Origin: Paraspadella gotoi
Taxonomy: Eukaryota > Animalia > Chaetognatha
Length of the DNA stretch: 64,000 bases
Direction: 5' to 3'
Assembly: GCA_051294375.1 (NCBI GenBank)
Contig: CM119265.1
Location: 403,305 to 467,304 of the forward strand
In this document: one piece after another, positions 1 to 64,000 of the stretch
Layout: every line of letters starts with the position of its first letter
Position numbering within the stretch: position 1 is the first letter of the stretch
Translations under genes and position numbers: made by a program
Notes under the pieces: model-generated
What the model was told of the DNA's origin: nothing
Database searches by the model: none
The model's input: only the letters and a program-made list of their open reading frames with translations

Positions 1-806
1 GCCTTCTAATTGGGAGTTGAAATCCGTGAGAAGCTTGACGGGGTATTTGTCATCGATTGTTTGCGCGTTGAGGCGACGGTAATCGCCACAACAACGCCAA
101 CCTCCGTCCGGCTTCCCTACAACGTGGAGTGGCGACGACCATTCCGATTTACCCCGTTTAGCAATGCCGAGGGAGACCATTTTCTCCAGCTCCCTTTTCG
201 CGACGGCAAGCTTTTCCGGGTCTAAACGGCGTGCTCTCGATTGGCAGGGCCTGCCCTCCGTTGGGATCGAATGCGTTACTCCATGGCGCGGCTCTTTTAA
301 TTCGAAAGTGGGCGTGGAGAGAGACGGAAACGAGTCGAGTAATTTGTAAAATTTCTCCCCCTGCCTGTCGACGAAGTTGACATGGGAAGTAGTCTCTGCT
401 GCTGATGATGCTGCGATCGTCGAATAATCTTTGAGATCCAGTAACAGCCCGTCTCTATGGTTTGGCGCCAAATAATTCTCGGCTAGAAAGTCCGCGCCCA
501 AAATATGCTGCTTCACATCTGCAATGACGAATTCATATTGAAATTGGCGGTTTCCGAGTTGCACTACTCTTTTCGTTGTCCCATAGCAGCCGATTGGCGA
601 GCCGTTGGCCGCTTGAAGGCGAATCTTCGGGTCAGGGCCGCCTTGTCGCTGTGCTGCCGTTGGCGGAACGATCGAAAGAAGGGCTCCCCCATCCACGAGC
701 CACTTCGTGCGGTCTTTGGCGTCGCGGATGTATAGGAGGTCACTCGACGCTGGTGATTGATTCATCTCCTGGGGGACGGCGTTCACCGACGTCGTCCCCC
801 TTTGGA
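1..806 (-). CDS. pol: Pol polyprotein N-terminal part (aspartic protease and start of RT), -1 frame to gag, truncated by window edge
   Basis: Manual translation gives KWLVDGGAL (protease) and ...[20 protein letters not shown]...[36 protein letters not shown] (RT). Confidence 0.88.
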
Positions 807-813
807 GTTTCCC
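771..813 (-). promoter_or_regulatory. -1 ribosomal frameshift signal (G GGA AAC plus downstream GC-rich hairpin)
   Basis: Minus strand GAG GGA AAC, 6-nt spacer, then GGGGGACG...CGTCCCCC stem enclosing the gag stop; same arrangement in E2, E4 and E6. Confidence 0.8.
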
Positions 814-1850
814 TCCTTCTTACGCTGAGTGTCGTTGTACCTGGAGCATCCTGGCTCACAGGACCACGCTTCCTCTCCAAACTTAACGTGTTTGTGGCAA
901 AGCGTCGTCAACTTGGATTTGGTCTTGCCTTTGTGGATCTGGTTGTGCTTCTTTTTGTTGTTGAAGGCCTTCTTGACGTTGGCGCCGACAGCATTGACGG
1001 CGTCGTCGTCCTCTGAATCAGATTCGAGTCGCTCTACGTTGCTGATGAACGTCGTCGATTGGCGAATTTTCACATTGCCTTCATTATCGAAATGCCTGTC
1101 TGCTATTTCGCACAACTCCTTTGCCGACAGGTCGTCCGCTTTCTCCTCGAGTTGACGTCTTATTTCGAGTGGGAGTTCCCTGAGGACCTTCTCTTTCCGG
1201 ACGTCGTCGATTGTCAAAGTTTTTGTCCTCTCTTCGAGCTGAGCTAATAATTTAGACGGTTTTAATCCGTCGGCGTCGAGAGGATCGAGGAGGTTGACGG
1301 CCTGTTGGCGTCGCGTGAGGCCGTACTCCTTGCGGAGATATCCTAAGAAAGCTGACCATGTTGCCTCCGTTGCCTCGCCGTATAGAAACTGGTTAATGCG
1401 AGGATCTACCTTGACGCCAATCTTGGACTCAAGATGAGCAAACTTCGTTTTTGGAGCAGTGATGCCGGCGCGTGTATATGCCGCTTCCACGCGTTTTATC
1501 CAGATTTCGATATTATCCTTGTCGAAATCCGGAAGCTCCGGCTTTCGACTGGATGCCCTTTCGAGGGCGCGCGTGGCGGCGGCTAAAGCGGCGCGAAGTT
1601 CGTCGTTTTCGTCCTGGAGGTCGCGTTGGCTGTTTCCCTCTGACGCCATGTCGGCGTCGACGAAGTTTTCGGCGTTGATTTCTCTGAAGTTGAACGAAGG
1701 AGTAGCGTCAGCGAAGACGGGGGAGGTAGAGCGTGACCTAGCGCCGCGTCCAAAGCCTATAGGGACCTGTAGGCTCGATGCAGCGTTGCCTTGACCTTCA
1801 GCGTTGCGCTGGGCTGATCGTAGGCGGGATCGGACGTCTGAGTCGCTCAT
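783..1850 (-). CDS. gag: Gag protein (355 aa) with CHCC zinc knuckle
   Basis: Intact ORF; KPELPDFD..NIEIWIKRVEA domain; C-terminal CHKHVKFGEEAWSCEPGC fits Cx2Hx9Cx3C, typical of CsRn1-clade Gag. Confidence 0.92.
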   Translation of the reverse strand: MSDSDVRSRLRSAQRNAEGQGNAASSLQVPIGFGRGARSRSTSPVFADATPSFNFREINAENFVDADMASEGNSQRDLQDENDELRAALAAATRALERASSRKPELPDFDKDNIEIWIKRVEAAYTRAGITAPKTKFAHLESKIGVKVDPRINQFLYGEATEATWSAFLGYLRKEYGLTRRQQAVNLLDPLDADGLKPSKLLAQLEERTKTLTIDDVRKEKVLRELPLEIRRQLEEKADDLSAKELCEIADRHFDNEGNVKIRQSTTFISNVERLESDSEDDDAVNAVGANVKKAFNNKKKHNQIHKGKTKSKLTTLCHKHVKFGEEAWSCEPGCSRYNDTQRKKEGNSKGGRRR

Positions 1851-2042
1851 GAGTCGATTCGAAATGCTCGTCGACTAGTGGTGCCGTTTTTTGACTCCGT
1901 GTGGCGGTCGAAAATGCAAGGAAATAATAGGGGTGTGAGCAATTGGATGATTGGCTTAATAACCCCGATTTCCTCACCCAATCTTACCTCAGGGGAGATT
2001 GATTCGCGTTAGACCGCCTGTAGAAGGTTGGTTGCGTTTTAA

Positions 2043-2055
2043 GTCGAGTTCACCA
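2043..2055 (-). promoter_or_regulatory. Primer-binding site, tRNA-Trp-like variant (TGGTGAACTCGAC)
   Basis: TGG begins 2 nt after the LTR CA end on the minus strand; similar to the canonical TGGTGACCCCGAC of E6. Confidence 0.75.
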
Positions 2056-2057
2056 AG

Positions 2058-2755
2058 TGTGGTGAGGCATATGAGTTGAACCACAGCGCGACGACGTTGC
2101 CTTACACACCTTGTGACATATGTGCTGAGCATCATGACGATCTTAGTCTTTTAGCGTTAGACGTTAGATGGCGCAGGGAAAAGTAGGTCACATGATTTGT
2201 AGATTATATTGAAACGTTTATAATTAATATTTGAAGCGAGATTAAATATGAGATTAATATTAAACGTTTGTTTATTAAGATTCGTTGTGAGATTATTAAT
2301 TCGAATGAAGAATAATTAATTGAAGATTAATTTATTTTATTGGATTAATAATTTCACTTGTTGTAAAATCGAGTTCTCATCATTTAATGTACTCAATACA
2401 TTTCGGGATAGATTTAAAACAATGTTTTTTAATGTTGTTTTAACATTATATTAACGAGATCAAAAACAAGAGTAAAATGAATCAGACTTCAATCATTGAA
2501 GTAAACAGTTAATAAAACAAAAGCAGTTGAAATGGCGGTAAGACATCTCTAGTTGAGTTCTATTAATCTAGGAAAAACAAAAGGCTTCGTTCTTGGTTTA
2601 AAGCTTTAAAACAGGTTTTAATCTGGCGATAAAACATGGCCTCTTGGTTGGCTGAGAGGTTAAACTCGAAGCGTCCCAAGCCTGAGTTCGAGGTTCGAAT
2701 CCCGGCTGCTGGATGAATTATTTTCTCACCAGATAATTCGCTCAAGTTGGCCGCA
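2058..2755 (-). repeat. 5' LTR of E1 (family A, ~700 bp)
   Basis: TGTGG...CCGCA termini on +; bounded by the PBS and by ACCCT telomeric repeat; blocks of similarity to the family C LTR (e.g. AAAACAAAAGGCTTCGT, TCGAAGCGTCCCA). Confidence 0.82.
2638..2712 (+). ncRNA. tRNA-like Pol III type-2 promoter module inside the family A LTR
   Basis: A-box TGGCTGAGAGG 2649-2659, B-box GGTTCGAATCC 2692-2702 (43-nt spacing), TTTT at ~2721; cloverleaf incomplete. Confidence 0.7.
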
Positions 2756-2785
2756 ACCCTACTAACCCTTAACCCTAACCCTAAC

Positions 2786-2822
<37 letters not shown>

Positions 2823-2949
2823 CCCTAACCCTAAACCCTATACCCTAACCCTAACCCTTAACCCTAACCTACCCCTAACCCTAACCCTAACCCTAACCCT
2901 AACCCTAACCCTTACACCAACTGCTAACCCTAACCCTTACCCTTAACCC
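2756..2949 (+). repeat. Telomeric (CCCTAA)n spacer
   Basis: Direct reading. Confidence 0.98.
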
Positions 2950-3333
2950 TGTGGCATAAGGCGCTAAGTGGGCGAAGATGACTATCCGTTAACTCTCTAT
3001 TACCTCCCTCTAGCAGACCATGGAACGAGTCCTGGGCTCTTGCGATACAGGCTTGAGGGTTCGCCAACGCCCCCAAGGCCGGCTTACCCGGCCGTCCTCA
3101 CTCTTCCCGCAAGGTCAGCTACCGGCGCTTGTGCATTTGAACCCGGCTGAAACCGGGCCTCCTGGTCCCAACGGTGTTTAGCGACCGTCCCTCCCATTTT
3201 TGACCTGAATTGTGGTCCATGAGCCCGAATCGGCGTCTGTAGCTCAAAATGAGCCACCGGGGTCCACATACTTGAAAAGCAGTTCTATGCTTTATAGGCT
3301 GGGGGTTTGAACCATTGCAATGCCCCGACTACA
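2950..3333 (-). repeat. TRIM 3' LTR
   Basis: Aligns by eye with 3468-3797 apart from an ~60-bp extra segment near 3150-3210; adjacent to the PPT. Confidence 0.8.
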
Positions 3334-3467
3334 TGCCCCCCCAGATTGTCAACCCACCCTGCACTGCTTTCCAGCTGGAGGGAGGGGAGCAATTCGTTCG
3401 CGCACGTCATGGGCCTGATTCAGAAGGTGGGAATACGCATCGACAGGATGCACGGTCTCTCACCAGC

Positions 3468-3797
3468 TGCTGGGAATAAGGCCGGCTAAGTGGGCGCCTT
3501 GAGTTATGACTATTTCCCGTAACTTCTTATATACCCCCTCTATGCAGCACAATGGAACGGCGTTCCTGGGCTTTTGCGAACCAGCGCTGAGGGCTTTCGC
3601 CACGCCCCCAAGGCGGCCTGTACGGCCGTCCTCACCTCTTTCCCGCAGGTAGGTACCGGCGTTGATTGAACCCACCGTAGCCTTAGTGGTCATGAGCTGA
3701 TGCGCTGTTTACTCAATGAGCCACTCGGGTCACACTGAAAGAGGTCATGCTTATACGGCGCGGCACCCTGTGACACCTAGGCAATGCTCGGACTACA
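3468..3797 (-). repeat. TRIM 5' LTR with sense-oriented tRNA-like A/B boxes
   Basis: Minus strand TGGCTCATTGAG (3723-3712) and GGGTTCAATC (3673-3664); adjacent to the PBS. Confidence 0.8.
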
Positions 3798-4212
3798 CCA
3801 CTAACCCTAACCCTACTTACACCGCTAACACCATAACCCTAACCCTAACCCTACTAACCCGTACCCTAACCCTAACCCTCAACCCTAACCCTAACCTAAC
3901 CTACCCTAACCCTAACCCTAACCCTAACCCTTAACACCCTAACCCTACCCTAAACCCTAAACCCTTAGACAAACCACCTAACCCTAAACCCTAACCCGTA
4001 ACCCGACCCTAACCTAACCTACCCTAACCCTAACCCTAACCCTAACCCTGACTAACTCAACCTAACACCTAACCCTACCCTAACCCTAACCCTAACACCT
4101 TAAACCTAACCTAACCCTTAACCCTAACCCTACCTAAACCCTTAACTAACACCTAACCCTAACCCTAAACCCTAACCCTATACCCTACCCACACCTGACT
4201 AACCCTAACCCC
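3798..4212 (+). repeat. Telomeric (CCCTAA)n spacer
   Basis: Direct reading, with many indel errors. Confidence 0.97.
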
Positions 4213-5068
4213 TGTTGGCGCGGCGTGCATATAGTGGAGCCCCAGACTTGACGAAGCACCGCTACGCCGTTAAGTGTAGTGTCACTAGACTCTTACAGAC
4301 ATTCCAAGCCAGATAATTAATGAATGATTAGCTTGGGCCGCAGGGAATCTTTGTGCGCTATTCTGAATGTATATCAGTTTTATTCGCTAGACGGCAGCAG
4401 TAGCAATCAGATGGTCCGTCGTTTAGTCTCTTTCGAATTAGGCACCATTAAGGACGGTTTTAATTTAGCAGTTGAAATTAAACGGAGTTAATGTTAGTTC
4501 GAGCATTAAGAATCTTTGAGACTACTACCGGTTTTTAACACTTCTTTAATTCAGCCGCATCTGAATCATTCTTTCAGAATTAGCAGCATTCTAATTCTTT
4601 AGATTTTATTTCGATTTGATCTTTATTTTCTCATGTTTTTAATGTAGCTATTTACATTTTAGTGAGAGATTAAATATAAAACAATGAGATCAAATCATTA
4701 CGTATTCATGTATTATTTGACATGAACATTAACAAAACCGCAACCTTGCATTTCAGATCTAGAAAACACAAACTCTCAGAGCGATAACACAATCGATTGC
4801 AGCAGCAGCTGGCCGAAATGATTTGGCGTACCGCCCTCCTGACGGAGGAAACCAACTAGTTTTGTAGGAAACAAATAGATGTACATACGCGAATATCTGT
4901 TTTAAATGCTTTAGGTTCGAATTCGAATTCAATTCGATTTTCAGAAGCCAGTTTAGCGCTTGCGCTATAATCGCTGGGCTTCTCGCACTCTTCACGATAC
5001 CAGGATCGCAATCCTAGATCGGTGGCCGCATCTATTTATACAATAGTAGGTCGATCGAAGCATCTTCA
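4213..5068 (-). repeat. 3' LTR of E2 (family B)
   Basis: Direct repeat of 10688-11443, 11560-12309 and 16076-16824; ends ATCTTCA followed by TCCCCC (PPT). Confidence 0.9.
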
Positions 5069-5399
5069 TCCCCCTTGCTGATTAAATATATAATCTTTAT
5101 AATATTTACATTAAAATTTGAAAGTTAATAGAATTAAAATTGTTGTCGCTCCGGTAATGTGCTGTGATTGTGTACAAAATATATAAACCGTATTTCTTAA
5201 CATTGCGGGTAAATCGTAGTTTCATTTCGACGAATTGAAATAAAAAATTGACCTAGATTTCTAGAAATTGACGAAGGTATAAAATCTGTACAAATAAATT
5301 ATTGTAAAATACTGCTAAATTGGGTTTTCCCAAGAATACTTTAATATACAAAAACAACCAAAATATTTATTCTAATAATGGCTTAAGGGAGCTCGGCCG

Positions 5400-8300
5400 T
5401 CGAAGTCAATGCCGAGGGTGCGATGCTGTCATGGAGGCGAGATTTTCAAGCTGACTGGCTTCGACCGGTTGACCTTAAGGCGGCAAAATTATTTGGTTTC
5501 TATTTTCTACTTGGATTTTTCTTTTGCTGTCCCTGCTTGATCAACTCTTTCTGCAGGAACCTCCCAGCGGCGATGCTTAGGGGCGTTCGCGTCGCACGCT
5601 TTGTGACCGCCTTGTTCGAAAAGTTCGTTGGCAGCGTTTGGCTCTCGAGCAATACGCGCTAATAGCGTTGGTGCTTCATCTTTTTGCTCCTCTCGGCTTA
5701 GTTGTGCTTTGTCTGTTGTTCTAACTGATTGTCTCTTTTTCTCTCGCTACGTACTGAACGTTCGTTAGCGTTGGTCAATGTCCATCCGTCATGGCGAGGT
5801 GCGCTGACAGGTACAAGGAAGGGAAGGATGGGTAGCCAAAAAAAACGCGCGGGAAGGAGGGGGGTTGTTGCCGGGGAAGTGGGGGAAGGTTTTGGTGCGC
5901 CTGCCGGTCGGCGGGAAGGATGCGCAGGATGCGACGGAGGAGGAGCGAGGGAGGAGGTAATTGGAGGAGGGCACAGCTGCGCGCGTTGGATTTGCTCTAT
6001 TCGCTGCGGCCGAGGTGAGGTTCTTGACTGTCGGCGCGTGGCTGCCCTGCGTTCTGACGCCAGCTGTGCGGCGGTCTCGCCCTGGCCTTGCTCTCTGGAT
6101 GTCCTCTGCGGCGGGTGTCGACCTCCAACTCGTCGTCACTAATCCATGCCGGTTTTATTCTGGCGATGTTGACGGTTTCCCTTCCCACGTTTGGAACTTC
6201 GATTGTCATATTTAGCCCGTTTCGGCTAATAACGCGGTAAGGACCGTCATAAGGTGGCACCAAGGGGGGGTGTACGCCTGCCTTGCGTACAAACACGTAT
6301 TTTGCAGAGTCGAGATTTGCTGGTAAATGCACCGCGGGCTGTCGGTGGGCGGAAGTAGGCGTGGGCTGGAGTCTGGCGACCTCGATACGCAATTTCGCCA
6401 ATTGATTCTGACGTTGTCGATTTAGAGAGTCGTTGTCGGGTTGAATGTCGCCGAGTAAGCTTCCAGGGACGCTAAGACCTTCGCCGAAGACCAGATCCGC
6501 CGCGGAGGCGCCGATGTCCTCTTTGATTGTCGTTCTAATCGCGAGTAACGTCAATGGCAATTTCCAGTACCATTTCTCTCTCGATTCTTTTGTCAACGCC
6601 ATAATTGACTCTTTGAGCCGTCTGTGAAATCTTTCCACAAGCCCATTTGCTTGTGGATGATATGCGGTAGTTGTCTGATGTTTTATGCCCCAGTTTTTCA
6701 TTAACTGTTGCCATAATGTCGAACAAAACTGACTACCTCGATCTGTGGTTATGACGGCCGGCGTTCNNNNNNNNNNNNNNNNNNNNNNNNNNNNNNNNNN
6801 NNNNNNNNNNNNNNNNNNNNNNNNNNNNNNNNNNNNNNNNNNNNNNNNNNNNNNNNNNNNNNNNNNNNNNNNNNNNNNNNNNNNNNNNNNNNNNNNNNNN
6901 NNNNNNNNNNNNNNNNNNNNNNNNNNNNNNNNNNNNNNNNNNNNNNNNNNNNNNNNNNNNNNNNNNNNNNNNNNNNNNNNNNNNNNNNNNNNNNNNNNNN
7001 NNNNNNNNNNNNNNNNNNNNNNNNNNNNNNNNNNNNNNNNNNNNNNNNNNNNNNNNNNNNNNNNNNNNNNNNNNNNNNNNNNNNNNNNNNNNNNNNNNNN
7101 NNNNNNNNNNNNNNNNNNNNNNNNNNNNNNNNNNNNNNNNNNNNNNNGAATTATGTTAAATATCTTCTTTCGCCATGCAGCTGGGACGAATGGGCGAGCT
7201 GGACCATTAGATATATCCACTAGTAATTCTTGTTCACCCACGCGGATTTTTCTAAATGCAANNNNNNNNNNNNNNNNNNNNNNNNNNNNNNNNNNNNNNN
7301 NNNNNNNNNNNNNNNNNNNNNNNNNNNNNNNNNNNNNNTTTCGAAGTCAATTTCGAAGCTGGTCATAGACGCTATTACAGCGTTGACCTCCTCGAGGCGG
7401 TCAGGCTTGACGCTGCGCTCGAGGTGATTCTCTCGTTGCTCTTCTGATGTGGTTGTTGAGGGTGATGCTTCCTCCGTGGGTGGTTGTGTTTGCGTTATGG
7501 GTGGTGGATTATTTGGTCGTGAGAGGGCGTCGGCCACCACATTGGCCTTTCCTTTCAGATAGCGGATATCTGTGGTGAATTCCGCTATTGCCGACAACTG
7601 GTAGGACTGACGAAGAGTTTGAGGTTCCGTTTTTTTGCGGATTGCCGAGACCAAGCTCTGATGATCCGTATAAATCGTGAACGCACGACCTTCGACCCAG
7701 TGCCGGAAGTGGCGGACTGCCCTGAACGCTCCGAAGAGTTCCTTGTCGAAGGGTGGCCACATTTTTTGATTTTTGGCTAATTTTGCTGAAAAAAACGCTA
7801 GTGGTTCCCACCCTTTGGGACCTCGTTGCTCCAGAACTGCGCCTACAGCTTGATCAGATGCGTCGGTAGTGATGCAAAGCTGCGCGCCGGACCTTGGATG
7901 ATGGAGTAGTGCCGCCGAGATGAGGCCCTCCTTGATGGCCTCGAATGCTTGCTCGCACCCTGGTGTCCAATTCAACGATTTTGGCTTGCCGCTTAAGGCG
8001 TCGTACAGAGCGGCGCAGCGGTGGGCGACTCCTGGAATGAAACGCCTATAATAATTAACCATACCAAGGAAGCGTTGAAGCTCCTTGATAGTGGTTGGGC
8101 GTGTCGTCTCTCGAAGTGTCTGGACGCGTTCAGGTAGTGGTCGGACGCCGTTTTTGTCGACGAGGAATCCCAAGAACTCGAGGGACTCCTGTCCGAGTAG
8201 GCATTTTTTCGTATTTACTACGAGTCCATTTTCATCCAGAGCTTTGAAGACTCTTTCCAGATCTTCCAGGTGCTCCTCCGGAGACGATGATGCGACCAAA

Positions 8301-9385
8301 ATGTCGTCTAAGTAGACGAACGTATGGGGGATCTCACCCAAGATCTCATCCATCAAACGCTGAAAGTCTTGTCCTGCGTTTTTCAAACCGAAAGGACAAC
8401 GAGGAAAGANNNNNNNNNNNNNNNGAGTGATTACAGCCGTCTTTTTTACATCTTGAGGATTTACCGGGATTTGATGATAACCTTTGAGCAAGTCTATCTT
8501 CGAGAAGATAGTCTTGCCCTCCAGTTGCGCGTTGAAGTCCGTTAGTAACTTCACTGGGTAACGATCCTCGACGGTCTGGGCGTTGAGGCGACGGTAGTCG
8601 CCACAACNNNNNNNNNNNNNNNNNNNNNNNNNNNNNNNNNNNNNNNNNNNNNNNNNNNNNNNNNNNNNNNNNNNNNNNNNNNNNNNNNNNNNNNNNNNNN
8701 NNNNNNNNNNNNNNNNNNNNNNNNNNNNNNNNNNNNNNNNNNNNNNNNNNNNNNNNNNNNNNNNNNNNNNNNNNNNNNNNNNNNNNNNNNNNNNNNNNNN
8801 NNNNNNNNNNNNNNNNNNNNNNNNNNNNNNNNNNNNNNNNNNNNNNNNNCTTTGAGTTCGAAAGTAGGAGTGGACAATGAGGGAAACGACTCAAGCAGCT
8901 TGTAATATTTTTCCCCTTTTCTGTCTACGAAATTCACATGAGTTGGCTGCTCCTCCGCTGTCGACGCTGCTAATGGTCGAGTAAGTCCCTTTAGATCTAA
9001 GAGGAGTCGCGTCTCGATGATTTTGGCGCCTAAATAGTTTTGCTGGCCATGAAATCAGCGCCTAGGATATGTTGCTTCACTTCCGCTACGACAAACTGGT
9101 AGTCGAATTTTCGATTTCCAAGTTGAACAGGTGCTTTGGGTATACTAGTGCGCTATAGGCAGTCGGGGATGTTTGAGTTCCGTTGGCTGCTTGCAATTTC
9201 AATGAGCGGTTCTGGGCCATTTTTTCGCTGCTGGGGAGTAGGCGGAATGATAGATAGTAGGGCTCCGCCGTCAATTAGCCACTTAATTCGATTCCCGGCG
9301 TNNNNNNNNNNAAGTAGTTTGTTGGGTGCCGGTGAAGAGTTCGAGGTTAGGGGGACGGCGTTCACCTGCGTCGTACCCCCTTTCC
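5400..9385 (-). CDS. pol: Pol polyprotein of E2 (PR, RT, RNase H, IN), broken by N gaps and indel errors; 3' end approximate
   Basis: WLIDGGAL; [24 protein letters not shown]; [27 protein letters not shown]; [36 protein letters not shown]. Confidence 0.9.
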
Positions 9386-10500
9386 GTTTCCCTCCTTCTT
9401 CTTCTGTGTCTCGTCAAAACGGGAACAACCTGGCTCGCCCAGGGACAACGGGTCACTCCCAAATTTCACATGCTTTGGAGCAAAGAGTTACAACAAGCTT
9501 CGCTTTTCCTTTGTTTTTTGACGCTTGCTGGTTTCGTCGCCTGTTGTTGTTGTTGTTCGACGACTTGCGAGGGCGCTGATCGACCGCGTTGATGGCGTCG
9601 TNNNNNNNNNNGTCGGAGTCGAACTGATCTCGACGACCTTTTTCGATTGCGTTTACTAGAGAAGTCGTTTGGCGGAGCTTCAAATTGCCTTCGACGTCGT
9701 AATGATGATCGGCTAATTTGCATAATTCTTTAGCTGAGATGCTATCCGCTTTCTCCTCTAGTTGTCGTCGTATATCCGTTGGCAGCTCGCGGAGTATTTT
9801 TTCCTTACGTATGTCGTCGACGCTGACGTTGCGCGTTTTTTCCTCNNNNNNNNNNAACATCTTCGATGGTTTAGCGCTGTCGAGGTTTAAAGCGTCGAGA
9901 AGATTGGCGGCTTGCTGCCGCCTCGTGAGGCCGTATTCACTCCTCAGGTAACTGACGAATTGCTCCCAAGCTGCTTCAGACGGTTCTCCAAATAGGTATT
10001 GATTAATCCTTGGATCTACATTTATACCTATTTTAGATTCAAGATGTGCGAATTTAGTCCTTGGATTCGTGATTCCCGCGCGGACGTAAGCAGCCTCGAT
10101 TCTCTTTATCCATACTTCGATATTATTTTGATCGAAGTCCGGAAGCTCCGGTTTCCGGCTTGAAACGCGTTCCAATGCGCGCGTGGCGGCGGCGAGGGCG
10201 GCGCGGAGTTCGTCATTCTCGTCGCGTAGGACTTCTTGCCTTCGGCTGTCAGATTTGGAACTGGTGGTCGGTCCTCCAGTCGCCAGACGGCGTCGTTCTC
10301 GTTCGCGTTGCCTCGTAGTGAACGTGAAGGTCCGGCTCGGGCGTCGAAAAAACGCCGGCGAGATGGAGCGCAGAAACTGTTGCCCTCGGCCAAACCGAAT
10401 GGGACTTGGAGTCTTAATCTCTTCGTTCCGACGATCCTCTGCCGCGGCGCTCGCGTTGAGTCTTGAGCGTAGACGCGAGTTCTAAATCGTATCCGCTCAT
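9362..10500 (-). CDS. gag: Gag of E2 (frame-broken in the assembly)
   Basis: ORF 9453-10175 is homologous to E1 Gag (KPELPDFD..NIEVWIKRIEA); inferred ATG at 10500, stop at 9362; GGGAAAC slippery site 9386-9392. Confidence 0.85.
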
Positions 10501-10687
10501 CGAGGTCTTTTTCTCCGTCGAATCCGTTTAGAAGTGGGAGAAAAAGGGAAAAAAACGTGTTGAGAAGATTGGGAGACTACTCACTTAATCCCGAAATTTC
10601 CAAACCCAATCTCACCTCAGAGAAGGTATTTTCCGCTGGCGTTACTCCCCTTCGTTCGTTGGAATTGTTCTCAGTCGTTCTCACCAT

Positions 10688-11443
10688 TGTGGCGGGTTAT
10701 ATAGTTGAGCCACACTTGACGAAGGACCGCCCTAGCGTTAGTGTCACAACTCTAAGACATTAGCGCGATAAATATGGATGATAGGCTTGGCTCAGGGAAT
10801 TCTGTGGCCGCTATATAATTATATCAGGTTTATTCGTGACGGAGAGTAGATCAAGATGGCTGTCGTTAGATCTTCGAATTAGGCACATTAAAGACGGTTC
10901 TTATAGCAGTTGAAATAACGGAGTAATGAAGATTCGAGATTTAAGATCTTTGAGACTACTCGGTTTTTAACTTTTTTAATTCAGCGATCGAATTCTTTAG
11001 ATTAGCAGATTAATTCTTTAGCATTAATTCGATTGAATTGTTTTTTCTCATGTTTTAATTGTAGCTATTACATTTTGTGAGAGATAATAAAAAAACAAGA
11101 GTATCAATAGTTATTTCATGTTATATTTGTCATGAAACATAAAAACCGAACAAATGATTTCAGTTAGAAAACAATTCTCAGAGGTAAACAATGCATTGCT
11201 AGCAGAGCGGCGAAATGATTGGTAGCCCTCTGACAGGGGAAACAACTAGTTTTGTAGGAAACAAATGATCAACGAATATCTGTTTCTAAATGCCTTTTAG
11301 GTCTCGAATTCGAATCAATTGATTTCAGAAGCCAGTTTTAGCGCTGCGGCTAATCGCTGTTCTTCGATCTTCGATACCAGCGGATCGAAAATCCTCATCG
11401 GGGCGATCTATTTATTAAATAGTAGGTCGATCGAAGATCTTCA
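10688..11443 (-). repeat. 5' LTR of E2 (family B, ~755 bp)
   Basis: TGTGG...CTTCA; PBS on the left, ACCC telomeric repeat on the right. Confidence 0.9.
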
Positions 11444-11559
11444 ACCCAAACCCTAACCGCTAACCCTAACCCTAACCCTAACCCTAACCGCTAACCCGTC
11501 TACCCTGAACCCTAACCCTAAACCCTAACGCGCTAACCCTAACTCCTAACCCTAAGCCC
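11444..11559 (+). repeat. Telomeric (CCCTAA)n spacer
   Basis: Direct reading. Confidence 0.97.
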
Positions 11560-14500
11560 TGTGCGCGGTTATATAGTTAGCCAGCAGCTTGACGAAGACC
11601 GCTACGCGTTAGTGTTCACAACTCTAAGGACATTAGCGATATAAAAATGATAGCTTGGCGCAGGAATTTGTGGCCTATTGATGTAATATATCAGTTTATT
11701 CGTTGACGGAGAGGTAGATCAAGGATGGCGCGTTTAGATTCTCGAATTAGGCCCACATTAAGACTCGTTTTTAATTAGCAGTTGAATAACGCGAGGTTAA
11801 TTGTTAGTTCGAGATTAAATGCTTGAGACTACTCGGGTTTTTTAAACTTTTTAATTCAGCGACCTCGAATTCTCTTAGATTAGCAGATTAATTCTTAGAT
11901 TTATCTGCGAGATTTGATTGGTTTTTCTCATGTTTTAATGTAGCTAATTACATTTGTGAGAGATAATTAAAAACAAGGAGTATCAATAGTTATTCATGTA
12001 TTATTGATGAACATGGGAAAAACCGATATGATTTCAATTAGAAAACAATCTCAGAGGTAAACAATGATTGCTAGCCAGGAGCGGGAAATTGATTGTAGCC
12101 CTCTGAGGGAAACAACTAGTTTTGTAGGAGAACAAATGAATCAACGAATATCTGTTTTAAATGCTTTAGTCGAATTCGAATTCAATTGATTTCAGAAGCC
12201 AGTTTTAGCGCTGGGCTATAATCGCTGGCTTCTCGATCTGTCGATACCAGGATCGATCCTGATCTGGGGCGATCTATATTAAAAATAGTAGGTCGATCGA
12301 AGATCTTCATCCCCCTTCTGATTAAATATATAATACTTATAATTATTTACATTAAAATTTGAAATTTAATAGAATTAAAAATTGTTGTCCGTCCAGTATG
12401 TGGTGATTGCTCGTACAAATATAAATACCCGCTCTCATTTCTTAACATTGGGTTAAAATAGTAGTTTCATTTCGAAATGAAGATAAAATTGACGATGGAT
12501 TTCTAAATTACGAAGGGTAAGAAATCTGTACAAATAAAATTTGTAAAGATTACTGTAGAAATTGGGTTTTCCCAAAATACTTAATATACAAAAAACAACC
12601 AAAATATTATTCTAATAATGCCGTAAGGAGTCGGCCGTCGAAGTCAATCTCTCTCTTTNNNNNNNNNNNNNNNNNNNNNNNNNNNNNNNNNNNNNNNNNN
12701 NNNNNNNNNNNNNNNNNNNNNNNNNNNNNNNNNNNNNNNNNNNNNNNNNNNNNNNNNNAAATACAAAAATACTAAAAAACTTTCTACATTTCCACATCTC
12801 CATACTTCACACTATGCCGGGACTGTCGGTTGCCGGAGCCAATGCCGAGGATGCTGATGGAGGAAGATAACAAAGACTGGCTCCGGTAGCTGATCAAATT
12901 AGCTCCGACGGCGGGATTTTGTCTTTTGTCTTTTTGTTGTTGTTATTGTTTTCGTTTTGATTTCTTTTCAGCATCTCTTTGAGTACAACAGCATAAGTGG
13001 GTCGAGTATAATGTTTGTTGGAGAAATTCTCTGAAGTTGGTTTCGAGAAGCGACACGTTGGCTCAATATTTCTCGCTTCTCGCTTGTTGTTGTTGTTGTT
13101 TTCCTCTTTTTCATCTCTCGGTGGAGTCTCGAATGCTGCTCCACCCTGGTGTCCAATTCAACGATTTGGCCCTCTGCCGCCTTAAGGCTCGTACTCAGAG
13201 CGGCCCGCGAGCAGCAGGTTGGCGACTCCTGGAATGAATCCTATAATTAATTAACCATACCCAGGAGCGTTGAAGCTCCTGATAGTCGGTGTTGGGCGTG
13301 TCCGTCTCTCGAAGTGTCTGGAACGGCGTTCAACGTAGTTGGTCGGACGCCGTTTTTGTCGACGAGGTAATCTCCAAGAATCTCGAGGACTCTGGTCCCG
13401 AGTCAGGCATTTTTTCGTATACTACGAGTCCTTTTTCATCCAGAGCTTTGAAGACTTCTTTCCAGAATCTTCTCCAGGGGCTCCTCCCGGAAGGACGATG
13501 AGTGGCGGACCTAAAATGTTTCGCTAAATAAGTAGTTGACGAACGTCATGGGGGATTCACCACACTGATCTCATCCATCCAAACGCTGGAAAGTCCCTTG
13601 TCCTGTCGTTTTTTTCAAACGCGACAAAGGACCAACGAGGAACTGACATATCAATTCCGAACGGAGTGATTTACAGTCTCGTCTTTGATTTTACATCTTC
13701 TAGGATTTACCGGGATTTGATGTATAAACCTTTGAGCCAAGCTCTATCTTCGAGAAATTAGTCTTGCCCTCCAGTGCGCGCCGATTGAAGTTCCGTAGTA
13801 ACTATCACTGGGCTCGTAACATCCTCGACTCGGGCGTTCTGCGGCGTTGAGGCGACGTAGTCGCACACACAGCGCCAGCCCGCCATCTGGTTGGGAGACA
13901 CGCTGGCAGTGGCGACACCACTCTGACTTGTCCCCTTTTTGGCGATTGCCTGAGTGCCGACCATTTTTTCTAGTTCTGCGTTTTGGCCCACTGCCAACTT
14001 TCTCTGGAGGTCGAGGCGCCTCGCTCTTGATTTGGCAGGGGCGCCCTCGATACGTATTCGAGGGTTACTCCATGCTTTGGCGCTTTTGACGTTCGAAAGA
14101 GGAGTGGACAATGAGGCGGAAACGACTCAAGCAGCTTGTATATTTTCTCCCCTTTTCTGTCTTACGAAATTTCACCATGAGTTGGCTGCTCGCTCGCTGT
14201 CGACGCTGGCTATTGGTCGAATATCCTTTTAGCTATCTAAGAGCGGAGTCCATCTCGGATATTTGCTCTAAATACCTTTTCTGCCATGAAATACACGCCG
14301 CCTAGGCGGATATGGTTGCTTTCACTTCCGCTACACAAACTGGTAGTCAATTTTCGATTCCAAGTGAACAGTCTTTGTTACTGTGCACATAGCAGGTTCG
14401 CATGGGAGTTCCGTTTGGGCTGCTTGCCCAATTCATGAGCGGTTCTGTGGCCATTCTTTTCGCTGCGATCGGAGTAGCGCGGAGATGAATAGATTAGTAG

Positions 14501-16824
14501 GGCTCCGCTCGTCAATTAGCACTCTAATTCATTTCCGGCGTCGTCTCGGAATGTAAATAGTAGTTTGGTGGCTCTGTCGACAGCGCTGCGTCGCGACATA
14601 GAGAGCTCCGTCAACCGGCTTCGGCTGGTGGCGAGCTCTCGCTCACGTGGTTAAAGTGTTCACGGTTAGGGGACGCGTTCACCTTGCGTCGTACCCCCTT
14701 CCGCTTCCCTCCTTCTTCTTCTGCTGTTCTCGTCAAAAACGGGAACAACCTGGCTCGCAGGACTAGCGTCCTCTCAAATTTCACATGCGTGGAGCAAAGG
14801 AGTAAGAACAAGTTCGCTATTTTCCTTTTTTTTTTTGACGCTTGCCTGATTTCGTCGCCTGTTGTTTGTTGATTGTCGACGACTTGCGAGGGCGCTGATC
14901 GACTCGTTGATGCGTCGCTTCGCTCTATGAGTCGGAGGTTCGAACTTGATCTCGACGACCTTTTTCGATTCGCGTTTACTAGAGGAAGTCGTTTGGCGGA
15001 GCTTCAAATTGCCTTCGACGTCCGTAATGCATGATCGGCTAACTTTGCATAATTCTTTAAGCTTTGAGTGCTATCCGCTTTCTCCTCAGTTGTCGTCGTA
15101 TATCCGTTGGCAACTCGCGGAGTCATTTTTTCTTACGTATTCGTCGTCGACGCTGACGTTGCGCGTTTTTTCCTCGAGCTGTGCTAACACTCTTCGATGG
15201 TTTACGCCGCTGTCCGAGTTTTTAAAGCGTCGAGAAGAATTGGCGCTGCTGCCGCCTCGTGAGCGCCGTATTCAACTCCTCAGGTAACTGACGAATTGCT
15301 CCCAAGCTGCTTCAGACGGGCATTTTTCTTTCCCCCCAAAAAAAAAAAATTTAGGTTATTGATTAATCCTTGGCACTCTACATTTATACCTATTTTAGAT
15401 TCAAGATGGGTGCGAATAGTCCTGGATTCGTTGGATTCCCGCGCAAGGACGTAAGCAGCCTCGATTCTCTTTATATCCATTACTTCGATATTATTTTGGA
15501 TCGATAGTCCGGAAGCTCCGGTTTCCGGCCTTAAACGCGTTCTCAATGCGCGCGTGCGCGGCCGGCCTGAGGCGGCCGAGTTCGTCATCTCGTCGCGTAG
15601 ACTTCTGGCCTTCGCTGTCAGATTGCGAACTGGCTCTTGGTCGCGCCTCCATGTCGCCATGACGGGCGTCGTTCTCGTTCGCGTTGCTCGTAGTGAACGT
15701 GAAGCGTCGCGCTCGGCTCTCGATAAAACGCCGGCGAGATTGAGCGAGAAACGTTGCCTCGGCCAAAAACGCAATGGGACTTGGAGTCGAAATTTTCTTC
15801 GTTCGACGAGGCCTCTGCCGCGGCGTGCGTTGAGCCTGAGCGGAGGACGCTGATTCTTTAAACTCTCGGATCGCTCATCGAGGTCTTTGTCTCCGTTCGA
15901 ATCCGTTTAGAAGTGGGAAGAAAAAGGGAAAAAAATGTGTTGAGAAAGATTGGGGAAGGACTACCTCATCTTTAATTCTCCGAAACTTCCACACCAATTC
16001 ACCTCAGAGAGTATTTTTCCGCTGGCGTTCGTCCCCTTCGTTCGTTGGAATTGTCTCAGGTCGTTCTCACCATGGTGTGGCGTTATATCAGTTTGAGGCC
16101 ACAGCTTGACGCAGCACCGCTACGCGTTAGTGCTCACCACTCTTAAGACGATTAGCGGATAATTAATGATGATAAGCTTTGGCGCAGGAATTTGTTTGGC
16201 GCTATGGGATGAATATATCAGGTTTATGTCGTACGGAGAGATAAGATCAAGATGGTCCCGTCTTAGATCGTCGAATTAGGCACATTAAGACGGTTTTATA
16301 TTAGCAGTTGAAATAACGGACTGGTTAATGTTATTCGAGATTAAGATCTGAGACTACCGGGGTTTTTAAACTTTTGTAATTCAGCGATCGAATTCTCTTT
16401 GATTAGCAGATTAATCTCTAGATTATTCGATTTGATTAGTTTTTTCTCATTTTTAATGTAAGCTATTACATTTTGTGAAGATAATAAAACAAGAGTATCC
16501 AATAGTTATTCACTGTATTATTGATGACATAAAAACCGAACTGAATTTAGTTAGAAAACAAATCTCAGAGCGTAAACAATTGATGCCTAGCCAGAGCGGG
16601 AAAATGATTGGTTAGCCCTCTGAGCGAAACAACTAGTTGTTAGAAGACCAAACTGACTCAACGAATATCTGTTTTAAATGCTTTAGTCGAATTCGAGGTT
16701 CAATTGATTTCAGAAGCCAGTTTAGCGCTGGGCTATATCGCTGGCTTCCGATCTTCGATTACCAGATCGAATCCTGATCGGGCGATCTATTTATTAAATA
16801 GTTTTAGTCGATCGAAGATCTTCA
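11560..16824 (-). mobile_element. Second family B copy E3; error-rich, lacks RNase H/IN, chimeric across the 100-N gap
   Basis: LTRs 11560-12309 and ~16076-16824; gag ~14679-15878 and PR-RT ~13130-14705 collinear with E2; 12759-13128 instead matches family C 17720-18080. Confidence 0.8.
16711..16785 (+). ncRNA. Degenerate tRNA-like module in family B LTRs (also ~4941-5025, 11326-11405, 12193-12270)
   Basis: Four-copy consensus: TAGCGCTGGG (weak A-box), then ~43 nt later CAGG-ATCGAAT-CCTG (T-arm/B-box-like); overlapping AGAAGCCAG/CTGGCTTCT inverted repeat. Confidence 0.45.
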
Positions 16825-16939
16825 ACCTAACCCTAACCCTAACCCTAACCCATAACCCTAACCCACTAACCCTAACCCTACCTAACCCTAACCCTAACAC
16901 CTAACCCTAACCCCTAACCCTAACCCTAACCCTAAACCC
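16825..16939 (+). repeat. Telomeric (CCCTAA)n spacer
   Basis: Direct reading. Confidence 0.97.
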
Positions 16940-17590
16940 TGTTGCCCTGACACAGAGGCCAGCCACAGCGTGACGGAGGGAGTCGACAACCAGGAGGGTC
17001 ACGTGACTAAGTGGCGTTATTGATGACACGGAAGAGAAGTTGATGACCGCCAATGCAGGGAAAAACTGTGCCCGATGATAAAATTTTTTGTTTTTTACAT
17101 TCGAAGTATTAATTAGATTGAGAGAGATAATAATATTAAACGAGAAGTAACTTTCATTTGAAGGTTAAAACTTTTAATGTCATTCGAATCTGTTTTGTTT
17201 TCATCTTACTTTAATTATTTATTACATTAGATGAGATTAAGTAAAAACGAGTTTGAGCGTACATTAAAATAACATTATGTATTCAATGAGTAAAAAGCGA
17301 TACAAGACTGAATGTTTTCAGTTTAACAGATTCAAAAGTTAACTGTCTAGAAACAAAATACAAAAAGAGAGGACATCTTGTTTTAAGATGATTAACGCAG
17401 ATTAAAAACAAAAGGCTTCGTCTTGGTTTTAAAGTCTATGTAGTTGAATTTGAGAATCAGGAATTGATAGCCGCCTGGATGGCTGAGGACCTTAAGTCGA
17501 AGCGTCCCAGATATCAGATCCCGGGTCTCGATCCCGGACGGAGGTGGTTAATTGTTAATTTGATTAGATCCGATCTGTAAGGCTACTACA
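16940..17590 (-). repeat. 3' LTR of E4 (family C, ~650 bp)
   Basis: Start matches 23280 and 26033 (TGTGGCACTGACACAG); internal blocks match 23490-23760. Confidence 0.85.
17470..17548 (+). ncRNA. tRNA-like Pol III module inside the family C LTR
   Basis: A-box-like TGGCTGAGG at 17480; 5-bp T-stem CCGGG-TCTCGAT-CCCGG at 17521-17537; GCCGCCT/AGGTGGT acceptor-like pairing; homologous to the family A module. Confidence 0.68.
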
Positions 17591-17749
17591 TCCCCCCCTG
17601 TCGATATTTATACTTAATAATAAATAATCGCAACACATATTTACAAAATAAACTGTACAATGTCCACAATCAATTACTGACCTTACGAAAAAAAATTGAA
17701 AAATTCAAAGATAATATCAAAATACAAAAATACTAAAAAAACTCTACAT

Positions 17750-20700
17750 TCAATCGGGTCCATCTTACCTCATGGACTGAACGAGATTGCGAGCCAAATC
17801 GAGATTCGACCTGAACTGTAGCCGCAAAAATAATCAAAAGATGCATCCAGGAAAATACTCTAACGATATGTAATGTACTTAAATGTTCTTTAACTGTTTT
17901 CGTTGACTTTCTTCAGCATCCTTCGCTAGTACACAGCTAAGTGGGCGGTAATGTGTTGCGGAGCATCTGCCGAAGTGGATCTGATGGAAGGCAGACTAAC
18001 AAGTTGGCTCAGATGAAATTTTCTCGCTTCTCGCTTGTGTTGCTTGTGTTTTCCTCTTTTCACTCTCTCGGTCTGGAGTCTGCTTCACGTGGAGGCCGGG
18101 AAGGAATGTTGAAGCGGGAGGAAAAATATGAAAGAAGAAAGCTAGGTGGGGTCGGGGGAGAGGTGGGGTTGATTAGGGGGAGGTGAGCGGAGGCAGCTGA
18201 GAGGAGGAGGAGGAGACGGGGGGGAAGAGAGGATCGGCGACGCTGCGCGGTTGTTTCTCGATCGTGGTCTTGACGGTCGCTGCTGGTTGCCTTGTCCCTA
18301 ATTCCTGCTCGACGGCCAGGCGCTCGGTTCTTGTTGTGGTTCTGGATAGTCGACTTGGTTCGTCCTCGTCACAATCCCACGCCGGTTGTGACGCGCGCAA
18401 CTGTTCACCCGTTTTCGCGGCGCGACGCTAGGTATCTCGATTGTCATGTTTATTCCCTGTTTCGATGAATTACCGCGGTAGGCCCCTTCATAAGGATGGG
18501 ACGTAGCGGCGGTGGACCGCCTGCTACGCCTGATGAACGACGAATTTGGCGGAGTCACACGATGTTTGGCGGGGTGATGGTGATCCGTTGGGGTTGTGGT
18601 CGATGAAGCTGATGTTTGCGTGGTTTGTAGTCTGCTCTTACCTAACGACGCCGAGATTGGCCGTAGCTTGTTTCGCCTCTTTGTGATTCATTTCAATGAC
18701 CACTGTTTGCCGCGCCGCCAAGGATGCGCCGGAGGGACGCCGGACCGCCAATGTTTTACCTTGAAGACTTAGTNNNNNNNNNNNNNNNNNNNNNNNNNGT
18801 TCAGCTGACGATGCGCCTACGTCCTCTTTGACGGTCGTCCTAATTGCCAATAGCGTCATTGGCAACTTCCAGAACCATTTCTCCTTGTCGTTGTTGGCTA
18901 AAGCGATCAACGACTCCTTCAGTCTCCTATGAAACCTCTCGACGAGGCCGTTGGCCTGGGGGTGATATGCAGTCGTTGTCTGACATTTGATCCCCCATGT
19001 TTTAGTCAGTTGTTTCCAGAGATTCGATGTGAACTGACTGCCTCTGTCGGTTGTGATGATTGATGGCGTTCCAAAGGTCGATATCCAATTTAAACTAAAC
19101 GCGTCGATAATCGTTGGAGTTAATGTGTTTTCAATTGGAATCGCTGCTGGCCATCTAGTGAATCTGTCCACTATTGTTAATAAGTAGGAATAGCCGTTTG
19201 ATCTGGGCATTTTGACCAGATCGATGTTTAGATGTTGGAAACGACGGTTTGGTACTCTGAACTCTCCAATTTCTGGTACTACATGTTTTGAGATTTTCGC
19301 TCGCTGGCAATCGAGACAATTTCTGGCCCAGTTAGAAACATCCTGCTTCATGCTGTTCCATACGAATTTGCTCGCTATGGCCTTTCTGGTCGCCTCTACT
19401 CCTGGGTGGCCCAGGCCATGGATAGCGTCAAAAACCTTTCGTCTCCAAGCTACTGGCACAAACGGTCTAGCAGGGCCGTTCGAAATATCCGCCAATAAGT
19501 CATGATCGCCGATTCTAATTTTTCGAAAATTTAGTCCAGATCGAGCGTCTTCTGCGATGCGTTGGAAGTCGGCGTCTAGCGCCTGATCGCGAGCCATTTG
19601 CTCAAAATTGATCTCAAAATCTGTCAGAGAGGCTATTACTGCACCTAGATCTTCCAGTCGATTTGGCCTTCAATCGTCGTTCAAAGCTTTTCTTTGCCGT
19701 TTCCAGAGCCTTCCGAAGGCTGTCCAAGTTTACTGAGCTTATTTTCGCGGTAGCTGTCGTTTGGCTGTCTTGCATGGCCGGGCGATTTTCCGAGGCCGAA
19801 TTTGGCGGCGGAAACGGGTCGGTAGCTGTCTCTTGGCTGTCGCGAGTAGCTGAGTGAGTCTTGGCTGTCGAATTTGGTGGCGCGATCGAATTGGGAGGTG
19901 TCTTTTGGCCGACGATGCTTGCTATTTCGCTCGAATCGCTCTCTGCGCTCGCGGTAGCTGCTGTTTGGCTGCGTTGCGTGGCTGAGGCTTCTTTTTTGGC
20001 GTTTTCTGATGCGTTTTTGTCGGCGAGGATTTTCTGCGCTGTCGGGAGAGTGGCGTTTGGCCGGGAAAGCGCATCCGCTACGACATTCGCCTTTCCTTTC
20101 AAGTAACGTACGTCAGTTGTAAATTCTGCGATAGCGGATAATTGGTAAGATTGTCTTACTGTTTGAGGCTCAGTTTTCTTCCTTATAGCGGACACTAGGC
20201 TTTGATGGTCTGTATACAACGTGAAGGCCCTGCCTTCTACCCAGTGGCGGAAGTGCCTTACCGCTCGAAAGGCGCCAAAAAGCTCACGGTCAAACGGAGG
20301 CCATAGCTTTTGGTTTTTTGCAAGCTTTGCAGAGAAAAAGGCCAAAGGCTCCCAGCCCTTTGGCCCTCGCTGTTCCAAGACCGCTCCGACTGCGTGATCG
20401 GACGCGTCGGTGGTGATGCACAACTGTGCGCCCGTGCGTGGATGGTGAAGGAGTGCAGCTGTGATCAGGCCTTCCTTTATGGCCTCGAAGGCTTTTTGAC
20501 AATCGTCGGTCCATTGCCAGGAAGTCTTAGGTTTGCGCTGGCGGCTCTATTAGCCGCGCCGCAGCGGGTGGCGACCTTAGAATGAATCGTCTGTAATAGT
20601 TTATCATTCCTAAGAATCTCTGGAGCTCTTTGATTGAAGTGGGCCTCGTCGTCTCCTGGAGCGTTTGTAATCCTTTCAGGTAGCGGCCTCACTCCATGCC

Positions 20701-21905
20701 TGTCGACGAGGAATCCTAGAAATTCCAGAGACTCTTGACCTAAGAGCATTTTTTGGTGTTGACCACCAGTCCGTTGGCGTCCAACGCCTTGAAGACTTTC
20801 TCTAGATCCTGCAGATGCTCGTCGCGGTTGATGACGATGCGACGAGTATGTCATTCTAAATACACAAACGTGTGGGGATGTCCCCCAGGATCTCGTCCAT
20901 GAGGCGCTGGAAATCCTGCCCAGCGTTCTTTAGCCCAAATGGGCATCGAGGAAAGACATATAGTCCGAAGGCGTGATCACTGCGGTTTTTTTAACGTCTT
21001 CCGGGTTCACTGGAATCTGATGATAGCCCTTCAGCAAGTCGATCTTCGAGAAGATCGTCTGCCTTCGAGCTGCGCCGTTGAAGTCAGATAACAGCTTTAC
21101 CGGGTATCGATCGTCGACGGTTTGGGCGTTGAGGCAGGGTAATCACCGCAACAACGCCACCGCCGTCCGGCTTTGATACGACATGGAGTGGAGAAGACCA
21201 TTCAGATTGCCACGTTTGGCCACCCCTAGGGCGACCATCTTCTCCACTCTCACGTTTTGCGACGGCAAGCTTTTCAGGATCAAGTCGACCGGCGCTCGCG
21301 CTTGGCAGGGCCGTCCCTCCGTCGGTATGGAGTGAGTTACTCCATGTCTGGGTTCCTTCACTTCGAAGGTAGGAGTAGAGAGAGAGGGGAAGGAATCGAG
21401 TAGCTTATAGTATTTCTCTCCGCTTCTGTCAACGAAATTGACATGGGTCGCTGCCTCTTTCGAGATAGTTGCCGCTATGGTTGAATAATCGCGGAGATCA
21501 ATGAGGAGTCCATCTCTGTGGTTGGGGGCGAGGTAGTTCTCTGCCAGAAAATCCGCTCCTAGAATGCTTTGCTTGACGTCGGCTATGACGAAGCTATATT
21601 CGAATTTTCTGTTACCCAGCTGCACAGTTCGATCTGTTGTCCCGTAGCAAGCGATAGCTGACCCGTTTGCCGCTTGTATGTAGTTTCATGTTTGATATTT
21701 TGTTGGTTGCGGCCTTGATCTCGCTGTCTGTTGTCTTGTGGGCGGGGACAGATTGACAATAATGCTCCATCCGTCGAATTAGCACCATCTGTTCGATCCC
21801 CGGCGTCTCCTGATGTAGATAACGGGTCGCTTTGACGCGCGTGATTTTAGTAGAGTTCAGGTGTGGGGACGGCCGTTTCACCGGTTCGTCGCGCCCCCTC
21901 GTGGC
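17750..21905 (-). CDS. pol: Pol polyprotein of E4 (PR-RT-RH-IN), frame-broken; 3' end approximate
   Basis: HGLGHPG...CLDCQ (HHCC), [25 protein letters not shown]; [13 protein letters not shown]; SILGADFL. Confidence 0.9.
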
Positions 21906-23061
21906 GTTTCCCACCTCCTTTCTTCTTTCTTTGGGGTCGATCGAAATTCGCGCAGCGCCGGATGCGTCTGCCGACGACCCACGCGTCTTCTCCGAATTTA
22001 ATTGTGCTTCGAAAGCACAATGCGTGAGTTTGCTTTGCTCCTCACTTTTCTGGTTTGGAAGAGGTCGTCGCGTTTGTCGCCTTGTTTTCCCGTTGAGCGG
22101 GCTATCGATTGCAGTTGACGGTCTCATGTCCTCCAACATCGCATGTCGAATTGTTCCCTTCGTTCTTGTAGACGTGGCTGATACAGAGAGATTGACGTTT
22201 GTTTATATTTTAAGATTCCCGTCCCTTGTCATAGTAACGATATCGGCGATCTGGCAAAGCTGATGGGCAGTGTACGTGTCGAGTTTCGTCTCGTCAGTTG
22301 CTCCGGCTTCGATCTTGTGTATCGTAGTTCGCAGCCATATATTTTTTCTTTTCACGTCAAGTCTAGGCTTAGGGTTTATTGTTTTAGTTTTCGCTTCACG
22401 CCAGCTGGCTCAGCATCTTTTGATTGGCTTCGAGCGTCTGACATCGAGAAGGCGTCGAGGAGGTTGTCAGCTTTGTCGTCGACGAGTCTAAGACCGCTAT
22501 TTCATTCGGAGGTACTCGATTAAACTGGGACCTAAGTTGTCACTCCGTGCCTCGCCAAACAAAATAACTTGGTTGATGGTTGGAGGTCGAGGCGCTAATG
22601 TGTATCTGTACGCTTGGATTCAAATGAGGCAATTTGTTGCGCGGTGCGAGTGATGCCGGCTCGCTAGTGTGGCGATTCGACGATTCCGACTCTTTTGATC
22701 AGATCTCAATGTTATTTAACAATCGAAATCTGGCAGTTCTGCGTTTTCGATTATTGAGGCACGATTCTAGGGGCTGCGCGTAGGCGGCGGCGAAGGGCGG
22801 CGCGGAGCCATCGTCTTTCGTCTGTAAATCTCAGTGGGAGAGCCGCGCCTTGAAGTCGCTGCTGTGCCATGCCGACTGTGCGTTCTCTGTTCGACTGAAA
22901 GTGATCCGGCGTCGCCGTCAGCGTAAGGCCGCGTGATGTGAGTCGTGAGCCGACTGGTCCTCTGCCAAACCCGCCTGGGTGCTGAAAGTAGTCGGTTGGC
23001 GTCGTCGGCTTCTCTTGAGACTGAACAGGAAGTCTTTGCGCGTGTTTTCGGGCCCACTCAT
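21878..23061 (-). pseudogene. gag: gag of E4, heavily frame-broken (probably sequencing error)
   Basis: Nucleotide collinearity with E5 gag; inferred MSG start; GGGAAAC and hairpin at the 3' end. Confidence 0.7.
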
Positions 23062-23834
23062 GTGATTCGAATTTGTCCCAGTCGTGTCACCAGGGGGTAA
23101 GCGTGGAGAAGAGGAAAGAAAAAGGGACGAGCGTGAGCGGATTGGGGTAATCAGCCTAATCCGAATTCCTTCCTCGGCCCCAATCTCACCTCAAAGAGTC
23201 TTTTCCCTGGCAGGTGTCCCCCTGCTTGAGTTTGCAAGGCTTGTTTCAATTATAACGAGTCTCTTGTTGTTTCACCATGTGTGAGATCTGACACAGAGAC
23301 ACTGCAAAGCGGATGTCAGCAGGATGCGTCAGTAGACATACAGCCCGAGGCAATCCTTTGAAGTCTTTGTCGCGAGCATTGTCGATTATGCAATGATGGT
23401 GCGAGTCTATTGAGAGAACGGAGACCAGTGGAAATGACCGAGCAGCAATCACGGTTTGCATGGGAGAACGTGCACCGATGAATAAATGCTTTTTTGTGTG
23501 TTATTTATACATTCGAAGTATTTAATTAGATTGAGAAGAGATAATTAAGTATTCAAAATACAGAGTCAAGAGTCCATTATCATGTCATAATATGAAGTGA
23601 ATGAGGACACTCTAACTTAAATAAGAGGAGTCAATCTTACTTTATTTAAATAGTTCGTATACAGTACAAATGATAGGTCATATGTATTTGCATCTCTCAC
23701 TTTCAATTATAATAATGTTATTTATTATCATGTATATGATGAGATTAAGTAAAAATATCTCTACAGATATCTTTGACTGTTTTTACCTGAGGAGTAGAGA
23801 CATATTACANNNNNNNNNNNNNNNNNNNNNNNNN

Positions 23835-26048
23835 TCTTCGAGAAGATCGTCTTGCCTTCGAGCTGCGCGTTGAAATCAGATAACAGTTTTACCGGATAGC
23901 GATCATCGACGGTTTGGGCGTTGAGGCGGCGATAATCGCCGNNNNNNNNNNACCCGCCGTCCGGCTTTGATACGACATGGAGCGGAGAAGACCATTCAGA
24001 TTTGCCACGTTTGGCCACCCCAAGGGCGACCATCTTCTCCAGCTCGCGTTTTGCGACGGCAAGCTTTTCAGGGTCGAGTCGACGGGCTCGTGCTTGGCAG
24101 GGCCGTCCCTCCGTCGGTATGGAGTGAGTTANNNNNNNNNNNNNNNNNNNNNNNNNNNNNNNNNNNNNNNNNNNNNNNNNNNNNNNNNNNNNNNNNNNNN
24201 NNNNNNNNNNNNNNNNNNNNNNNNNNNNNNNNNNNNNNNNNNNNNNNNNNNNNNNNNNNNNNNNNNNNNNNNNNNNNNNNNNNNNNNNNNNNNNNNNNNN
24301 NNNNNNNNNNNNNNNNNNNNNNNNNNNNNNNNNNNNNNNNNNNNNNNNNNNNNNNNNNNNNNNNNNNNNNNNNNNNNNNNNNNNNNNNNNNNNNNNNNNN
24401 NNNNNNNNNNNNNNNNNNNNNNNNNNNNNNNNNNNNNNNNNNNNNNNNTCCCGTAGCAAGCGATAGCTGACCCGTTTGCCGCTTGTAGCTTCATGTTTAG
24501 ATTTGGGCCTTGATCGCGCTGTTGTTTTGTAGGCGGGACAATTGACNNNNNNNNNNCTCCGTCGATTAGCCACCTCGTTCGATCCCCGGCGTCTCTGATG
24601 TAGATAAGGTCGCTTGACGCCGGTGATTTAGTAGNNNNNNNNNNNNNNNNNNNNNNNNNNNNNNNNNNNNNNNNNNNNNNNNNNNNNNNNNNNNNNNNNN
24701 NNNNNNNNNNNNNNNNNNNNNNNNNNNNNNNNNNNNNNNNNNNNNNNNNNNNNNNNNNNNNNNNNNNNNNNNNNNNNNNNNNNNNNNNNNNNNNNNNNNN
24801 NNNNNNNNNNNNNNNNNNNNNNNNNNNNNNNNNNNNNNNNNNNNNNNNNNNNNNNNNNNNNNNNNNNNNNNNNNNNNNNNNNNNNNNNNNNNNNNNNNNN
24901 NNNNNNNNNNNNNNNNNNNNNNNNNNNNNNNNNNNNNNNNNNNNNNNNNNNNNNNNNNNNNNNNNNNNNNNNNNNNNNNNNNNNNNNNNNNNNNNNNNNN
25001 NNNNNNNNNNNNNNCGGTGACGTCGTCGGCTTTGTCTTCCAGTTGTCGCCTGATCTCGATTGGTAGTTCGCGCATTATCTTTTCTTTTCGGACGTCGTCT
25101 AGGCTTAGAGTTTTAGTTCGCTCCTCCAGCTGGGCCAGCATTTTTGATGGCTTGACGGCGTCGACATCGAGAGCGTCGAGGAGAGTTGCAGCTTGTCGTC
25201 GACGAGTTAGACNNNNNNNNNNNNNNNNNNNNNNNNNNNNNNNNNNNNNNNNNNNNNNNNNNNNNNNNNNNNNNNNNNNNNNNNNNNNNNNNNNNNNNNN
25301 NNNNNNNNNNNNNNNNNNNNNNNNNNNNNNNNNNNNNNNNNNNNNNNNNNNNNNNNNNNNNNNNNNNNNNNNNNNNNNNNNNNNNNNNNNNNNNNNNNNN
25401 NNNNNNNNNNNNNNNNNNNNNNNNNNNNNNNNNNNNNNNNNNNNNNNNNNNNNNNTGTTATTAACATCGAAATCTGGCAGATCTGGTTTTCGATTCGAGG
25501 CACGTTCTAGGGCGCGCGTGGCGGCAGCAAGGGCGGCGCGGAGCTCATCGTTTTCGTCTTGTAAATCTCGTGGAGGCGCGCCTGAAGCTGCCGCTGCTGC
25601 CATGCCGACGTGTGCGTTCTCCGTCGACTGAAAAGTGAATTCTGGCGTCGCGTCAGCGAAGGNNNNNNNNNNNNNNNNNNNNNNNNNNNNNNNNNNNNNN
25701 NNNNNNNNNNNNNNNNNNNNNNNNNNNNNNNNNNNNNNNNNNNNNNNNNNNNNNNNNNNNNNNNNNNNNNNNNNNNNNNNNNNNNNNNNNNNNNNNNNNN
25801 NNNNNNNNNNNNNNNNNNNNNNNNNNNNNNNNNNNNNNNNNNNNNNNNNNNNNNNNNNNNNNNNNNNNNNNNNNNNNNNNNNNNNNNNNNNNNNNNNNNN
25901 NNNNNNNNNNNNNNNNNNNNTAATCAGCTAATCCCGAATTCCCTCGCCCAATCTCACCTCGGAAGAAGTTCTTTTCCGCTGGGTCCCCTTGTCTTGAAGG
26001 TTGGCTTTTCTTTCGTCGTCGGTTTCACCATGTGTGGCACTGACACAG
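23835..26048 (-). mobile_element. Partial family C copy E5 (LTR edge, PBS, gag, PR, RT start), mostly N
   Basis: ORF 24566-25603 is Gag-like and ORF 23761-24573 encodes an RT N-terminus; PBS TGGTGAAACCGAC 26018-26030; near-identical to E4 21040-23295. Confidence 0.8.
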
Positions 26049-26504
26049 NNNNNNNNNNAGGTACAAAGGCTACATGCCCCCCAGATAAAATTCGGGGACA
26101 TTCGTTATTTTATCTAAAAATTAATACATTTTGCCTTTGTATAAAGTATTTAAACGGTAAAATGGGACTTTTCGTTTAAGTGTGGGTTAAATTGTAACAT
26201 TTAACCTATAAATTCATCGAGATATTGTAAAATAGATAATTAAATACTTCGAAAAGTATTTATCGAAACAATTGTAAAGGTAACGGAGGGGAAACGAATT
26301 AAAATTAATTCGTTAACGGTAAGTTGAATAATTAACAGTTGTAAAGATGATTCTTTGCTGTTCTTACAGCATGGTACAATTGAGTTGACGATTTCGACGG
26401 TAATAATCACGTAACGGAACGATTTGACAGAAATCGTTAAAGTTTTGAAAATACAAGTTTAAAAAGAGGTGAATTAGAATAAAGTTTGTAAAAGACTGAC
26501 CCGT

Positions 26505-26920
26505 TCACGAGTTTGTTGACGATGGATCCTCATTGTTTATTTGTTGCAAATAATGAGCGAGGACTGCAGCGTAAGAACGGCCTGTTGGGTTGACGCTCGA
26601 AATTTGGCGCCTCGAGGCGCGGTAAGAGAAATCTTCTGGCGTTGGCCTTGAGAAGAATGAGGGGCGAGTGGGGGGAGGGGAGACGGGATCAGGTTCAGCA
26701 TTCGTTGGCGTCGACGTTGACGTCTCGATCGGATCTTTGGCGTCGTCGTTATTATCGTCGTCGGCTTTGTTTACTTTATTGTTTACTTTTTCCCTCGATT
26801 TGTTTATATTTGTGTTTAATGGGGGGAAATCGAGATTTGAAAGCGGATTTAAGGTCGTTGGTGGTCGAACGTCGTCTGGGGATGGGAGAGGAAGGTTCTG
26901 TGGAGGGGGGGGGGAGGGGG
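26505..26920 (-). CDS. Probable continuation of the integrase C-terminal tail in a shifted frame
   Basis: ORF 26505-27128 overlaps the pol end and crosses long G homopolymers (26904-26922) where an indel is likely; reads as a Pro/acidic linker ending FFSRPTPEDFSYR...GRSYAAVLAHYL. Confidence 0.45.
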
Positions 26921-29900
26921 GGAGGAGAGGAGGAGGAGAAAGGAGGAGGAGGAGGAGGAGAAAACGTGGTTGAATCATTTCGCCTCGCATTTGATCGTAG
27001 CGTTCGAGTCGATGGAGCTGGGTGACGAGTTCTGACGCCGGGGCGACGGCCCGGCGGAGGAGGCGACGGAGGCGGCGATGGCGTGCGTGGCGGAGAGGCG
27101 TTGCCGGAAATGGCGTCGTCGGCTTCATAAGCGGGTTTTAAGCGGGAAATCGACACGTTTTCGTTGCCTCGACCTGGGATCGCGATTCTGAACGTTAGTT
27201 GATCACGAGATATGACGCGATACGGACCCAGGTAAGGCGCTGATAATGACGAGGCCACGCCCCCGCGTCGAACGAATACGTGGGAGGCGTGGCTTAGAGC
27301 GTTAGGGAGGTGGATTTGAGGTTGACGGTGAGTCGTTGTCGGGGCTGGCTGGAGGCGCGATACTTCTAGTTGAAGGTTAGCGAGCGTACGACGCCGCTGT
27401 TGACGTTCGGCGGCGTCACTTCCGGTTTGAGTCGATAAAAGGTCTCCGGGTACTGCAATTGCTTCGCCGTAGACCAAATCTGCTGGCGAGGCGCCTACGT
27501 CGGGTTTAAGCGTCGTTCGAATGGCTAACAGGGCGCAGGGGAGGCGCCAGTACCAATCTCCTCGAGTATCAGCGCCTAGAGCTATTAGTGCTTCTTTTAA
27601 TCGGCGATGAAATCGCTCGACTAATCCGTTAGATTGGGGGTGATAAGCTGTTGTGAGATTGTGAGTAATTCCCCATGAGGCTAGAAGTTGTCGCCAAGTT
27701 GATGAGAGGAATTGAGAGCCTCGATCCGTTGTGATGGTGGCCGGGACGCCGAATGAGGCTATCCAGCCATGGACGAGAGCATCGGCGACGGTTTTGGCTG
27801 CTATATCCTTCATTGGGATGGCGGCGGGCCATCGCGTAAATCTGTCGACTACAGTGAGGATATAGTTGAAGCCGTTGGAGAGGGGTAAAGTCACAATGTC
27901 TACGTGGATATGATTAAAGCGACGTTCTGGGAGCTCGAAGGTGCCGATTTCCGGGATTGTATTCCGCGTCACCTTCGCCCGTTGACAGTCTTGGCACTCT
28001 CGTGCCCACTTCGAGACGTCGGCTCTCATTGATGGCCAAACGAATTTTTCTGAGATCGTTTGTCGCGTCCGTTCGACTCCAGGGTGGCCGAGATTGTGGA
28101 TAGTCTCGAAGATGCGGCGGCGCCACGCAAAAGGAACGAAGGGGCGTGGCGGGCCGTTGCTGACGTCGGCGATGATCGTAGTAGTGCCGAGTGGGATTTG
28201 GCGAAATCTCAATCCAGATGTCGAGTCGCTCGTGATGCGCTGGAACTCGGCGTCGAGTGGTTGATCGGTCGCCATCTTTTCGATGTCGATGCCGTGCTGA
28301 AGGATCGAGTGGACGATTTGATCGAGGTGTTGACGTTTCTCTTCCGGGACTTCTTTTGATATTGAAGCGACAATCGGGGGAGGTGAGGGAGCGGGGGCAG
28401 AGAAAGAAGGGAAGAGAGGTTGTGGAGTGGGTGAGGGAGGGGGAGAGGAGGGAAGGGGAATTTGTTCCGGTTCCTTCTCGGCGTTAGGTCGGGAGAGGGA
28501 GTCGGCGACGACGTTGGCCTTCCCTGCCAAATATTGTATGTCGGTTGTATACTCCGCGATACCTGCTAATTGGTAGGTTTGTCTCGCTGTGTGTGGTTCA
28601 GTTTTTTTGGCGAGAGCGGGAATTAATGATTTATGGTCAGTGAAAAGTGTAAATTGGCGGCCTTCAATCATCATTTTAAAATGTCGAATTGCTCGCCAAG
28701 CGGCGAGCAGCTCGCGATCAAAGGGTGGCCACATTTGCTGGTTTTTTTGTAATTTTGCCGAGAAAAAGGCCAAGGGTTCCCAACCCTTCGGCCCTTTTTG
28801 TTCCAGCACCGCTCCAATTGCTGTGTTCGACGCGTCAGATGTAATTGCCAATGAGGCGCCGGGACGTGGGTGGCACAACATTGTGGCTTGTGCTAATGCG
28901 TTTTTAATGGCCTCGAAAGATTTTTGGCATTCGAGAGTCCAGTTCAATATGCGTGGCCTCGATTTCGACTTAAGGGCCTCGAATAATGGGTATAAGTGGT
29001 GCGCTGACCTCGGGATAAAGCGCCTGTAGTAGTTGACGAGGCCTAAGAATCTTTGTAACTCCTTAATGGATGTTGGAGGCGTTGTTTTGTTTATGACGGC
29101 GACTCTGTCCGGTAATGGCGAGATGCCGTTGGCGTCGACTCGATATCCAAGGAACTCGAGTTCTGATTTACCTAGAACGCACTTCTGTCTATTGACGACG
29201 AGTCCATTCTGGTGAAGCGTCTCGAACACTTGACGGAGGTGCTGCTCATGTTCGGCGTGGGTCTCGGAGGCGACCAAGATGTCGTCGATATATACGAAGA
29301 CGAACGGCAGGCCATCCAGGATTTCGTCCATCAGGCGTTGAAAATCCTGACCTGCGTTCTTGAGTCCGAATGGCGTGCGCGGGAAGACGTATAGTCCAAA
29401 AGGCGTGATGACGCCCGTTTTGGCGACGTCTTCTTCCGCCACGGGTATTTGATGATACCCTTTCAAGAGATCAATTTTGCTGAACACCTTTTTTCCGCTG
29501 AGGTTGGCGTTGAAGTCATTTAGAGTCTTGACAGGGTATTTGTCATCGATAGTAGCGTTATTAAGTCGTCTAAAGTCTCCACAAACTCTGTATCCTCCAT
29601 CGGGCTTGTTCACGACGAGGAGAGGCGACGCCCACTCACTTTTAGCGCGGCGAGCGATGCCGAGGTCGCAGAGTTTGTCTAGTTCTTTTTTAGCCACCTC
29701 TAATTTGTCGGGGGCTAGACGACGGGCTCTTGACTGCACTGGCCGGCCTGTTGTTGGTATATAGTGCTTGACTCCATGTTTGGGCTCGGTTGGCTGAAAA
29801 GAGGGTGTGCAAAGGTTGTGATAAGCGTCAAGAAGTTTATAGTATGGATCATCAGCTTGGTGTAAAAAATTTACTCGAATGGGTTTTTGTTTGTTTGCCT

Positions 29901-30303
29901 TAAACGCTGGGATTGTGCTGAAATCATTCAGGTCAAATAAAAAACCATCACGATGGTTAGGGGCCAGATAATGTTCGGCCAGGAAATCTGAGCCGAGTAT
30001 AGGTTGAGTGACGTCCGCTATGGTTACCACGAAGGGAAATTTTCGCCTTCCAAGACGGACCTGGACGTCTCGATAACCATAGCAGGAAATGGGGGAGCCA
30101 TTGGCGGCTTTGAGTTTGGTTTGAGATTCTCCTTTTTTCCTCTCCTCTCTCGTTGGGGGAACAATGGAGACCGTCGCTCCGCCGTCGACGAGCCACTGCA
30201 GCTTGTTGGCGGCGTCATAGACGAAAAGGAGTGAATCTGTTGTATTGGTAGATTGGCCGGTCGGGATGTAATTCACCTCCTCCCGCCGGCCTTCCCGTTT
30301 TCC
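26776..30303 (-). CDS. pol: Pol polyprotein (PR-RT-RNase H-IN), intact, expressed by -1 frameshift
   Basis: 1198-aa open frame; WLVDGGA, YIDD, DASN, HNLGHPG..CQDC, DDE core, GPY/F module, Pro-rich extension. Confidence 0.96.
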   Translation of the reverse strand, partial: GKREGRREEVNYIPTGQSTNTTDSLLFVYDAANKLQWLVDGGATVSIVPPTREERKKGESQTKLKAANGSPISCYGYRDVQVRLGRRKFPFVVTIADVTQPILGSDFLAEHYLAPNHRDGFLFDLNDFSTIPAFKANKQKPIRVNFLHQADDPYYKLLDAYHNLCTPSFQPTEPKHGVKHYIPTTGRPVQSRARRLAPDKLEVAKKELDKLCDLGIARRAKSEWASPLLVVNKPDGGYRVCGDFRRLNNATIDDKYPVKTLNDFNANLSGKKVFSKIDLLKGYHQIPVAEEDVAKTGVITPFGLYVFPRTPFGLKNAGQDFQRLMDEILDGLPFVFVYIDDILVASETHAEHEQHLRQVFETLHQNGLVVNRQKCVLGKSELEFLGYRVDANGISPLPDRVAVINKTTPPTSIKELQRFLGLVNYYRRFIPRSAHHLYPLFEALKSKSRPRILNWTLECQKSFEAIKNALAQATMLCHPRPGASLAITSDASNTAIGAVLEQKGPKGWEPLAFFSAKLQKNQQMWPPFDRELLAAWRAIRHFKMMIEGRQFTLFTDHKSLIPALAKKTEPHTARQTYQLAGIAEYTTDIQYLAGKANVVADSLSRPNAEKEPEQIPLPSSPPPSPTPQPLFPSFSAPAPSPPPIVASISKEVPEEKRQHLDQIVHSILQHGIDIEKMATDQPLDAEFQRITSDSTSGLRFRQIPLGTTTIIADVSNGPPRPFVPFAWRRRIFETIHNLGHPGVERTRQTISEKFVWPSMRADVSKWARECQDCQRAKVTRNTIPEIGTFELPERRFNHIHVDIVTLPLSNGFNYILTVVDRFTRWPAAIPMKDIAAKTVADALVHGWIASFGVPATITTDRGSQFLSSTWRQLLASWGITHNLTTAYHPQSNGLVERFHRRLKEALIALGADTRGDWYWRLPCALLAIRTTLKPDVGASPADLVYGEAIAVPGDLLSTQTGSDAAERQQRRRTLANLQLEVSRLQPAPTTTHRQPQIHLPNALSHASHVFVRRGGVASSLSAPYLGPYRVISRDQLTFRIAIPGRGNENVSISRLKPAYEADDAISGNASPPRTPSPPPSPPPPGRRPGVRTRHPAPSTRTLRSNARRNDSTTFSPPPPPPFSSSSPPPLPPPSTEPSSPIPRRRSTTNDLKSAFKSRFPPIKHKYKQIEGKSKQ
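30255..30303 (-). promoter_or_regulatory. -1 frameshift signal (G GAA AAC plus hairpin)
   Basis: pol is in the -1 frame; GGAAAAC, 5-nt spacer, GGCCGG-CGGGA...TCCCG-A-CCGGCC stem. Confidence 0.75.
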
Positions 30304-31355
30304 GATTGATACTTGTAACAGCCAACTTCGCATTTTTTGGCTGAATCGCCATATTTTTTGTGGTAGAAACAAATATCTACCCGAGATGTTTTCGACTGAG
30401 AGGGTTGATGGTTTCCTGTCGATTTGTCGGCGTTGAATGGGCGGCGGAAGGAGTTGTTTGGGCGACGAGGTGGTTGAGATGGGCGCTGTCGATTGACGGC
30501 GTTGACGTCATCCGTTATCGGCGGCTCATCCGCCATTAATGGCGTGATTGGCGTGCCGACGGCGTAAGCTGCTGCTGTTGCTGTGGGATGGAGGAGTTTG
30601 CCGTCGCGGTCGAAATACGCGTCAGCGAACTTGGCGGCGGTTTCGGCGTCGACAGTCTCGACTCTTTCAGCGAGGCTACGTTGGATTTCTGTAGGTAGTT
30701 CCCTTAAGAGAAGTTCCTTCATTATATCGTCGACGCTTACTTTGCCGGCCTTCTCCTTCATCACTGCAAGGAGTTGGGATGGGCGTCGATTTTCTCGACG
30801 GGTCCCGTCGATAAGTGACGCCGCTTGCTGAGATCGAGTACGACCATATTCTGCTCTTAAATATTCGAGGAAAGAGGACCAGCGAGTGTCGGAGGCTTCA
30901 CCGAATAAATAGGCGTTTATGCGAGGATTGTAATCCACTGGGAATTTGTCCTCCATATGGGCAAACTTCTCTTTGGGCGTTGTAGTTCCAGCGCGCGTGT
31001 AGGCGGCCTCGACGCGCTGAATCCATAGTTCCACGTTATCGGGATCGAAATCTGGCAATTTCGGCTTTTTAATCGCCAATCCTTGAAGTGATGCTGCGAG
31101 TGTGGTCGCTAGAGTGCGGACGAGCTCTGCCTGGGGATCGGGAGCGGCCGCCATCTCGTTGGACCCGGTCGGCGACGTTGGGAATTGGAAATTCGTTTGA
31201 GTAGCGAGAAAAGCCGGAGATCGTCTCCCGCGGCCGAATCCGATGCCGGAAGGAGGGACGAGTTGATTGGGACGCTCGTGAGGCTGTAGAGGGGCGTCGG
31301 CGTCGCCGTTGGAGAGCGCTGAGCGGGCCCGGGTGCCACCGGCGGGTCCGCTCAT
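30273..31355 (-). CDS. gag: Gag protein (360 aa) with CHCC knuckle
   Basis: Intact ORF; KLPDFDPDNVELWIQRVEA; CFYHKKYGDSAKKCEVGC. Confidence 0.94.
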   Translation of the reverse strand: MSGPAGGTRARSALSNGDADAPLQPHERPNQLVPPSGIGFGRGRRSPAFLATQTNFQFPTSPTGSNEMAAAPDPQAELVRTLATTLAASLQGLAIKKPKLPDFDPDNVELWIQRVEAAYTRAGTTTPKEKFAHMEDKFPVDYNPRINAYLFGEASDTRWSSFLEYLRAEYGRTRSQQAASLIDGTRRENRRPSQLLAVMKEKAGKVSVDDIMKELLLRELPTEIQRSLAERVETVDAETAAKFADAYFDRDGKLLHPTATAAAYAVGTPITPLMADEPPITDDVNAVNRQRPSQPPRRPNNSFRRPFNADKSTGNHQPSQSKTSRVDICFYHKKYGDSAKKCEVGCYKYQSENGKAGGRR

Positions 31356-31681
31356 TCGTCGTGTGGTTGATGAGGTTGGTCACGTGAAAAGCGAAAGAGA
31401 ATGATGGTGAGAGATAGGCAAGGCTATCACAGCTTCCTCATCTCGACTTGCCTACCTGAGGAGGTGCTTTATTCCGCTTGAATGTGTTGGCCCGATTCGA
31501 TTTGCTTGATTTGCTTCTTTTTCTGTTCTTGACGTTAGTTTTGATTAGATTGATTAGGCTATTTCATTGTAGAGTAAGTTCTAAGGCTTTTAAACCGAGC
31601 AGTATTTAAGTGTATAAAGACATTGATGAATAAAATCAGTTTGTAGATAGGTTTTCAGAAGGTTTTGTTTTAAGTTCTTTA

Positions 31682-31694
31682 GTCGGGGTCACCA
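31682..31694 (-). promoter_or_regulatory. Primer-binding site complementary to the tRNA-Trp 3' end
   Basis: + strand GTCGGGGTCACCA equals the 3' end of metazoan tRNA-Trp including CCA; 2 nt from the LTR. Confidence 0.9.
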
Positions 31695-31696
31695 GT

Positions 31697-32123
31697 TGTA
31701 GATATTAGACATCCTGGCACCGAGAGGATTAAAACAGGAATTGAATAAGATCGAATTATCTCCCATTAACGTCAGTTAAAAACCGTCTGCTTATATTTAC
31801 TGAGCCATCTAGGTAAGTAGTAACGAGGACGGCCGACTTGGTAACTATTATAAACAAAAGGCCGTCTGAAATAAGAAGGAAATAATTATTCCAGGTTTTG
31901 GGCGTTTTCGAGTAAAAAGTGCCCGATAGCATAATCGGTAAGACGGCGGCTTGTGGCTCTCAAGGTTGCTGGTTCGAATCCGGTTATTGCACTTCTATTT
32001 ATAATCATAATTATATAAGGGAGATTTAAATAAGTGATTTATCGATGTGAAGAATTATAAATAAGTAATTCGATCATGATTAAAATTAATATAAATTATT
32101 TGGTGCCAGGTACAAAGGCTACA
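31697..32123 (-). repeat. 5' LTR of E6 (family D, 427 bp)
   Basis: Perfect TGTAG...CTACA termini; followed by ACCCTAA. Confidence 0.92.
31917..31994 (+). ncRNA. tRNA-like Pol III module inside the family D LTR
   Basis: A-box TAGCATAATCGG 31927-31938; B-box GGTTCGAATCC 31971-31981 in a GCTGG/CCGGT T-stem; AAGTGC/GCACTT closing stem; TTGTGGC loop resembling tRNA-His. Confidence 0.75.
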
Positions 32124-32356
32124 ACCCTAACCCTAACCCTAACCCTAACCCTAACCGCCCTAACCCTAACCCTAACCCTAACCTAACCCTAACCCTAACC
32201 CTAACCCTAAACCCAACCCTAACCCTAACCCTCTAACCTAACCCTAACCCTAACCCTAACCCTAACCCTAACCCTAACCCTAACCCTAACCCTAACCCTA
32301 ACCCTAACTACGCCTAACCCCTAACCCTAACCCTAACCCTAACCCTAACCCTAACC

Positions 32357-32393
<37 letters not shown>

Positions 32394-33241
32394 TAACCCT
32401 AACCCTAACCCTAACCTAACCCTAACCCTAACCTCTAACCCTAACTATCCTAACCCTAACCCTAACCCTAACCCTAACCTCCCCTAACCTAACCCTAACC
32501 CTAACCCTAACCCTAAAACCCTAACCCTAAACCCTAACCCTAACCTAACCTAACCTAACCAACCTAACCCTAACCCTAACCCTAACCCTAACCTAACCTA
32601 ACCTAACCTAACCCTAACCCTAACTAACCCTAACCCTAACCCTAACCTAACCCTAACCCTAACGCCTAACCCTAACCCTAACCCTAACCTAACCCTAACC
32701 CAACCCTCAACCCTAACAACCCTAACCCTAAACCCTAACCCCTAACCCTAACCCTAACCCTAACCCTAACCCTATAACGCCTAACCCAACCTAACCCTAA
32801 CCCTAACGCACAACCCTCTAACCCTAACCCATAACCCTAACCCAAACCAGCATATGAACTATCTATACCTTGATTATTTTACCTTAAGTCATACTTTCTA
32901 AAACCTAACGTTTAAAACATTACCTAATCTGAAGACTATCCAAAATAAACCGCTCGTTCGAACGCATACACGCACTGCGCAATCTACCCATACACACTCT
33001 AAAGTCCCGTTTCGACCCTAAATCGCCTAACGTCCTTGAACCCCTGCAACCCTAACGTCAAACCTTCGACTAACTCAAGGTGTTCCGCATATCTACAACC
33101 CTAACCCTAACCTAACCTTCGTAACCCTAACCCTAACCCTACACCCCTAACCCCTAACCTCTAACCTAACCCTAAACCTAACCTAACCCTAACCCTAACC
33201 ACCTAACCTAACCCTAACCCTAACCCTAACCCTAACCAACC

Positions 33242-33279
<38 letters not shown>

Positions 33280-33720
33280 AACCTAACCTAACCCTAACCC
33301 TAACTCTAACCCACCTAACCCTAACCCTAACCCTAACCTAACCCTAACCCTAACCCTAACCCCTAACCTAAACCTAACCCTAACCCTAACCCTAACCCTA
33401 ACCCTAACCCTAACCTAACCCTAACCCTAACCTTAACCCTAACCCTAACCCTAACGCCTAACCTAACCACTAACCTAACCAACCCTAACCCTAACCCTAA
33501 CCCTAACCTCGTAACCTACCCCTAACCCTAAGCCCTACCTAACCCTAACCCCTAACCCTAACCCTAACCCTCCTAACCTAACCTAACGCCTAACCCTAAC
33601 CCTAACCCTAAACCTACCTACCTTACCCTAACCCTAACCCTTAACCCTAACGCCTGAACGCCGTAAAACACCATAACCCTAACGCCTAACGCCTAACCCT
33701 ATCCGCTGAACCCTAACCAG

Positions 33721-33751
<31 letters not shown>

Positions 33752-34101
33752 TAACGACTAACCCTAACCCTAACCTATACCCTAACCCTAAACCCTAACC
33801 CCTGAACCCTAACCTAACGCCTAACCTAACCCTAACCCTACCCTAGCCGCTAAACCCTAACCTAACCCTAACCTAACCCTAACTAACTATCACACCTAAC
33901 CTAAACCCAACCCTACCCTAACCCTAACCTAAACGCCTAACCCTAACTACCTAACCCTAGACCTAACCTAACCCTAACCTAACCCTAAACCTAACCCTAC
34001 TAACCTAACCCATAACCCTAACCTAACCCTAACCCTAACCTAACCCTACACCTAACCCTAACCCTAACCTAACCTTAACTAACCCCTAACCCTAACCCTG
34101 C

Positions 34102-34132
<31 letters not shown>

Positions 34133-36246
34133 GACGCCTAACCATAACCCTAAACCTAACCCTAACACCTAACCTAACACCAACCCTAAAGGACCCTAAC
34201 CTAACCGCTAACCCTAACCCTAACCCTACCCTAACCCTAACCTAACCCTAACCTAACCCTAACCCTAGAACCCTAACCCTAACCTAACTAACCCTACGCC
34301 TAACCTAACCCTAACGCCTAACCCTAACGCCTAACCCTAACCCTAACCCTAACCCTAACCTAACCCTAACCCTAACCCTAACCCTAACGCCTAACCCTAA
34401 CCTAGACACCTAACCCTAACCCTACCTAACCCTAACCCTAACCCTAACCCTAACCCTATACCCTAACCCTAACCTAAACCTAAACCTAACCCTACCTAAC
34501 CTAACCCTAACCCTAACCCTAACCCTAACCGCTACGCCTAACCCTAAACCTAACCTAACCTAACCCTCACGCTAACCTAACCTAACCTAACACTCCTAAC
34601 CGCTACCCTAAACCCTAACCCTAACCCTAAACCCTAAACCCTAACCTAACCTAACGCTACCCTAACCCTAACCTAACCTAACCTAAGCCCTAACCTAACC
34701 TTAAACCTACCCTAAGCCTAACCCTAAACCCTAACCTACCTAACCGCCCTAAACCCCTAGACATAACCCTAACCTAACCCTAACTCCTAACCCTCAACTA
34801 ACCCTAACTAACCCTAACCCTAACCTAACTCTGAACCCTAAACGCCTAACCCTGAACACCTAACCTAGTATAGACCCTAACCCCTACCCTAACCCGTAAC
34901 TAACCTAACCCTAACCCTAACCTAAGCTAACGCACTAGCCCTAACCTAACCTAACCTAACCTAACCTAGACCCTACCGCCAACCCTAAACCCTAACGCCT
35001 AACCTAACCGCTAACCTAACTAGACCTACCCTAACCCCTAACCCTGACACCTATACCCTAACCGCTAACCTAACCCTAACCTTAGATATAGTGACCCTAT
35101 AACACCGTAGAGAACCCTAAGCCTACCTCAACATCTAACCTAACCCTAACCTTAACCACCCTAAACCCGCTAACCCTAACCTAACCCTAACGCTAAACCT
35201 ACCCTACCCTAACCCTAACCCTAACCCTAGAACCCTAACCTCAACTCCTAACCCTAACCCCTAACCCTAACCCTGAACCCTAACCCTAGACCCTAACCTA
35301 ACCCTAACCCTTACCCTAATCCCTAACCTAACCCTAAACCCGTAACCTAACCCTAACCCTAACCCTAACCTTAACCCTAACCCTAACCCTAACCCTAACC
35401 CTAACCCTAACCTCACTACACCCTAACTACCCTAACCTAACCCTAACCCTAACGGCCTCAACCTAACCTAACCCTAAACCCTAACCCTAACCCTAACCCT
35501 AACCCTAACCTAGACCCTAAACCCTGAACACCTCACCCCTAACCACCTAACCCAACCTAACCCTAACCTCTAACCACTAACCCTCACCCTACAAACCCTC
35601 ACCGTACCTACCACCTACACGCCTAACCCTAACCCTAACCCTAACCCTACCCTAACCTATACCCCTAACCCTACCCTACCCTCAACCTCACTAACCCTAA
35701 CCCTAACCCTACACCCTAACAACCTAACCTCTAACCCTAACCCTAACCCTAACCCTAACCCTAACCCTAACCCTAACCCCTAACCCTAACCCTAACCCTA
35801 ACTCCTAACCCTAACCAACCCTAACCCTACCTAACCGCTAACCTAACCCTAAACCTACCCTAACCTAACCGCTAACCCTAACCTAACCCTAACCCTAACC
35901 TACCCTAACCCTAACCCTAACCCTAACCCTGAACCCTAACCCTAACCCTAACCTAACCACTAAACCTAACCTAACCCTAACCCTAACCCTAACCTAACCC
36001 TAACTCCTAACCACTAACCTAACCTAACCCTAACCCTAACCCTAACCCTAACCCTAACCTAACCCTAACCCTACCCTAACCCTACCCTAACCCTAACCTA
36101 ACCCTAACCCTAACCTAACCCTAACCGCTAACCCTAAACCACCCTAACCCTAACCCTATAACCCTAACCCTAACCTACCTAACCCCCCCGAACCCTAAAC
36201 CCACCCTAACCTAACCCTAACCCTAACCCTAAACCTAACCTAACCC

Positions 36247-36279
<33 letters not shown>

Positions 36280-38582
36280 TAACACCTAACCCTAACCCTA
36301 ACCCAACCCTAACCTAACCCTAACCACTAACCCTAACGCCTAACCCTAACTTTTGATCCCTTTAACTTAACTCTCCTAACCCTACCCTATTACCTAACCC
36401 CTAACCTAACCTAACCCAACCTAAACCCTACACCCTATCCTTATTTATTTTTTTTCCCTAAACCTAACCCTAACCCTAACCCTAACCCTAACCCTAACCT
36501 AATCCTAACCCTAACCCTTATTTTTTTTATTCCCTTTACTTTTCTCTATAACTCCTAACTCTCTTATATTCTCTCATTTTATTCCTTTTCAACCCCTAAC
36601 CACACCCTAACCCTCTATTTTTTTTTTTTACTTCTTTAATTTCCTCCTTTAATCCTCTTTTTTTTTTATTTTTTATTCTGCGGTAGTTGTGGTAGCCCTA
36701 ATCCGCTGAACGCGCGGAGTTAACCTAACCAGTAACCCTAACCTAACCCCTAACCAACCTAACCCTAAACATTTCGCTAACTCCGTTGTAGGACCGGTAA
36801 CGGGGGCCTAACGCGCTAACGCGTAACCCTAAACCCTACCCTAACCCACTAACCCCTAACCCTAACCCTAGATAACCTACCCGTAAACCCTAACCCTAAC
36901 CCTCTACAACCCTAACTCCTACCGTAAAGCCCAACCTAACCCTAACGCCTAACAACCTAACCCAACCCGTACCTACTAACACCCTGAATCTACCCGTAAC
37001 CCTAAACCCGTAACCCTACCCTCGACGCTACTAACTATACCCTAACCGCTAACCGTAACTAACGCCTAACCCTAACCCTAACCCTAACCCGTAACCTTAA
37101 ACCGTAACCCTAACCCTGGAACCCTGAGGAGCCCTAGACACCTAAACCCTAACCCTAAGACCAAGCCCTAACCCGTAACTACGCCTGAACCCTAGACCCT
37201 ACACAACCTAACCCTAACCCTAACCCTAACCGCTAACCCTAACCCTAACCTACCCAGCCTAAACCGTAACCCTAACCCCTAACGGCCTAAGCCCTAAACA
37301 CCATAGACCCGTAACCCTAACCCTAACCCTATACCTAACCCTAACCCTAACCCTAACACCTAACCCCTACCCTAACCCTAACCCTAACGCCTAACCCTAA
37401 CCTAACCCTAACCCTAACCCTAACCTAACCCTAACCCTAACCCTAACCCCTAACCCTAACCTAACCTAACCTGAACCCAACCCTAACCCTAACCCTAACT
37501 CCTAACCCTAACCCTAACCTAACCCTAACCCTAACCCTAACCCTAACCTAACCCTAACCTAACCCCTAACCTAACCCTAACGCCTAACCCTAACCTAACA
37601 CCCAACAACCCTAAACCCTAACCCTAACCTTAACCCTAACCCTAACCAACCCTAACCCTAACCCTAACCCTAACCCTAACCCTAACCTAACCCTAACCTA
37701 ACCCTAACCTAACCCTAACCCTAACCCTAACCCTAACCCTAACCCTAACCCTAACCCTAACCCTAACACCCAACCCTAACCCTTAACCCTAACCTAACTA
37801 ACCCTAACCCTAACCCTATACCTAACCTAACCTACCCTAACCCTAACCCTAACCTAACCCTAACCCTAACCTAACCCTACCCTAACCCACTAACCCTAAC
37901 CCTAACCCTAACCCTAACCCTAACCTAAACCCTAACCCTAACCCTAACCCTAACCCTAACCCTAACCCTAACCCTAACCTAACCCTAACCTCTAACCCTA
38001 ACCCTAACCCTAACCACCTAACCTACTAACCTAACCTCCACGATAACCCTAACCCTAAACCCTAACCCTAACCTAACTACACCACTAACCCTAAAACCCT
38101 AACCCTAAACCTCTAACCCTAACCTACTAACCCTAACCCTAACAGCCCTAACCTAACCCTAACCCTAACCCTAACCACCTAACTCCTAACCCTAACTCCT
38201 AACCCTTACTAACCCAGGACCCTACCCTAGACCCTAACCCTAACCTAACACCTAAAACACCTAACCTAACCTAACCCTAACCCTAACCTAGACCTAGACC
38301 CTAACCTAACCTAACCCTAACGCAAGACTAACCCTACCCTAACCCTAAACCCTAACCCTATAACCCTAAACCCTAACCCTAACCTAACCTAACCCTAACG
38401 CCTAACCCTAAACCACTAAACCTACCCGCTAACCTAGACCCTCAAACGCCTAAACCTCGAACGCCTAAACCCTAACCCTAAACCCTAACCCTAACGAACC
38501 TACCCTCACCCCTAACCCTAAACACCTAACCCTAACCTAACCCTAACACTAAACCCTAACTAACCCTAACCTACCCTAACCA

Positions 38583-38614
<32 letters not shown>

Positions 38615-40766
38615 TAACACCTAACCCTACCTAACCTAACCCTAACCCTAACACCTAACCCTAACGCCTAAACCTAACCCTAAAACCCTAGACCCTAACC
38701 CTAACTAACCTAACCCTAACCCTAACCTAACCTAACCTAACCAACCCTACCCTAACCTAAACCTCAATCCTACCCTAACCCTAAACCTAAGCCTAAACCC
38801 TAACCCTAACCTAACCCTAACCACACCTAAACTAACCCTACCTAACCCTAACGCTACCCTCAACCCATACCTAACCCTAACCTAACCCTAACCCTAACCA
38901 TAACCCCTAACCCTAACCCAACACCTAACCCTAACCTAACCCTAACCCTAACCCTAACTAAACCTAAAAACCTAACCCTAACCCTAGACCATCTCACAAC
39001 CTACCCTAACCCTAACCTAACCCTAACCCTACCTAACCTAACCTAGACACCTAACCTAACCCTAACCCTAACCCTAACCCTAACCCTAACCTAACCTAAC
39101 CCTAACCCAAACCTAACTGAACCCTAACCTAGGGCCCTAACCCCTAACCCTAACCCTAACCTAACCCTAACCCTAACCCTATACCCTAACCTACACCAAC
39201 CTAACCCTAACCCCTAACACCTAACCTAAACCCTAACCCTAACCCCTAACCATAACCTAACCCTACCCTAACCCTAACCCTAACCCTAACCTAACACCTA
39301 ACCTAACCCTAACTAACCACTACCCTAACCTATACCCGTAACCTACCCAACGCCTTAACGGCTAACGCCTACACCTAACCCAACGCCTAAACCTAACCCT
39401 AACCCTAACCCTAAACCTAACCTAACCCTAACCCTAACCGCTAACCCTAAACACCTAACTAAGCCTAACCCTAACCCTAACCCTACCCTAACGCCAACCC
39501 TAACCTAACGCCTACCCCCCCCTAGACCCTAACCCCCCCCTAACCTAACCCTAACCTAACCCTAACCCTAACCCTAACCTAAACCCTAACCCTAATAACC
39601 CTAAACCTAACCCTAACCTAAACCCTAAACCTCACCTAACCCTAACCCTAACCCTACCCTACTAACCCTAACCCTAACCTAACCCTAACCCTAACCTAAC
39701 ACTAACCCTACTCAACCCTAACCCTACTAACCTAACCCTAACCCTGAAAACCCTGAACCCTACTAACCCTAACCTAAGCAACCCTAACCCTAACCCCTAA
39801 CCCTACCCTAATAACCCCTAAACCCTAACCCTAACCCTAACCCTACCCTAACCCTAACCCTACACCCCTAACCCTACCTAACCCAACCGACCCTAACCCT
39901 AACCCTAACCCTACCCTAACCCTACCCCTAACCCTAACCCTAAACCTAACCAGTAAACCCACTAACCCTTAACACCTAACCCTAACCCAACCTAACCCTA
40001 ACCTAACCCTAACCCCAACACCTAACCACACCTAACCCTAACCCTAACCCTAACCTAACCCTAACCCTGAACCTAACCCTAACCCTAACTAACCCTAAAC
40101 CCTAACCCAACCCTAACCACTAACCCTAACCCTAAACCCTAACCCTAACTAACCCCTAACGCTAACCTACACCCCTACCTAACCCTAACCTAAACCTACC
40201 TAACCCTAACCCTAACTCACCTAAACCGCTAACCTAAACCCCTAACCCTACCCTAACCCTAACCTAACCCTAACCCTAAACCCTAACCTAACCCTAACCT
40301 AACCTAACCCTAACCCTAACCCTAACCACTAACCTAACCCTAACCACTAACCCAACCTAACCCTAACCTAACAACCCTAACCCCTACGACAGCTACACCC
40401 TAACCCTAAACCCTACCCCTAACCCTAACCTAAACCCTAACCCCTAACCATACTACCTAACCTAACCCTAACCCTAACCCTAACCCTAACCCTACCCCTA
40501 CCCGCCTAACCCTAACCCTAACTAAACCTAAACCCTAACCCTAACCCTAACCCTAACCTAACCCTAACCCTAACCCTAACCCTAACCTAACCCTAACCTA
40601 ACCCCTAACCTAACCGCTAACCCTAACCCTAACCTAACCCCCTAACCCTAACCCTACCTACCTAACCTTAACCTAACTAACCCTAACCTACCCTACACCT
40701 AAACCTAATAACCCTAACCTAACCCTAACCCTAACCTAACCTCCTAACCCTAACCCCCCTAACCAA

Positions 40767-40802
<36 letters not shown>

Positions 40803-42292
40803 CCACCCTAACCCTAAACCCTAACCTAACCTAACCCTAGACCCTAAACCCTACACCCCTAACCCTAACCCTAACCCTAACCTAACCCTAACCTAACCCT
40901 ACCTAACCCTAACCTCCGCTAACCCTAACCCTAACCGCTAAAACTAACCCTAACCCTAGAACCCTAACGCCTTAACCTAACCCTAACCCTAAACTAACCC
41001 TAACCTAACCCTAACACGTAACCCTAACGCCTGAACCAACCTAACCCTACCCTAACCCTAACCTAAACCCTAACCCTAACCTAACCCTAATCACCTACCT
41101 AACCCTAACGACTAACCTAAACCCTAACCTAACCCTAACCCTAGAACCCTAACCCGTAACCCTAACCCTAACCTAAACCTAAACCCTAACCTAACTCCTA
41201 ACCCTAACTCCTACCTCACTAACCTAACCCTAACCTAACCCTAACACTAAACCATGAACCTACACCTAACCCTAACCCTACCCTCACACACTAACCCTAA
41301 AACCCTAAGACCCTAACCCTAACCCTAAACCCTAACCTAAACACGCTAACCCCTACCCTAACTCCTAACCCTAACCCACACTAAACCCTAACCTCACAAG
41401 CCTAAACCCAACCCTAACCTAACCCACCCTAACCCTAACCATAACCCTTAACCCTAACCTAACCCTAACCCAAACCCTAGACCACCCCAACTACCTAAAC
41501 CCTAACCTAACCCTAACCCTTACACACAGCCTAACCCTAACCCCTTAACCCTGAACCTAACTCCTAACCTAACGCCTACCCTAACCCTAACACTAACCCT
41601 AACCCTAACCGGGTAAAACCCTAACCTAAACCCTAAACCTAACCCCTAACCCTAACCCTAACCTAACCTAACCCTAACCTACAACCTGAACCTAACCTTC
41701 CCTAACCAACCCTAACCCCTACCTAACCCTAGACCAACCTAACCTACCTATACCCTACACCCTAACTAACCTAACCCTAACATAACCCTAACACCTAACC
41801 CCTAACCGCTAACCCTAAACCCTCTAACCTAACCTAACCTAACCCTAACCCTAAACCCTACACCCTAACCACACCTATGAACCCTAACCCCTAACCCCTA
41901 AACCCTAAACGCTAACCCTAACCCTAACCATAAACCCTATAACTAAACCTAACACTAACTAACCCTAACTCCTAACCCCCTAACCTAACACCCTAACCCT
42001 AACCCTAACCCTAACCCTAAACCTAAACCCATAACCCAACCAACTAACCCTAACGCCTACCTAAACCCTAAACTCCCTAAACCCTAACTAACCCTAAACC
42101 CTAACCCTAACCCTAACCCCTAACCCTGAACCCTAACCCTAACTAACCCTAACCCTAACCCTAACAGCTAACCCTTAACCTAACGCCTAACCCTAACCCT
42201 AACCCTACCCTAACCCTTACCCTAACCTAACCCTAACCCTAACCCTAACCCCTAACCTAACCTACGTGGCCCTAACCCTAACCCCTAAACCC
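32124..42292 (+). repeat. ~10-kb telomeric (CCCTAA)n / (TTAGGG)n tract
   Basis: Direct reading; frequent indel variants typical of unpolished long reads; interruptions at ~32846-33097 and ~36350-36820. Confidence 0.98.
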
Positions 42293-44202
42293 AACAATCA
42301 CAATAACAAAAAACAACAAAATTCCCAACTGTTTGACCTAATCAACTGCAGAAACGAACCGGTCCTGATCCATCTTCCTCATCAGCCCTCGGCGGTGGTT
42401 CTGACAGTTGATATGCGCCGTCATTAATGTATTTATTGTAAATATTTTTGAATTTTGAATTTTTGTGGTTTTCGTTTTTAATTTAAAAGCATTGTTATTA
42501 TTTGAGAACGAATTGAAACGAAGAGTCGAGTCAAAGTCAGTCAATTTTAGAATTTTAAGAGTTACCCCCATCCTAATAGTAATTTTAGTGTAATTTTTAA
42601 ACAATACACATACTTCAACACATTCATTGCGACAACAATTATGATAGTTGAAATATTAATTTTAAACCCATATATTCCAACACAGCAGGGGATGTAGCCA
42701 CTCGATTAGAATCAATCTCCAATGTATTATAATCAGAATAGAATCTGGTCCGGCCAGGAATTACGATCCTGGTTAATCAGAGCTCTGGGACGCTTATTTG
42801 CTTTATCAGCCGTTGCCTATCCAGACGGCTGAGAACTTAGCTTTAAATTCTTGTAAGCTAATAATTTTAAAAATCTAAAAGAATCTTTTTGTTTTCATCG
42901 ACTTCAAAAGTCAGAGCAACTCGAGGATGAATCTTTGAAGAATAATTTTTGTTACTGATTGAAAACTGATTGTTTATTTATGATTGTTTTAGGTCATTTA
43001 ACCTCTCCACGCGATACATTAAAACTAATGTCAAACTTATTCCACTCTTGTTTTGAGTAATTTTAAAACTTTTTGAAAAATATTTTGAATTGCTTTAATA
43101 GAACATAGTTTATATATGATAGAAAACATTTTCTATATGATACAACATATTTTTTTATGAATTCCTAACTATTAAAATAGTTGACAGTTTCGGTAAAAAT
43201 AAAACCTGGTTAAACCAGTAACATCAATGGTCACAAAATCTTCTAATTATTTTGTAGTTATTTCTTATATATAATAAAATTATTATTGGTGACTGACAAA
43301 GTGAATTAGAAAAAATATTTATGTCATTAAGCATAGATAAAAACCTGAGCAAACAAACAAAAATGCCCCCCCCGGCTCCCTAATGATAAACCTATGTCAT
43401 GTAATTAAAGATAAAGTAAAACCGATCTATATTATCAATTATAATTAAAAACTTATATAAAATACTTGTCTTTTTCATCAAAATGATGAATACGTAAATT
43501 TACATCAATAAATGCTTAAAAATTAAATACGACAAAAAGGCATAAGAATTTTAAACGGATAAAGTGGAAAGGTGAGAAACAGCTTCAAGATCTTATTTGA
43601 CAAATTAGAATTATGTACATTTAGTAAGGGAACTGTATCTATTTAAATTAAACGTCATGTTTTTATCTAAAGCGCGTCAAAAGATGTAAGCATAGAAAAA
43701 GATAGGTTTGGATTGGAAAGTTGTTTTTCTCGGTATAAGCCCTTCAGATCGCTTTTTCTTGAACCCTTCTTTTAAAATTAGATTACCAGCTACTGAGACA
43801 GGATTTTTTCTTGGAGGCATGTGGCACCGTGCGGCCCCGAATCTCTGGGAGGAGGATGAAGAGGAGGTGAATTAGAAGGAAAGCGGTAATAGACCAACGT
43901 CGGTCTATCTCCTTTTATTCTGATATAAACAGGTTTTTTAGATTTTTATGGTTGAAAACAGGTTTAAATTCTTTGTTCAAGCTATATTTTATTTAGAAAA
44001 GTCAATGTAACCAGATTTCTTAGATATCACATTTTGTTATTTTTATATAATTTATTTTAATCTAATTGCTTTATAAAATCCATAGAACAGAAAAATTGAG
44101 AAAGCAAATTTTTTTATTTTAATCCTGGGGTGTAGTATTATATCAAGTTCAAAAAATTAAGGGGGCATAAGAGGTCATATATCCTATTTTGTATTTATGC
44201 TA

Positions 44203-44453
44203 CGCGCTAATAAGCATGTCACCTTCAGTCATAACCCGGTGGCTCATTGAGTAAAGCCATCAGCGCATGACTACGAGGTACCGGATTCAATCCCAACCCG
44301 GTATCTCCCCTGAGGGAAGCCTGAGGACGTCCAGAAGCCCCTTTGGGTTCTGGAAAACCTTCAAGCCTGGTTCCAAGCCCAGGACCCGTTCCATGGCTGC
44401 TAGAGGGGTTAAGGAAGTTTTGGATAGCACTCTTTAGTCCACTTCGCGCCTTC
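44203..44453 (+). mobile_element. tRNA-derived SINE-like cassette homologous (inverted) to the TRIM LTR; duplicate at 49507-49757
   Basis: A-box TGGCTCATTGAG 44240-44251, B-box GGATTCAATCC 44283-44293; the reverse complement aligns along ~250 bp with both TRIM LTRs. Confidence 0.72.
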
Positions 44454-44754
44454 AATATTTTCGGTCATTCAATTAAATCATTTCAGAACATCCAATTATG
44501 CAAAAAAATGATTTGTCTGTCTCTCTGTCCGTCCGTCCAGCTGTAAAACTAAATGGTTGGCTTATTGCAATGCCCGACTACAGATTACCTCCAAATTATC
44601 GTGAGCAGATCCACAGAGCGGGCATTGCTTGAAGTTTAATCAATCTACTTTAAATTTCTAAAACGGAAGCTTTATTCAAACTCTTAACCAGATCCAACTT
44701 ATACGTTTTAACTGAAAACTTAATCACCTTATATACTTAGTTTTAAAACTTCCT

Positions 44755-45005
44755 TTCCCATTCCATCCTATACCTTTCTATCATATCCCATTCTATCCTA
44801 TCCCATTCTATCCTATCCCATCCCATTCTATCCTATGCCTTTCTATGTTATTCCTTTTTATCTTATCCCACTCTGTCTTATTCCATTCTATCCTATCCCA
44901 TCCTATCCTATCCCGTTTTATCCTATCCCATTCTATCCTATCTCATCGATCTTATTCCCTGATCTCTAAGTTTGCTTCCCCTTCCCAATTCTATTCTATC
45001 TCATT
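44755..45005 (+). repeat. Pentamer-type (ATCCC/ATTCT/ATCCT)n microsatellite; duplicate at ~50060-50295
   Basis: Direct reading. Confidence 0.85.
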
Positions 45006-45284
45006 TCTAACTAAAAGGTTTTTTGGAAAATATAGTAAATATGAGTAATTTCAAATTTAATTAAAATTAATTAAAAAATCAAAAATACCTTAACTTTGTC
45101 TAAACATTTTTATTGACTTAAAAAGAAAAGTTTTACTATATATTAATTTAAATACAAAATAATATTTTTCTTCATTGGTTTTAGTTTCATCCAACAGAAG
45201 AAATGATTCCTGGTAGAATAGTTTGGATGATTATTCTTAAACCGAAATCTCCAACATCTGAAAAAAATGAGTATTTAATGCAAT

Positions 45285-45885
45285 AAACAAGTTTAAGCAA
45301 ACAATGCCGGATCTGCCCACGATCATTAGCGGTAAGAAGCTGATCAGATAATTAATTTATTCATGTCAAAATCGTTTTCCACTTTGTCTCGCCTCTCAAT
45401 CACAAAACAACAATCTCGATCACAAAATTTAATTAATTAATTAATTAACTAATTAATTATTTAATTAATTGTAATTATTAATAATAATTAATGCAGCTTG
45501 AATTTACATTTAATATAAAAAATAAAAAAGCATAATCAAATGGTGAAATAGATTGTTTGTTTTTTCCTTTATTTCCAGCTCAGTCACACACTTCCTACCA
45601 CACACACACAATTTCATTCCAATTCATCCATCATATCACGAATAATGGTTGGTTTGTTGCTAAGGTGGGACGGACAAACAAACTGACAGACATACAGACA
45701 GACAGACAGACGGACAGACTTTTTTTTTTGCATAATTTATCATAATTCAATATTCTGATATGATATATGTGAATCGCCCAACAAAGATTGAGAGTGGGCG
45801 GACCGATACGGGACCAGCATCAACTGCGAACCTTATAGACGCCTAGAAAGTATTCTGCCCTCTCGCGCAAGCGAGATCCCGGCTA
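45285..45885 (-). mobile_element. DINE-1/HINE-like non-autonomous Helentron-associated element
   Basis: Copy of 50576-51150 within the duplication. Confidence 0.6.
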
Positions 45886-46252
45886 TACAATTTTATTCTA
45901 GCGAGAGAAACTAGCTAATCAAATCACAAAGAAAACTAGATCTTTGTAGGTCACTCTTTAATTTTGCTGTTTTAATACATTTCATTCATCATAAATAAAA
46001 AAGTGACAAATTGCATTTTAATTAAAGTTATATAATTGAAAGTTAATGAACATACAATATTAAACATCAACCCAAACAACTGAATGTATTGGATTTTTCA
46101 ATTGATTTATTAAACAATATGTGTTTTTTATTTTTAATAACATAAATAAACTAAATTTTAAAGTTTCCAATTTATTTATATCAATTGTTTAGGAAATAGT
46201 TTGTGTTAATTTCCTTTCGTTTTGTTGTTTATGTAGATTTAGAGAAAACTTT

Positions 46253-46317
46253 ATCTCTCTCTCTCTTTTTTTCTCTCTCATTGTCTCTCTCTCTCTCTCT
46301 CTCTCTCTCAATCTCTC

Positions 46318-46352
<35 letters not shown>
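46253..46352 (+). repeat. (CT)n microsatellite; duplicate at ~51484-51575
   Basis: Direct reading. Confidence 0.9.
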
Positions 46353-46356
<4 letters not shown>

Positions 46357-46614
46357 CAATGTTAAGAGAAGAAATTGTCTGATTTTTCAAACGCTGATGA
46401 AGGCTTAGACATAAAACAAATCAACTTTGTTTTCTCTAAAAAGGAAATAGTTTGAAATAAAAAAAATTGTATTTGTTTACAAACAACGACTTTTTTTAAG
46501 AAACAAATAACAAAAATGTTTCGAATTGTTTGAAAGAAGAAAAGAAAGAAAGAAAATATTGATACAATTGTTTATGAAAAATCACATTCAACAATTCTCA
46601 CTATAAATACTAAT

Positions 46615-46714
46615 AATTATGGGTTTAACTTATTTATGGATTTAACTTATTTAATTATGGATTTAACCTATTTAATTATGGATTTAACTTATTTAATTAT
46701 GGATTTAACTTATT
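46615..46714 (+). repeat. 21-bp minisatellite (ATGGATTTAACTTATTTAATT), ~4.5 copies; duplicate at ~51840-51930
   Basis: Direct reading. Confidence 0.8.
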
Positions 46715-48047
46715 CTTTTTTTTTACCTTAACTATTTCCCCTGCATGTTGACGACAAACATCCATGATTGCGTTAACTTTTTCGTTCATATTCATACTTG
46801 GATCCAAGAGAATGTCCTGAAATTTTTTTTGATACATTAAACAATACCTGATAATTCTTTGAATATTTGAATATTTTATGAAAAAAAAATAAGCTAAAAA
46901 ACTTGTTGTCTTTTTTTGTTTATCAATTTTATTTTGTTATTGGTAATGATTTCGTTCAAAGAATTCAGCAAAAAGAGCACTTTTTCAAATATTGCTTGAT
47001 TAATACGTGCAAAATTGATTGAATTTGAACCCAAATACAAACTGGGCTGGACCACTGATTGATTGAAACCATTTCCCACATTTTCTAATAAAGAATTAAA
47101 ATCATTTTTGCAAGTTTGAAGAAAAAAATGTCCATTTTTGTCCATTTTGACTTTTGTCTTGAGATTTGAATGCCAAGATGCTTTGAGAAATTTTTTTTAT
47201 TTCGGTTTTCAGGTCCTTTTTATCTTCCTTACCTGTGAGTCAGCTCATATTCAATTGAAAATCTATTGTTTGCCTTTGAATTTATTTTTAAATTCACTTG
47301 TAAAAAACTTTCCCCATTTTAGTTACCAATATTGTTAAAAAAATAATAGTTTGATTGACTGACAATTCTAAGCAAATATTCCTTATCAACTGATGTTCCA
47401 ATACCTAAAAAATTAGAAAAAAAATTTAAGTCAACTTTTAATTTGTGAGGTTTTTTGAGGTGAATTTTTTAAAACTAATTTTATAGTTTCATCAGATGAG
47501 AAACATACAAATGTTCAATATTTAAAAAAACCGCATTCTTTTAATGTCATGGGAAGCGTCAGGAAACCTTTTTCTCCCAATCGACANNNNNNNNNNNNNN
47601 NNNNNNNNNNNNNNNNNNNNNNNNNNNNNNNNNNNNNNNNNNNNNNNNNNNNNNNNNNNNNNNNNNNNNNNNNNNNNNNNNNNNNNCAAAATTCCCACTG
47701 TTTGACCTAATCAACTGCCAGAACCGGTCTTGATCCATCTTCCTCCATCAGCATCCTCGGCGGTGGTTCTGACAGTTGATATCCCGTCATTAATGTATTT
47801 ATTGTAAATATTTTTGAATTTTTGAAATTTTTGGGTTTTCGTTTTTAATTTTATAAAGCATTGGTTATTATTTGAGAACGAATTGAAACGAAGAGTCGGT
47901 CAAAGTCAGTCAATTTTAGAGATTTTAGAGATTTTACCCCATCCTAATAGTAATTTTAGTGTAATTTTTAAACATCATACTTTCAAACATTCAATTGACG
48001 ACAACAATTATGTTAAATATTATTTAAACCCATATATTCAAACAGCA

Positions 48048-48130
48048 GGGGATGTAGCCACTCGATTAGATCATCTCCAATTATTACTAATCAGAAATAG
48101 ATCTGTCCGCGCCAGGATTCGATCCTGGTT
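48048..48130 (+). pseudogene. Degenerate tRNA(Ala)-like/SINE head; noisier copy at 42688-42775
   Basis: Starts GGGGATGTAGC and has a CCAGG-ATTCGAT-CCTGG T-arm; the middle does not fold as a tRNA. Confidence 0.4.
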
Positions 48131-50575
48131 ATCGAGCTCTGGGACGCTTTGCTTTACAGCCCGTTGCCATCCAGACGGCTGAGAACTTTAGCTTTAAATC
48201 TTGAAGTAATAATTTTAAAAATCTAAAGAATCTTTTGTTTTCATCGATTCAAAGTCTCGATCAACTCGAGATGAATCTTTTAGAAAATATATTTTGTTAC
48301 TGATTGAAAACTGATTGTTTACTTTTATGATTGTTTGTTCTTTAACTCTCCACGCGAATACATTAAAACTAATGTCAACTTATTCACTCTTGTTTTGAAG
48401 TAATTTTAAACTTTTTGAAAAATATTTTGAAATTGCTTTAATAGAACATATTTTATATGATAGAACATTTTTCTATATGATAGAACATATTTTTTATGAT
48501 AGTCCTAACTATTAAAATAGTTGACAGTTTCGGTTAAAATTAAACCTGGTTAAACCAGTAACTCAATGGTTACAAAAATTTTAATTATTTTGTAGTTAAT
48601 TTCTTATATATAAAAATTATTATTGGTGACTGGACAAGTGAATTGAAAAAAATAATTTCTCTCTCACTTTTAAAGATTAATAAAACCGCAACAACATGCT
48701 CATGATAAAACCTTATGTCATGTATTAAAGATAAGTAAAACCGATTATATTATCAATTATAATTAAAAACTTATATTAAAAACTTGTCTTTTTCATCAAA
48801 ATGAATAGTAAATTTACCTTCAATAATGCTTAAAAATATTAAATACCAAAAAAAGGCATAAAGAATTTTTTGGAAAGAGTGATGAAACAGCTTCAAGATC
48901 TTATTTGACAAATTAGATTATGTACATTTAGTAAGGAACTGTATCAATTTAAATAAAGCATGTTTTTATCTAAAAGGCGTCAAAGATAGGTAAACCATAG
49001 AAAAAGATAGGTTTGGATTGGAAAGTTGTTTTTCTCGGTATAGCCCTTCAGATCGCTTTTTCTTGAACCCTTCTTTTAAATTAGATTACCAGCTACTGAG
49101 ACAGGATTTTTTCTTGGAGGCATGTGGCACCGTGCGGCCCCCGAATCTCTGGGAGGAGGATGAAGAGGAGGTGAATTAGAAGGAAAGCGGTAATAGACCA
49201 ACGTCGGTCTATCTCCTTTTATTCTGATATAAACAGGTTTTTTAGATTTTTATGGTTGAAAACAGGTTTAAATTCTTTGTTCAAGCTATATTTTATTTAG
49301 AAAAGTCAATGTAACCAGATTTCTTAGATATCACATTTTGTTATTTTTATATAATTTATTTTAATCTAATTGCTTTATAAAATCCATAGAACAGAAAAAT
49401 TGAGAAAGCAAATTTTTTTATTTTAATCCTGGGGTGTAGTATTATATCAAGTTCAAAAAATTAAGGGGGCATAAGAGGTCATATATCCTATTTTGTATTT
49501 ATGCTACGCGCTAATAAGCATGTCACCTTCAGTCATAACCCGGTGGCTCATTGAGTAAAGCCATCAGCGCATGACTACGAGGTACCGGATTCAATCCCAA
49601 CCCGGTATCTCCCCTGAGGGAAGCCTGAGGACGTCCAGAAGCCCCTTTGGGTTCTGGAAAACTTCACAGCCTGGTTCCAAGCCCAGGACCCGTTCCATGG
49701 CTGCTAGAGGGGTTAAGGAAGTTTTGGATAGCACTCTTTAGTCCACTTCGCGCCTTCAATATTTTCGGTCATTCAATTAAATCATTTCAGAACATCCAAT
49801 TATGCAAAAAATGATTTGTCTGTCTCTCTGTCCGTCCGTCCAGCTGTAAAACTAAATGGTTGGCTTATTGCAATGCCCGACTACAGATTACCTCCAAATT
49901 ATCGTGAGCAATCCGCAGATCCGAGCGGCATTGCTTGAAGTTAATCAATCTACTTTAAATTTCTAAAACGGAAGCTTTATTCAAACTCTTAACCAGATCC
50001 AACTTATACGTTTTAACTGAAAACTTAATCACCTTATATACTTAGTTTTAAAACTTCCTTTCCCATTCCATCCTATACCTTTTATCATATCCCATTCTAT
50101 CCTATCCCATTCTATCCTATCCCATCCCATTCTATCCTATGCCTTTCTATGTTATTCCTTTTTATCTTATCCACTCTGTCTTATTCCATTCTATCCTATC
50201 CCATCCTATCCTATCCCGTTTTATCCTATCCCATTCTATCCTATCTCATTCTATCCCATCTCAATCTTCCCTATCCCATTCTATTCTATCTCATTTCTAA
50301 CTAAAAGGTTTTTTGGAAAATATAGTAAATATGAGTAATTTCAAATTTAATTAAAATTAATTAAAAAATCAAAAATACCTTAACTTTGTCTAAACATTTT
50401 TATTGACTTAAAAAGAAAAGTTTTACTATATATTAATTTAAATACAAAATAATATTTTTCTTCATTGGTTTTAGTTTCATCCAACAGAAGAAATGATTCC
50501 TGGTAGAATAGTTTGGATGATTATCTTTAAACCGAAATCTCCAACAATCTGAAAAAAATGAGTATTTAATGCAAT

Positions 50576-51150
50576 AAACAAGTTTAAGCAAACAATGCCG
50601 GATCTGCCCACGATCATTAGCGGTAAGAAGCTGATCAGATAATTAATTTATTCATGTCAAAATCGTTTTCCACTTTGTCTCGCCTCTCAATCACAAAACA
50701 ACAATCTCGATCACAAAATTTAATTAATTAATTAATTAACTAATTAATTATTTAATTAATTGTAATTATTAATAATTAATTAATGCAGCTTGAATTTACA
50801 TTTAATATAAAAAATAAAAAAGCATAATCAAATGGTGAAATAGATTGTTTGTTTTTTCCTTTATTTCCAGCTCAGTCACACACTTTCCTACCCACACACA
50901 CAATTTCATTCCAATTCATCCATCATATCACGAATAATTGGTTTTTGTTGCTAAGGTGGGACGGACAAACAAACTGACAGACATACAGACAGACAGACAG
51001 ACGGACAGACTTTTTTTTTTGCATAATTTATCATAATTCAATATTCTGATATGATATATGTGAATGCCCAACAAGATTGGAGGGGCGGACCGACGGACCG
51101 ACAATGCGAATTATAGAGCTAAAATCTGCTGTAAGCAGATCCGGCTAAAA
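50576..51150 (-). mobile_element. DINE-1/HINE-like element
   Basis: Minus strand: T-run, subterminal IR GCCGGATCTGC with adjacent partial IR (ATCTGCT/AGCAGAT), (GTCY)n microsatellite, 3' GCAGATCCGGC, short GTTT..AAAC hairpin, T-run. Confidence 0.68.
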
Positions 51151-51504
51151 TTTTTTCTACGATAAAACTATAAAAAACAAAAAAACTAATTTAGTCACTT
51201 TTAATTTCTGTTTAAACATTACATTCATAAATAAAAAATGACAAAGCATTTATTAAAAGTTATATAATTGAAAGTTAATGAACATACAATATTAAACATC
51301 AACCCAAACAACTGATTGTATTGGATTTTTCAATTGATTTATTAAACAATATGTTTTTTATTTTTAATAACATAAATAAACTAAATTTTAAAGTTTCCAA
51401 TTTATTTATATCAATTGTTTAGGAAATAGTTTGTGTGTTAATTTCCTTCGTTTTGTTGTTTATGTAATTTAGAGAAAACTTTATCTCTCTCTCTCTTTTT
51501 CTCT

Positions 51505-51535
<31 letters not shown>

Positions 51536-51542
51536 ATCTCTC

Positions 51543-51576
<34 letters not shown>

Positions 51577-52819
51577 GACTCAATGTTAAGAGAAGAAATT
51601 GTCTGATTTTTCAAACGCTGATGAAGGCTTAGACATAAAACAAATCCAACTTTGTTTTTCTCTAAAAGGAAATAGTTTGAAATAAAAAAAATGTATTTGT
51701 TTACAAACAACGACTTTTTTTAAGAAACAAATAACAAAATGTTTCGAATTGTTTGAAAGAAGAAAGAAAGAAAGAAAATATGATACAATTGTTTATGAAA
51801 ATCACATTCAACAATTCTCACTATAAATTACTAAAAATTTGGGTTTAACTTATTTATGGATTTAACTATTTATTATGTTTAACTATTTAATTATGGATTT
51901 AACTTATTTATATTATGGATTTAACTTATTCTTTTTTTTACCTTAACTATTTCCCCTGCATGTTGACGACAAACATCCATGATTGCGTTAACTTTTTCGT
52001 TCATATTCATACTTGGATCCAAGAGAATGTCCTGAAATTTTTTTTGATACATTAAACAATACCTGATAATTCTTTGAATATTTGATATTTTTTAAAAAAA
52101 AATAAGCTAAAAAACTTGTTGTCTTTTTTTGTTTATCAATTTTATTTTGTTATTGGATGATTTCGTTCAAAGAATTCAGCAAAAGAGACACTTTTTCAAA
52201 TATTGCTATGATTATACGTGCAAATTGATTGAATTTGAACCAAATACAAACTGGGCTGGACCACTGATGATTGAAACATTTCCCACATTTTCTAATAAGA
52301 ATTAAAATCATTTTTGCAAGTTTGAAGAAAAAAAATGTCCATTTTGTTCCATTTGACCTTTTGCTTGAGATTTGAATGCCAAAGATGCTTTGAGAAAATT
52401 TTTTATTTCGGTTTTCAGGTCCTTTTTATCTTCCTTACCTGTGAGTCAGCTCATATTCAATTGAAAATCTATTGTTTGCCTTTGAATTTATTTTTAAATT
52501 CACTTTAAAAAATTCCCATTTTTAGTTTACAATTTGTTAAAAAAAAAATAGTTTGATTGACTGACAATTCTAAGCAAATATTCCTTATCAACTGATGTTC
52601 CAATACTAAAAAATTAGAAAAAAAAATTTAAGTCAACTTTTAATTTGTGATTTTTTGAGGTGAATTTTTAAAACTAATTTTATAGTTTCATCAGATGAGA
52701 AACATACAAATGTTCAATATTTAAAAAAACCGCATTCTTTTATGTCATGGGAAGCGTCAGGAAACCTTTTTCTCCCAATCGACACGTTTTTGTGGAAATC
52801 ATGAAATCATACTCTACCT

Positions 52820-53625
52820 ATTACTTATCAGCAGATTTCCGACTCTATAATTCACTTTGTCGGTCCGTCGGTCCACCCCCTCAAATTGTCGGGCACACAC
52901 TTATATCATGTCAGAACATCGAATTATGATAAATTATGCAAAAAAATGATTCCGTCCGTCTGTCCGTCCGTCCGTCCAACCTTAGAAAAAAACACCAATT
53001 ACTCTTGATTGATGGATGGATTGGAATGAAATTTTGTGTGTGGGTAGGGGAAGGTGGTGATTGAGCTGGATATGATGCGAATCTTCTGAGTGGAAATGAG
53101 TTTAAATGAAAAAAACCAAAAAAAATATATTTCACTATAAGAATACCAATTGCTCATGATTGGATAGGGCGATTGATTTGGAATTTTTTATGTTGGTAGG
53201 AAAGTGTTTGATCAAGCTGGAAATAAAGTTTCGATGGAATCGTTTGAGTGGAAATGAGTTGAAATGGAAAAAACAAAAAACCTGTTTCTCTAATTGATTA
53301 TGCTTCTTTTTCTTTTTATATTAAATGTAAATGTAGGATATATTATCTAATCAAATAATTAATCAGTGACTTAATCAATTAGTCAATTATTTAATAATTA
53401 ATTAATAAGTCAATCAATCAAGTCAATCGTTATTGGCATTATTCTCATCGTCGTTATTGCTTTTATTGTGGTTAGTGACGAAAAAACCTAAAAACAAACA
53501 TTTGGGATCAAATTAATTATTTGCCTAATTAATTAATTAATTAACTTGAATTAGTTATTTATTAATTAATTAATTACCGATAATGAATGTGGGCAGATCC
53601 GACATTGTTTGCTCAAACTTGTTTT
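52820..53625 (+). mobile_element. DINE-1/HINE-like element; inverted copy at 56186-56982
   Basis: CTATAATTCACTTTGTCGGTCCGTCGG head, (GTCY)n, two ~160-bp cores, 3' GCAGATCCGACATTGTTTGCTCAAACTTGTTT. Confidence 0.65.
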
Positions 53626-55057
53626 TCTTACAATACATTTTAAAGAATTTTAAGAGAAAAGAAAAGATAGGAAATAGGGAAGAAAGAGAATCAGAGAGGG
53701 AGAGAAAAGAAGAGATAAAGAGGAAGGAAAAAAAGGTATAGGAAGAGAAATATGAGGGCAGAAAAGTATATCTAAAAAACGACATAACTCTTACGAGCAA
53801 TTTATTCTTTAAAAGCTGCTCTTACCATAAACAAGTTTGAGCTAACAATGTCGGATCTGCCCACGATCATTATCGATTTTCAAAGCATCTTGGCATTCAA
53901 ATCTCAAGACAAAAGTCAAAATAGACAAAAATGGACATTTATTTTTCTTAAAACTTGCAAAAATGATATTAATTCTTGATTAGAAAATGTGGGAAATGGT
54001 TTCTATCAATCAGNNNNNNNNNNNNNNNNNNNNNNNNNTGGTCCAGCCCAGCTTTGTATTTGAGTTCGATTGTCGTAAAAAAATCTGTCATACCGTATTG
54101 AAACATAGAAATTTCCCATAGTGATTTCTATGTTATGAGGAGAAGATAACTCAAGCCAACCGTTTTTAATGAAGAATTTTATATTTATCCGTGAAACAAA
54201 AGAAATAATAATTATTTATGTTCCAATCATTGTGAAAATACCGAATCAAAATCACAGCCTACTGTTTATTATTAACAGAATTTTTTTGTTTTTTTTTCCT
54301 CTGCCTAATCATGAAGAAACATTCTAGCCTGATTAAGCTAAAAATTAGCCTAAGTAATCATCTGATTATCTCTATAAGTAAATCGAAACTTAAATAGTAT
54401 TTTATTATTTTTATACGATAAATATGCTTTTTTTATTCGTTGAGTAAACCACATTAAGAATAATTCATAAATCAATTCAAGTAAATAAAAAATGAAGCAA
54501 ATGTAATATTCACTCACATTTTCTCTTGAAGATAGGCCTCAATTCTGAAGTGATGCAACCGACTCCAGGAATGGGAGATCAAGAATTCCAAATGTCTACT
54601 CAATCCAAAATATTCTACCTTGCAAACTTCTCAAGTTTTTTAAAAAACTCAGTCAGTGAATTTACAAGCTACCCATGTTCTCTTCGTGAGCAAATAAATT
54701 AGATATGAGCGAGCAGATTCTCATGCTTTACCTGGATCTTCTCTACTTTGTGCGTACTCTAACATCTATGACTAACTGCGTCTCCTCATACTGGTCTTGC
54801 TGCTCTCTCTTATCTGCTCACTCATCGCAGTCTCTTTATCTCTCTCTTATCCCCTTTCTTGTTAATCCGCCTTTTACGAGATGCAAAATACTACGGCGGC
54901 TCTCAGTAAGGCTGTCAACTTCTGCACCAATCTCTAATGTGAACCTCTTTTCTCCACCCCGGTTACACCTTTCTGGTTGTCTGATGGAGTTGTGTTTGAG
55001 AGAGATGCCTTGGGCACACTACCAATTCACTCTAATGCGTAAAGACAGGGTTAAAGA

Positions 55058-55140
55058 AGAGAGATAGAATGGAGAGAGAGAGAAGAGAGAAGAAAAGACA
55101 GAGAGAGAGAAGAGCAGAGAGAGAGAGAGAGAGAGAGACA
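55058..55140 (+). repeat. (GA)n microsatellite
   Basis: Direct reading. Confidence 0.85.
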
Positions 55141-58100
55141 TAAAGCAATTCTTCTTTTCTTTCCAAACGGAAAACTGAATTCTGGAAGAATTGAGAATTT
55201 AAGTATTTGGATTTGAGTGAATTTGGAATCTGATCTCATTCCTGGATCGGTGACATCAATTCAGAAATTGGGCCTATCACAAGAGAAATCGTGATTTCAT
55301 GAGTGAATATTAAATTTTGCTTCATTTTTATTTAACTTGATTGATTAAATTGAATATTCTAAGATGTTTAACTCAACGAAATAAAAAAAAGCATATATTC
55401 TCGTATAAAAAATAATCCAAAAATAACCTAATTTTTAAGTTTAGAATTTATTATAGAATAATAGATGATTACTTAGGGCTAAATTTTGCTTAATCAGGCT
55501 CCAGAATGTTTCTTCATGATAGGCAGGAAAAAAACCAAAAAAATACTGTAATAATAAACAGTAGGCTGTGATTTTGATTCGGGTTATTTTCAAACAATGA
55601 AATTGAACAATAAAATTATTATTTCTTTGTTCTCACGGAAAATATGAAAATAAAATTCTTCATTAAAAAAACGGTTTGCTTGAGTTATCTTCTCCTCATT
55701 AACATAGAAATCACTATGGGAATTTCTATGCTTTCAAAATACGGTATGACATGATTTCTTTTACGACAATCGAACCCAAATACAAAACTGGGCTGGACCA
55801 CTGATTGAAGAAACCATTTCCCACATTTTCTAATCAAGAATTAATTATCATTTTTGCAAGTTTTAAGAAAAATAAATGTCCATTTTTGTCTATTTGACTT
55901 TTGTCTTGAATTTGAATGCCAAGATGCTTGAAAATCGATAATGATCGTCGGCAGATCCGGACATTGTTAGCTCAAACTTGTTTTATGGTAAGAGCAGCTT
56001 TAAAGAATAAATTGCTCGTAAGAGTTATGTCGTTTTTTAGATATACTTTTCTTGCCCTCATATTTTCTCTTCCTATACCTTTTTTCCTTCCTCTTTATCT
56101 CTTCTTTTCTCTCCCTCTCTGATTCTCTTTCTTCCCTATTTCCTATCTTTTCTTTTTCTCTTAAATTCTTTAAATGTATTGTAAGAAAAACAAGTTTGAG
56201 CAAACAATGTCGGATCTGCCCACATTCATTATCGGTAATTAATTAATTAATAAATAACTAATTCAAGTTAATAATTAATTAATTAGGCAAATAATTAATT
56301 TGATCCCAAATGTGTTTTTAGGTTTTTTCGTCACTAACCACAATAAAAGCAATAACGACGATGAGAATAAGCCAATAACGATTGACTTGATTGATTGACT
56401 TATTAATTAATTATTAAATAATTGACTAATTGATTAGTCCCTGATTAATTATTGATTAATAATATATCCTTACATTTACATTTAATATAAAAGGAAAAAG
56501 AAGCATAATCAATTAGCAGAAACAGGTTTTTTGTTTTTTCCATTTCAACTCATTTCCACTCAAACATTCCATCGAAACTTTATTTCCAGCTTGATCAAAA
56601 CACTTTCCTACCAACATAAAAAATTCCAAAATCAATCGCCCTATCCAATCATGAGCAATTGTATTCATAAGTGAAATGGATATTTTTTGTGTTTTTTCAT
56701 TAAACTCATTTCCACTCAGAAGATTACCATCATATCCAGCTCAATCACACACTTCCCTACCCACACACAAAATTCATTCCAAATCCATCCATCCAATCAC
56801 GAGTAATTGGTGTTTTTTTCTAAGGTTGGACGGCGGACGGACAGACGACGGACATCATTTTTTTGCATTAATTTACATAATTCGATGTTCTGACATGATA
56901 TAAGTGTGTGCCCGACAATATTGAGGGGTGGACCGACGGACCGACAAAGTGAATTATAGAGTCGGAATCTGCTGATAAGTAATAGTAGAGTAATTGATTT
57001 CATATCCACAAAAACGTGTCGATGGGAGAAAAAGGTTTCCTGACGCTTCCCATGACATTAAAAGAATGCGGTTTTTTAAATATTGAACATTTGTATGTTC
57101 TCATCTGATGAAAATATAAAATTAGTTTTAAAAACACCTCAAAAAACCTCACAAATTAAAGTTGACTGTAAATTTTCTAAGTTGGAGATTGGAACATTCA
57201 GTGTGAAAGGAATATTTGGCTTTAGAATTGTCGCAGTCAATCAAACTATTTTGGTAACAAATTGGTAAACTAAAAAGGGAATTTACAGAATTTAAAATAA
57301 ATTCAAAGGCAAACAATAGATTTCAATTGAATATGAGCTGACCACAGGAAGGAAGATAAAAAGGACCTGAAAACCGAAAATAAAAATTGCTCAAAGCATG
57401 CTTGGGCAGGCAAAGCGCAAACAAAAGTCAAAATGTGACAAAAATGGACATTTTTTCTTCAGCTTGCAAAAACGGGCAAAAAAGAGAAGTGCCGGATGAG
57501 GAGAAGATAACTCTAGCCAACCGTTTTTTTAATGAAGAATTTTTTATATTTATCCGTGAGAACAAAAGAAATAATAATTATTTATNNNNNNNNNNNNNNN
57601 NNNNNNNNNNTATACCTGAGATAAATAAACAAACTTTCCAATCCACAAACCTACTCTTTTTCTCTATGCGTCTACCTACTTTGACTCTCTCCTCCTCTCT
57701 CTCTTTCTCTCACGTCCTATCTCTTCTCTGTTCTTTATCACTCCTCTCTTATTCATCACTCTCTCCATCTTCTATCTCATCTCTTTAACCCTTCTTTAGC
57801 CCTTTCATTAGCAGAGATTGGTGTTAGAGCCCAAACTGCGTCCGCTCCAACGACATCAACAGCACAAGATATCGTGCCAAAATTGTCAATCTTCATTCTT
57901 CCCGTCTCAATTCTGATTTTGTTTTTTTAAAAGAGCAAAAAATGAGAAAAAAAATTTTGATCTTTACCCTATACTTTGTTTAGGATTGACTGTACATTCT
58001 GTGATGTTCAGAGAAAGTTCCGCTATTCTTGTAAACTAAGTTTAAAATTTTTAGATATAATTTGTGTAATTATTATTTTATCATCAAATAAAAAAGTATA

Positions 58101-58774
58101 ATATCTTTAAAGTATATTTTACATAAAATCTTTCTTGTGGTTAAACATTATGAAAAAACTTTCAAGAGACTATATATTATTAAATAGTGACGGATTTTAC
58201 ACCTATATATAGAATTTTGAGTTAAGTAATAATTATATAAATTTTCAGAAGTCTGCATCATATGCATCATCCGCACTGTAATATCGCCTAATCTATCTTA
58301 CGCCATAACAAATCAAAAAGATATCTTTTGTTCGATTTTTCCTAGAAAAACAAAAAAAGAATTCACAGTTCTCTAGATGTTACATCTGATTAACAAAAAT
58401 ATTGACAAAGGCCTTTTCACAATTTTTTTAATTTATAGAAGTTTGTGATAGTTTGAGCAAACAACGCCGGATCTGAACGCGGGCATTTTGCGGTAAGCAG
58501 CTAATCAGATGATAAATTATGAGTAATTATGCCATTTTTTTATTTGATATAACTCGCTAACAATTTTCATAATTTATAGTTTTTTCATCTGGTAGCTGTT
58601 TTAATTTTGGTGATAATGCAGATTTGTAGTTGTGTTTTTAATTGTAATAATTCTAATTCAACACGAAAAATAGGCAAAATTAAATAGTTAAGCGTAATTT
58701 TAGTTTTTCTTTTAATAATTGATTGATTAATTTATTGATATATTTTTTTTGATAAGATAATTGATTGAAAAATT

Positions 58775-58787
58775 AATTGATTGATTA

Positions 58788-58833
<46 letters not shown>

Positions 58834-58880
58834 AAATAGATTTATTGATTAATTGATAGATTAATTTATTGATTGATTAA
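58775..58880 (+). repeat. (GATT)n microsatellite
   Basis: Direct reading. Confidence 0.85.
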
Positions 58881-59060
58881 TTAACATTTTATATAAAAAG
58901 AAAAAAGTATAATCAAATTGTTTTTTCCACGTGAACTCAATTCCACTCGAACGATTCCATNNNNNNNNNNNNNNNNNNNNNNNNNNNNNNNNNNNNNNNN
59001 NNNNNNNNNNNNNNNNNNNNNNNNNNNNNNNNNNNNNNNNNNNNNNNNNNNNNNNNNNNN

Positions 59061-59755
59061 AATAAATATTTAAAAGCTTCAGTGCAACAACTCGATGAAC
59101 TAATTCAAAAAGTTAGATTGAAAATCGATTTAGTAGTAAAAGGAAAAAACTTTTTTTTAAAGAGAATGAGAAGTTATTAAAAAGTGTTCAATTTTGGCCT
59201 GCCTTACTAGATATTAGGCCGGAACAGGTTGAAAACTAGAAGTTCTTTCAAATAAATAATGGTTAAGCGACTATTAAATAATATGAAAATGAAAATAATT
59301 TTTAAAATGTTGCTAATCAATTTTTTTTATAGATTCTGATAGAGCTTTAAAAGTTAGATAAAGGTTATTAAAACAACTTTTTTAAATTTTTTTATTTTAT
59401 TAATAAAAAATTTAAAAAAATAAAATTCAGCCAATAATGATGATGATGATGATTTTTTAAGGTTTTTTCTATTTTTAACCAGTTTATTGTCAAAATTTAA
59501 AAAAATTATAGTACTAACTTTCATTTAGCTTTTTAAGCTCTACAAGAACCCGTTCTTAAAAAAATCAAATTTTTAAAATTTTTTTTGTCATTTGTTATAT
59601 ATTAATAAATATTTAAAAGCTTCAGTGCAACAACCCAATGAACTAATTCAAAATGTTACATTGAAAATCGATTTAGTAGTAGAAGCAAAAAAGAAATTTT
59701 TTTGAGAGAACTAGAAGTTATAAAAAGTGTTCAGTTTGGCCCGCCTTACTAGATA
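59061..59755 (+). repeat. ~150-bp direct repeat (59061-59215 and 59603-59755), ~540-bp period
   Basis: AATAAATATTTAAAAGCTTCAGTGCAACAAC...GCCTTACTAGATAT occurs twice. Confidence 0.75.
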
Positions 59756-60129
59756 TATTGCATGTGATTAAACAATGTTATCGGAATAATAATTTTATCA
59801 ATTTTATGTATTTTGTAAAGTATTTTATTCAGTGAAATAAAATAACAACTTTTTTATTTGCTAATTTTTTATCTCGGACTCTCTCTCTCTCTCTTTGCAA
59901 TTGCGACGATCTTTATGCTCATTTTCTGCTCTCTCTCTCTCTCTCTCTCTCTTTGCAATTGCGATGATCCTTATGCTTTTAGGATTTTTTTAACTTGCAT
60001 CATTTTTCTTCTTGCATCATTTTTTCAACTTGCATAATTTTTTTAATTGCATCATTTTTTCACATTAATTAATTAATTAATTAAAATTTATTAGTAATCA
60101 TAAATTAGTAATCATAAATAATAAAGATT

Positions 60130-61284
60130 CAAGTAAATGTGACTTATGTTTTTCATTTAAAACTCATTTCCACTGGCAAGCAATTCCGTCAAAACTTTAT
60201 ATCTAGCTTCTTTCTTCACACCACTTCCTACCCGCTGCACAAAATTTTATCTCAATCTATTATGGGTTAAATATAAGTAAAAAGATTTCAATTATATGTG
60301 ACACATATTTTTTTCATTTAAAACTCATTTCCACTCGTACGTTTCCACCGAAACATTATATCAAGCATCGTTACAACATTTTCTACCCACACAAAAAATT
60401 TGAACTCAATCTATCCATCCAATTATGATTAATTAGAGTAACTTATTGGTTAAAATAAGTAAAAATATTTTAGTAAATGCGACTTATGTTTTTTTCCACT
60501 TAAACTCATTTCCACTCACACGATTCCGTCAAAACTTTATATCTCAGCTTTATCACACACTTTCCTACCCACACAACAAAATTTCATTACCAATTGCAAC
60601 CAGCGCAATCACGAGTTATTGGAGCTTTTGCTAAGGTGGGACGGATTGATTGACTGATTAATTAATTATTCGAATAATTGACTAATTTGATTAATTAAAC
60701 TGATTAATTATTTGATTTATTAAATACATTCCTGCATATTACATTCAATTTAAAAAGAAAAAAGAATCCACTAATCAATTTAGTAAAACAGGTTTTTTTT
60801 GTTTTTTTCCATTTAAACACTCATGTTTCCATTCAAAAGAATTTCCATCGAAACTTGGTTTCCTGTTCAATCACACACTTTTCTTAACTCACATACAAAT
60901 TCAGGTCAATCGCCCCATCCACTCATGAGCAATTGGTGTTCAATAATGTTAATTATATTTTTTTTGTTTTTTCCGATTTAAACTCATTTTCCACTAGGAC
61001 GATTCCATCGAAAACTTTGTATCCAGCTCAATCAACACACTTCCTACCCACACACAAAATTCTATTCAAAATCCATCCATCCAATCACGAGTAATTGGTG
61101 TTTTTTGCTAAGGTGGGACGGACGGACGGACAGATGGATGACATCTTTTTTTTGCATAATTTATCAATATTCGATGTTCTGACATGATATAAGTAAGTGC
61201 CCGACAATATTGAGGGGGCTAGACCGACGGACAGACAAAGTGAATTATAGAGATAAGAGATAAGAGATAAGCAGATCCGACTAA
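60130..61284 (-). mobile_element. DINE-1/HINE-like element with tandemly amplified ~160-180-bp core
   Basis: 5' end TTAGTCGGATCTGC at 61284; (GTCY)n; AAACTCATTTCCACT core recurring at ~60160, 60320, 60502, 60817 and 60980. Confidence 0.62.
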
Positions 61285-63479
61285 TTAACATAATAAATAA
61301 GTTCTCTTTTATATATAGTTGGCTTCATTTATCATAACGCGCGACTCTTATTTTGATGTGACCGGGGAGGATGCTTTCATCGCAAAAGATAGAAAAAAGA
61401 CAGGAGAGAGATGCTGAATTTCTTTATCGACTTCGTATCAATTTGTAAAATTCGGAGCGCGAAGAACGATTTGACCATCGAGGCTCGTTGTTAAAATCAA
61501 ATCCAGTCTAACAGTTTTTCTCTTCAAATTTTTTTCTCAAGTTTGAGCAATCAATGTCGGATCTGCTAAATATCAGCTAAATAGATGATAATCACGATAA
61601 GTCTTTGTGATATTTACAGATCATAACAGATCATGTAACAAATCATAACTGACTTCTTAATAAATCTTTAAAAGTTCCCCTTACCATGAAAAATCGTTTT
61701 AGTTTCATCTTAATTATGGCAGATACCGTAATTAGAATGATTGTCGTAAAAGAAATCATGTCTTACCGTATTTTGAAAGCATAGAAATTCACCCAGTGAG
61801 TTCTATGTTATAAGGAGAAGATAACTATAGCCAACCGTTTTTTTAAAGAAAGAGTGTTTCATATTTATCATTGTTGAAAATACCCAAATCAAAATCACTG
61901 CCCATAAAAGATCCAGAAATTTCATCTCTATATCTGACGATGATGACAATGGGTCATGCCGGACGCTAATCGTCAAAAAAATACTGGAAACTATTTCAGT
62001 CACATAAAATCAGCGAGATTGAATACGGTCAGCCATCTGCGTTGCTGATCGGGCATTTCTATCAACCGAAAACCTTTTTATCGTCGCTGTGGTTTTGCAC
62101 ATGAGTGGCGTCGTCGTCGTTGTTGTCGTCGTCGGCGTTTTTTATGATTAAATTTGGGTGTATGAAGCTGAAAATTTNNNNNNNNNNNNNNNNNNNNNNN
62201 NNNNNNNNNNNNNNNNNNNNNNNNNNNNNNNNNNNNNNNNNNNNNNNNNNNNNNNNNNNNNNNNNNNNNNNNNNNNNNNNNNNNNNNNNNNNNNNNNNNN
62301 NNNNNNNNNNNNNNNNNNNNNNNNNNNNNNNNNNNNNNNNNNNNNNNNNNNNNNNNNNNNNNNNNNNNNNNNNNNNNNNNNNNNNNNNNNNNNNNNNNNN
62401 NNNNNNNNNNNNNNNNNNNNNNNNNNNNNNNNNNNNNNNNNNNNNNNNNNNNNNNNNNNNNNNNNNNNNNNNNNNNNNNNNNNNNNNNNNNNNNNNNNNN
62501 NNNNNNNNNNNNNNNNNNNNNNNNNNNNNCTCTCTCTCTCTCTCTTTCTTTCTTTCTCTCTTTCTTTCTCTCTTTTTCAATTGATTTATATAAAACATAG
62601 TTTTCCTTTATCAAATTTGATTTTTTGAGAGTTTTTTTCTCTTACGAGATTTTCTTGTCGCGCCAAAAGTTGACAATGGTTTTTTTCTCGCCCTCGCTTT
62701 TTGCCGAGATTCATAGAGAAGTTCATACAACTAAGTTAACTCTTGTAAAGTTAAATTTAAAAAAACAATTTTAAAAACGAAATATTAAGAGAATTTGTTT
62801 TATCATGTAATAATGTCTCTTTTCAAGGAAACCATTAAATTTACGGGAATTCTTCGAACTTTCTTTGATTGAAAAAGACCGGATTACCCAAGAAAGTGCG
62901 TGTTTTGCAGCCTCGGGATTGAAAAAAAGTTTTTTGGAGACGCTACAATTGTTGGCAGATCCGACATTGTTTGCTCAAATTTGTTTCTTTTTATATTAAA
63001 CATATAAGCAAACTGCATTAATGAATTGATTAATTATATGATTGTTACATTTAGTTGTTTCTTGGTCGCTGTATAAAATAAAATGTCGTTTATCCATTAG
63101 GCCGGAGCGATGGAAGAGTATATTGATCGAACATGTAAAATCTGTTGCGTATTGCAATAAAGAAAACATTTTTATAACAAAATTTATTTAAAATATTTTG
63201 GAACAGTATCACTTTATCGATTTTTTATAATTTTATCACCTATTCACTTTTAATTGGTTCTTTTCAGTCACGTGACATTATACAGCCAATCAGCATCAGT
63301 TATTCTAGCTCAAATTTTATTAAACAAAAATAAGAATGTTGTTTTGTTCTCGATTTTTTTTGATTAAGTTTTAAATCATAGCAGGATAAGACCTTATTAG
63401 CCGGAAACAATGACGCAAAAATAATCTTTTTTTGCGGTCCGACGGTAGGAAAGTAATGGAAGGGAATTCGTGACTTTTT

Positions 63480-64000
63480 GGATTTCTCCGCTCTCATAAA
63501 ACTCCGCGCTTTCTGACGAATCAGGAATCCGCATACTGAATGACAAGCTGCCGTCAACTCTTTAATCATTCTTTCGAAGGCCTGGGTATGACAATTGAAT
63601 TTAGAAACGCTCAAAGGANNNNNNNNNNNNNNNNNNNNNNNNNNNNNNNNNNNNNNNNNNNNNNNNNNNNNNNNNNNNNNNNNNNNNNNNNNNNNNNNNN
63701 NNNNNNNNNNNNNNNNNNNNNNNNNNNNNNNNNNNNNNNNNNNNNNNNNNNNNNNNNNNNNNNNNNNNNNNNNNNNNNNNNTTTAGTCGTGAAAATGGGT
63801 TCAGTAACAATTAAGTCATCCAAACTTATAACATTATAAATAGCATCGACGACAACAACGACAGCAAACGCTCGCTCACACAACGACCGAATGAAGAAGG
63901 AGAGGGACAGTTGAACTGCACGCGATCTGAGGAGCGTTGGGACTAAAGTTTAAATTAAAATCCCAGCAGGCAATGGACGCACGATACCTCTCCCAAACCT
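63480..64000 (-). pseudogene. Degenerate DNA-transposase C-terminal fragment (hAT-like)
   Basis: Ordered motifs VRP..LNF, Y..I....VTEPIFT and CHTQAFERMIKELTAA..VCG.LIRQ..RS.M resemble, from memory, the TEPPLT/CHTQAVER tail of invertebrate transposases; interrupted by stops and a gap. Confidence 0.5.

Follow-up and report, generated by a model that had tools for sequence, protein, structure and literature searches.

CsRn1-like LTR retrotransposons of four families (A, B, C and D) and one TRIM, all located in the window (the whole stretch of 64,000 nt analysed), have probably been inserted into (TTAGGG)n repeats at one register, with their own integrase, aimed at telomeric DNA, as the likely agent. 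We infer integrase catalysis and active targeting from the anatomy of the elements, the register of their junctions, the trimming of their ends and telomeric flanks found in other samples.

From coordinate 1 rightward, the 5′ half of a C element, the TRIM, B, B′ and D follow one another with CCCTAA repeat between them; then come a gap, D′, another gap, A, a long CCCTAA tract and AT-rich subtelomere (Table 1). The gag/pol genes of every family are on the minus (G-rich) strand, and this polarity suggests that the chromosome would terminate to the left of coordinate 1. The head-to-tail arrangement of four CsRn1-like families and one TRIM, claimed in a preliminary description of this DNA, is borne out by the LTRs, the gag/pol identities and the minus-strand ORFs.

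Table 1. Coordinates of array elements, telomeric repeats and subtelomeric LTR-related sequences in the window.
Feature	Position	Strand	Remark
Family C element, 5′ half	1–2755	−	LTR also present in contigs of four runs
C, PR-RT start	1–819	−	
C, gag	783–1874	−	CHCC knuckle
C, PBS	~2044–2055	−	
C, 5′ LTR	2058–2755	−	
tRNA-like cassette in C LTR	2638–2713	+	runs antisense to C, with a canonical B box at 2692
CCCTAA spacer C/TRIM	2756–2949	+	194 bp
TRIM	2950–3797	−	Helenus-like; two LTRs, PBS, PPT
TRIM, 3′ LTR	2950–3333	−	
TRIM, PPT	3334–3342	−	
TRIM, internal part		−	134 bp, with PBS
TRIM, 5′ LTR	3468–3797	−	tRNA-like A/B boxes, sense
CCCTAA spacer TRIM/B	3798–4212	+	415 bp
Family B element	4213–11443	−	pol gapped
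B, 3′ LTR	4213–5068	−	
B, gag	9453–10481	−	
B, 5′ LTR	10688–11443	−	
CCCTAA spacer B/B′	11444–11559	+	116 bp
B′	11560–16824	−	two noisy B-family pieces either side of a 100-N gap
D-like 3′ piece inside B′	12759–13129	−	joined to B RT
CCCTAA spacer B′/D	16825–16939	+	115 bp
Family D element	16940–23809	−	IN, RH, RT, noisy gag
D, 3′ LTR	16940–17590	−	
D, tRNA-like cassette in 3′ LTR	~17470–17546		
D, 5′ LTR		−	poor match to 3′ LTR; runs into gap
D′	23835–26048	−	second set of D-family fragments, with gaps, reaching the start of its 5′ LTR
Family A element	26060–32123	−	
A, 3′ LTR remnant and PPT	26060–26082	−	
A, pol	26776–30507	−	PR-RT-RH-IN
A, gag	30273–31379	−	
A, PBS	31682–31694	−	
A, 5′ LTR	31697–32123	−	
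A, tRNA-like cassette	31920–31992		antisense to A
CCCTAA tract, proximal to array	32124–42284	+	10 kb, noisy
tRNA-like cassette	42725–42840	−	non-telomeric flanks; resembles C/D LTR cassettes, z 7–12
TRIM-LTR-like body	44197–44452	+	outside repeats
TRIM terminus match	44572–44590	−	19/20 nt; outside repeats

The elements have the hallmarks of Ty3/gypsy retrotransposons: the PR-RT-RH-IN order, LTRs with TG...CA ends, a PBS and a PPT. The pol of A contains RT, RNase H, H2C2, an integrase core with an intact DDE and GPY, and its best PDB match is Ty3 Gag-Pol (E 4e-108); the GPY motif is found in the integrases of both A and B. In all four families, gag and pol overlap in the −1 frame at a slippery-type site. 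Pol pieces of B, C and D are 65–88% identical to each other at the amino acid level and 52–70% identical to A; for gag, the identity is 55% between B and C and 37–39% between A and B/C. The Gag motif CX2HX9CX3C (CHCC knuckle) is present in 59 of 62 gags (A, C and 57 of 59 relatives) and missing from the B gag ORF as assembled. A Pfam search of 33 pols revealed neither a chromodomain nor another accessory domain in any of them. The PBS starts with TGGTG/TGGTGA in all elements, with B, C, D and the TRIM diverging internally; that of A may match tRNA-Trp. In the available text of its sources, the CsRn1 clade is defined by a CHCC gag knuckle, a TGGTGA-type PBS, GPY, overlapping gag/pol and a 4-bp TSD (PMC2582038, PMC3630058). 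The knuckle of A and C, the PBS type, the GPY of A and B, the gag/pol overlap and the TSD length deduced below are shared with CsRn1, PwRn1, AgCR1-14 and CsRn1_Cv1; A–D differ from the described members in their single-register telomeric insertion and in the tRNA-like cassettes of their LTRs. By this match of features, A–D are classed as CsRn1-like Ty3/gypsy elements.

Of 7984 sequences scored in the search for pol relatives, 1369 reached E<=1e-50. The relatives retrieved are metagenomic; the best 120 are all deposited in ENA and are mostly 58–67% identical. Viral and prokaryote collections yielded no relatives, and the ESM Atlas pointed to no informative host or clade. In a tree of the first 40 of the 120 proteins and seven loci, A and B share a 100/100 clade with 43 relatives. 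The preliminary description had proposed an integrase-based lineage. Insertion by integrase gained support from the fixed 4-bp register, the trimmed ends and the flanks outside the window; a grouping of A with B–D was not recovered in three free trees. A gag tree constrained to that grouping was 20 lnL higher than the free tree (p-AU 0.82); A and B–D may have a single origin. No outer LTR-target junctions of relatives were found at 15 metagenome loci.

All nine outer LTR ends visible in the window, including the B 5′ LTR end at 11443, abut the CCCTAA repeat, just as they had been listed before. The best phase of left junctions is TAACCC/TG in four of four cases (one tied) and that of right junctions is CA/ACCCTA in four of five (one tied; the TRIM is noisy), where the slash marks the junction. 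The left and right registers are offset by 4 (mod 6), which points to a 4-bp ACCC/GGGT duplication, the TSD length reported for CsRn1-like elements in the available text of PMC2582038; the duplication is deduced from the offset, as a repeat hides it from direct view. The intervals between LTRs and the PBS or PPT hold 1–2 bases, and the target junctions are free of these bases. Unprocessed cDNA would carry such 1–2 extra bases, and their loss is characteristic of end processing by an integrase. Separate insertion events are needed to account for at least five different LTR termini. The elements' own integrase probably joined the trimmed TG...CA ends to (TTAGGG)n, cutting the G strand at TTA^GGG and the C strand at CCCTA^ACCC with a stagger of 4 bp; its catalytic core would select the register.

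Since any integrase might prefer one register of a 6-bp repeat, the register does not prove sequence recognition. Further, both junction registers share a 1-base match with the repeat, and the register by itself is therefore compatible with end-joining plus telomerase: linear cDNA might have been joined to eroded chromosome ends and capped by telomerase, with the spacers being new telomere synthesized between captures. Such a scheme explains the uniform polarity in the window and the presence of spacers of 115–415 bp beside a 10-kb proximal tract, and CA/GGG is the register that telomerase would produce from a 3′ A. The probability that four uniform draws from 10 kb are all below 415 bp is about 3e-6 (calculated by hand), so either insertions cluster or spacers shrink afterwards. 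However, in every family the two ends stop precisely at TG...CA, with nothing lost and nothing filled in, whereas ragged proximal junctions would be expected from end-joining, and the integrase motifs are intact. We therefore consider the capture of cDNA by eroded ends quite unlikely.

The quality of the assembly bears on how the array can be read. Differences between B and B′, between D and D′, within LTR pairs and within a 5-kb subtelomeric duplicate are dominated by gaps, and in the CCCTAA tract the variant unit seen most often has one base deleted (205 versus 570 perfect units). We read much of the array as fill from raw noisy long reads. Because of this gap-type noise, the copy number and order within the array are uncertain, and some of B′ and D′ may be redundant. 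There are 17 N gaps within 1–26.1 kb; the 5′ end of D and the D′/A junction fall in gaps, and the LTRs of D can be aligned over only ~100 bp. Element A is clean in the assembly. If the structure were an artefact of gap filling with noisy reads, the gap-dominated noise, the probable redundancy of B′/D′, the 5-kb duplicate and the N gaps would all be accounted for, but the four spacers contain no N at all, and the junctions were seen again in separately assembled contigs from other samples and a second study. For the junctions, an artefact is thus largely refuted, and overall it seems very improbable.

Tabulating flanks had been suggested at the outset for raw long reads; here it was done in public contigs of the same organism. 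Element A was detected in nine runs from six samples and three studies, one of which runs may be the source of the window. The survey of A flanks covered four of the nine runs and 24 of 165 loose ends; that of C LTR flanks covered four of the nine runs and 24 of 29 loose ends. In runs X1 and X5, one contig of 426 nt with exact ends makes up the A LTR; its depth in X1 is 571 versus about 246 for the element interior, and the cover of X9, a possible RNA run, was set aside. In X5, telomeric repeat in the same register was found at the A end that is lost in a gap in the window. At the outer end of the C LTR, six of six target-side records with letters are telomeric (X5, X6 and X8); one further record shows the purine tract of the element itself. 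The ACCC register is found in five of the telomeric records, which come from C itself and from a sister family, absent from the window, with 4–9 differences and a terminus unlike that of B or D. The X8 record, in reversed orientation, starts with GGGT, the same 4-bp site on the other strand. Two records in X1 match six telomeric letters, beyond which letters are not visible. In total, 7/7 target-side flanks with readable letters in the A and C surveys are telomeric, rows that stand for about four distinct junction types and not for seven independent events; records from separate runs may represent one insertion. Assemblers and the human filter may remove telomeric contigs. This evidence from beyond the window covers A, C and the sister family of C, and that for B, D and the TRIM comes from the window. 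The C contig is continuous across the inner LTR end in four of four runs, which means that no long unique-DNA flank branches at that end.

The subtelomere had been described as free of gag/pol copies. This held, none being found past 32200 by tblastn with 10 gag/pol fragments against the window. LTR-related non-coding DNA is present there, at three places with non-telomeric flanks (the last three rows of Table 1). The cassette at 42725–42840 and the TRIM-like DNA may be host SINE-like sources of cassettes or old insertions. Such relics would be expected if insertion were broad or directed to heterochromatin in the manner of Ty5, with telomeric copies persisting or accumulating through selection and inter-end recombination. 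Described CsRn1 members show no target preference in the available text of PMC2582038, copy numbers may be low, and few independent events may have been sampled, all of which is in line with broad insertion. Evidence to the contrary is that the repeat-rich subtelomere, over 22 kb, contains no gag/pol, that the C LTR shows no unique-DNA branch, that the readable flanks are uniformly telomeric, and that at least five termini would each have to share one fate. On balance, we judge broad insertion unlikely, and active targeting of telomeric DNA probable.

As to how an integrase might be targeted to telomeres, its tail is long and proline-rich, and contains PGR[RPK]P, a motif that we take to be AT-hook-like, in A and in 88 of the 120 best relatives; that the motif is so widely shared counts against telomere targeting. 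A second conserved C-terminal motif is found in a separate ORF of A (26505–27137); the ORF break in A falls in a GGA repeat, where the contigs are also cut. The pattern [FY]xLxP, presumably of the TRF-binding type, was present in 1 of 120 tails and was rejected. The most likely putative route is that the long disordered tail, through PGR[RPK]P and the C-terminal motif, would bind telomeric DNA or a telomere protein.

Two exact canonical B boxes are present in the window, one in the C LTR and one in the A LTR, each in antisense and close to the 5′ end of its LTR. The LTRs of B and D contain related cassettes, and others were recognised by eye in those of relatives L006 and L012; all autonomous LTRs bear a tRNA-like cassette in antisense. 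Searches of the window with Rfam (no matches) and default ARAGORN (no genes) were negative, and 37 matches from relaxed ARAGORN were discarded as noise. A speculative and rather doubtful addition to the mechanism is that the LTR cassette would draw the next insertion near an existing copy and so give rise to the short spacers.

The TRIM is 848 bp long and has two LTRs, a PBS, a PPT and no coding sequence; its 5′ LTR contains an A box (TRGCY) and a B box (GGTTC) in sense orientation. It fits the definition of Helenus TRIMs (Kojima 2024, PMC10886601), which, in the available text, likewise are <1 kb and have tRNA-like A/B boxes in the LTR, a PBS and a PPT, produce a 4-bp TSD in animals and are mobilised by Gypsy. 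The string "telomer" is absent from the main text of that paper. The present array differs from Helenus in that autonomous LTRs also bear the cassette, in antisense. The TRIM probably depends on the LTR retrotransposons. The TRIM-LTR-like block at 44197–44590 has a duplicate near 49.5–49.9 kb, and the presence of such DNA outside the repeats counts against telomere exclusivity of the TRIM.

Several elements are known to form oriented arrays inside telomeric repeats, a niche that the elements of the window share. SART/TRAS, GilM/GilT, Zepp and Tx1-1_ACar are non-LTR elements that use target-primed reverse transcription. The same is described for FoTeR and MoTeR, and all these telomere-repeat invaders are named in the available text of PMC10088271 and PMC12857005. 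In contrast to them, the elements of the window have LTRs, a PBS and PPT and a DDE integrase; LTRs and integrase likewise set them apart from telomere-specific non-LTR and Penelope-like elements, which have neither and rely on endonuclease-primed or end-primed reverse transcription. Ty5 of Saccharomyces is likewise an LTR element with an integrase guided to telomeric regions, as is proposed for A–D. It differs in being of Copia type and in its target, as Sir4 tethers it to the silent chromatin found near telomeres and at mating loci and not to the repeat itself (PMC4700185, available text). In the accessible text of PMC10088271, PMC4700185, PMC12857005, PMC12471100, PMC2678813 and PMC5381345, which as a set also names HeT-A/TART/TAHRE, and in the other open literature on telomere targeting consulted (Repbase, GyDB and subscription journals lie outside this scope), no LTR element specific for telomeric repeats is described, in agreement with the earlier remark that no described equivalent was known. 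The accessible lamprey and chaetognath literature likewise describes no telomeric LTR insertion.

For LTR elements, the accessible literature describes targeting by tethers to chromatin or to Pol III factors. If confirmed, an integrase restricted to one TTAGGG register would be a new solution to the telomere-repeat niche; it would offer a tractable system in which to study how specificity arises in DDE integrases, and a candidate enzyme for safe-harbour integration. More tentatively, and with somewhat less than an even chance of being correct in full, a branch of Ty3/gypsy may have evolved an integrase recognising (TTAGGG)n and radiated into at least five families and a TRIM parasite, in arrays seeded by the Pol III cassettes of its own LTRs, and may be widespread in hundreds of marine relatives with the tail motif; it would then be to LTR elements what TRAS/SART are to non-LTR elements, with an integrase that is naturally telomere-addressed. 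Such elements, hidden in telomere tracts, would be missed in most assemblies, and, if our reading is true, they would help to shape the structure and length of telomeres in this animal-type genome.

Directly ahead of an N gap in the region of B', the second, noisy copy of family B, the letters at window 12647-12658 look like the first bases of an adapter used in long-read sequencing, which is consistent with raw read fill there. At 12759-13129, a D-like 3' region is fused directly to a B-family RT; this join represents either a recombinant/deleted element or a chimeric read. The 10-kb tract of noisy CCCTAA repeat is interrupted by two non-telomeric islands (32850-33100 and 36500-36810) that had no match in the rest of the window; they may be stretches of low read quality or points where reads were joined.

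In the subtelomere, window 42317-47586 and 47687-52784 form a 5-kb direct duplicate (92% identity) separated by a 100-N gap. The copies differ mostly by gaps, and the duplicate is likely assembly redundancy. An inverted additional copy was seen at 52311-54609/55206-57472. The dispersed AT-rich repeat listed below at four sites is presumably similar to Helitron-associated DINE/HINE elements.

Coordinates of the repeat and of LTRs with tRNA-like stretches in metagenomic relatives
Feature	Sequence	Positions	Orientation
AT-rich repeat with GACG/GTCC microsatellite	window	45560-45810, 52870-53270, 56530-56980, 60100-61290	both
tRNA-like stretch in LTR	L006	445-1222 (LTR)	antisense
tRNA-like stretch in LTR	L012	3024-3476 (LTR)	antisense

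Among the metagenomic relatives, the cluster member P0161 is labelled as coming from a bacterial MAG; this bin is likely contaminated with eukaryotic sequence. Broken contig ends in public assemblies of the same organism, matched near window 31672, 1960-1993 and 2074-2094, are PBS, 5' UTR and LTR-end pieces common to contigs of further related families; therefore, the organism has more element members than the window displays. Since the LTRs of two marine metagenome loci (L006 and L012) also carry a tRNA-like stretch, the cassette is suggested to be a trait of the whole clade.

Follow-up and report, generated by a model that had tools for sequence, protein, structure and literature searches.

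The window, the whole 64,000-nucleotide stretch of Paraspadella gotoi DNA that was analysed, carries seven LTR elements set among arrays of (CCCTAA)n; all seven lie on the minus strand, and the arrays are read on the plus strand. E1 (1-2755) is the 5' part of an LTR retrotransposon, with an RT fragment, gag at 783-1874, a primer-binding site (PBS) at about 2049-2055 and the 5' LTR at 2058-2755. An array of about 30 units (2756-2949) separates it from E2 (2950-3797), a non-coding, TRIM-like element resembling Helenus, with an LTR at 2950-3333, a polypurine tract (PPT), about 135 bp of internal sequence, a PBS at about 3459-3465 and a second LTR at 3468-3797. After about 65 further units (3798-4212) comes E3 (4213-11443), a full-span LTR retrotransposon with N gaps and LTRs at 4213-5068 and about 10688-11443. 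About 18 units (11444-11559) lie between it and E4 (11560-16824), a noisy E3-family copy, interrupted by an assembly gap (12659-12758), with LTRs at 11560-12309 and about 16075-16824, and about 19 units (16825-16939) precede E5 (16940-23760), which has a 3' LTR at 16940-17590, an integrase ORF at 18638-19669 and a 5' LTR that starts at about 23280 and is broken off. E5b (23835-26048), either a second copy or a fragment from the E5 family, is gapped and has no array junction. Only E2, E3 and E4 have arrays on both sides; E5, E5b and E6 are joined across gaps without one. Beyond E6 (26059-32123) runs a long, noisy array of about 10 kb (32124-42284). Just inside it lies a diverged relic in the opposite orientation, and an island at 32830-33104 matched no LTR (highest z 3.3 over 22 comparisons). 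The adjoining subtelomere holds a 5.3-kb tandem duplicate.

E6 is the best-preserved element. It begins with a 3' LTR remnant (26059-26074) and a PPT from 26075. Its pol ORF (26776-30507, 1243 aa from stop to stop) encodes, by Pfam, protease, reverse transcriptase (YIDD), RNase H and integrase (H2C2, DDE core, GPY), with a proline-rich tail. The end of this tail, with a conserved F(S/T)xP..F(S/T) motif, lies in a frame (26505-27137) that differs from that of pol in this assembly. The gag ORF (30273-31379) contains a CX2HX9CX3C (CHCC) motif, and the PBS (31681-31694) is followed by the 5' LTR (31697-32123; TG...CA, 426 bp in short-read contigs), in which an antisense tRNA-like A/B-box segment lies at about 31918-31993. 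A tRNA-like segment is also carried by the E2 LTR, where the A and B boxes were read by eye and gave no ARAGORN or Rfam hit. Real tRNAs in the LTRs were supported neither by ARAGORN and Rfam, which gave no hits, nor by folding (z -0.4 and -0.7).

To judge from their sequence, the elements are CsRn1-type Ty3/gypsy LTR retrotransposons of five families. The order PR-RT-RH-IN is found in E6 pol, between LTRs with PBS and PPT. The CHCC motif is present in E6 and E1 and was not found in E3 and E5, whose gag ends are noisy. On the sense strand the E6 PBS reads TGGTGACCCC, as in relatives, and the other families retain only TGGTGA(A/G). This PBS may match tRNA-Trp, the primer of the CsRn1 clade. E3 and E4 are 96.8% alike and E5 and E5b 95.4% (gap-free columns), and the remaining pairs among E1 and E3-E6 are 64-74% alike. 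In an integrase-only tree of unnamed relatives and one jellyfish protein, with no named CsRn1 sequence included, the window elements and L008, a metagenome relative, fall within a 54-row clade apart from other relatives (SH-aLRT 100, branch 0.82). E2 has the anatomy of a Helenus TRIM, with two LTRs, a short non-coding interior, PBS and PPT, and its right junction is noisy. Non-LTR telomere elements lack LTRs and rely on an endonuclease plus target-primed reverse transcription; the elements here have LTRs and a DDE integrase, so that they are like SART/TRAS and MoTeR in target and are not members of those groups. A search for relatives in viral contigs found none.

Nine junctions between element and array had been quoted in an earlier note, and all nine coordinates were exact when the window was read again. 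Right junctions read CA|ACCC at 2755, 11443 and 32123 (three of five in the window), CA|ACCT at 16824, and CA|CCAC, a noisy reading, at 3797. The left junctions all read CCC|TG (4/4), as ACCC|TG at 2950 and 16940, CCCC|TG at 4213 and GCCC|TG at 11560. Thus eight of the nine fit ...ACCC|TG...CA|ACCC and one is noisy, which bears out the claim of a single insertion phase. The terminal TG and CA belong to the LTRs and are not borrowed from the repeat: identical LTR ends recur internally beside the PBS and PPT, and short-read runs X1 and X5 each give a 426-bp contig of the E6 LTR that covers exactly 31697-32123. In a 6-bp repeat the length of the target duplication is defined only modulo 6; it is taken as 4 bp because the LTR pairs of non-telomeric relatives have a 4-bp duplication in 9/10 cases. 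With this figure, the ACCC register (modulo 6) and the CHCC motif, the CsRn1-type assignment and 4-bp duplication proposed earlier stand. With families counted once, the chance of one phase is (1/6)^4 = 8e-4. The phase shared by the five families is real and exceeds what chance would give.

Short reads bear on the same junctions, in a check that covers E6. The E6 5' junction region (32099-32134/5) is crossed by contigs in all four runs (four samples, two studies). The alignments are gap-free and have 0-4 mismatches; at least 6 would be expected from a shift in phase. Detection at the 32123 end is one-sided because the reference included those 12 bases, so that only same-phase, same-polarity junctions are detectable there. 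At the 3' LTR end of E6, the only flank besides the PBS side, among those listed, is ...TAACCC (2/4 runs), and no opposite-polarity flank, which would be visible at this end, occurs among the loose ends listed. Longer contigs of further LTR families end in a junction of the same register (X5 record 14, X6 records 22 and 23, X8 record 28). Contigs of this kind lose rare variants, and the assembly may itself derive from one of the runs.

The claim that all seven elements share one orientation also held: none of 31 inter-element BLAST hits is on the opposite strand, and PBS, PPT and retroelement ORFs all lie on the minus strand. The chance of one orientation is about 0.06 by family (five) and 0.016 counting all seven elements. 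The elements are transcribed toward the chromosome end only if the arrays are terminal, a position not visible in the window.

From one phase and one polarity the earlier note had argued for asymmetric recognition, tethering or strong selection, and this argument survives for polarity only. TA[ACCC]TA reads TA[GGGT]TA on the other strand, which makes it a dyad register, and a two-fold symmetric intasome can therefore choose it. The phase by itself needs no asymmetry. The idea that ACCC is the sole dyad register was wrong, as CTAA is likewise dyad and the repeat has two. MLV, whose integrase also makes 4-bp staggers, prefers T at -2 and A at +5 (PMC4477651), and of the six registers TA|ACCC|TA alone satisfies this preference on both sides. 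An inherited target preference was considered and rejected: a symmetric matrix from nine distant non-telomeric insertions (of 16 long loci examined, 10 had a clear LTR pair, and L049 was dropped for a 3-bp match) has T at -2 in 10/18 and G at -1 in 9/18 and did not favour the ACCC register, which came top in 385/2000 bootstraps against 480/2000 for random sites. L008, at 58% amino acid identity, ends in variant CCCTAA-type repeats as CA|GCCCTAACC, that is, in the same register as the window elements and with the opposite polarity. Polarity is not fixed across the clade. In the window, polarity does call for asymmetry, tethering or selection, with modest support from five families (p about 0.06) and from the lack of an opposite-polarity flank among the listed loose ends of the E6 LTR.

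The reading that we prefer, at a probability of about 0.5, is that five families came to lie at one register and in one polarity because their integrase is targeted to TTAGGG repeats by a tether in its tail. A symmetric intasome would make 4-bp staggered insertions at TA|ACCC|TA, the dyad register flanked by TA, and the phase would thereby be fixed for elements facing either way. The conserved motif that ends the proline-rich tail would bind a telomere-associated host protein and so bring the intasome to the repeats; since the repeat is asymmetric and such a protein would sit on it in a single direction, polarity would be biased. The non-coding E2 would have been inserted in trans by the same machinery, and repeated insertion would have split the array into the short spacers of 18-65 units. 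Both elements of this scheme have precedents. In Ty5 targeting, a six-residue integrase domain binds Sir4 (PMC7175516), and the insertion bias of Ty3 needs an asymmetric target (PMC6673722). The tail motif is present in E6 and E4, and in 85 of 111 close homologues that have the tail, against 1 of 54 distant loci. However, it may not be specific to telomeres, because telomeric repeats occur at only 1/79 loci retrieved and L004 has the motif yet runs for 1.5 kb beyond its PPT without the repeat. The matrix result, the reversed polarity of L008 and the oppositely oriented relic in the long array also count against this reading. The tail showed no DNA-binding domain, and when the integrase tail of a relative was searched against the atlas, no match scored above 0.78.

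The same picture could arise if insertion were targeted and phase-specific but blind to polarity, and inward-facing copies were then removed by selection, for example because they are transcribed against a replication fork that moves outward, or because read-through over the repeats yields C-rich RNA. The dyad symmetry of the register, the ability of the clade to insert in reverse seen in L008, and the fact that the copies seen here are fixed, inherited ones all speak for such selection; the polarity common to a non-coding TRIM and four coding families speaks against it, as does the lack of a listed opposite-polarity flank at the E6 LTR end where one would show, though rare variants are dropped there. 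We regard it as unlikely, if credible. Direct readout is quite unlikely: here the integrase alone would recognise the asymmetric repeat, or a structure of the G-rich strand, beyond the 8-bp core and so set site, phase and polarity without a host tether. A base-exact register over diverged families would suit direct readout, and so would the observation that palindromes at population level can mask asymmetric individual sites (PMC6673722, citing Kirk 2016). Yet at the position that corresponds to the target-contacting residue beyond the second catalytic Asp there is the common Ser, and the surrounding DRGSQF (in E3, E5, E6 and 100/120 homologues) also occurs in 3/9 non-telomeric relatives; the tail, as noted, offers no recognisable DNA-binding domain.

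About as improbable is that a few founder insertions spread by recombination among chromosome ends, with polarity a matter of chance and only phase owed to the integrase. The near copies E3/E4 and E5/E5b, the subtelomeric duplicate and the value of p = 0.06 for one polarity over five families would fit, but each family requires its own integration, and more LTR families show the same junction in short-read contigs (where the opposite junction is not detectable). Finally, a noisy long-read assembly might have stitched the elements through telomeric repeats. The N gaps, LTR copies only 75-84% identical where near-identity is expected, the fusion of E5, E5b and E6 without arrays and the placement of elements outside the 10-kb array are what such stitching might leave. 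But both E6 junctions occur in short-read contigs of other samples, and an assembler would not produce one register at five different LTRs. An artefact is thus very improbable: for the junctions it is largely refuted, though how many elements there are, and in what order, may still reflect it.

Targeting by an integrase tether, the preferred reading, can be set beside several known systems. CsRn1, PwRn1 and AgCR1-14 share with the window elements a CHCC gag, the order PR-RT-RH-IN, a TGGTGA-type PBS, TG...CA LTRs and a 4-bp duplication, but the duplications seen in the table of the paper on that clade vary (AAGC, AACT, CGTC and GGTT among them) and show no repeat as target (PMC2582038). The window elements differ from CsRn1 in their separate integrase clade, long proline-rich tail with its end motif, and tRNA-like LTR segments. 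Helenus TRIMs of animals resemble E2 as short non-coding LTR elements with PBS, PPT, a tRNA-like LTR and a 4-bp duplication (PMC10886601); the string "telomer" is absent from the main text of that paper, and in the window the coding elements have tRNA-like LTR segments too, in antisense. Ty5 of Saccharomyces is an LTR element whose integrase carries a short motif; by binding a host protein, this motif steers the element to chromosome ends (PMC4700185, PMC7175516). However, Ty5 belongs to Ty1/copia, and its target is silent chromatin around telomeres and mating loci rather than one set base in the telomeric repeat. Ty3 of S. cerevisiae, likewise of Ty3/gypsy, is targeted to an exact position, and an asymmetric target gives it an insertion bias (PMC6673722), but it inserts at the start sites of Pol III genes instead of telomeric repeats. 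In SART/TRAS of Bombyx and MoTeR/FoTeR of fungi, which occupy chromosome ends or telomeric repeats, each family keeps one orientation, and that of SART is opposite to that of TRAS (PMC10088271, PMC12857005). These are non-LTR elements that use target-primed reverse transcription, and their polarity is set by the nicked strand, whereas polarity is not built into the symmetric DDE integrase of the window elements.

In the literature searched, no description was found of an LTR retrotransposon that inserts into telomeric repeats: the telomere-repeat-specific retroelements found described are non-LTR, and Ty5, the LTR element of chromosome ends, targets silent chromatin. Tentatively, a whole Ty3/gypsy clade might have evolved a DDE integrase that a short motif in its tail carries to telomeric repeats, for insertion at one base and in one polarity, as an LTR counterpart of SART/TRAS. 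The outward LTR promoters of such a clade would then transcribe the G-rich strand into TERRA-like RNA, chromosome ends would grow through its insertions, and the tail would serve integrases as a portable tag that directs them to telomeres; we hold this broader view to be possible rather than probable. If LTR integrases of several families do strike a single base of TTAGGG, this enzyme class gains a new target specificity; the pure repeat is also an unusually clean target for seeing how a symmetric intasome acquires phase and polarity. The finding may also bear on host telomere transcription and length, and on tools for safe-harbour integration.

The LTR elements occupy positions 1-32123 of the window on the minus strand, interspersed with (CCCTAA)n arrays at 2762-2950, 3801-4211, 11443-11560 and 16826-16940. 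A long (CCCTAA)n array of 10 kb follows at 32123-42284, and beyond 42284 lies repetitive AT-rich DNA. The earlier note observed that the elements sit at one phase of the telomeric repeat and in one orientation, and this observation is confirmed. When the nine junction coordinates were re-read in the sequence, all were exact. The right ends read CA/ACCC in three of five cases (the slash marks the junction), CA/ACCT in one and CA/CCAC in one, and the left ends read CCC/TG in four of four. The outermost TG and CA are part of the LTRs, because identical ends reappear beside the PBS and PPT. None of the 31 inter-element BLAST matches lies on the opposite strand. The seven elements fall into five families: E1, E2, E3/E4, E5/E5b and E6. 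Over gap-free columns, E3/E4 are 96.8% and E5/E5b 95.4% identical, and the remaining pairs of coding elements are 64-74% alike. The assembly of the window is noisy, and eukaryotic. Arrays are present on both sides of E2, E3 and E4 only. The order in which the elements lie outside the long array may reflect an assembly join; polarity relative to the G strand is independent of this. At 26033-26074, an E5-family LTR start and the final 16 bases of the LTR of E6 meet across 10 N without any array between them, which is probably an assembly collapse.

E6, the best-preserved element, is present, whole or in part, in nine public runs from three studies. Four runs (four samples, two studies), one of them possibly the source of the assembly, were compared with 31480-32135; this check covers E6 junctions only. 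In two of the four, the E6 LTR is a 426-bp contig with exact ends at 31697 and 32123. Contigs spanning 32099-32134/5 were found in all four, gap-free and with 0-4 mismatches; at the E6 5′ junction, at least six mismatches would result from a phase shift and at least eight from the opposite strand. Longer contigs with other LTR bodies (records 14, 22, 23 and 28, among the records listed) finish in the identical junction, and therefore additional families share it, in a design that at the 32123 end could reveal only the same phase and polarity. For the 31697 end, where any flank would be visible, a loose end ...TAACCC was seen in two runs among the rows listed; a G-strand flank was seen in none of the 22 loose-end rows listed, from contigs that drop rare variants.

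With each family counted once, the chance of a single phase is p = 8e-4 and that of a single polarity p = 0.06. Phase and orientation had together been taken to indicate asymmetric recognition, tethering or selection. This interpretation is supported in part: a phase beyond chance and the 4-bp duplication stand, but a symmetric intasome could also produce the phase. Because the repeat is 6 bp, duplication length is defined modulo 6, and 4 bp was adopted from nine of ten LTR pairs of relatives. A dyad exists in two of the six registers and adjoins the duplication only in TA[ACCC]TA. LTR target motifs are described as generally palindromic (PMC3276498), and MLV as preferring T at -2 and A at +5 (PMC4477651). 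Inheritance of the preference from distant relatives is without support in a target matrix of nine distant non-telomeric insertions, in which ACCC was not favoured (385/2000 bootstraps vs 480/2000 for random sites). In L008, a related locus with 58% identity, the sense strand runs from a PPT through 400 bp of LTR-like sequence to CA/GCCCTAACC at the 3′ LTR-like end and on into variant CCCTAA repeats (L008 1593-2100; LTR end inferred from one copy). Its register equals that of the window elements, whereas its polarity is opposite.

The pol of E6 encodes protease, RT, RNase H and integrase, arranged as in Ty3/gypsy elements. The gag of E6 and E1 contains CX2HX9CX3C, the CHCC motif described as the signature of the CsRn1 clade, which makes 4-bp duplications (PMC2582038). 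Judging by where CsRn1-type elements are known to occur, the host is probably an invertebrate animal. The non-coding E2 resembles the Helenus TRIM (PMC10886601). The integrase tree, built from 118 rows (quick search, midpoint root, without any named CsRn1 sequence), places E3, E5 and E6 with 51 other sequences, most of them taken from public assemblies and metagenomes, in a clade separate from the remaining relatives (SH-aLRT 100, branch 0.82). Clade integrases carry a long proline-rich tail ending in F(S/T)xP..F(S/T). This motif is present in 85 of 111 tailed homologues (from 120), and in 3/11 clade loci, several of them cut short, vs 1/54 distant loci. E4 and E6 both have it, in E6 in a frame that differs from the pol frame in the assembly.

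Polarity is not supplied by a symmetric intasome alone. An integrase tether acting through the candidate tail motif is the first choice, because the motif exists and there is precedent: a six-residue domain of Ty5 is reported to bind Sir4 (PMC7175516, PMC4700185), and Ty3 to show insertion bias on an asymmetric target (PMC6673722). The probability of this mechanism is put at about one half. Selection or founder chance may instead lie behind the common polarity, as may direct readout of the target; an integrase target-contact residue is treated in PMC5053271. Against a fixed polarity rule stand the opposite polarity of L008 and the modest count. The rarity of telomeric repeats, seen in only one of 79 fetched loci, also counts against it; most clade contigs stop before the flank, but L004, another related locus, is without repeats over 1.5 kb beyond its PPT.

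The LTRs of the coding families contain tRNA-like A/B-box segments antisense to the element (2637-2712, 4945-5050, 11325-11410, 17460-17545 and 31918-31993), lying less than about 200 bp from the 5′ end of the LTR. ARAGORN and Rfam made no call on them; the B box is common to sister LTRs in short-read contigs. Antisense B-box-like words also occur 3′ of the integrase in L001, L002, L003 and L004, which belong to the clade and come from other organisms, near the pol end or in the LTR region. The E6 LTR has a subterminal inverted repeat (31697-31725, 32099-32123), both ends starting TGTAG with CCTGGCACC a few bases inward. In L006, PBS-like and LTR-like stretches that belong to a different element lie reversed directly after a clade-member integrase (4915-5290), possibly a nested insertion.

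Within the long array, a non-repeat island at 32830-33104 ends in ...TATCTACA/ACCCTAA, resembling an LTR junction in equal register; it gave no alignment to the LTRs, and poor read quality in this segment may account for it. A diverged related element is represented by its 3′ end, with the PPT and part of the LTR, on the plus strand at ~42290-43300 and 47687-48700, both copies included in a 5.3-kb tandem duplicate (42317-47586 / 47687-52784, 92%). The first copy faces the opposite way from the window elements and lies directly inside the long array. It adjoins the inner end of that array by its truncated interior, not its LTR, and thus makes no integrase junction; the contact may be telomere addition at a break. 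Plus-strand segments at 44210-44452 and 49514-49756, in non-telomeric DNA, match the tRNA-like portion of the LTR of E2 at ~72%, with no recognisable E2 ends at either place; they may belong to a SINE that is related to this LTR.

The telomeric elements named in PMC10088271 and PMC12857005 are non-LTR. No LTR retrotransposon inserting into telomeric repeats was found described in a literature search that covered few subscription journals and few Repbase entries. A prior description is conceivable, and the new aspect may be a CsRn1-type clade that inserts into telomeric repeats at one register.

Follow-up and report, generated by a model that had tools for sequence, protein, structure and literature searches.

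Antisense tRNA-derived modules in the LTRs of CsRn1-clade retrotransposons residing in telomere repeats: candidate chromatin barriers

Helenus/TRIMp3 (PMC10886601) and Cassandra resemble the retrotransposons described here in possessing A and B boxes within the long terminal repeat (LTR), in having kept these boxes while the fold was lost, in a 4-bp target site duplication, and in their reliance on Gypsy machinery. Cassandra, whose promoter is of 5S type, was the comparison chosen in an initial annotation of this DNA; Helenus, which is tRNA-derived, is the closer and indeed the closest known case, and it too differs in orientation. Helenus elements are non-autonomous and 311-1263 bp long, whereas the coding elements that carry the module here measure 6-7 kb and possess gag-pol. 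In the consensus sequences given in the available part of PMC10886601, the tRNA part of Helenus lies on the strand of the primer binding site (PBS; sense), whereas the modules analyzed here are antisense; consequently, a role as promoter of the element itself, as known from Cassandra, is excluded. The same paper argues that Pol II transcribes autonomous partners, whose LTRs should not have such stretches in common with the non-autonomous elements. In the elements studied here the module is present, its boxes and their spacing are conserved, its stems have decayed, and the LTRs that contain it abut telomere repeats.

The window, i.e., the whole stretch of 64,000 nucleotides from Paraspadella gotoi that we analyzed, contains several families of such elements (Table 1). 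By their sequence, these belong to the CsRn1 clade of Ty3/gypsy retrotransposons, and they sit at ACCC sites within TTAGGG arrays. Like CsRn1, PwRn1 and AgCR (PMC2582038), they combine a CHCC Gag, a PBS of the tRNA-Trp type, a 4-bp target duplication and a GPY integrase motif, and no env ORF was seen in them; a 210-aa ORF following pol had no match in Pfam. The Gag motif CX2HX9CX3C was found in families A and D and is masked in B, the PBS of A, B and C share TGGTGA...CGAC with three differing letters in the middle, and the nearest named Pol matches are tapeworm proteins (46-49%). All nine junctions of the window lie within telomere repeats and in the same orientation. The duplicated target at these junctions is ACCC, a length that rests on cut positions in a tandem repeat, with some junctions being noisy. 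Short-read contigs confirm the LTR sequences of C and D. Gaps and partial chimerism of the scaffold make the order of the elements unreliable.

Table 1. Elements, modules and target array in the window (positions count from its first letter; strand as in the window)
Feature	Position	Strand	Details
Family A 5' LTR	2058..2754	-	PBS 2041-2055, telomere junction at 2754
Module A	2642..2724	+	A box 2649, B box 2692, spacing 43; T4 run 2721-2724
TRIM, non-autonomous	2951..3796	-	two short LTRs, PBS ~3460, PPT ~3334, within telomere repeats; no module detected
Module, B LTR copy 1 (LTR 4213-5069)	4948..5019	+	error-rich; held-out profile match E 0.069
Module, B LTR copy 2 (LTR 10692-11443)	11332..11414	+	held-out profile match E 0.011
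Module, B LTR copy 3 (LTR 11560-12308)	12199..12280	+	box at the place common to the four B copies
Module, B LTR copy 4 (LTR 16074-16824)	16716..16795	+	box at the place common to the four B copies
Family C 3' LTR, then PPT	16941..17590	-	single contig over 16947-17594, bordered by a PBS at one end and telomere repeats at the opposite end
Module C	17473..17546	+	A box 17480, B box 17524, spacing 44; 5-bp T stem
Family D pol	26776..30507	-	1243-aa open frame encoding protease, RT, RNase H and an integrase that has the GPY motif
Family D gag	30273..31379	-	CX2HX9CX3C motif
Family D PBS, tRNA-Trp type	31682..31694	-	same as the CsRn1-like PBS printed in PMC2582038
Family D 5' LTR	31697..32123	-	one 426-437 nt contig, zero substitutions, in 3/3 DNA runs; telomere repeats past the ends
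Module D	31920..31992	+	A box 31927, B box 31971, spacing 44; 5/5 T stem; no T4 within 30 nt
Telomere repeat array (target sequence)	32124..42290	.	CCCTAA on +
Module E in relic LTR	48096..48173	-	held-out profile match E 0.0016 (best of that search)

The A/B box pairs of families A, C and D stand at the coordinates, and at the spacing of ~43-44 nt, that the initial annotation had assigned to them. The element region (30,000 non-N bases) contains two perfect B boxes, whereas 20 Markov simulations each gave none, and box pairs with at most one mismatch in each box were observed twice, compared to a simulated mean of 0.1. The scores of modules A and D were each reached by 0/400 shuffles of the LTR. 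Taken singly in the window, the C and B copies are not significant (p 0.59 for C; 0.64, 0.13, 0.115 and 0.115 for B) because these copies are error-rich; the canonical B box of C was read in short-read contigs. The weaker boxes reported for the four B LTRs are borne out by a GGATCG-type box at an identical place in all four and by profile matches to two held-out copies. All these modules are antisense to gag-pol and lie near the LTR 5' end (38-204 bp), as had been described, at 0.05 to 0.48 of LTR length; their assignment to U3 is putative, notably for D. We left the partial LTR at 23276-23809 out of the statement on every family, since a gap cuts it before the module's place. Relic LTR E resides in a 5.3-kb subtelomeric tandem unit, starts at ~48055 after a PPT and has the opposite orientation; a noisy twin of its module is found at ~42745-42830. 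Terminators of four or more T past the boxes are present in A and in all four relatives introduced below and absent near B, D and E, leaving the B box as the sole feature kept everywhere.

The claim of a tRNA-like structure holds for the boxes and the T stem and fails for the rest of the fold. Paired positions amount to 33/40 in the T stem, 21/56 in the acceptor stem and 12/40 in the anticodon stem (16/40 in another register); acceptor and anticodon pairing is thus at chance level, which identifies a promoter relic rather than a tRNA. ARAGORN found no tRNA gene in the window, and with relaxed settings it reported A only among nine calls and D among 37, and is thus unspecific. Neither A, D, the TRIM nor five relatives matched the Rfam tRNA model (RF00005); the sole Rfam match on D was a 12.4-bit tRNA-Sec. 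The unpaired stems and the ARAGORN and Rfam negatives rule out a functional tRNA gene. None of the eight modules folded better than its shuffles (z -1.17 to +1.18), and no stable or shared hairpin was seen. A self-made primer was likewise discarded, the 3' ends of the modules matching their own PBS at just 3-5 of 12 positions. In a check that could have refuted the initial annotation, searches with the C and D stretches at 80% likeness revealed no abundant dispersed SINE matching the module: among the matches listed, at least 10-19 contigs per run matched on the D stretch and at least 3-16 on the C stretch, and the long pieces across module D, again among those listed, came from D and two sister contigs.

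Contrary to the claim that only A and C share blocks, the LTRs of A, B, C and relic E can be aligned over their 5' ~300 bp, and E bridges the C and B modules. From this alignment we judge the A, B and C modules to be homologous and those of A, B, C and E to derive from one capture. Among these four, the T-arm/B-box is the best-conserved window (0.72, compared to 0.42 for the flanks), whereas the A box (0.53) is kept no better than two other blocks. Among D and the four relatives, the module ranked as first or second window in 8/10 pairs; between A, B or C and the D lineage it ranked first in just 1/15 pairs and low in most. In most of the informative comparisons the boxes are conserved above, and not merely equal to, their flanks, and the view of the module as a retained cis-element of tRNA origin is upheld. 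In short-read contigs of D's sister LTR families, likeness of 80% or more to D is mainly confined to the module and the ends of the LTR, which are joined without the rest of it; the contigs of C's sister families resemble C at 17302-17357 and at the 3' LTR end and not at the module, a comparison whose sensitivity is reduced because the C copy has ~8% errors.

We recovered relatives as 30 Gag loci from other assemblies, 11 of them with a visible PBS. Six with less than 150 bp of LTR were set aside before counting, as were L043, which has no LTR behind its PBS, and L040, whose partial LTR ends before the module's place. All four relatives with a near-complete LTR carry the antisense module with a spacing of 43 nt and a terminator (T4-T5 runs) exactly 15 nt past the B box; their scores were reached by 4, 0, 1 and 3 of 400 shuffles. 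These four form one clade and are not independent, and a 97/98 split of the Gag tree separates them from A, B and D. One of them, L044, terminates in telomere repeats at an ACCC site like the elements of the window. The inter-box sequence is conserved among the four as much as the boxes (0.70-0.79), and over all seven it drops to 0.42 and differs between lineages. A second antisense module in the L037 LTR and an extra one in the L025 3' UTR (held-out E 0.00095, followed by a T run) have unrelated inter-box sequences, which suggests repeated capture. Further relatives, among them non-telomeric ones for comparison, were sought in viral and prokaryotic collections, where none were found.

We consider the module to be, with a probability of about 0.45, a TFIIIC/Pol III docking site that acts as a chromatin barrier. 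It descends from a captured tRNA gene that stands in reverse within the LTRs of these elements and has lost the tRNA fold but neither its A and B boxes nor the distance between them, which were presumably kept under selection. Such a module may bind TFIIIC and the Pol III complex and, once bound, would form a barrier in cis, so that the element can be transcribed although it lies in telomeric chromatin; the modules of both LTRs possibly protect the coding region between them from silencing that enters from the flanking repeats on either side. Barriers formed by tRNA genes and dependent on TFIIIC and Pol III have been demonstrated in fission yeast, according to the accessible text of PMC2040200. 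Since barrier activity is reported there to be independent of orientation, a barrier leaves the all-antisense captures unexplained. In D and L044, a sense TATA-like site is found on the telomere-facing side of the module; it would make the module overlap or follow the start site and speaks against a barrier, as does the inter-box conservation among the relatives, for which a site used purely for docking has no need. The persistence of the TRIM in the same telomere repeats without a module also weighs against it.

That same TRIM bears on the suggestion that the module guides integration into telomere repeats. Module and telomere insertion co-occur in A-D and in L044; the TRIM, in which a profile search revealed no detectable module (one noisy copy and two relic LTRs), occupies the same ACCC site, and a weak candidate at ~3240-3300 was dropped since GTTC is missing there in 3/4 related LTR copies. 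In Ty3, moreover, Pol III factors mark the target and not the element (PMC5911963, as far as its available text goes), and we regard a role in targeting, one of the functions originally proposed, as highly improbable. A passenger, i.e., an ancient insertion of a tRNA or SINE that was passed on together with the LTR and homogenized between copies, would fit the single capture behind the A, B, C and E modules, the lack of a match at the module in C's sisters, and the finding that "not a few" LTRs in Repbase contain tRNA-like parts (Kojima 2024, PMC10886601). It would not be expected to retain boxes, spacing and terminator distance over Gag paths of ~2 changes per site while flanks and stems are at chance level, and we find it quite improbable. 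We likewise give little credence to direct control of the LTR Pol II promoter by bound Pol III factors regardless of chromatin, be it activation through TBP loading toward the element or attenuation. Divergent tRNA genes drive snRNA genes in trypanosomes, and tRNA genes mediate silencing in yeast. Control of this kind would account for the fixed antisense orientation, and TATA-like sites adjoin the module in D and L044; yet the module's position varies along the LTR, and 3/5 D-lineage LTRs have no TATA near it.

Rather unlikely, in our estimation, is a working Pol III gene kept for its product, a short antisense RNA of ~85 nt or, where the terminator is missing, a longer read-through into C-rich telomere repeats. 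The fixed terminator distance in the relatives (+18 in A), the T run after the L025 3' UTR module and the conserved inter-box sequence of the relatives all agree with such an RNA, a T run at such a distance being met from just 4.5-10% of LTR sites taken at random; for foamy virus LTRs, small-RNA genes transcribed by Pol III are demonstrated in the accessible portion of PMC3993851. Against it stand the lack of a conserved fold, the lineage-specificity of the inter-box sequence, the absence of T4 near the module in B, D and E, and the fact that a terminator comes along with any captured tRNA gene. Through the antisense copy, the genomic RNA could also base-pair at its 3' end with the 5' portion of its primer, tRNA-Trp, which would aid priming or first strand transfer, as in the split PBS of Ty3. 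Its orientation is compatible, a 22-letter pattern from the L033 module found tRNA-Trp(CCA) genes in 3/3 matches, and precedents exist in the PBS of Ty3 lying partly in U3 (PMC5371799) and the 3' PBS of Drosophila gypsy (PMC1635307), both as given in the available sections of these papers. The small tRNA panel was drawn from viral contigs rather than the host; its controls were tRNA-Glu genes retrieved by the first tRNA-Trp pattern, to which tRNA-Cys was added. With the latter included, Trp led only for L033, where the result is circular, and for D (16 vs 14 of 30), tied for L025 and trailed for L044 and L037; A scored 8/30. The longest identical run was 2-9 nt and Trp gave the best duplex in 1/6 cases; overall, Trp and Cys are level. 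We hold primer pairing to be very unlikely.

Turning back to the chromatin barrier, a broader proposal is tentative: the elements might belong to a large undescribed radiation of LTR retrotransposons targeting telomere repeats, in which captured tRNA genes were made into a portable barrier and recruited more than once, each copy insulating itself. In a literature search that excluded most subscription papers and Repbase Reports, the accessible texts mentioned neither an LTR retrotransposon specific for telomere repeats nor an antisense tRNA module in autonomous LTRs; a tRNA-like stretch in HIV-1 U3R was not found by it either. Retrotransposons that insert into silenced chromatin depend on being transcribed there, and for the question of how this is achieved a conserved pair of Pol III boxes in the LTR offers a small mutable target.

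The carriers are notable in themselves, since PMC2582038 reports no target preference for the CsRn1 clade, whereas all junctions of the window elements lie in telomere repeats; the CsRn1 LTR models in the available part of PMC3601003 make no mention of Pol III boxes. Foamy virus cassettes (PMC3993851, accessible portion) likewise place an A box, a B box and a T terminator in the LTR of an autonomous element, but they make hairpin miRNAs, whereas the modules here are tRNA-derived and form no stable hairpin. The split PBS of Ty3 and gypsy (PMC5371799 and PMC1635307, in their available sections) resembles the module in giving the genomic RNA a 3' end complementary to tRNA; the module differs in spanning a whole tRNA length with boxes and terminator, and its match to the primer class is inconsistent. 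tDNA/TFIIIC barriers (PMC2040200) and ETC sites (PMC3395662), as far as the accessible texts describe them, resemble the module in placing Pol III boxes beside silenced chromatin, the boxes here being spaced at 43-44 nt; the barriers are host loci established by experiment, whereas the module is known from sequence and rides on a mobile element. The biology of tRNA sequences within LTRs is thereby extended from short non-autonomous TRIMs to autonomous elements that carry them in the opposite orientation.

At the sequence level the tRNA-like module, an A box paired with a B box and antisense to gag-pol, is a real feature that is conserved across distant LTR families. The boxes reported by the initial annotation in the autonomous families A to D were found at their coordinates. 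Perfect B boxes occurred twice in the 30,000 bases scored and in none of 20 simulations, and the combined box scores of A and of D were each matched by 0 of 400 shuffles. Scored copy by copy, the C and B modules were non-significant; in short-read contigs C has a canonical B box, all four B copies agree with one another at the module, and held-out B copies were recovered by the profile as weak matches. Likeness to a tRNA held for the boxes and the T stem; neither ARAGORN nor Rfam detected a tRNA. The U3 position proposed for the module is inferred: AATAAA lies downstream of it in A, B and C, but is absent from D and from relatives in other assemblies.

The carriers are minus-strand LTR retrotransposons with short CCCTAA tracts between them, and a 10-kb telomere array lies directly beyond. 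A domain search placed RT, RNase H and integrase in their Pol; DUF7041 gave weak matches in the Gag of A and B, and CX2HX9CX3C is present in that of A and D. The primer binding site (PBS) of D is identical to the tRNA-Trp PBS that PMC2582038 (section 6) shows for CsRn1-like elements. The LTR-telomere junctions, 9/9, fall at ACCC or no more than a base or two away from it, and short-read contigs run into telomere repeats past the LTR ends of D and C. By Gag motif, PBS and ACCC junctions the A-D elements belong to the CsRn1 clade, for which the available text of PMC2582038 reports no target preference. Unnamed proteins (identity about 66-74%) make up at least 110 of the 120 best Pol matches, so the radiation is large. 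The elements of the block and the relative L044 share a single ACCC site and a single orientation in the telomere repeats. The PBS of A-D have TGGTGA and CGAC in common and vary in three middle letters, as do those of the relatives; mismatches of this sort ought to be corrected when the primer is copied. An open frame of 210 aa overlaps the end of D pol and had no match in a Pfam search. The window is a long-read scaffold with gaps and many errors, and chimeric joins across N gaps make the order of elements along it unreliable. Its TTAGGG repeats and the clade of its elements indicate a eukaryotic, probably animal, source.

Coordinates of features in the window and in relatives' loci
Feature	Position	Remark
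Retrotransposon block	1-32123	all minus strand
PBS of A-D	2041-2055, 10672-10686, 26016-26030, 31680-31694
Perfect B boxes	2692, 31971
Further conserved LTR blocks	2573-2612, 17302-17357, 17404-17440
TRIM (short non-autonomous LTR element)	2951-3796	about 850 bp, in telomere repeats
Chimeric joins over N gaps	12659-13130, 23276-26058	C-like and B-like pieces; C and D LTR ends fused across 10 N
Fifth, partial LTR	23276	within chimeric-join stretch
210-aa frame	26505-27137 (-)
D segment shared with other contigs	31915-31984
Subtelomeric tandem unit	42317-52784	5.3 kb, directly adjoins telomere array
TRIM-kind relic LTRs	44210-44452, 49514-49756	inside tandem unit
Module E	48096-48173	relic LTR in subtelomeric repeat
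L044, telomere repeats with ACCC	1-41
L037, second LTR module	143-225	no terminator
L025, 3' UTR module	590-661	T5 terminator
L025 and L033, LTR region	1-1680; 1-1223	polypurine tract (PPT) on one side, PBS on other

One substitution-free contig spans the D LTR in 3/3 DNA runs, with a depth 1.2-2.3x that of the internal region. D is also matched by other contigs, similar in depth, at the PBS end, in the tabulated segment and across the final 22-23 bases; their joints bypass the sequence between, and they evidently are sister LTR families that retained the ends and the module. The listed differences between D and these sisters are concentrated in the anticodon loop. Since just 10-19 contigs per run match D, no abundant SINE matching at 80% appears as the source of the D module, the origin against which the initial annotation had set its reading. 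Contrary to D, sisters of C match at the LTR 3' end and at 17302-17357, and in both runs that reach the C module the sole contig over it is C's own; the C copy in the window carries about 8% errors.

Module E gave the strongest held-out profile match; it too is antisense and lies roughly 40-120 bp from the 5' end of its LTR. It is C-like in the 5' half and B-like in the 3' half, which argues that the A, B, C and E modules stem from one shared capture, in agreement with the grouping of A and B at 100/100 in the Gag tree. Among these four the T-arm/B-box window is the most conserved (0.72 vs 0.42 in the flanks); the A box is unremarkable (0.53). The two further conserved LTR blocks, one common to C's sisters and another to A, C and E, are candidate Pol II promoter elements.

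A metagenome scan yielded 30 Gag relatives (identity 35-57%), with the PBS seen in 11, more than 500 bp ahead of it in five and an LTR in four. These 4/4 LTRs (L025, L033, L037, L044), from two assemblies and a single clade, carry the antisense module with a spacing of 43 and a T4-T5 run exactly 15 nt past the B box; L044 terminates in telomere repeats at ACCC. In the Gag tree, which is midpoint-rooted and has partial rows for L043, L044 and L041, a branch at 97/98 sets their clade apart from A, B and D. The A box of D is close to that of L044, and the module ranks as first or second window in 8/10 pairs among D and the four relatives. Between the A/B/C and D/relatives lineages little aligns outside the boxes, and the module is first in 1/15 pairs. 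Extra antisense modules in L037 and L025 have unrelated inter-box sequence. The L025 and L033 LTRs, each between PPT and PBS, represent LTR-sharing tandem elements, one-LTR circles or collapsed assemblies.

Over eight modules, pairing amounts to 33/40 in the T stem, 21/56 in the acceptor and 12/40 in the anticodon stem, and no predicted fold was better than shuffled sequence. The B box and its spacing are retained in every module, the terminator in A and the four relatives; it is absent near B, D and E. A pattern from the L033 module matched tRNA-Trp in 3/3 cases, and Trp and Cys tied once tRNA-Cys controls were added, both sets of controls having been chosen by module-derived patterns and neither coming from the host; the parent of the D lineage would thus be tRNA-Cys or tRNA-Trp.

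The TRIM LTR is rich in GC (56%) and, save at its ends, shows no relation to the LTRs of the autonomous families. The subtelomeric unit consists partly of element relics in opposite orientation, namely the 3' end, PPT and LTR of family E and the TRIM LTR.

Being antisense, the module cannot transcribe the element in the manner of Cassandra. The module pattern fits selection on a candidate TFIIIC DNA binding site better than selection on an RNA, and a short antisense Pol III RNA from the module seems unlikely. We favor, at a probability of about 0.45, a cis-acting chromatin barrier: copies in both LTRs would bracket the coding region, with telomere repeats adjoining the element outside them on both sides. 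In fission yeast, barrier activity of tDNA is established and depends on TFIIIC and Pol III; in the available text such barriers are free in orientation (PMC2040200), which counts against a barrier reading of antisense modules.

The position of the TATA-like sites in D and L044, beyond the module towards the telomere repeats, also counts against a barrier. That the module controls the Pol II promoter directly is doubtful. Further points against the barrier are the TRIM, in which a profile search and comparison of related LTR copies detected no module, and the searches of viral and prokaryotic collections, which found no non-telomeric relatives to serve as a control. That the module is a passenger is as doubtful as promoter control; pairing with the primer is improbable, and guidance of targeting highly improbable.

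A literature search outside subscription papers and Repbase Reports found neither an antisense module in autonomous LTRs nor a telomere-repeat-specific LTR element, and the accessible portions of PMC3601003, PMC12471100, PMC5911963, PMC10088271 and PMC6088434 hold no precedent for the module. In the texts available, Ty3 (PMC5371799) and gypsy (PMC1635307) have a 3' primer site, and the LTRs of foamy viruses contain miRNA genes transcribed by Pol III (PMC3993851). As far as its accessible text goes, PMC10886601 states without description that 'not a few' Repbase LTRs have tRNA-like parts, so a tRNA within an LTR is not new. The Helenus elements portrayed there likewise have tRNA boxes in their LTRs, but they are short and non-autonomous with the tRNA part in sense, whereas the elements studied here are autonomous with an antisense module and, judged on these sequences, are not members of Helenus.

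Follow-up and report, generated by a model that had tools for sequence, protein, structure and literature searches.

The question raised by this locus is how an element that carries no genes has come to lie within telomeric repeats, and by which machinery it would be transcribed and inserted there. The window, meaning the whole stretch of 64,000 nucleotides that was analysed, is a chromosome-end region in which LTR elements lie between short TTAGGG tracts (1-32123), followed by a 10-kb tract (32123-42284) and by AT-rich subtelomere. Since the repeats read CCCTAA on the plus strand, the chromosome terminus is to the left of the window. In its distal part, a first-pass annotation had described a short TRIM with an LTR made mostly of a Pol III-type cassette.

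Anatomy of the element

The element occupies 848 bp of the minus strand (2950-3797), is embedded in TTAGGG repeats, and is composed of a 5' LTR, a primer site, a short core, a polypurine tract and a 3' LTR. Its parts and flanks are as follows (E2 to E5 are neighbouring Ty3 elements, listed below).

2762-2949, plus strand: telomeric repeats of the TTAGGG type (CCCTAA on this strand), distal flank of the TRIM (TRF; perfect units cover 64%)
2950-3333, minus strand: 3' LTR of 384 nt, TGTAGTC...GCCACA (LTR alignment)
3145-3211, minus strand: 67-nt block between the A and B box of the 3' LTR (pairwise alignment)
3334-3341, minus strand: polypurine tract, G7 then CA, with a junction near-identical to that of E5 at 26082 and similar to that of E4 at 17598
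3342-3447, minus strand: non-coding internal core with no homologue in the window
3448-3465, minus strand: primer-binding site starting TGGTGA, tRNA-Trp-like, common to six neighbouring sites and nearest to those of E2/E3
3468-3797, minus strand: 5' LTR of about 330 nt, with an inner edge uncertain by a few bases (LTR alignment)
3798-4211, plus strand: telomeric repeats, proximal flank of the TRIM, with the junction 4-mer GTGG on the element strand (TRF and junction reading)

The longest stop-free frame of the element has 82 codons. The two LTRs match each other by BLAST at 76.8% over 194 columns (E 3.7e-22), and their global alignment scores 211, where 200 shuffles averaged 5.7 and never exceeded 34. 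The boundaries at the junctions were placed by eye at TG/CA. These values bear out the earlier description of a non-coding element of about 850 bp with LTRs, primer site and polypurine tract, and it is practically certain that the TRIM is real.

The length difference of about 60 bp that had been noticed between the LTRs was found between the A and B boxes, where the 3' LTR has 67 nt and the 5' LTR 12 nt (net 55), and where the subtelomeric cassette described below has 8 nt. Neither the 67-nt block nor the 55-nt excess has a homologue within the window, and the block is a read artefact or a later insertion. Three-way MAFFT alignments misplaced this extra block, and pairwise halves were used instead for the column counts.

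Apart from its length, the LTR pair can be compared column by column. It has 18 substitutions and 52 gaps, 46 of which are of 1-3 nt, which makes ungapped columns 94% identical, with 2.9 indel events for each substitution. As a yardstick of noise, five pairs among the four LTR copies of E2 and E3 give 95-97% ungapped identity and 2.1-4.7 indel events per substitution, and the E2 LTR adjoining the TRIM has 856 nt against 750-754 nt in its three sister LTRs. Perfect hexamer units cover 42-64% of the flanking arrays. We read the differences between the TRIM LTRs as mostly uncorrected long-read error. If so, the insertion may be young, the animal itself may have two identical LTRs, the element is probably shorter than assembled, and the only trustworthy features are those on which the two LTRs agree.

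A subtelomeric relative of the LTR

A sequence related to the TRIM LTR is found beyond the long telomeric tract, together with a short match to the LTR start.

44198-44452, plus strand: subtelomeric cassette, aligned to 288 of the 330 nt of the 5' LTR, with T4 at 44418 (BLAST, alignment)
44564-44582, minus strand: inverted stretch, about 110 bp past the cassette, that matches the first 19 nt of the TRIM LTR at 19 of 20 columns (E 0.008)

The claim that most of the TRIM LTR is homologous to this cassette holds: the cassette fills 87% of the 5' LTR and matches it by BLAST at 72.7% over 227 columns (E 1.2e-15), with 74.0% over 169 columns for the 3' LTR (E 1.5e-14). Its designation as SINE-like is doubtful. 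The homology does not stop at the tRNA-like start: in the 5' LTR it continues for about 30 bp upstream, across a TATA-like motif, with a score of 29 that was reached in none of 2000 shuffles and at none of 892 window positions; with the 3' LTR alone, the upstream homology is not significant (1096 of 2000 shuffles). A retroposed SINE starts at its own transcription start and would not carry upstream sequence. Moreover, neither an A-rich tail nor a target duplication is visible at the cassette, and its 3' end passes into a (GTCY)n repeat.

Given the homology upstream of the tRNA-like start, a SINE seems a poorer description of the cassette than an LTR remnant or a Pol III gene. The cassette, a diverged relative of the TRIM, may be an LTR remnant or else the Pol III gene or SINE from which the LTR was drawn; our preferred reading is a rearranged relative of the LTR or a Pol III gene. 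Because it lies outside the telomeric repeats, relatives of the TRIM need not be telomere-specific, and if it is LTR-derived, such relatives occur also outside these repeats. The 19-nt match to the LTR start also resembles an inverted motif of the (GTCY)n repeat family.

This interspersed family is found at 44449-44540, 45567-45806, 50855-51148, 52824-53073, 56724-56979 and 61015-61284, and one truncated copy abuts the 3' end of the cassette. The family looks DINE/Helentron-like. A second copy of the cassette, identical at 329 of 331 columns, lies near 49502-49756 inside a 5.3-kb tandem segmental duplicate (42317-47586 and 47687-52784, across a 100-N gap). The two halves are 92% identical, differ by indel-type changes, and may be one sequence assembled twice. 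The stem-rich body of the cassette (44320-44360) differs from that of the TRIM (3575-3635 and 3050-3100) at positions where both LTRs agree, and some of these changes keep pairing by eye (T-A to G-C), in a comparison that is too noisy to score.

The neighbouring Ty3 elements and the telomere junctions

The TRIM is surrounded by larger elements on the same strand.

1-2755, minus strand: E1, Ty3 element represented by its 5' part, with a gag frame of 363 aa and the 5' junction GGGT
4213-16824, minus strand: E2 (4213-11443) and E3 (11560-16824), two copies of one Ty3 family with telomeric repeats between them
16940-23800, minus strand: E4, Ty3 element with an LTR starting TGTAGT after a G7 tract; right limit approximate
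26037-32123, minus strand: E5, Ty3 element of CsRn1-like type whose gag (361 aa) and pol (1243 aa) frames are both open, candidate helper family by its polypurine tract junction

The domain order RT, RNase H, integrase identifies these neighbours as Ty3 elements, and their best solved relative is Ty3 Gag-Pol. E5 carries a tRNA-Trp primer site, a C-X2-H-X9-C-X3-C (CHCC) gag motif and a GPY motif; its 4-bp duplication is visible at its 5' junction only, and its 3' LTR is collapsed at a gap. Trp primer site, CHCC, GPY and 4-bp duplication are the marks given for the CsRn1 lineage in the part of PMC3630058 that was available, and by these marks E5 and its neighbours are assigned as CsRn1-like. They differ from that lineage in sitting in one orientation and phase of TTAGGG and in having an antisense A/B cassette in each LTR, no such targeting being described in the same part of PMC3630058. 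Clusters that look like the neighbours' gag are DUF7041, for which Mollusca is the commonest recorded phylum among very few records, a tentative hint that the host is an invertebrate. None of 47 candidate relatives of pol was confirmed in metagenome contigs and neither of two in viral contigs. A motif scan of metagenome contigs and one for the junction motif in viral contigs returned 0 matches.

The TRIM and four neighbouring Ty3 insertions have a common orientation and telomere phase, and every element points towards the terminus. Beyond the 3' ends, the strand reads GGGT (TRIM), GGGG (E2), GGGC (E3) and GGGT (E4), so that all four start with GGG; before the 5' ends it reads GGGT (E1), GTGG (TRIM), GGGT (E2), AGGT (E3) and GGGT (E5). 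GGGT is exact at five of the nine junctions, close to the accuracy of the arrays themselves (415 of 732 and 37 of 54 exact), in a count where E2 and E3 are one family, perhaps not independent, and where the 5' junction of E4 and the 3' junction of E5 are lost in gaps. The GGGT after the 3' end of the TRIM, as after that of E4, agrees with the orientation and left-junction phase that had been claimed to be those of the autonomous elements. Its 5' junction, GTGG, is the worst of the nine, with GGGT in three of the four other 5' junctions. The flanks of the TRIM thus read GGGT at the 3' end and GTGG at the 5' end, in noisy sequence and with a duplication length defined only modulo 6; given the GTGG, a 4-bp target duplication is no more than putative at this element.

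Further links between the TRIM and its neighbours come from the priming sites. The polypurine tract junction matches that of E5 over 18 nt with one substitution and one gap, this being the only other such site in the window, at a level reached by 7e-5 of window positions. The primer site starts with TGGTGA as do all six neighbouring sites and has 8 nt in common with E2/E3, while its match to E5 is weak (3.5% of positions reach it). Since the polypurine tract points to E5/E4 but the primer site is closest to that of E2/E3, the evidence does not single out one helper. Taken at the level of sequence, these features indicate that the TRIM has probably been mobilised by this CsRn1-like lineage.

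A first alternative is that the TRIM is an ordinary dispersed element of the Helenus type, which landed in the telomere accidentally or owing to a mild preference on the part of its helper. Helenus families number hundreds to thousands of copies in the part of Kojima 2024 consulted (PMC10886601), and a dispersed habit would accommodate the cassette relative in the AT-rich subtelomere, the first 19 nt of the LTR nearby, and the imperfect 5' junction of the TRIM. However, an orientation and 3'-junction phase equal to those of the Ty3 neighbours would arise in about 1 in 12 random insertions into the array by simple arithmetic, the polypurine tract junction matches that of a telomere-inserted neighbour, and BLAST found no second full copy among the 21.7 kb of non-telomeric DNA that make up the right end of the window. 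We consider dispersed insertion unlikely. Mobilisation by the surrounding telomere-inserted Ty3 elements is the preferred reading; the label of a parasite of telomere-targeting machinery rests on one copy. With one copy examined, family-wide telomere specificity of the TRIM is evenly balanced, perhaps leaning slightly in its favour.

Within the 10-kb telomeric tract there are short non-telomeric islands at 32844-33096 and 36519-36806, and copies of the TRIM are absent from the islands of this tract. The second of them is rich in T and matches nothing else in the masked window; it probably reflects a stretch of low read quality.

Probably a greater surprise than the TRIM is the array at 1-32123, distal to the 10-kb tract, in which no fewer than four different CsRn1-like Ty3 families share their orientation and their phase within TTAGGG, in a layout perhaps affected by the assembly. 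In each of the four autonomous LTR families, a tRNA-like cassette with A and B boxes lies close to the 5' end of the LTR and antisense to the element (2637-2715, 11330-11410, 12198-12270, 16715-16785, 17470-17545 and 31922-31995), which may be a shared trait of the Ty3 lineage of this window. In a 5' LTR, such a cassette points outward into the C-rich telomere strand, and about four to five of seven LTR copies have no T4 before the LTR edge.

Promoter-like boxes and transcription

Two stretches of the TRIM carry promoter-like boxes.

3663-3755, minus strand: promoter-like unit of the 5' LTR, with a TATA-like motif at 3755-3750, A box from 3723 and B box from 3672
3143-3256, minus strand: 3' LTR boxes A (3256) and B (3143), 113 nt apart, with T4 at 3249 in the A box and T4 at 3278 upstream of it

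In line with the first-pass annotation, the A boxes (3723 and 3256) and the B boxes (3672 and 3143) are sense to the element and close to the 5' end of the LTR. The spacing between A and B is 51 nt in the 5' LTR and 44 nt in the cassette, and the TATA-like motif precedes the A box by 32 nt in these two and by 40 nt in the 3' LTR. TRGCY and GGTTC are present in both TRIM LTRs, with an A box that lacks the final YGG, and both keep GGTTCA where the cassette reads GATTCA. A strict scan for A/B pairs returned nine in the window, compared with 2.4 +/- 1.9 in 30 shuffles; the cassette was found, and neither TRIM LTR is among the nine. No tRNA was called in the whole window by ARAGORN or Rfam (Rfam 0 at E<=1), and the 173 calls made by ARAGORN at a lowered threshold are uninformative. 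The tRNA-like head shows no cloverleaf fold, the 5' LTR RNA fold has a z of -0.85, and an Rfam search gave no 5S rRNA match at E<=1 in the window or at E<=10 in 2600-3850.

The T4 of the cassette (44418) is replaced by GTTAC and GTTAAC in the two TRIM LTRs. The reported absence of this T4 is real, and both LTRs agree on it, but its weight is weak: no T4 occurs from 3730 to 3334, and this stretch is free of T4 in 67% of shuffles (P=0.67), for which reason the missing T4 was rejected as strong evidence for Pol III. The two A4 runs noticed earlier in the 3' LTR are T4 on the element strand, at 3278 and 3249; the 5' LTR has T3 and T2 in their place, and sequencing errors are the probable cause.

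In tRNA geometry, Pol III starts 7 nt before the A box, which would bring the predicted start from 3735 on the minus strand to nearer 3730. A TATA-like motif 32 nt before the A box is the geometry expected of a Pol III upstream element. A T4-free stretch from 3730 to 3334 is needed for a Pol III genomic transcript, yet would be frequent by chance, so that it makes Pol III use only plausible.

Transcription could also be driven by Pol II, with the SINE-like piece carried passively, the boxes a relic, and the start at the TATA-like motif or supplied by read-through from a neighbour. Such a promoter would fit the degenerate A box, the absence of a tRNA call, the TATA-like motif of both LTRs and the cassette, and the weakness of the T4 argument. 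It fits less well with the Pol III-like distance of 32 nt that separates this motif from the A box, in the cassette as in the 5' LTR, with the GGTTCA kept in both LTRs against GATTCA in the cassette, and with a cassette that leaves little else of the LTR to serve as promoter. Pol II is considered distinctly improbable here, and transcription of the TRIM by Pol III somewhat more likely than not.

Ribozyme readings and assembly quality

The LTR body lacks a terminator, and an RNA end might instead be set by a self-cleaving ribozyme within it, as in a retrozyme-like element. The plant LTR retrozymes resemble the TRIM in being non-autonomous and Ty3-dependent, with primer site, polypurine tract and a structured LTR, according to the part of PMC6765202 that was available; they differ from it in that the TRIM LTRs have no hammerhead core. 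The cassette does match the Twister-P5 loop at 17.7 bits (E 0.31; 14 bits in another scan), and the loop with a downstream GAGGG recurred in 8 of 200000 Markov resamples, in a post hoc test. This score is far below the gathering score of 37.6, and the TRIM LTR has a longer loop and no twister match. A hammerhead descriptor gave 0 matches on either strand of the TRIM and one core-like match in the cassette, with stem I unpaired by eye; an HDV-like fold was found in none of five stretches, and five local Rfam scans returned sub-threshold matches only. With no core, no fold and no match, hammerhead, HDV-like and twister readings of the TRIM were rejected. Two wasp Helenus LTRs with a Trp primer site, Helenus-2_SyJa and Helenus-2_SyUm, show a hammerhead-like core behind the tRNA-like head in our own reading by eye of Data S1 of PMC10886601, the available main text of which contains the word ribozyme once. 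Overall, a retrozyme-like nature of the TRIM is very improbable.

The twister-like P4/L4 loop followed by GAGGG at 44360-44415 of the cassette, sub-threshold at 17.7 bits, is possibly a decayed ribozyme.

An assembly artefact, such as a chimeric or mis-patched long read, would agree with the raw-read quality of the flanking arrays (perfect-unit cover of only 42-64%) and with the unexplained 55-nt excess of the 3' LTR, but can be dismissed almost entirely, given that there is no gap between 1 and 6766, that the primer site and polypurine tract lie exactly at the LTR edges and match independent neighbours, and that read error cannot build such an order of parts.

Comparison with known elements

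The closest known group is Helenus (TRIMp3), described in Kojima 2024 as a TRIM with tRNA-like sequence in its LTRs. In the available part of that work (PMC10886601), animal Helenus elements have a Gypsy partner, a 4-bp duplication, a length of 311-1263 bp and conserved TRGCY...YGG (box A) and GGTTC (box B) motifs; a Trp primer site occurs in the two wasp families named above, with the tRNA-Trp complement in Fig. S2. The present TRIM is likewise non-coding and shorter than 1.3 kb, with two LTRs carrying sense A/B-like boxes, a primer-binding site and a polypurine tract, and its TGGTGA primer site is shared with the Gypsy elements beside it. It differs in its position in a telomere array, the string "telomer" being absent from the main text of PMC10886601 as available. 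Furthermore, most Helenus LTRs viewed by eye in that source have the tRNA-like part near the 3' end, followed by a T run, whereas in the TRIM it lies in the 5' half of the LTR with a body of about 190 nt behind it and no T4, and the tRNA likeness is weaker. Six short TRIM motifs were not found in the Helenus supplement text, where line breaks could hide matches. On balance, it is highly likely that the TRIM is Helenus-like in nature, and its membership in the group is likely. Kojima 2024 states that a pairing with a helper is lacking for most TRIMp3 elements (PMC10886601). Pol III transcription is not validated for Helenus either.

The TRIM had been presented as a Cassandra-like but tRNA-type element. 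Its tRNA-type, promoter-like LTR is indeed seen, but it is not a new type, since it fits the definition of Helenus. Cassandra, a plant element, has a 5S-derived Pol III cassette in each LTR and a defined terminator in the 3' LTR, according to the same partial source (PMC10886601). The likeness is that of a TRIM with a Pol III-type cassette in each LTR, and the difference is that the TRIM has no 5S match.

Retroelements associated with telomeres include TRAS/SART, MoTeR, FoTeR, HeT-A/TART/TAHRE and Ty5 (PMC10088271, PMC12857005, PMC4700185, each in the part available). With these the TRIM shares insertion at chromosome ends and, with the non-LTR groups, a fixed orientation. In the papers compared, the known repeat-specific telomeric retroelements are non-LTR elements with a sequence-specific endonuclease, whereas the TRIM and its neighbours are LTR elements; Ty5, a Copia element, is tethered by Sir4 to silent chromatin and is not placed in phase in the repeat. 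An LTR element inserting into telomeric repeats was not found in the literature searched, a search with most subscription journals outside its coverage. Within this literature, we found no precedent for the site in the telomere array; the tRNA-type TRIM itself, and with it the idea of a tRNA in the LTR, is already known. A telomere-repeat Ty3 family is said to have been named MERCURY; it is absent from the literature search, and the targeting by the helper may be in print.

Proposed mechanism

The explanation that we favour by a small measure is that of a gene-less, Helenus-type TRIM, probably transcribed by Pol III and likely copied and inserted into TTAGGG by its CsRn1-like neighbours. Its anatomy, its position and the shared junction motifs are read directly, and from them the steps of transcription, packaging, priming and integration can be proposed. 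Pol III would start near 3730, 25 nt below the TATA-like motif, and the transcript would read through the rest of the 5' LTR and the core into the 3' LTR. The RNA would be packaged by the helper Gag and primed by a tRNA-Trp-like primer. The ends of the cDNA (TGTAGT...CACA, G7 tract) would be accepted by the helper integrase, which would insert the TRIM among telomeric repeats and duplicate GGGT (4 bp modulo 6). With an LTR body that lacks a terminator, the end of a Pol III RNA would be undefined, and read-through into the G-rich repeat would follow.

A bolder form, which we put forward tentatively and hold to be more doubtful than not, is that the TRIM is telomere-repeat-specific, Pol III-driven and terminator-free, riding a phase-fixed CsRn1-like integrase, and that the promoter of its 3' LTR reads into the G-rich telomere strand and yields a TERRA-like RNA. 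If this were true, several Ty3 families and a non-autonomous passenger in a single TTAGGG phase would imply an LTR integrase that recognises either the repeat or some telomere protein, with the 0.85-kb TRIM representing the minimal cis ends for it. A helper and a TRIMp3 element would then be paired in one locus, with a Pol III promoter aimed at the chromosome end.

Past its GPY motif, the integrase of E5 (26779-27140) continues for about 110 aa as a proline-rich tail, where a targeting determinant might be sought.

What the first reader, a model, noticed from the sequence alone, without database searches (positions are those of the whole stretch)
26995..27060. Conserved basic motif PGRRxG(V/I)RTR(H/Q)PA in an extended integrase tail: candidate targeting determinant
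Seen: after the GPY/F module, E6 encodes PGRRPGVRTRHPAPSTRTL. E4 (18265-18320, one indel corrected) gives [19 protein letters not shown]2 (6020-6085, several indels corrected) gives AGVRTRQPAPTVKNL. The flanking tail is Pro/Ser-rich and unalignable, and no chromodomain is evident. Known: integrase C-terminal motifs direct Ty1, Ty5 and chromovirus targeting by binding host factors. Inference: a short linear motif that may bind telomeric DNA or a shelterin-type protein.
Basis: partly seen in the sequence, partly recalled or inferred. Interest (0 to 1): 0.75.

Follow-up and report, generated by a model that had tools for sequence, protein, structure and literature searches.

The report
Integrase tail motif of telomere-nesting retrotransposons
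A group of jumping genes that sit inside telomere repeats carries a short, strongly conserved arginine- and proline-rich tag on the end of its insertion enzyme; the tag likely helps the enzyme grip chromosomal DNA, but whether it is what steers these elements to telomeres is untested.

Summary
E6 encodes it in frame in an intact integrase. E4 holds a significant remnant across one frame change; E2's reading is marginal. Those outgroup tails carry, at matching distances from the GPY/F module, a canonical AT-hook (17/52) and a basic TRSGR motif (37/52), so the motif likely is this lineage's version of a generic basic chromatin/DNA tether. The tail is not unalignable: a second conserved terminal motif (138/182) lies in E6 in another frame. 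The window's elements are inserted in TTAGGG repeats in one orientation and one phase, and sequencing-run contigs show a telomeric junction for E6. Telomere-specific role of the motif: about 20%.

The parts
26992..27072 (-). Motif 1 of the E6 integrase tail (proline run, PGRRPG, RTR, then R.TL/TR-S); the finding, slightly wider than given
   Evidence: in frame in pol; profile from relatives iE 2.3e-10; no secondary structure, pLDDT 45-67 by 10-residue block over residues 291-350
26776..30507 (-). E6 pol ORF, 1243 aa: protease, RT, RNase H, integrase (H2C2, core, GPY/F module), tail
   Evidence: fold like PFV and Ty3 integrases, E 1e-19 and 1e-15
27127..27228 (-). GPY/F module from GPY to RLKPAY, the anchor used for all offsets
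   Evidence: beta-strands in the model; SH3_Tf2-1 below cut-off in relatives
26895..26970 (-). Low-complexity C-rich stretch within which the tail's reading frame is broken in this assembly; real or assembly error is unresolved
   Evidence: contigs match without gaps on either side but this stretch was skipped as a repeat
26547..26696 (-). Motif 2 (terminal FFS.P..FS.R ... SYAAVL..L) of the E6 tail, in a second frame (open 27137-26505)
   Evidence: helix with pLDDT 80 in an intact relative
18263..18320 (-). E4 remnant of motif 1, split over two frames, no proline run
6020..6085 (-). E2 possible remnant of motif 1; only GVRT reads in one frame; marginal
12948..13061 (-). E3 weak trace of motif 2
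   Evidence: iE 0.13
30276..31379 (-). E6 gag with CX2HX9CX3C signature
31697..32123 (-). E6 5' LTR, 427 bases, followed by primer-binding site; joined to telomeric repeats
32123..42284 (.). 10-kb telomeric repeat array, G-rich strand running towards coordinate 1
2762..16940 (.). Four telomeric tracts between elements (2762-2950, 3801-4211, 11443-11560, 16826-16940), each joined to LTR ends in the same phase

Best explanation
The motif is a lineage-wide short linear motif in the disordered integrase tail that likely acts as a basic tether, holding the integration complex on chromosomal DNA or nucleosomes, rather than as the sole address for telomeres. Shown: it is conserved as protein, sits 20-50 residues after the GPY/F module, has no predicted fold, and fills the two positions where more distant CsRn1-type integrases carry a canonical AT-hook and a TRSGR basic motif. 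Inferred: its G-R-R/P-P half is a remodelled AT-hook-like minor-groove or backbone contact and its R.TR half a remodelled TRSGR arm; the base-exact choice of site (4-base duplication GGGT, one phase of TTAGGG) would be read mainly by the catalytic core and GPY/F module at the target, while the tail (motif 1 and the terminal helix, motif 2) raises local concentration and may set the single orientation.
For: Conservation: GR[RP]P 150/182, PGR[RP]PG.RT[RI] 78/182, R.TR[SQ] 79/182 lineage tails; composition-shuffled tails give at most 6, 0 and 5 hits. In the set chosen by RT alone PGR[RP]P 74/108. Pair identity 0.75 in the motif against 0.29-0.31 in flanking tail and 0.60 in the preceding 150 integrase residues (55 proteins, 600 pairs; partly circular, the set was chosen by the motif core). 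Position: outgroup AT-hook in 17/52, GRP at median offset 21, lineage GR[RP]P at 26.5; outgroup TRSGR-type in 37/52 at offset 46, lineage R.TR[SQ] at 44; a second outgroup set gives RGR[PQ] 10/104, TRSGR-type 40/104. Outgroup elements with these generic motifs are not telomeric: 0 of 43 loci with 2 kb or more after pol, 6 of them AT-hook bearers. Disorder. Precedent for tail tethers: MLV integrase tail-BET (PMC8149907, passages), Ty5-Sir4 (PMC4700185, passages); AT-hook RGR core in the minor groove (PMC11354804, passages).
Against: The canonical RGR core is lost: 3/182 lineage tails, so DNA binding is not implied by sequence alone. Homology to the AT-hook is positional only; in the tree the AT-hook bearers are not the lineage's sister group, a TRSGR-only group lies between (support 0.83, root arbitrary). 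The motif does track the one clade that holds all telomeric elements, and is absent from all non-telomeric outgroups seen, which fits a telomere-specific role equally. No binding was tested or modelled.
Confidence: 0.5

Rival explanations
1. The motif is the telomere-targeting determinant: a remodelled AT-hook-like arm that reads TTAGGG duplex DNA, or a ligand for a telomere-bound protein, gained once at the base of a lineage that is telomere-specific throughout.
For: E2/E4 and E6, all telomeric, span the basal split of the 207-member clade, and what they share is the PGRR.G[VI]..R core, not the proline run. Full motif 0/52 outgroup tails; 0/43 long-flank outgroup loci telomeric. Same orientation and phase at the junctions; only a telomeric loose end is listed at the E6 LTR 3' junction, in 2 of 4 runs, and no other flank. 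The AT-hook of SA1 is needed for telomere binding (PMC11354804, passage).
Against: One clade-level contrast; motif 2, tail length and core substitutions track the clade just as well. Flanks of lineage members outside this host unseen. Within the clade 79 of 207 have only the half motif and 33 none. L002 has PGRRPGIRTR and no telomeric repeat in 1517 bases after the polypurine tract, against LTRs of about 430-710 bases in the window (LTR end not located). The basal place of E2/E4 rests on partial, noisy sequences and support 0.755.
Confidence: 0.2
2. The motif is a proline-rich ligand (PPPPGRR) for a host GYF, WW, SH3 or OCRE-type domain, possibly switched by phosphorylation of the conserved S-P site; the host protein supplies the tether or nuclear transport.
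For: Most conserved columns are P93 P78 S73 P93 P88 P76 P92 G R [RP] P (153 tails). CD2 PPPPGHR binds the CD2BP2 GYF domain and SmB PPPPG motifs bind GYF, WW and OCRE domains (PMC5127646, passages). The Ty5 targeting domain is phosphorylation-dependent (PMC4700185, passage).
Against: E4's remnant covers only the part after the proline run. The RTR and R.TR columns are as conserved as the prolines in the full-motif set and are not explained. Resemblance only.
Confidence: 0.17
3. The motif is a nuclear-import signal or an integrase-internal element (multimer contact, viral-DNA-end or RNA binding during packaging) with no part in target choice.
For: Arg-rich, disordered, at the C-terminus; variants drift into plain arginine runs in one sub-clade. 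General knowledge of integrase tails (recalled).
Against: Fixed spacing and invariant G, T and P columns exceed what a basic import signal needs; the models show no docking on the core, though with low pTM 0.32-0.58.
Confidence: 0.13

Closest known systems
CsRn1 clade of Ty3/Gypsy LTR retrotransposons (CsRn1, PwRn1, AgCR, Boudicca)
   Same: Gag CX2HX9CX3C, PR-RT-RH-IN order, GPY/F module, no chromodomain, no env, 4-base duplication, Trp-type primer site (features from PMC2582038 passages)
   Different: Tail median 221 residues against 60 in outgroup CsRn1-type elements; two lineage-specific motifs; insertions in one phase of TTAGGG, whereas PMC2582038 reports no target preference for PwRn1/AgCR
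AT-hook (HMGA type; SA1 telomeric AT-hook)
   Same: G-R-P or G-R-R-P flanked by Pro and Arg in a disordered tail, at the position where outgroup integrases have RRGRP
   Different: Arg before Gly is replaced by Pro in 92% and the core is mostly GRRP; canonical core in 3/182
Integrase-tail tethers: Ty5 targeting domain-Sir4; MLV integrase tail-BET ET domain
   Same: Short genus- or lineage-specific motif in a flexible C-terminal tail (PMC4700185, PMC8149907, passages)
   Different: No sequence likeness tested or seen; these bias integration to chromatin regions, not to one phase of a repeat; no partner known here
Proline-rich ligands PPPPGHR (CD2) and PPPPG.R (SmB/SmN)
   Same: PPPPG followed by Arg (PMC5127646, passages)
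   Different: Followed here by a conserved PG.RTR.P.P[TS].R.TR extension; proline run missing in E4
Telomere-specific non-LTR elements (HeT-A/TART/TAHRE of Drosophila; silkworm telomeric elements)
   Same: Head-to-tail arrays at chromosome ends (PMC4700185, passages)
   Different: These are non-LTR elements; the window's are LTR elements with a DDE integrase

Membership tests
CsRn1 clade (element E6) | Gag CX2HX9CX3C signature | tested here: met
   E6 and E1 gag match the pattern; feature from PMC2582038 passage
CsRn1 clade (element E6) | tRNA-Trp primer-binding site | tested here: inconclusive
   TGGTGACCCCGAC follows the LTR; its match to tRNA-Trp is recalled, the paper's PBS figure (a TIFF supplement) was not read
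CsRn1 clade (element E6) | 4-base target duplication | tested here: met
   5' flanks end in GGT/GGGT in 4 of 5 junctions, 3' flanks begin with GGG in 4 of 4 (GGGT in 2), and GGGT in contigs for E6; inside a repeat the length is the simplest reading, not the only one
CsRn1 clade (element E6) | GPY/F module, no chromodomain | tested here: met
CsRn1 clade (element E6) | Groups with named CsRn1 references in an RT tree | not tested
   no named reference sequences were available from the tools; the tree holds unnamed relatives only
Canonical AT-hook (motif 1) | R-G-R-P core | tested here: not met
   3 of 182 lineage tails; E6 has PGRRP
Canonical AT-hook (motif 1) | Minor-groove binding to AT-rich DNA | not testable with these tools
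   needs a binding assay; no solved structure matched the tail at E<=10
Integrase targeting determinant | Presence tracks the target site across independent lineages | tested here: inconclusive
   one clade-level contrast; lineage flanks unseen except L002
Integrase targeting determinant | Binds a host factor or the target DNA; loss changes targeting | not testable with these tools
   no host proteins or genome held
GYF/WW proline-rich ligand | PPPPG motif with flanking Arg | tested here: inconclusive
   present in most lineage tails, absent from the E4 remnant; binding untested

The most novel reading that the evidence does not exclude
A large, undescribed lineage of LTR retrotransposons is telomere-specific across its hosts, inserting at one phase of TTAGGG, and this motif is a remodelled AT-hook that lets the integrase read telomeric DNA or dock on a telomere protein directly: a peptide-sized address for telomeres in a DDE integrase.
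Probability: 0.2. Interest if true: 0.82.

Novelty: new variant of a known kind. Interest (0 to 1): 0.52.

Why it matters
Integrase tails are where LTR elements and retroviruses keep their targeting motifs. This lineage shows two undescribed tail motifs replacing the generic AT-hook and TRSGR arms of its relatives, in elements that insert at one base phase and one orientation in telomeric repeats. Our three literature searches on that theme listed no animal LTR element with such a target. Even as a generic tether the motif gives a defined peptide with which to ask how an integrase reaches telomeric chromatin; if it is the determinant, it would show how sequence-specific targeting arises from a non-specific DNA-binding arm.

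Tried and rejected
No whole genome is held, so other copies and non-telomeric families of this host could not be mapped. Viral contigs: no relative (one unrelated pattern match, without the GPY/F module). Metagenome scan with E6 alone: none; with the alignment 79 loci, only 6 of the lineage, on short contigs. Prokaryote genome contigs: 37 loci, no lineage member with a tail and flank. Cluster look-ups gave no names or hosts. ESM Atlas gave no result. No solved structure and no Pfam family for either motif. No RNA holder listed on record: no statement on expression. Contigs could not resolve the frame break in the E6 tail. L002's LTR end could not be placed. No earlier findings. Papers: no hit for acidic patch + arginine anchor + integrase + retrotransposon or AT-hook + integrase + gypsy + retrotransposon + GPY; TelKA paper showed no telomeric-repeat targeting in the passages seen. 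Rejected: chance or composition; constraint from the overlapping frame or an RNA element, since synonymous codons differ freely; chromodomain; an acidic-patch 'arginine anchor' reading of TRSGR/R.TR is recalled only and was folded into the tether explanation. No complex prediction was sent: host eukaryotic partners are not available to that tool.

Full report
Setting. The first 32 kb of the window is a head-to-tail array of Ty3/Gypsy LTR elements, all on the minus strand, separated by telomeric tracts at 2762-2950, 3801-4211, 11443-11560 and 16826-16940 and bounded by a 10-kb telomeric array at 32123-42284. The G-rich strand runs towards coordinate 1, so by inference the elements lie on the chromosome-end side of the long array. 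No whole genome is held. E6 has a gag with CX2HX9CX3C and a 1243-aa pol with protease, RT, RNase H and integrase; its integrase model matches PFV and Ty3 integrases. These fit the CsRn1 clade as described in PMC2582038 (passages seen, supplements not read); no named reference was available for a tree.

Observation. E6 encodes PPSPPPPGRRPGVRTRHPAPSTRTLRS in frame at 27072-26992, and contigs of three DNA runs cover it without gaps (one may be the source sample). A profile made from 80 relatives scores it at iE 2.3e-10 among 3983 six-frame peptides of the window, next best 0.14. E4 and E2 lie in noisy sequence. A frame-aware search, breaks read as X, gives E4 28 bits with one frame change, 0 of 300 shuffles as high, best of 60 control stretches 18.3, and 0/300 at four penalties. 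E2 gives only GVRT in one frame: 26/300, then 9, 2, 2 and 0 of 300 as the penalty falls.

How wide the motif is. A search with the tail returned 152 proteins, 120 listed; a search with RT/RNase H alone listed another 120, 87 of them new. Pooling both with 5 lineage loci gave 203 anchored tails, 182 after removing near-duplicates: GR[RP]P 150, PGR[RP]PG.RT[RI] 78, R.TR[SQ] 79, exact pattern 6; shuffled tails reach at most 6, 0 and 5 for the three patterns tested. Identity between pairs is 0.75 in the motif, about 0.30 in the tail around it and 0.60 in the 150 integrase residues before it (55 proteins; partly circular). Between E6 and L002, 13 of 17 shared residues use different codons, so the constraint is on protein. 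Models show no secondary structure in the motif.

A second motif. Relatives end in FFS.P...FS..RRP[DN]V..L..I...HL (its RP[DN]V/SY part in 138 of 182), modelled as a short helix with pLDDT 80 in P0321. E6 has it in another frame at 26696-26547 (iE 9.3e-5), E3 a weak trace. The break lies in the C-rich stretch 26895-26970, which the contigs did not resolve.

What outgroups carry. The metagenome scan kept the best 80 of 494 confirmed matches (79 loci): 6 of the lineage, the rest more distant (median 44% in the integrase). Of 68 anchored outgroup tails, 52 remained after de-duplication and a length filter: median length 60 against 221; canonical AT-hook core in 17 (GRP at offset 21 from the module's end; lineage GR[RP]P at 26.5); TRSGR-type motif in 37 (offset 46; lineage R.TR[SQ] at 44); full motif in 0. 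The profile search of 50% representatives gave 104 tails under 52% identity: RGR[PQ] 10, TRSGR-type 40, full motif 2, the two being short fragments that I take, untested, for lineage members. The two halves of motif 1 thus stand where relatives have generic basic arms. Against descent from the AT-hook: the RGR core, which PMC11354804 (passages) names as the minor-groove contact, is in 3 of 182 lineage tails, and in the tree a TRSGR-only group lies between the lineage and the AT-hook bearers.

Telomere targeting. At the junctions the 5' flank ends in GGT before the LTR's TG in 4 of 5 cases (the mini-element is ambiguous) and the 3' flank starts with GGG in 4 of 4, GGGT in 2: one phase, one orientation, a 4-base duplication by the simplest reading. 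Laid on the E6 LTR, contigs of 2 of 4 runs show a telomeric loose end at the 3' junction and no run lists another flank there (contigs drop rare variants and human-like records are filtered). Targeting of these families is well supported.

Does the motif track it? Among 103 loci with the module, 43 have 2 kb or more after pol; none has three tandem units of eight telomere types tried and none has the motif; 6 have an AT-hook (not de-duplicated, many from one assembly, other telomere types would be missed). The 207 lineage sequences form one clade (support 0.95), with E2+E4 sister to the other 205 (0.755; partial, noisy sequences; arbitrary root). But this is a single contrast that motif 2, tail length and core residues share; 79 of 207 keep only half the motif and 33 none; and the only motif-bearing relative with downstream DNA, L002, has no telomeric repeat in 1517 bases after its polypurine tract, longer than the window's LTRs of about 430-710 bases, though its LTR end could not be placed. 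Further scans found no lineage member with flanks.

Mechanism. Most likely (0.5) the motif is a basic tether for DNA or nucleosomes, the lineage's replacement for AT-hook plus TRSGR; base-exact site choice would come from the core and GPY/F module. Shown: conservation, position, disorder, phase of insertion. Inferred: binding and division of labour. Rivals: true telomere determinant (0.2; SA1's AT-hook is needed for telomere binding, PMC11354804 passage; Ty5-Sir4, PMC4700185 passages; MLV tail-BET, PMC8149907 passages); proline-rich ligand of a GYF/WW-type domain (0.17; PMC5127646 passages; E4 lacks the proline run); import signal or internal role (0.13). The likeness of TRSGR to nucleosome acidic-patch anchors is recalled and comes from no call.

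Novelty. Searches for CsRn1 with telomeres (4 papers), for Gypsy elements targeting telomeric repeats (2 and 3 papers), for AT-hooks in Gypsy integrases (none, 14 listed, by title and abstract about retroviral cofactors and other topics) and for CsRn1 integrase C-terminal motifs (6 papers; passages of two read) showed no description of either motif or of such elements; other listed papers were seen as listings only, the library lacks most subscription journals and repeat databases, and no supplements were read. Integrase-tail tethers are a known kind; this is a new variant, made more interesting by the host elements' phase-exact telomeric insertion. Interest 0.52; novel case probability 0.2, interest 0.82.

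Noticed in passing
window 2762-32123 (LTR junctions): LTR elements of at least four families are inserted in TTAGGG repeats in one orientation and one phase with an apparent GGGT duplication; this is arguably more striking than the motif itself.
   Followed up: partly
window 26547-26696 (-), 12948-13061 (-): Second conserved terminal motif of the integrase tail, predicted short helix, kept in 138 of 182 lineage tails; an equal candidate for a host-protein contact.
   Followed up: partly
window ~2640-2715, ~17450-17550, ~31915-31990; L002 ~2330-2410: tRNA-like stretches with a polymerase III B-box lie antisense inside the LTRs of E1 and E6 and after the polypurine tract of L002, with a weaker one in E4. 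Default ARAGORN and Rfam do not call them; relaxed ARAGORN calls only the E1 one. Contigs show another LTR family with a different tRNA-like stretch at the same place.
   Followed up: partly
window 2950-3800 (-): An 850-base non-coding mini-element: two similar GC-rich LTR-like halves with a polypurine tract between, flanked by telomeric repeats; likely a non-autonomous passenger.
   Followed up: no
window ~23277 and ~26030: E4/E5 and E5/E6 abut through an LTR and primer site without telomeric repeats between; E5 is truncated and the E5/E6 LTR is mostly in an assembly gap.
   Followed up: no
L008, L012-L014, L017, L037, L062, L077 and others: Many unnamed CsRn1-type integrases end in one to three canonical AT-hooks and a TRSGR.V..P.R[FY] motif; one search found no paper on this.
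   Followed up: partly
L081-L114: Animal-type LTR retrotransposons occur in contigs filed under bacterial and archaeal metagenome-assembled genomes, likely host contamination.
   Followed up: no
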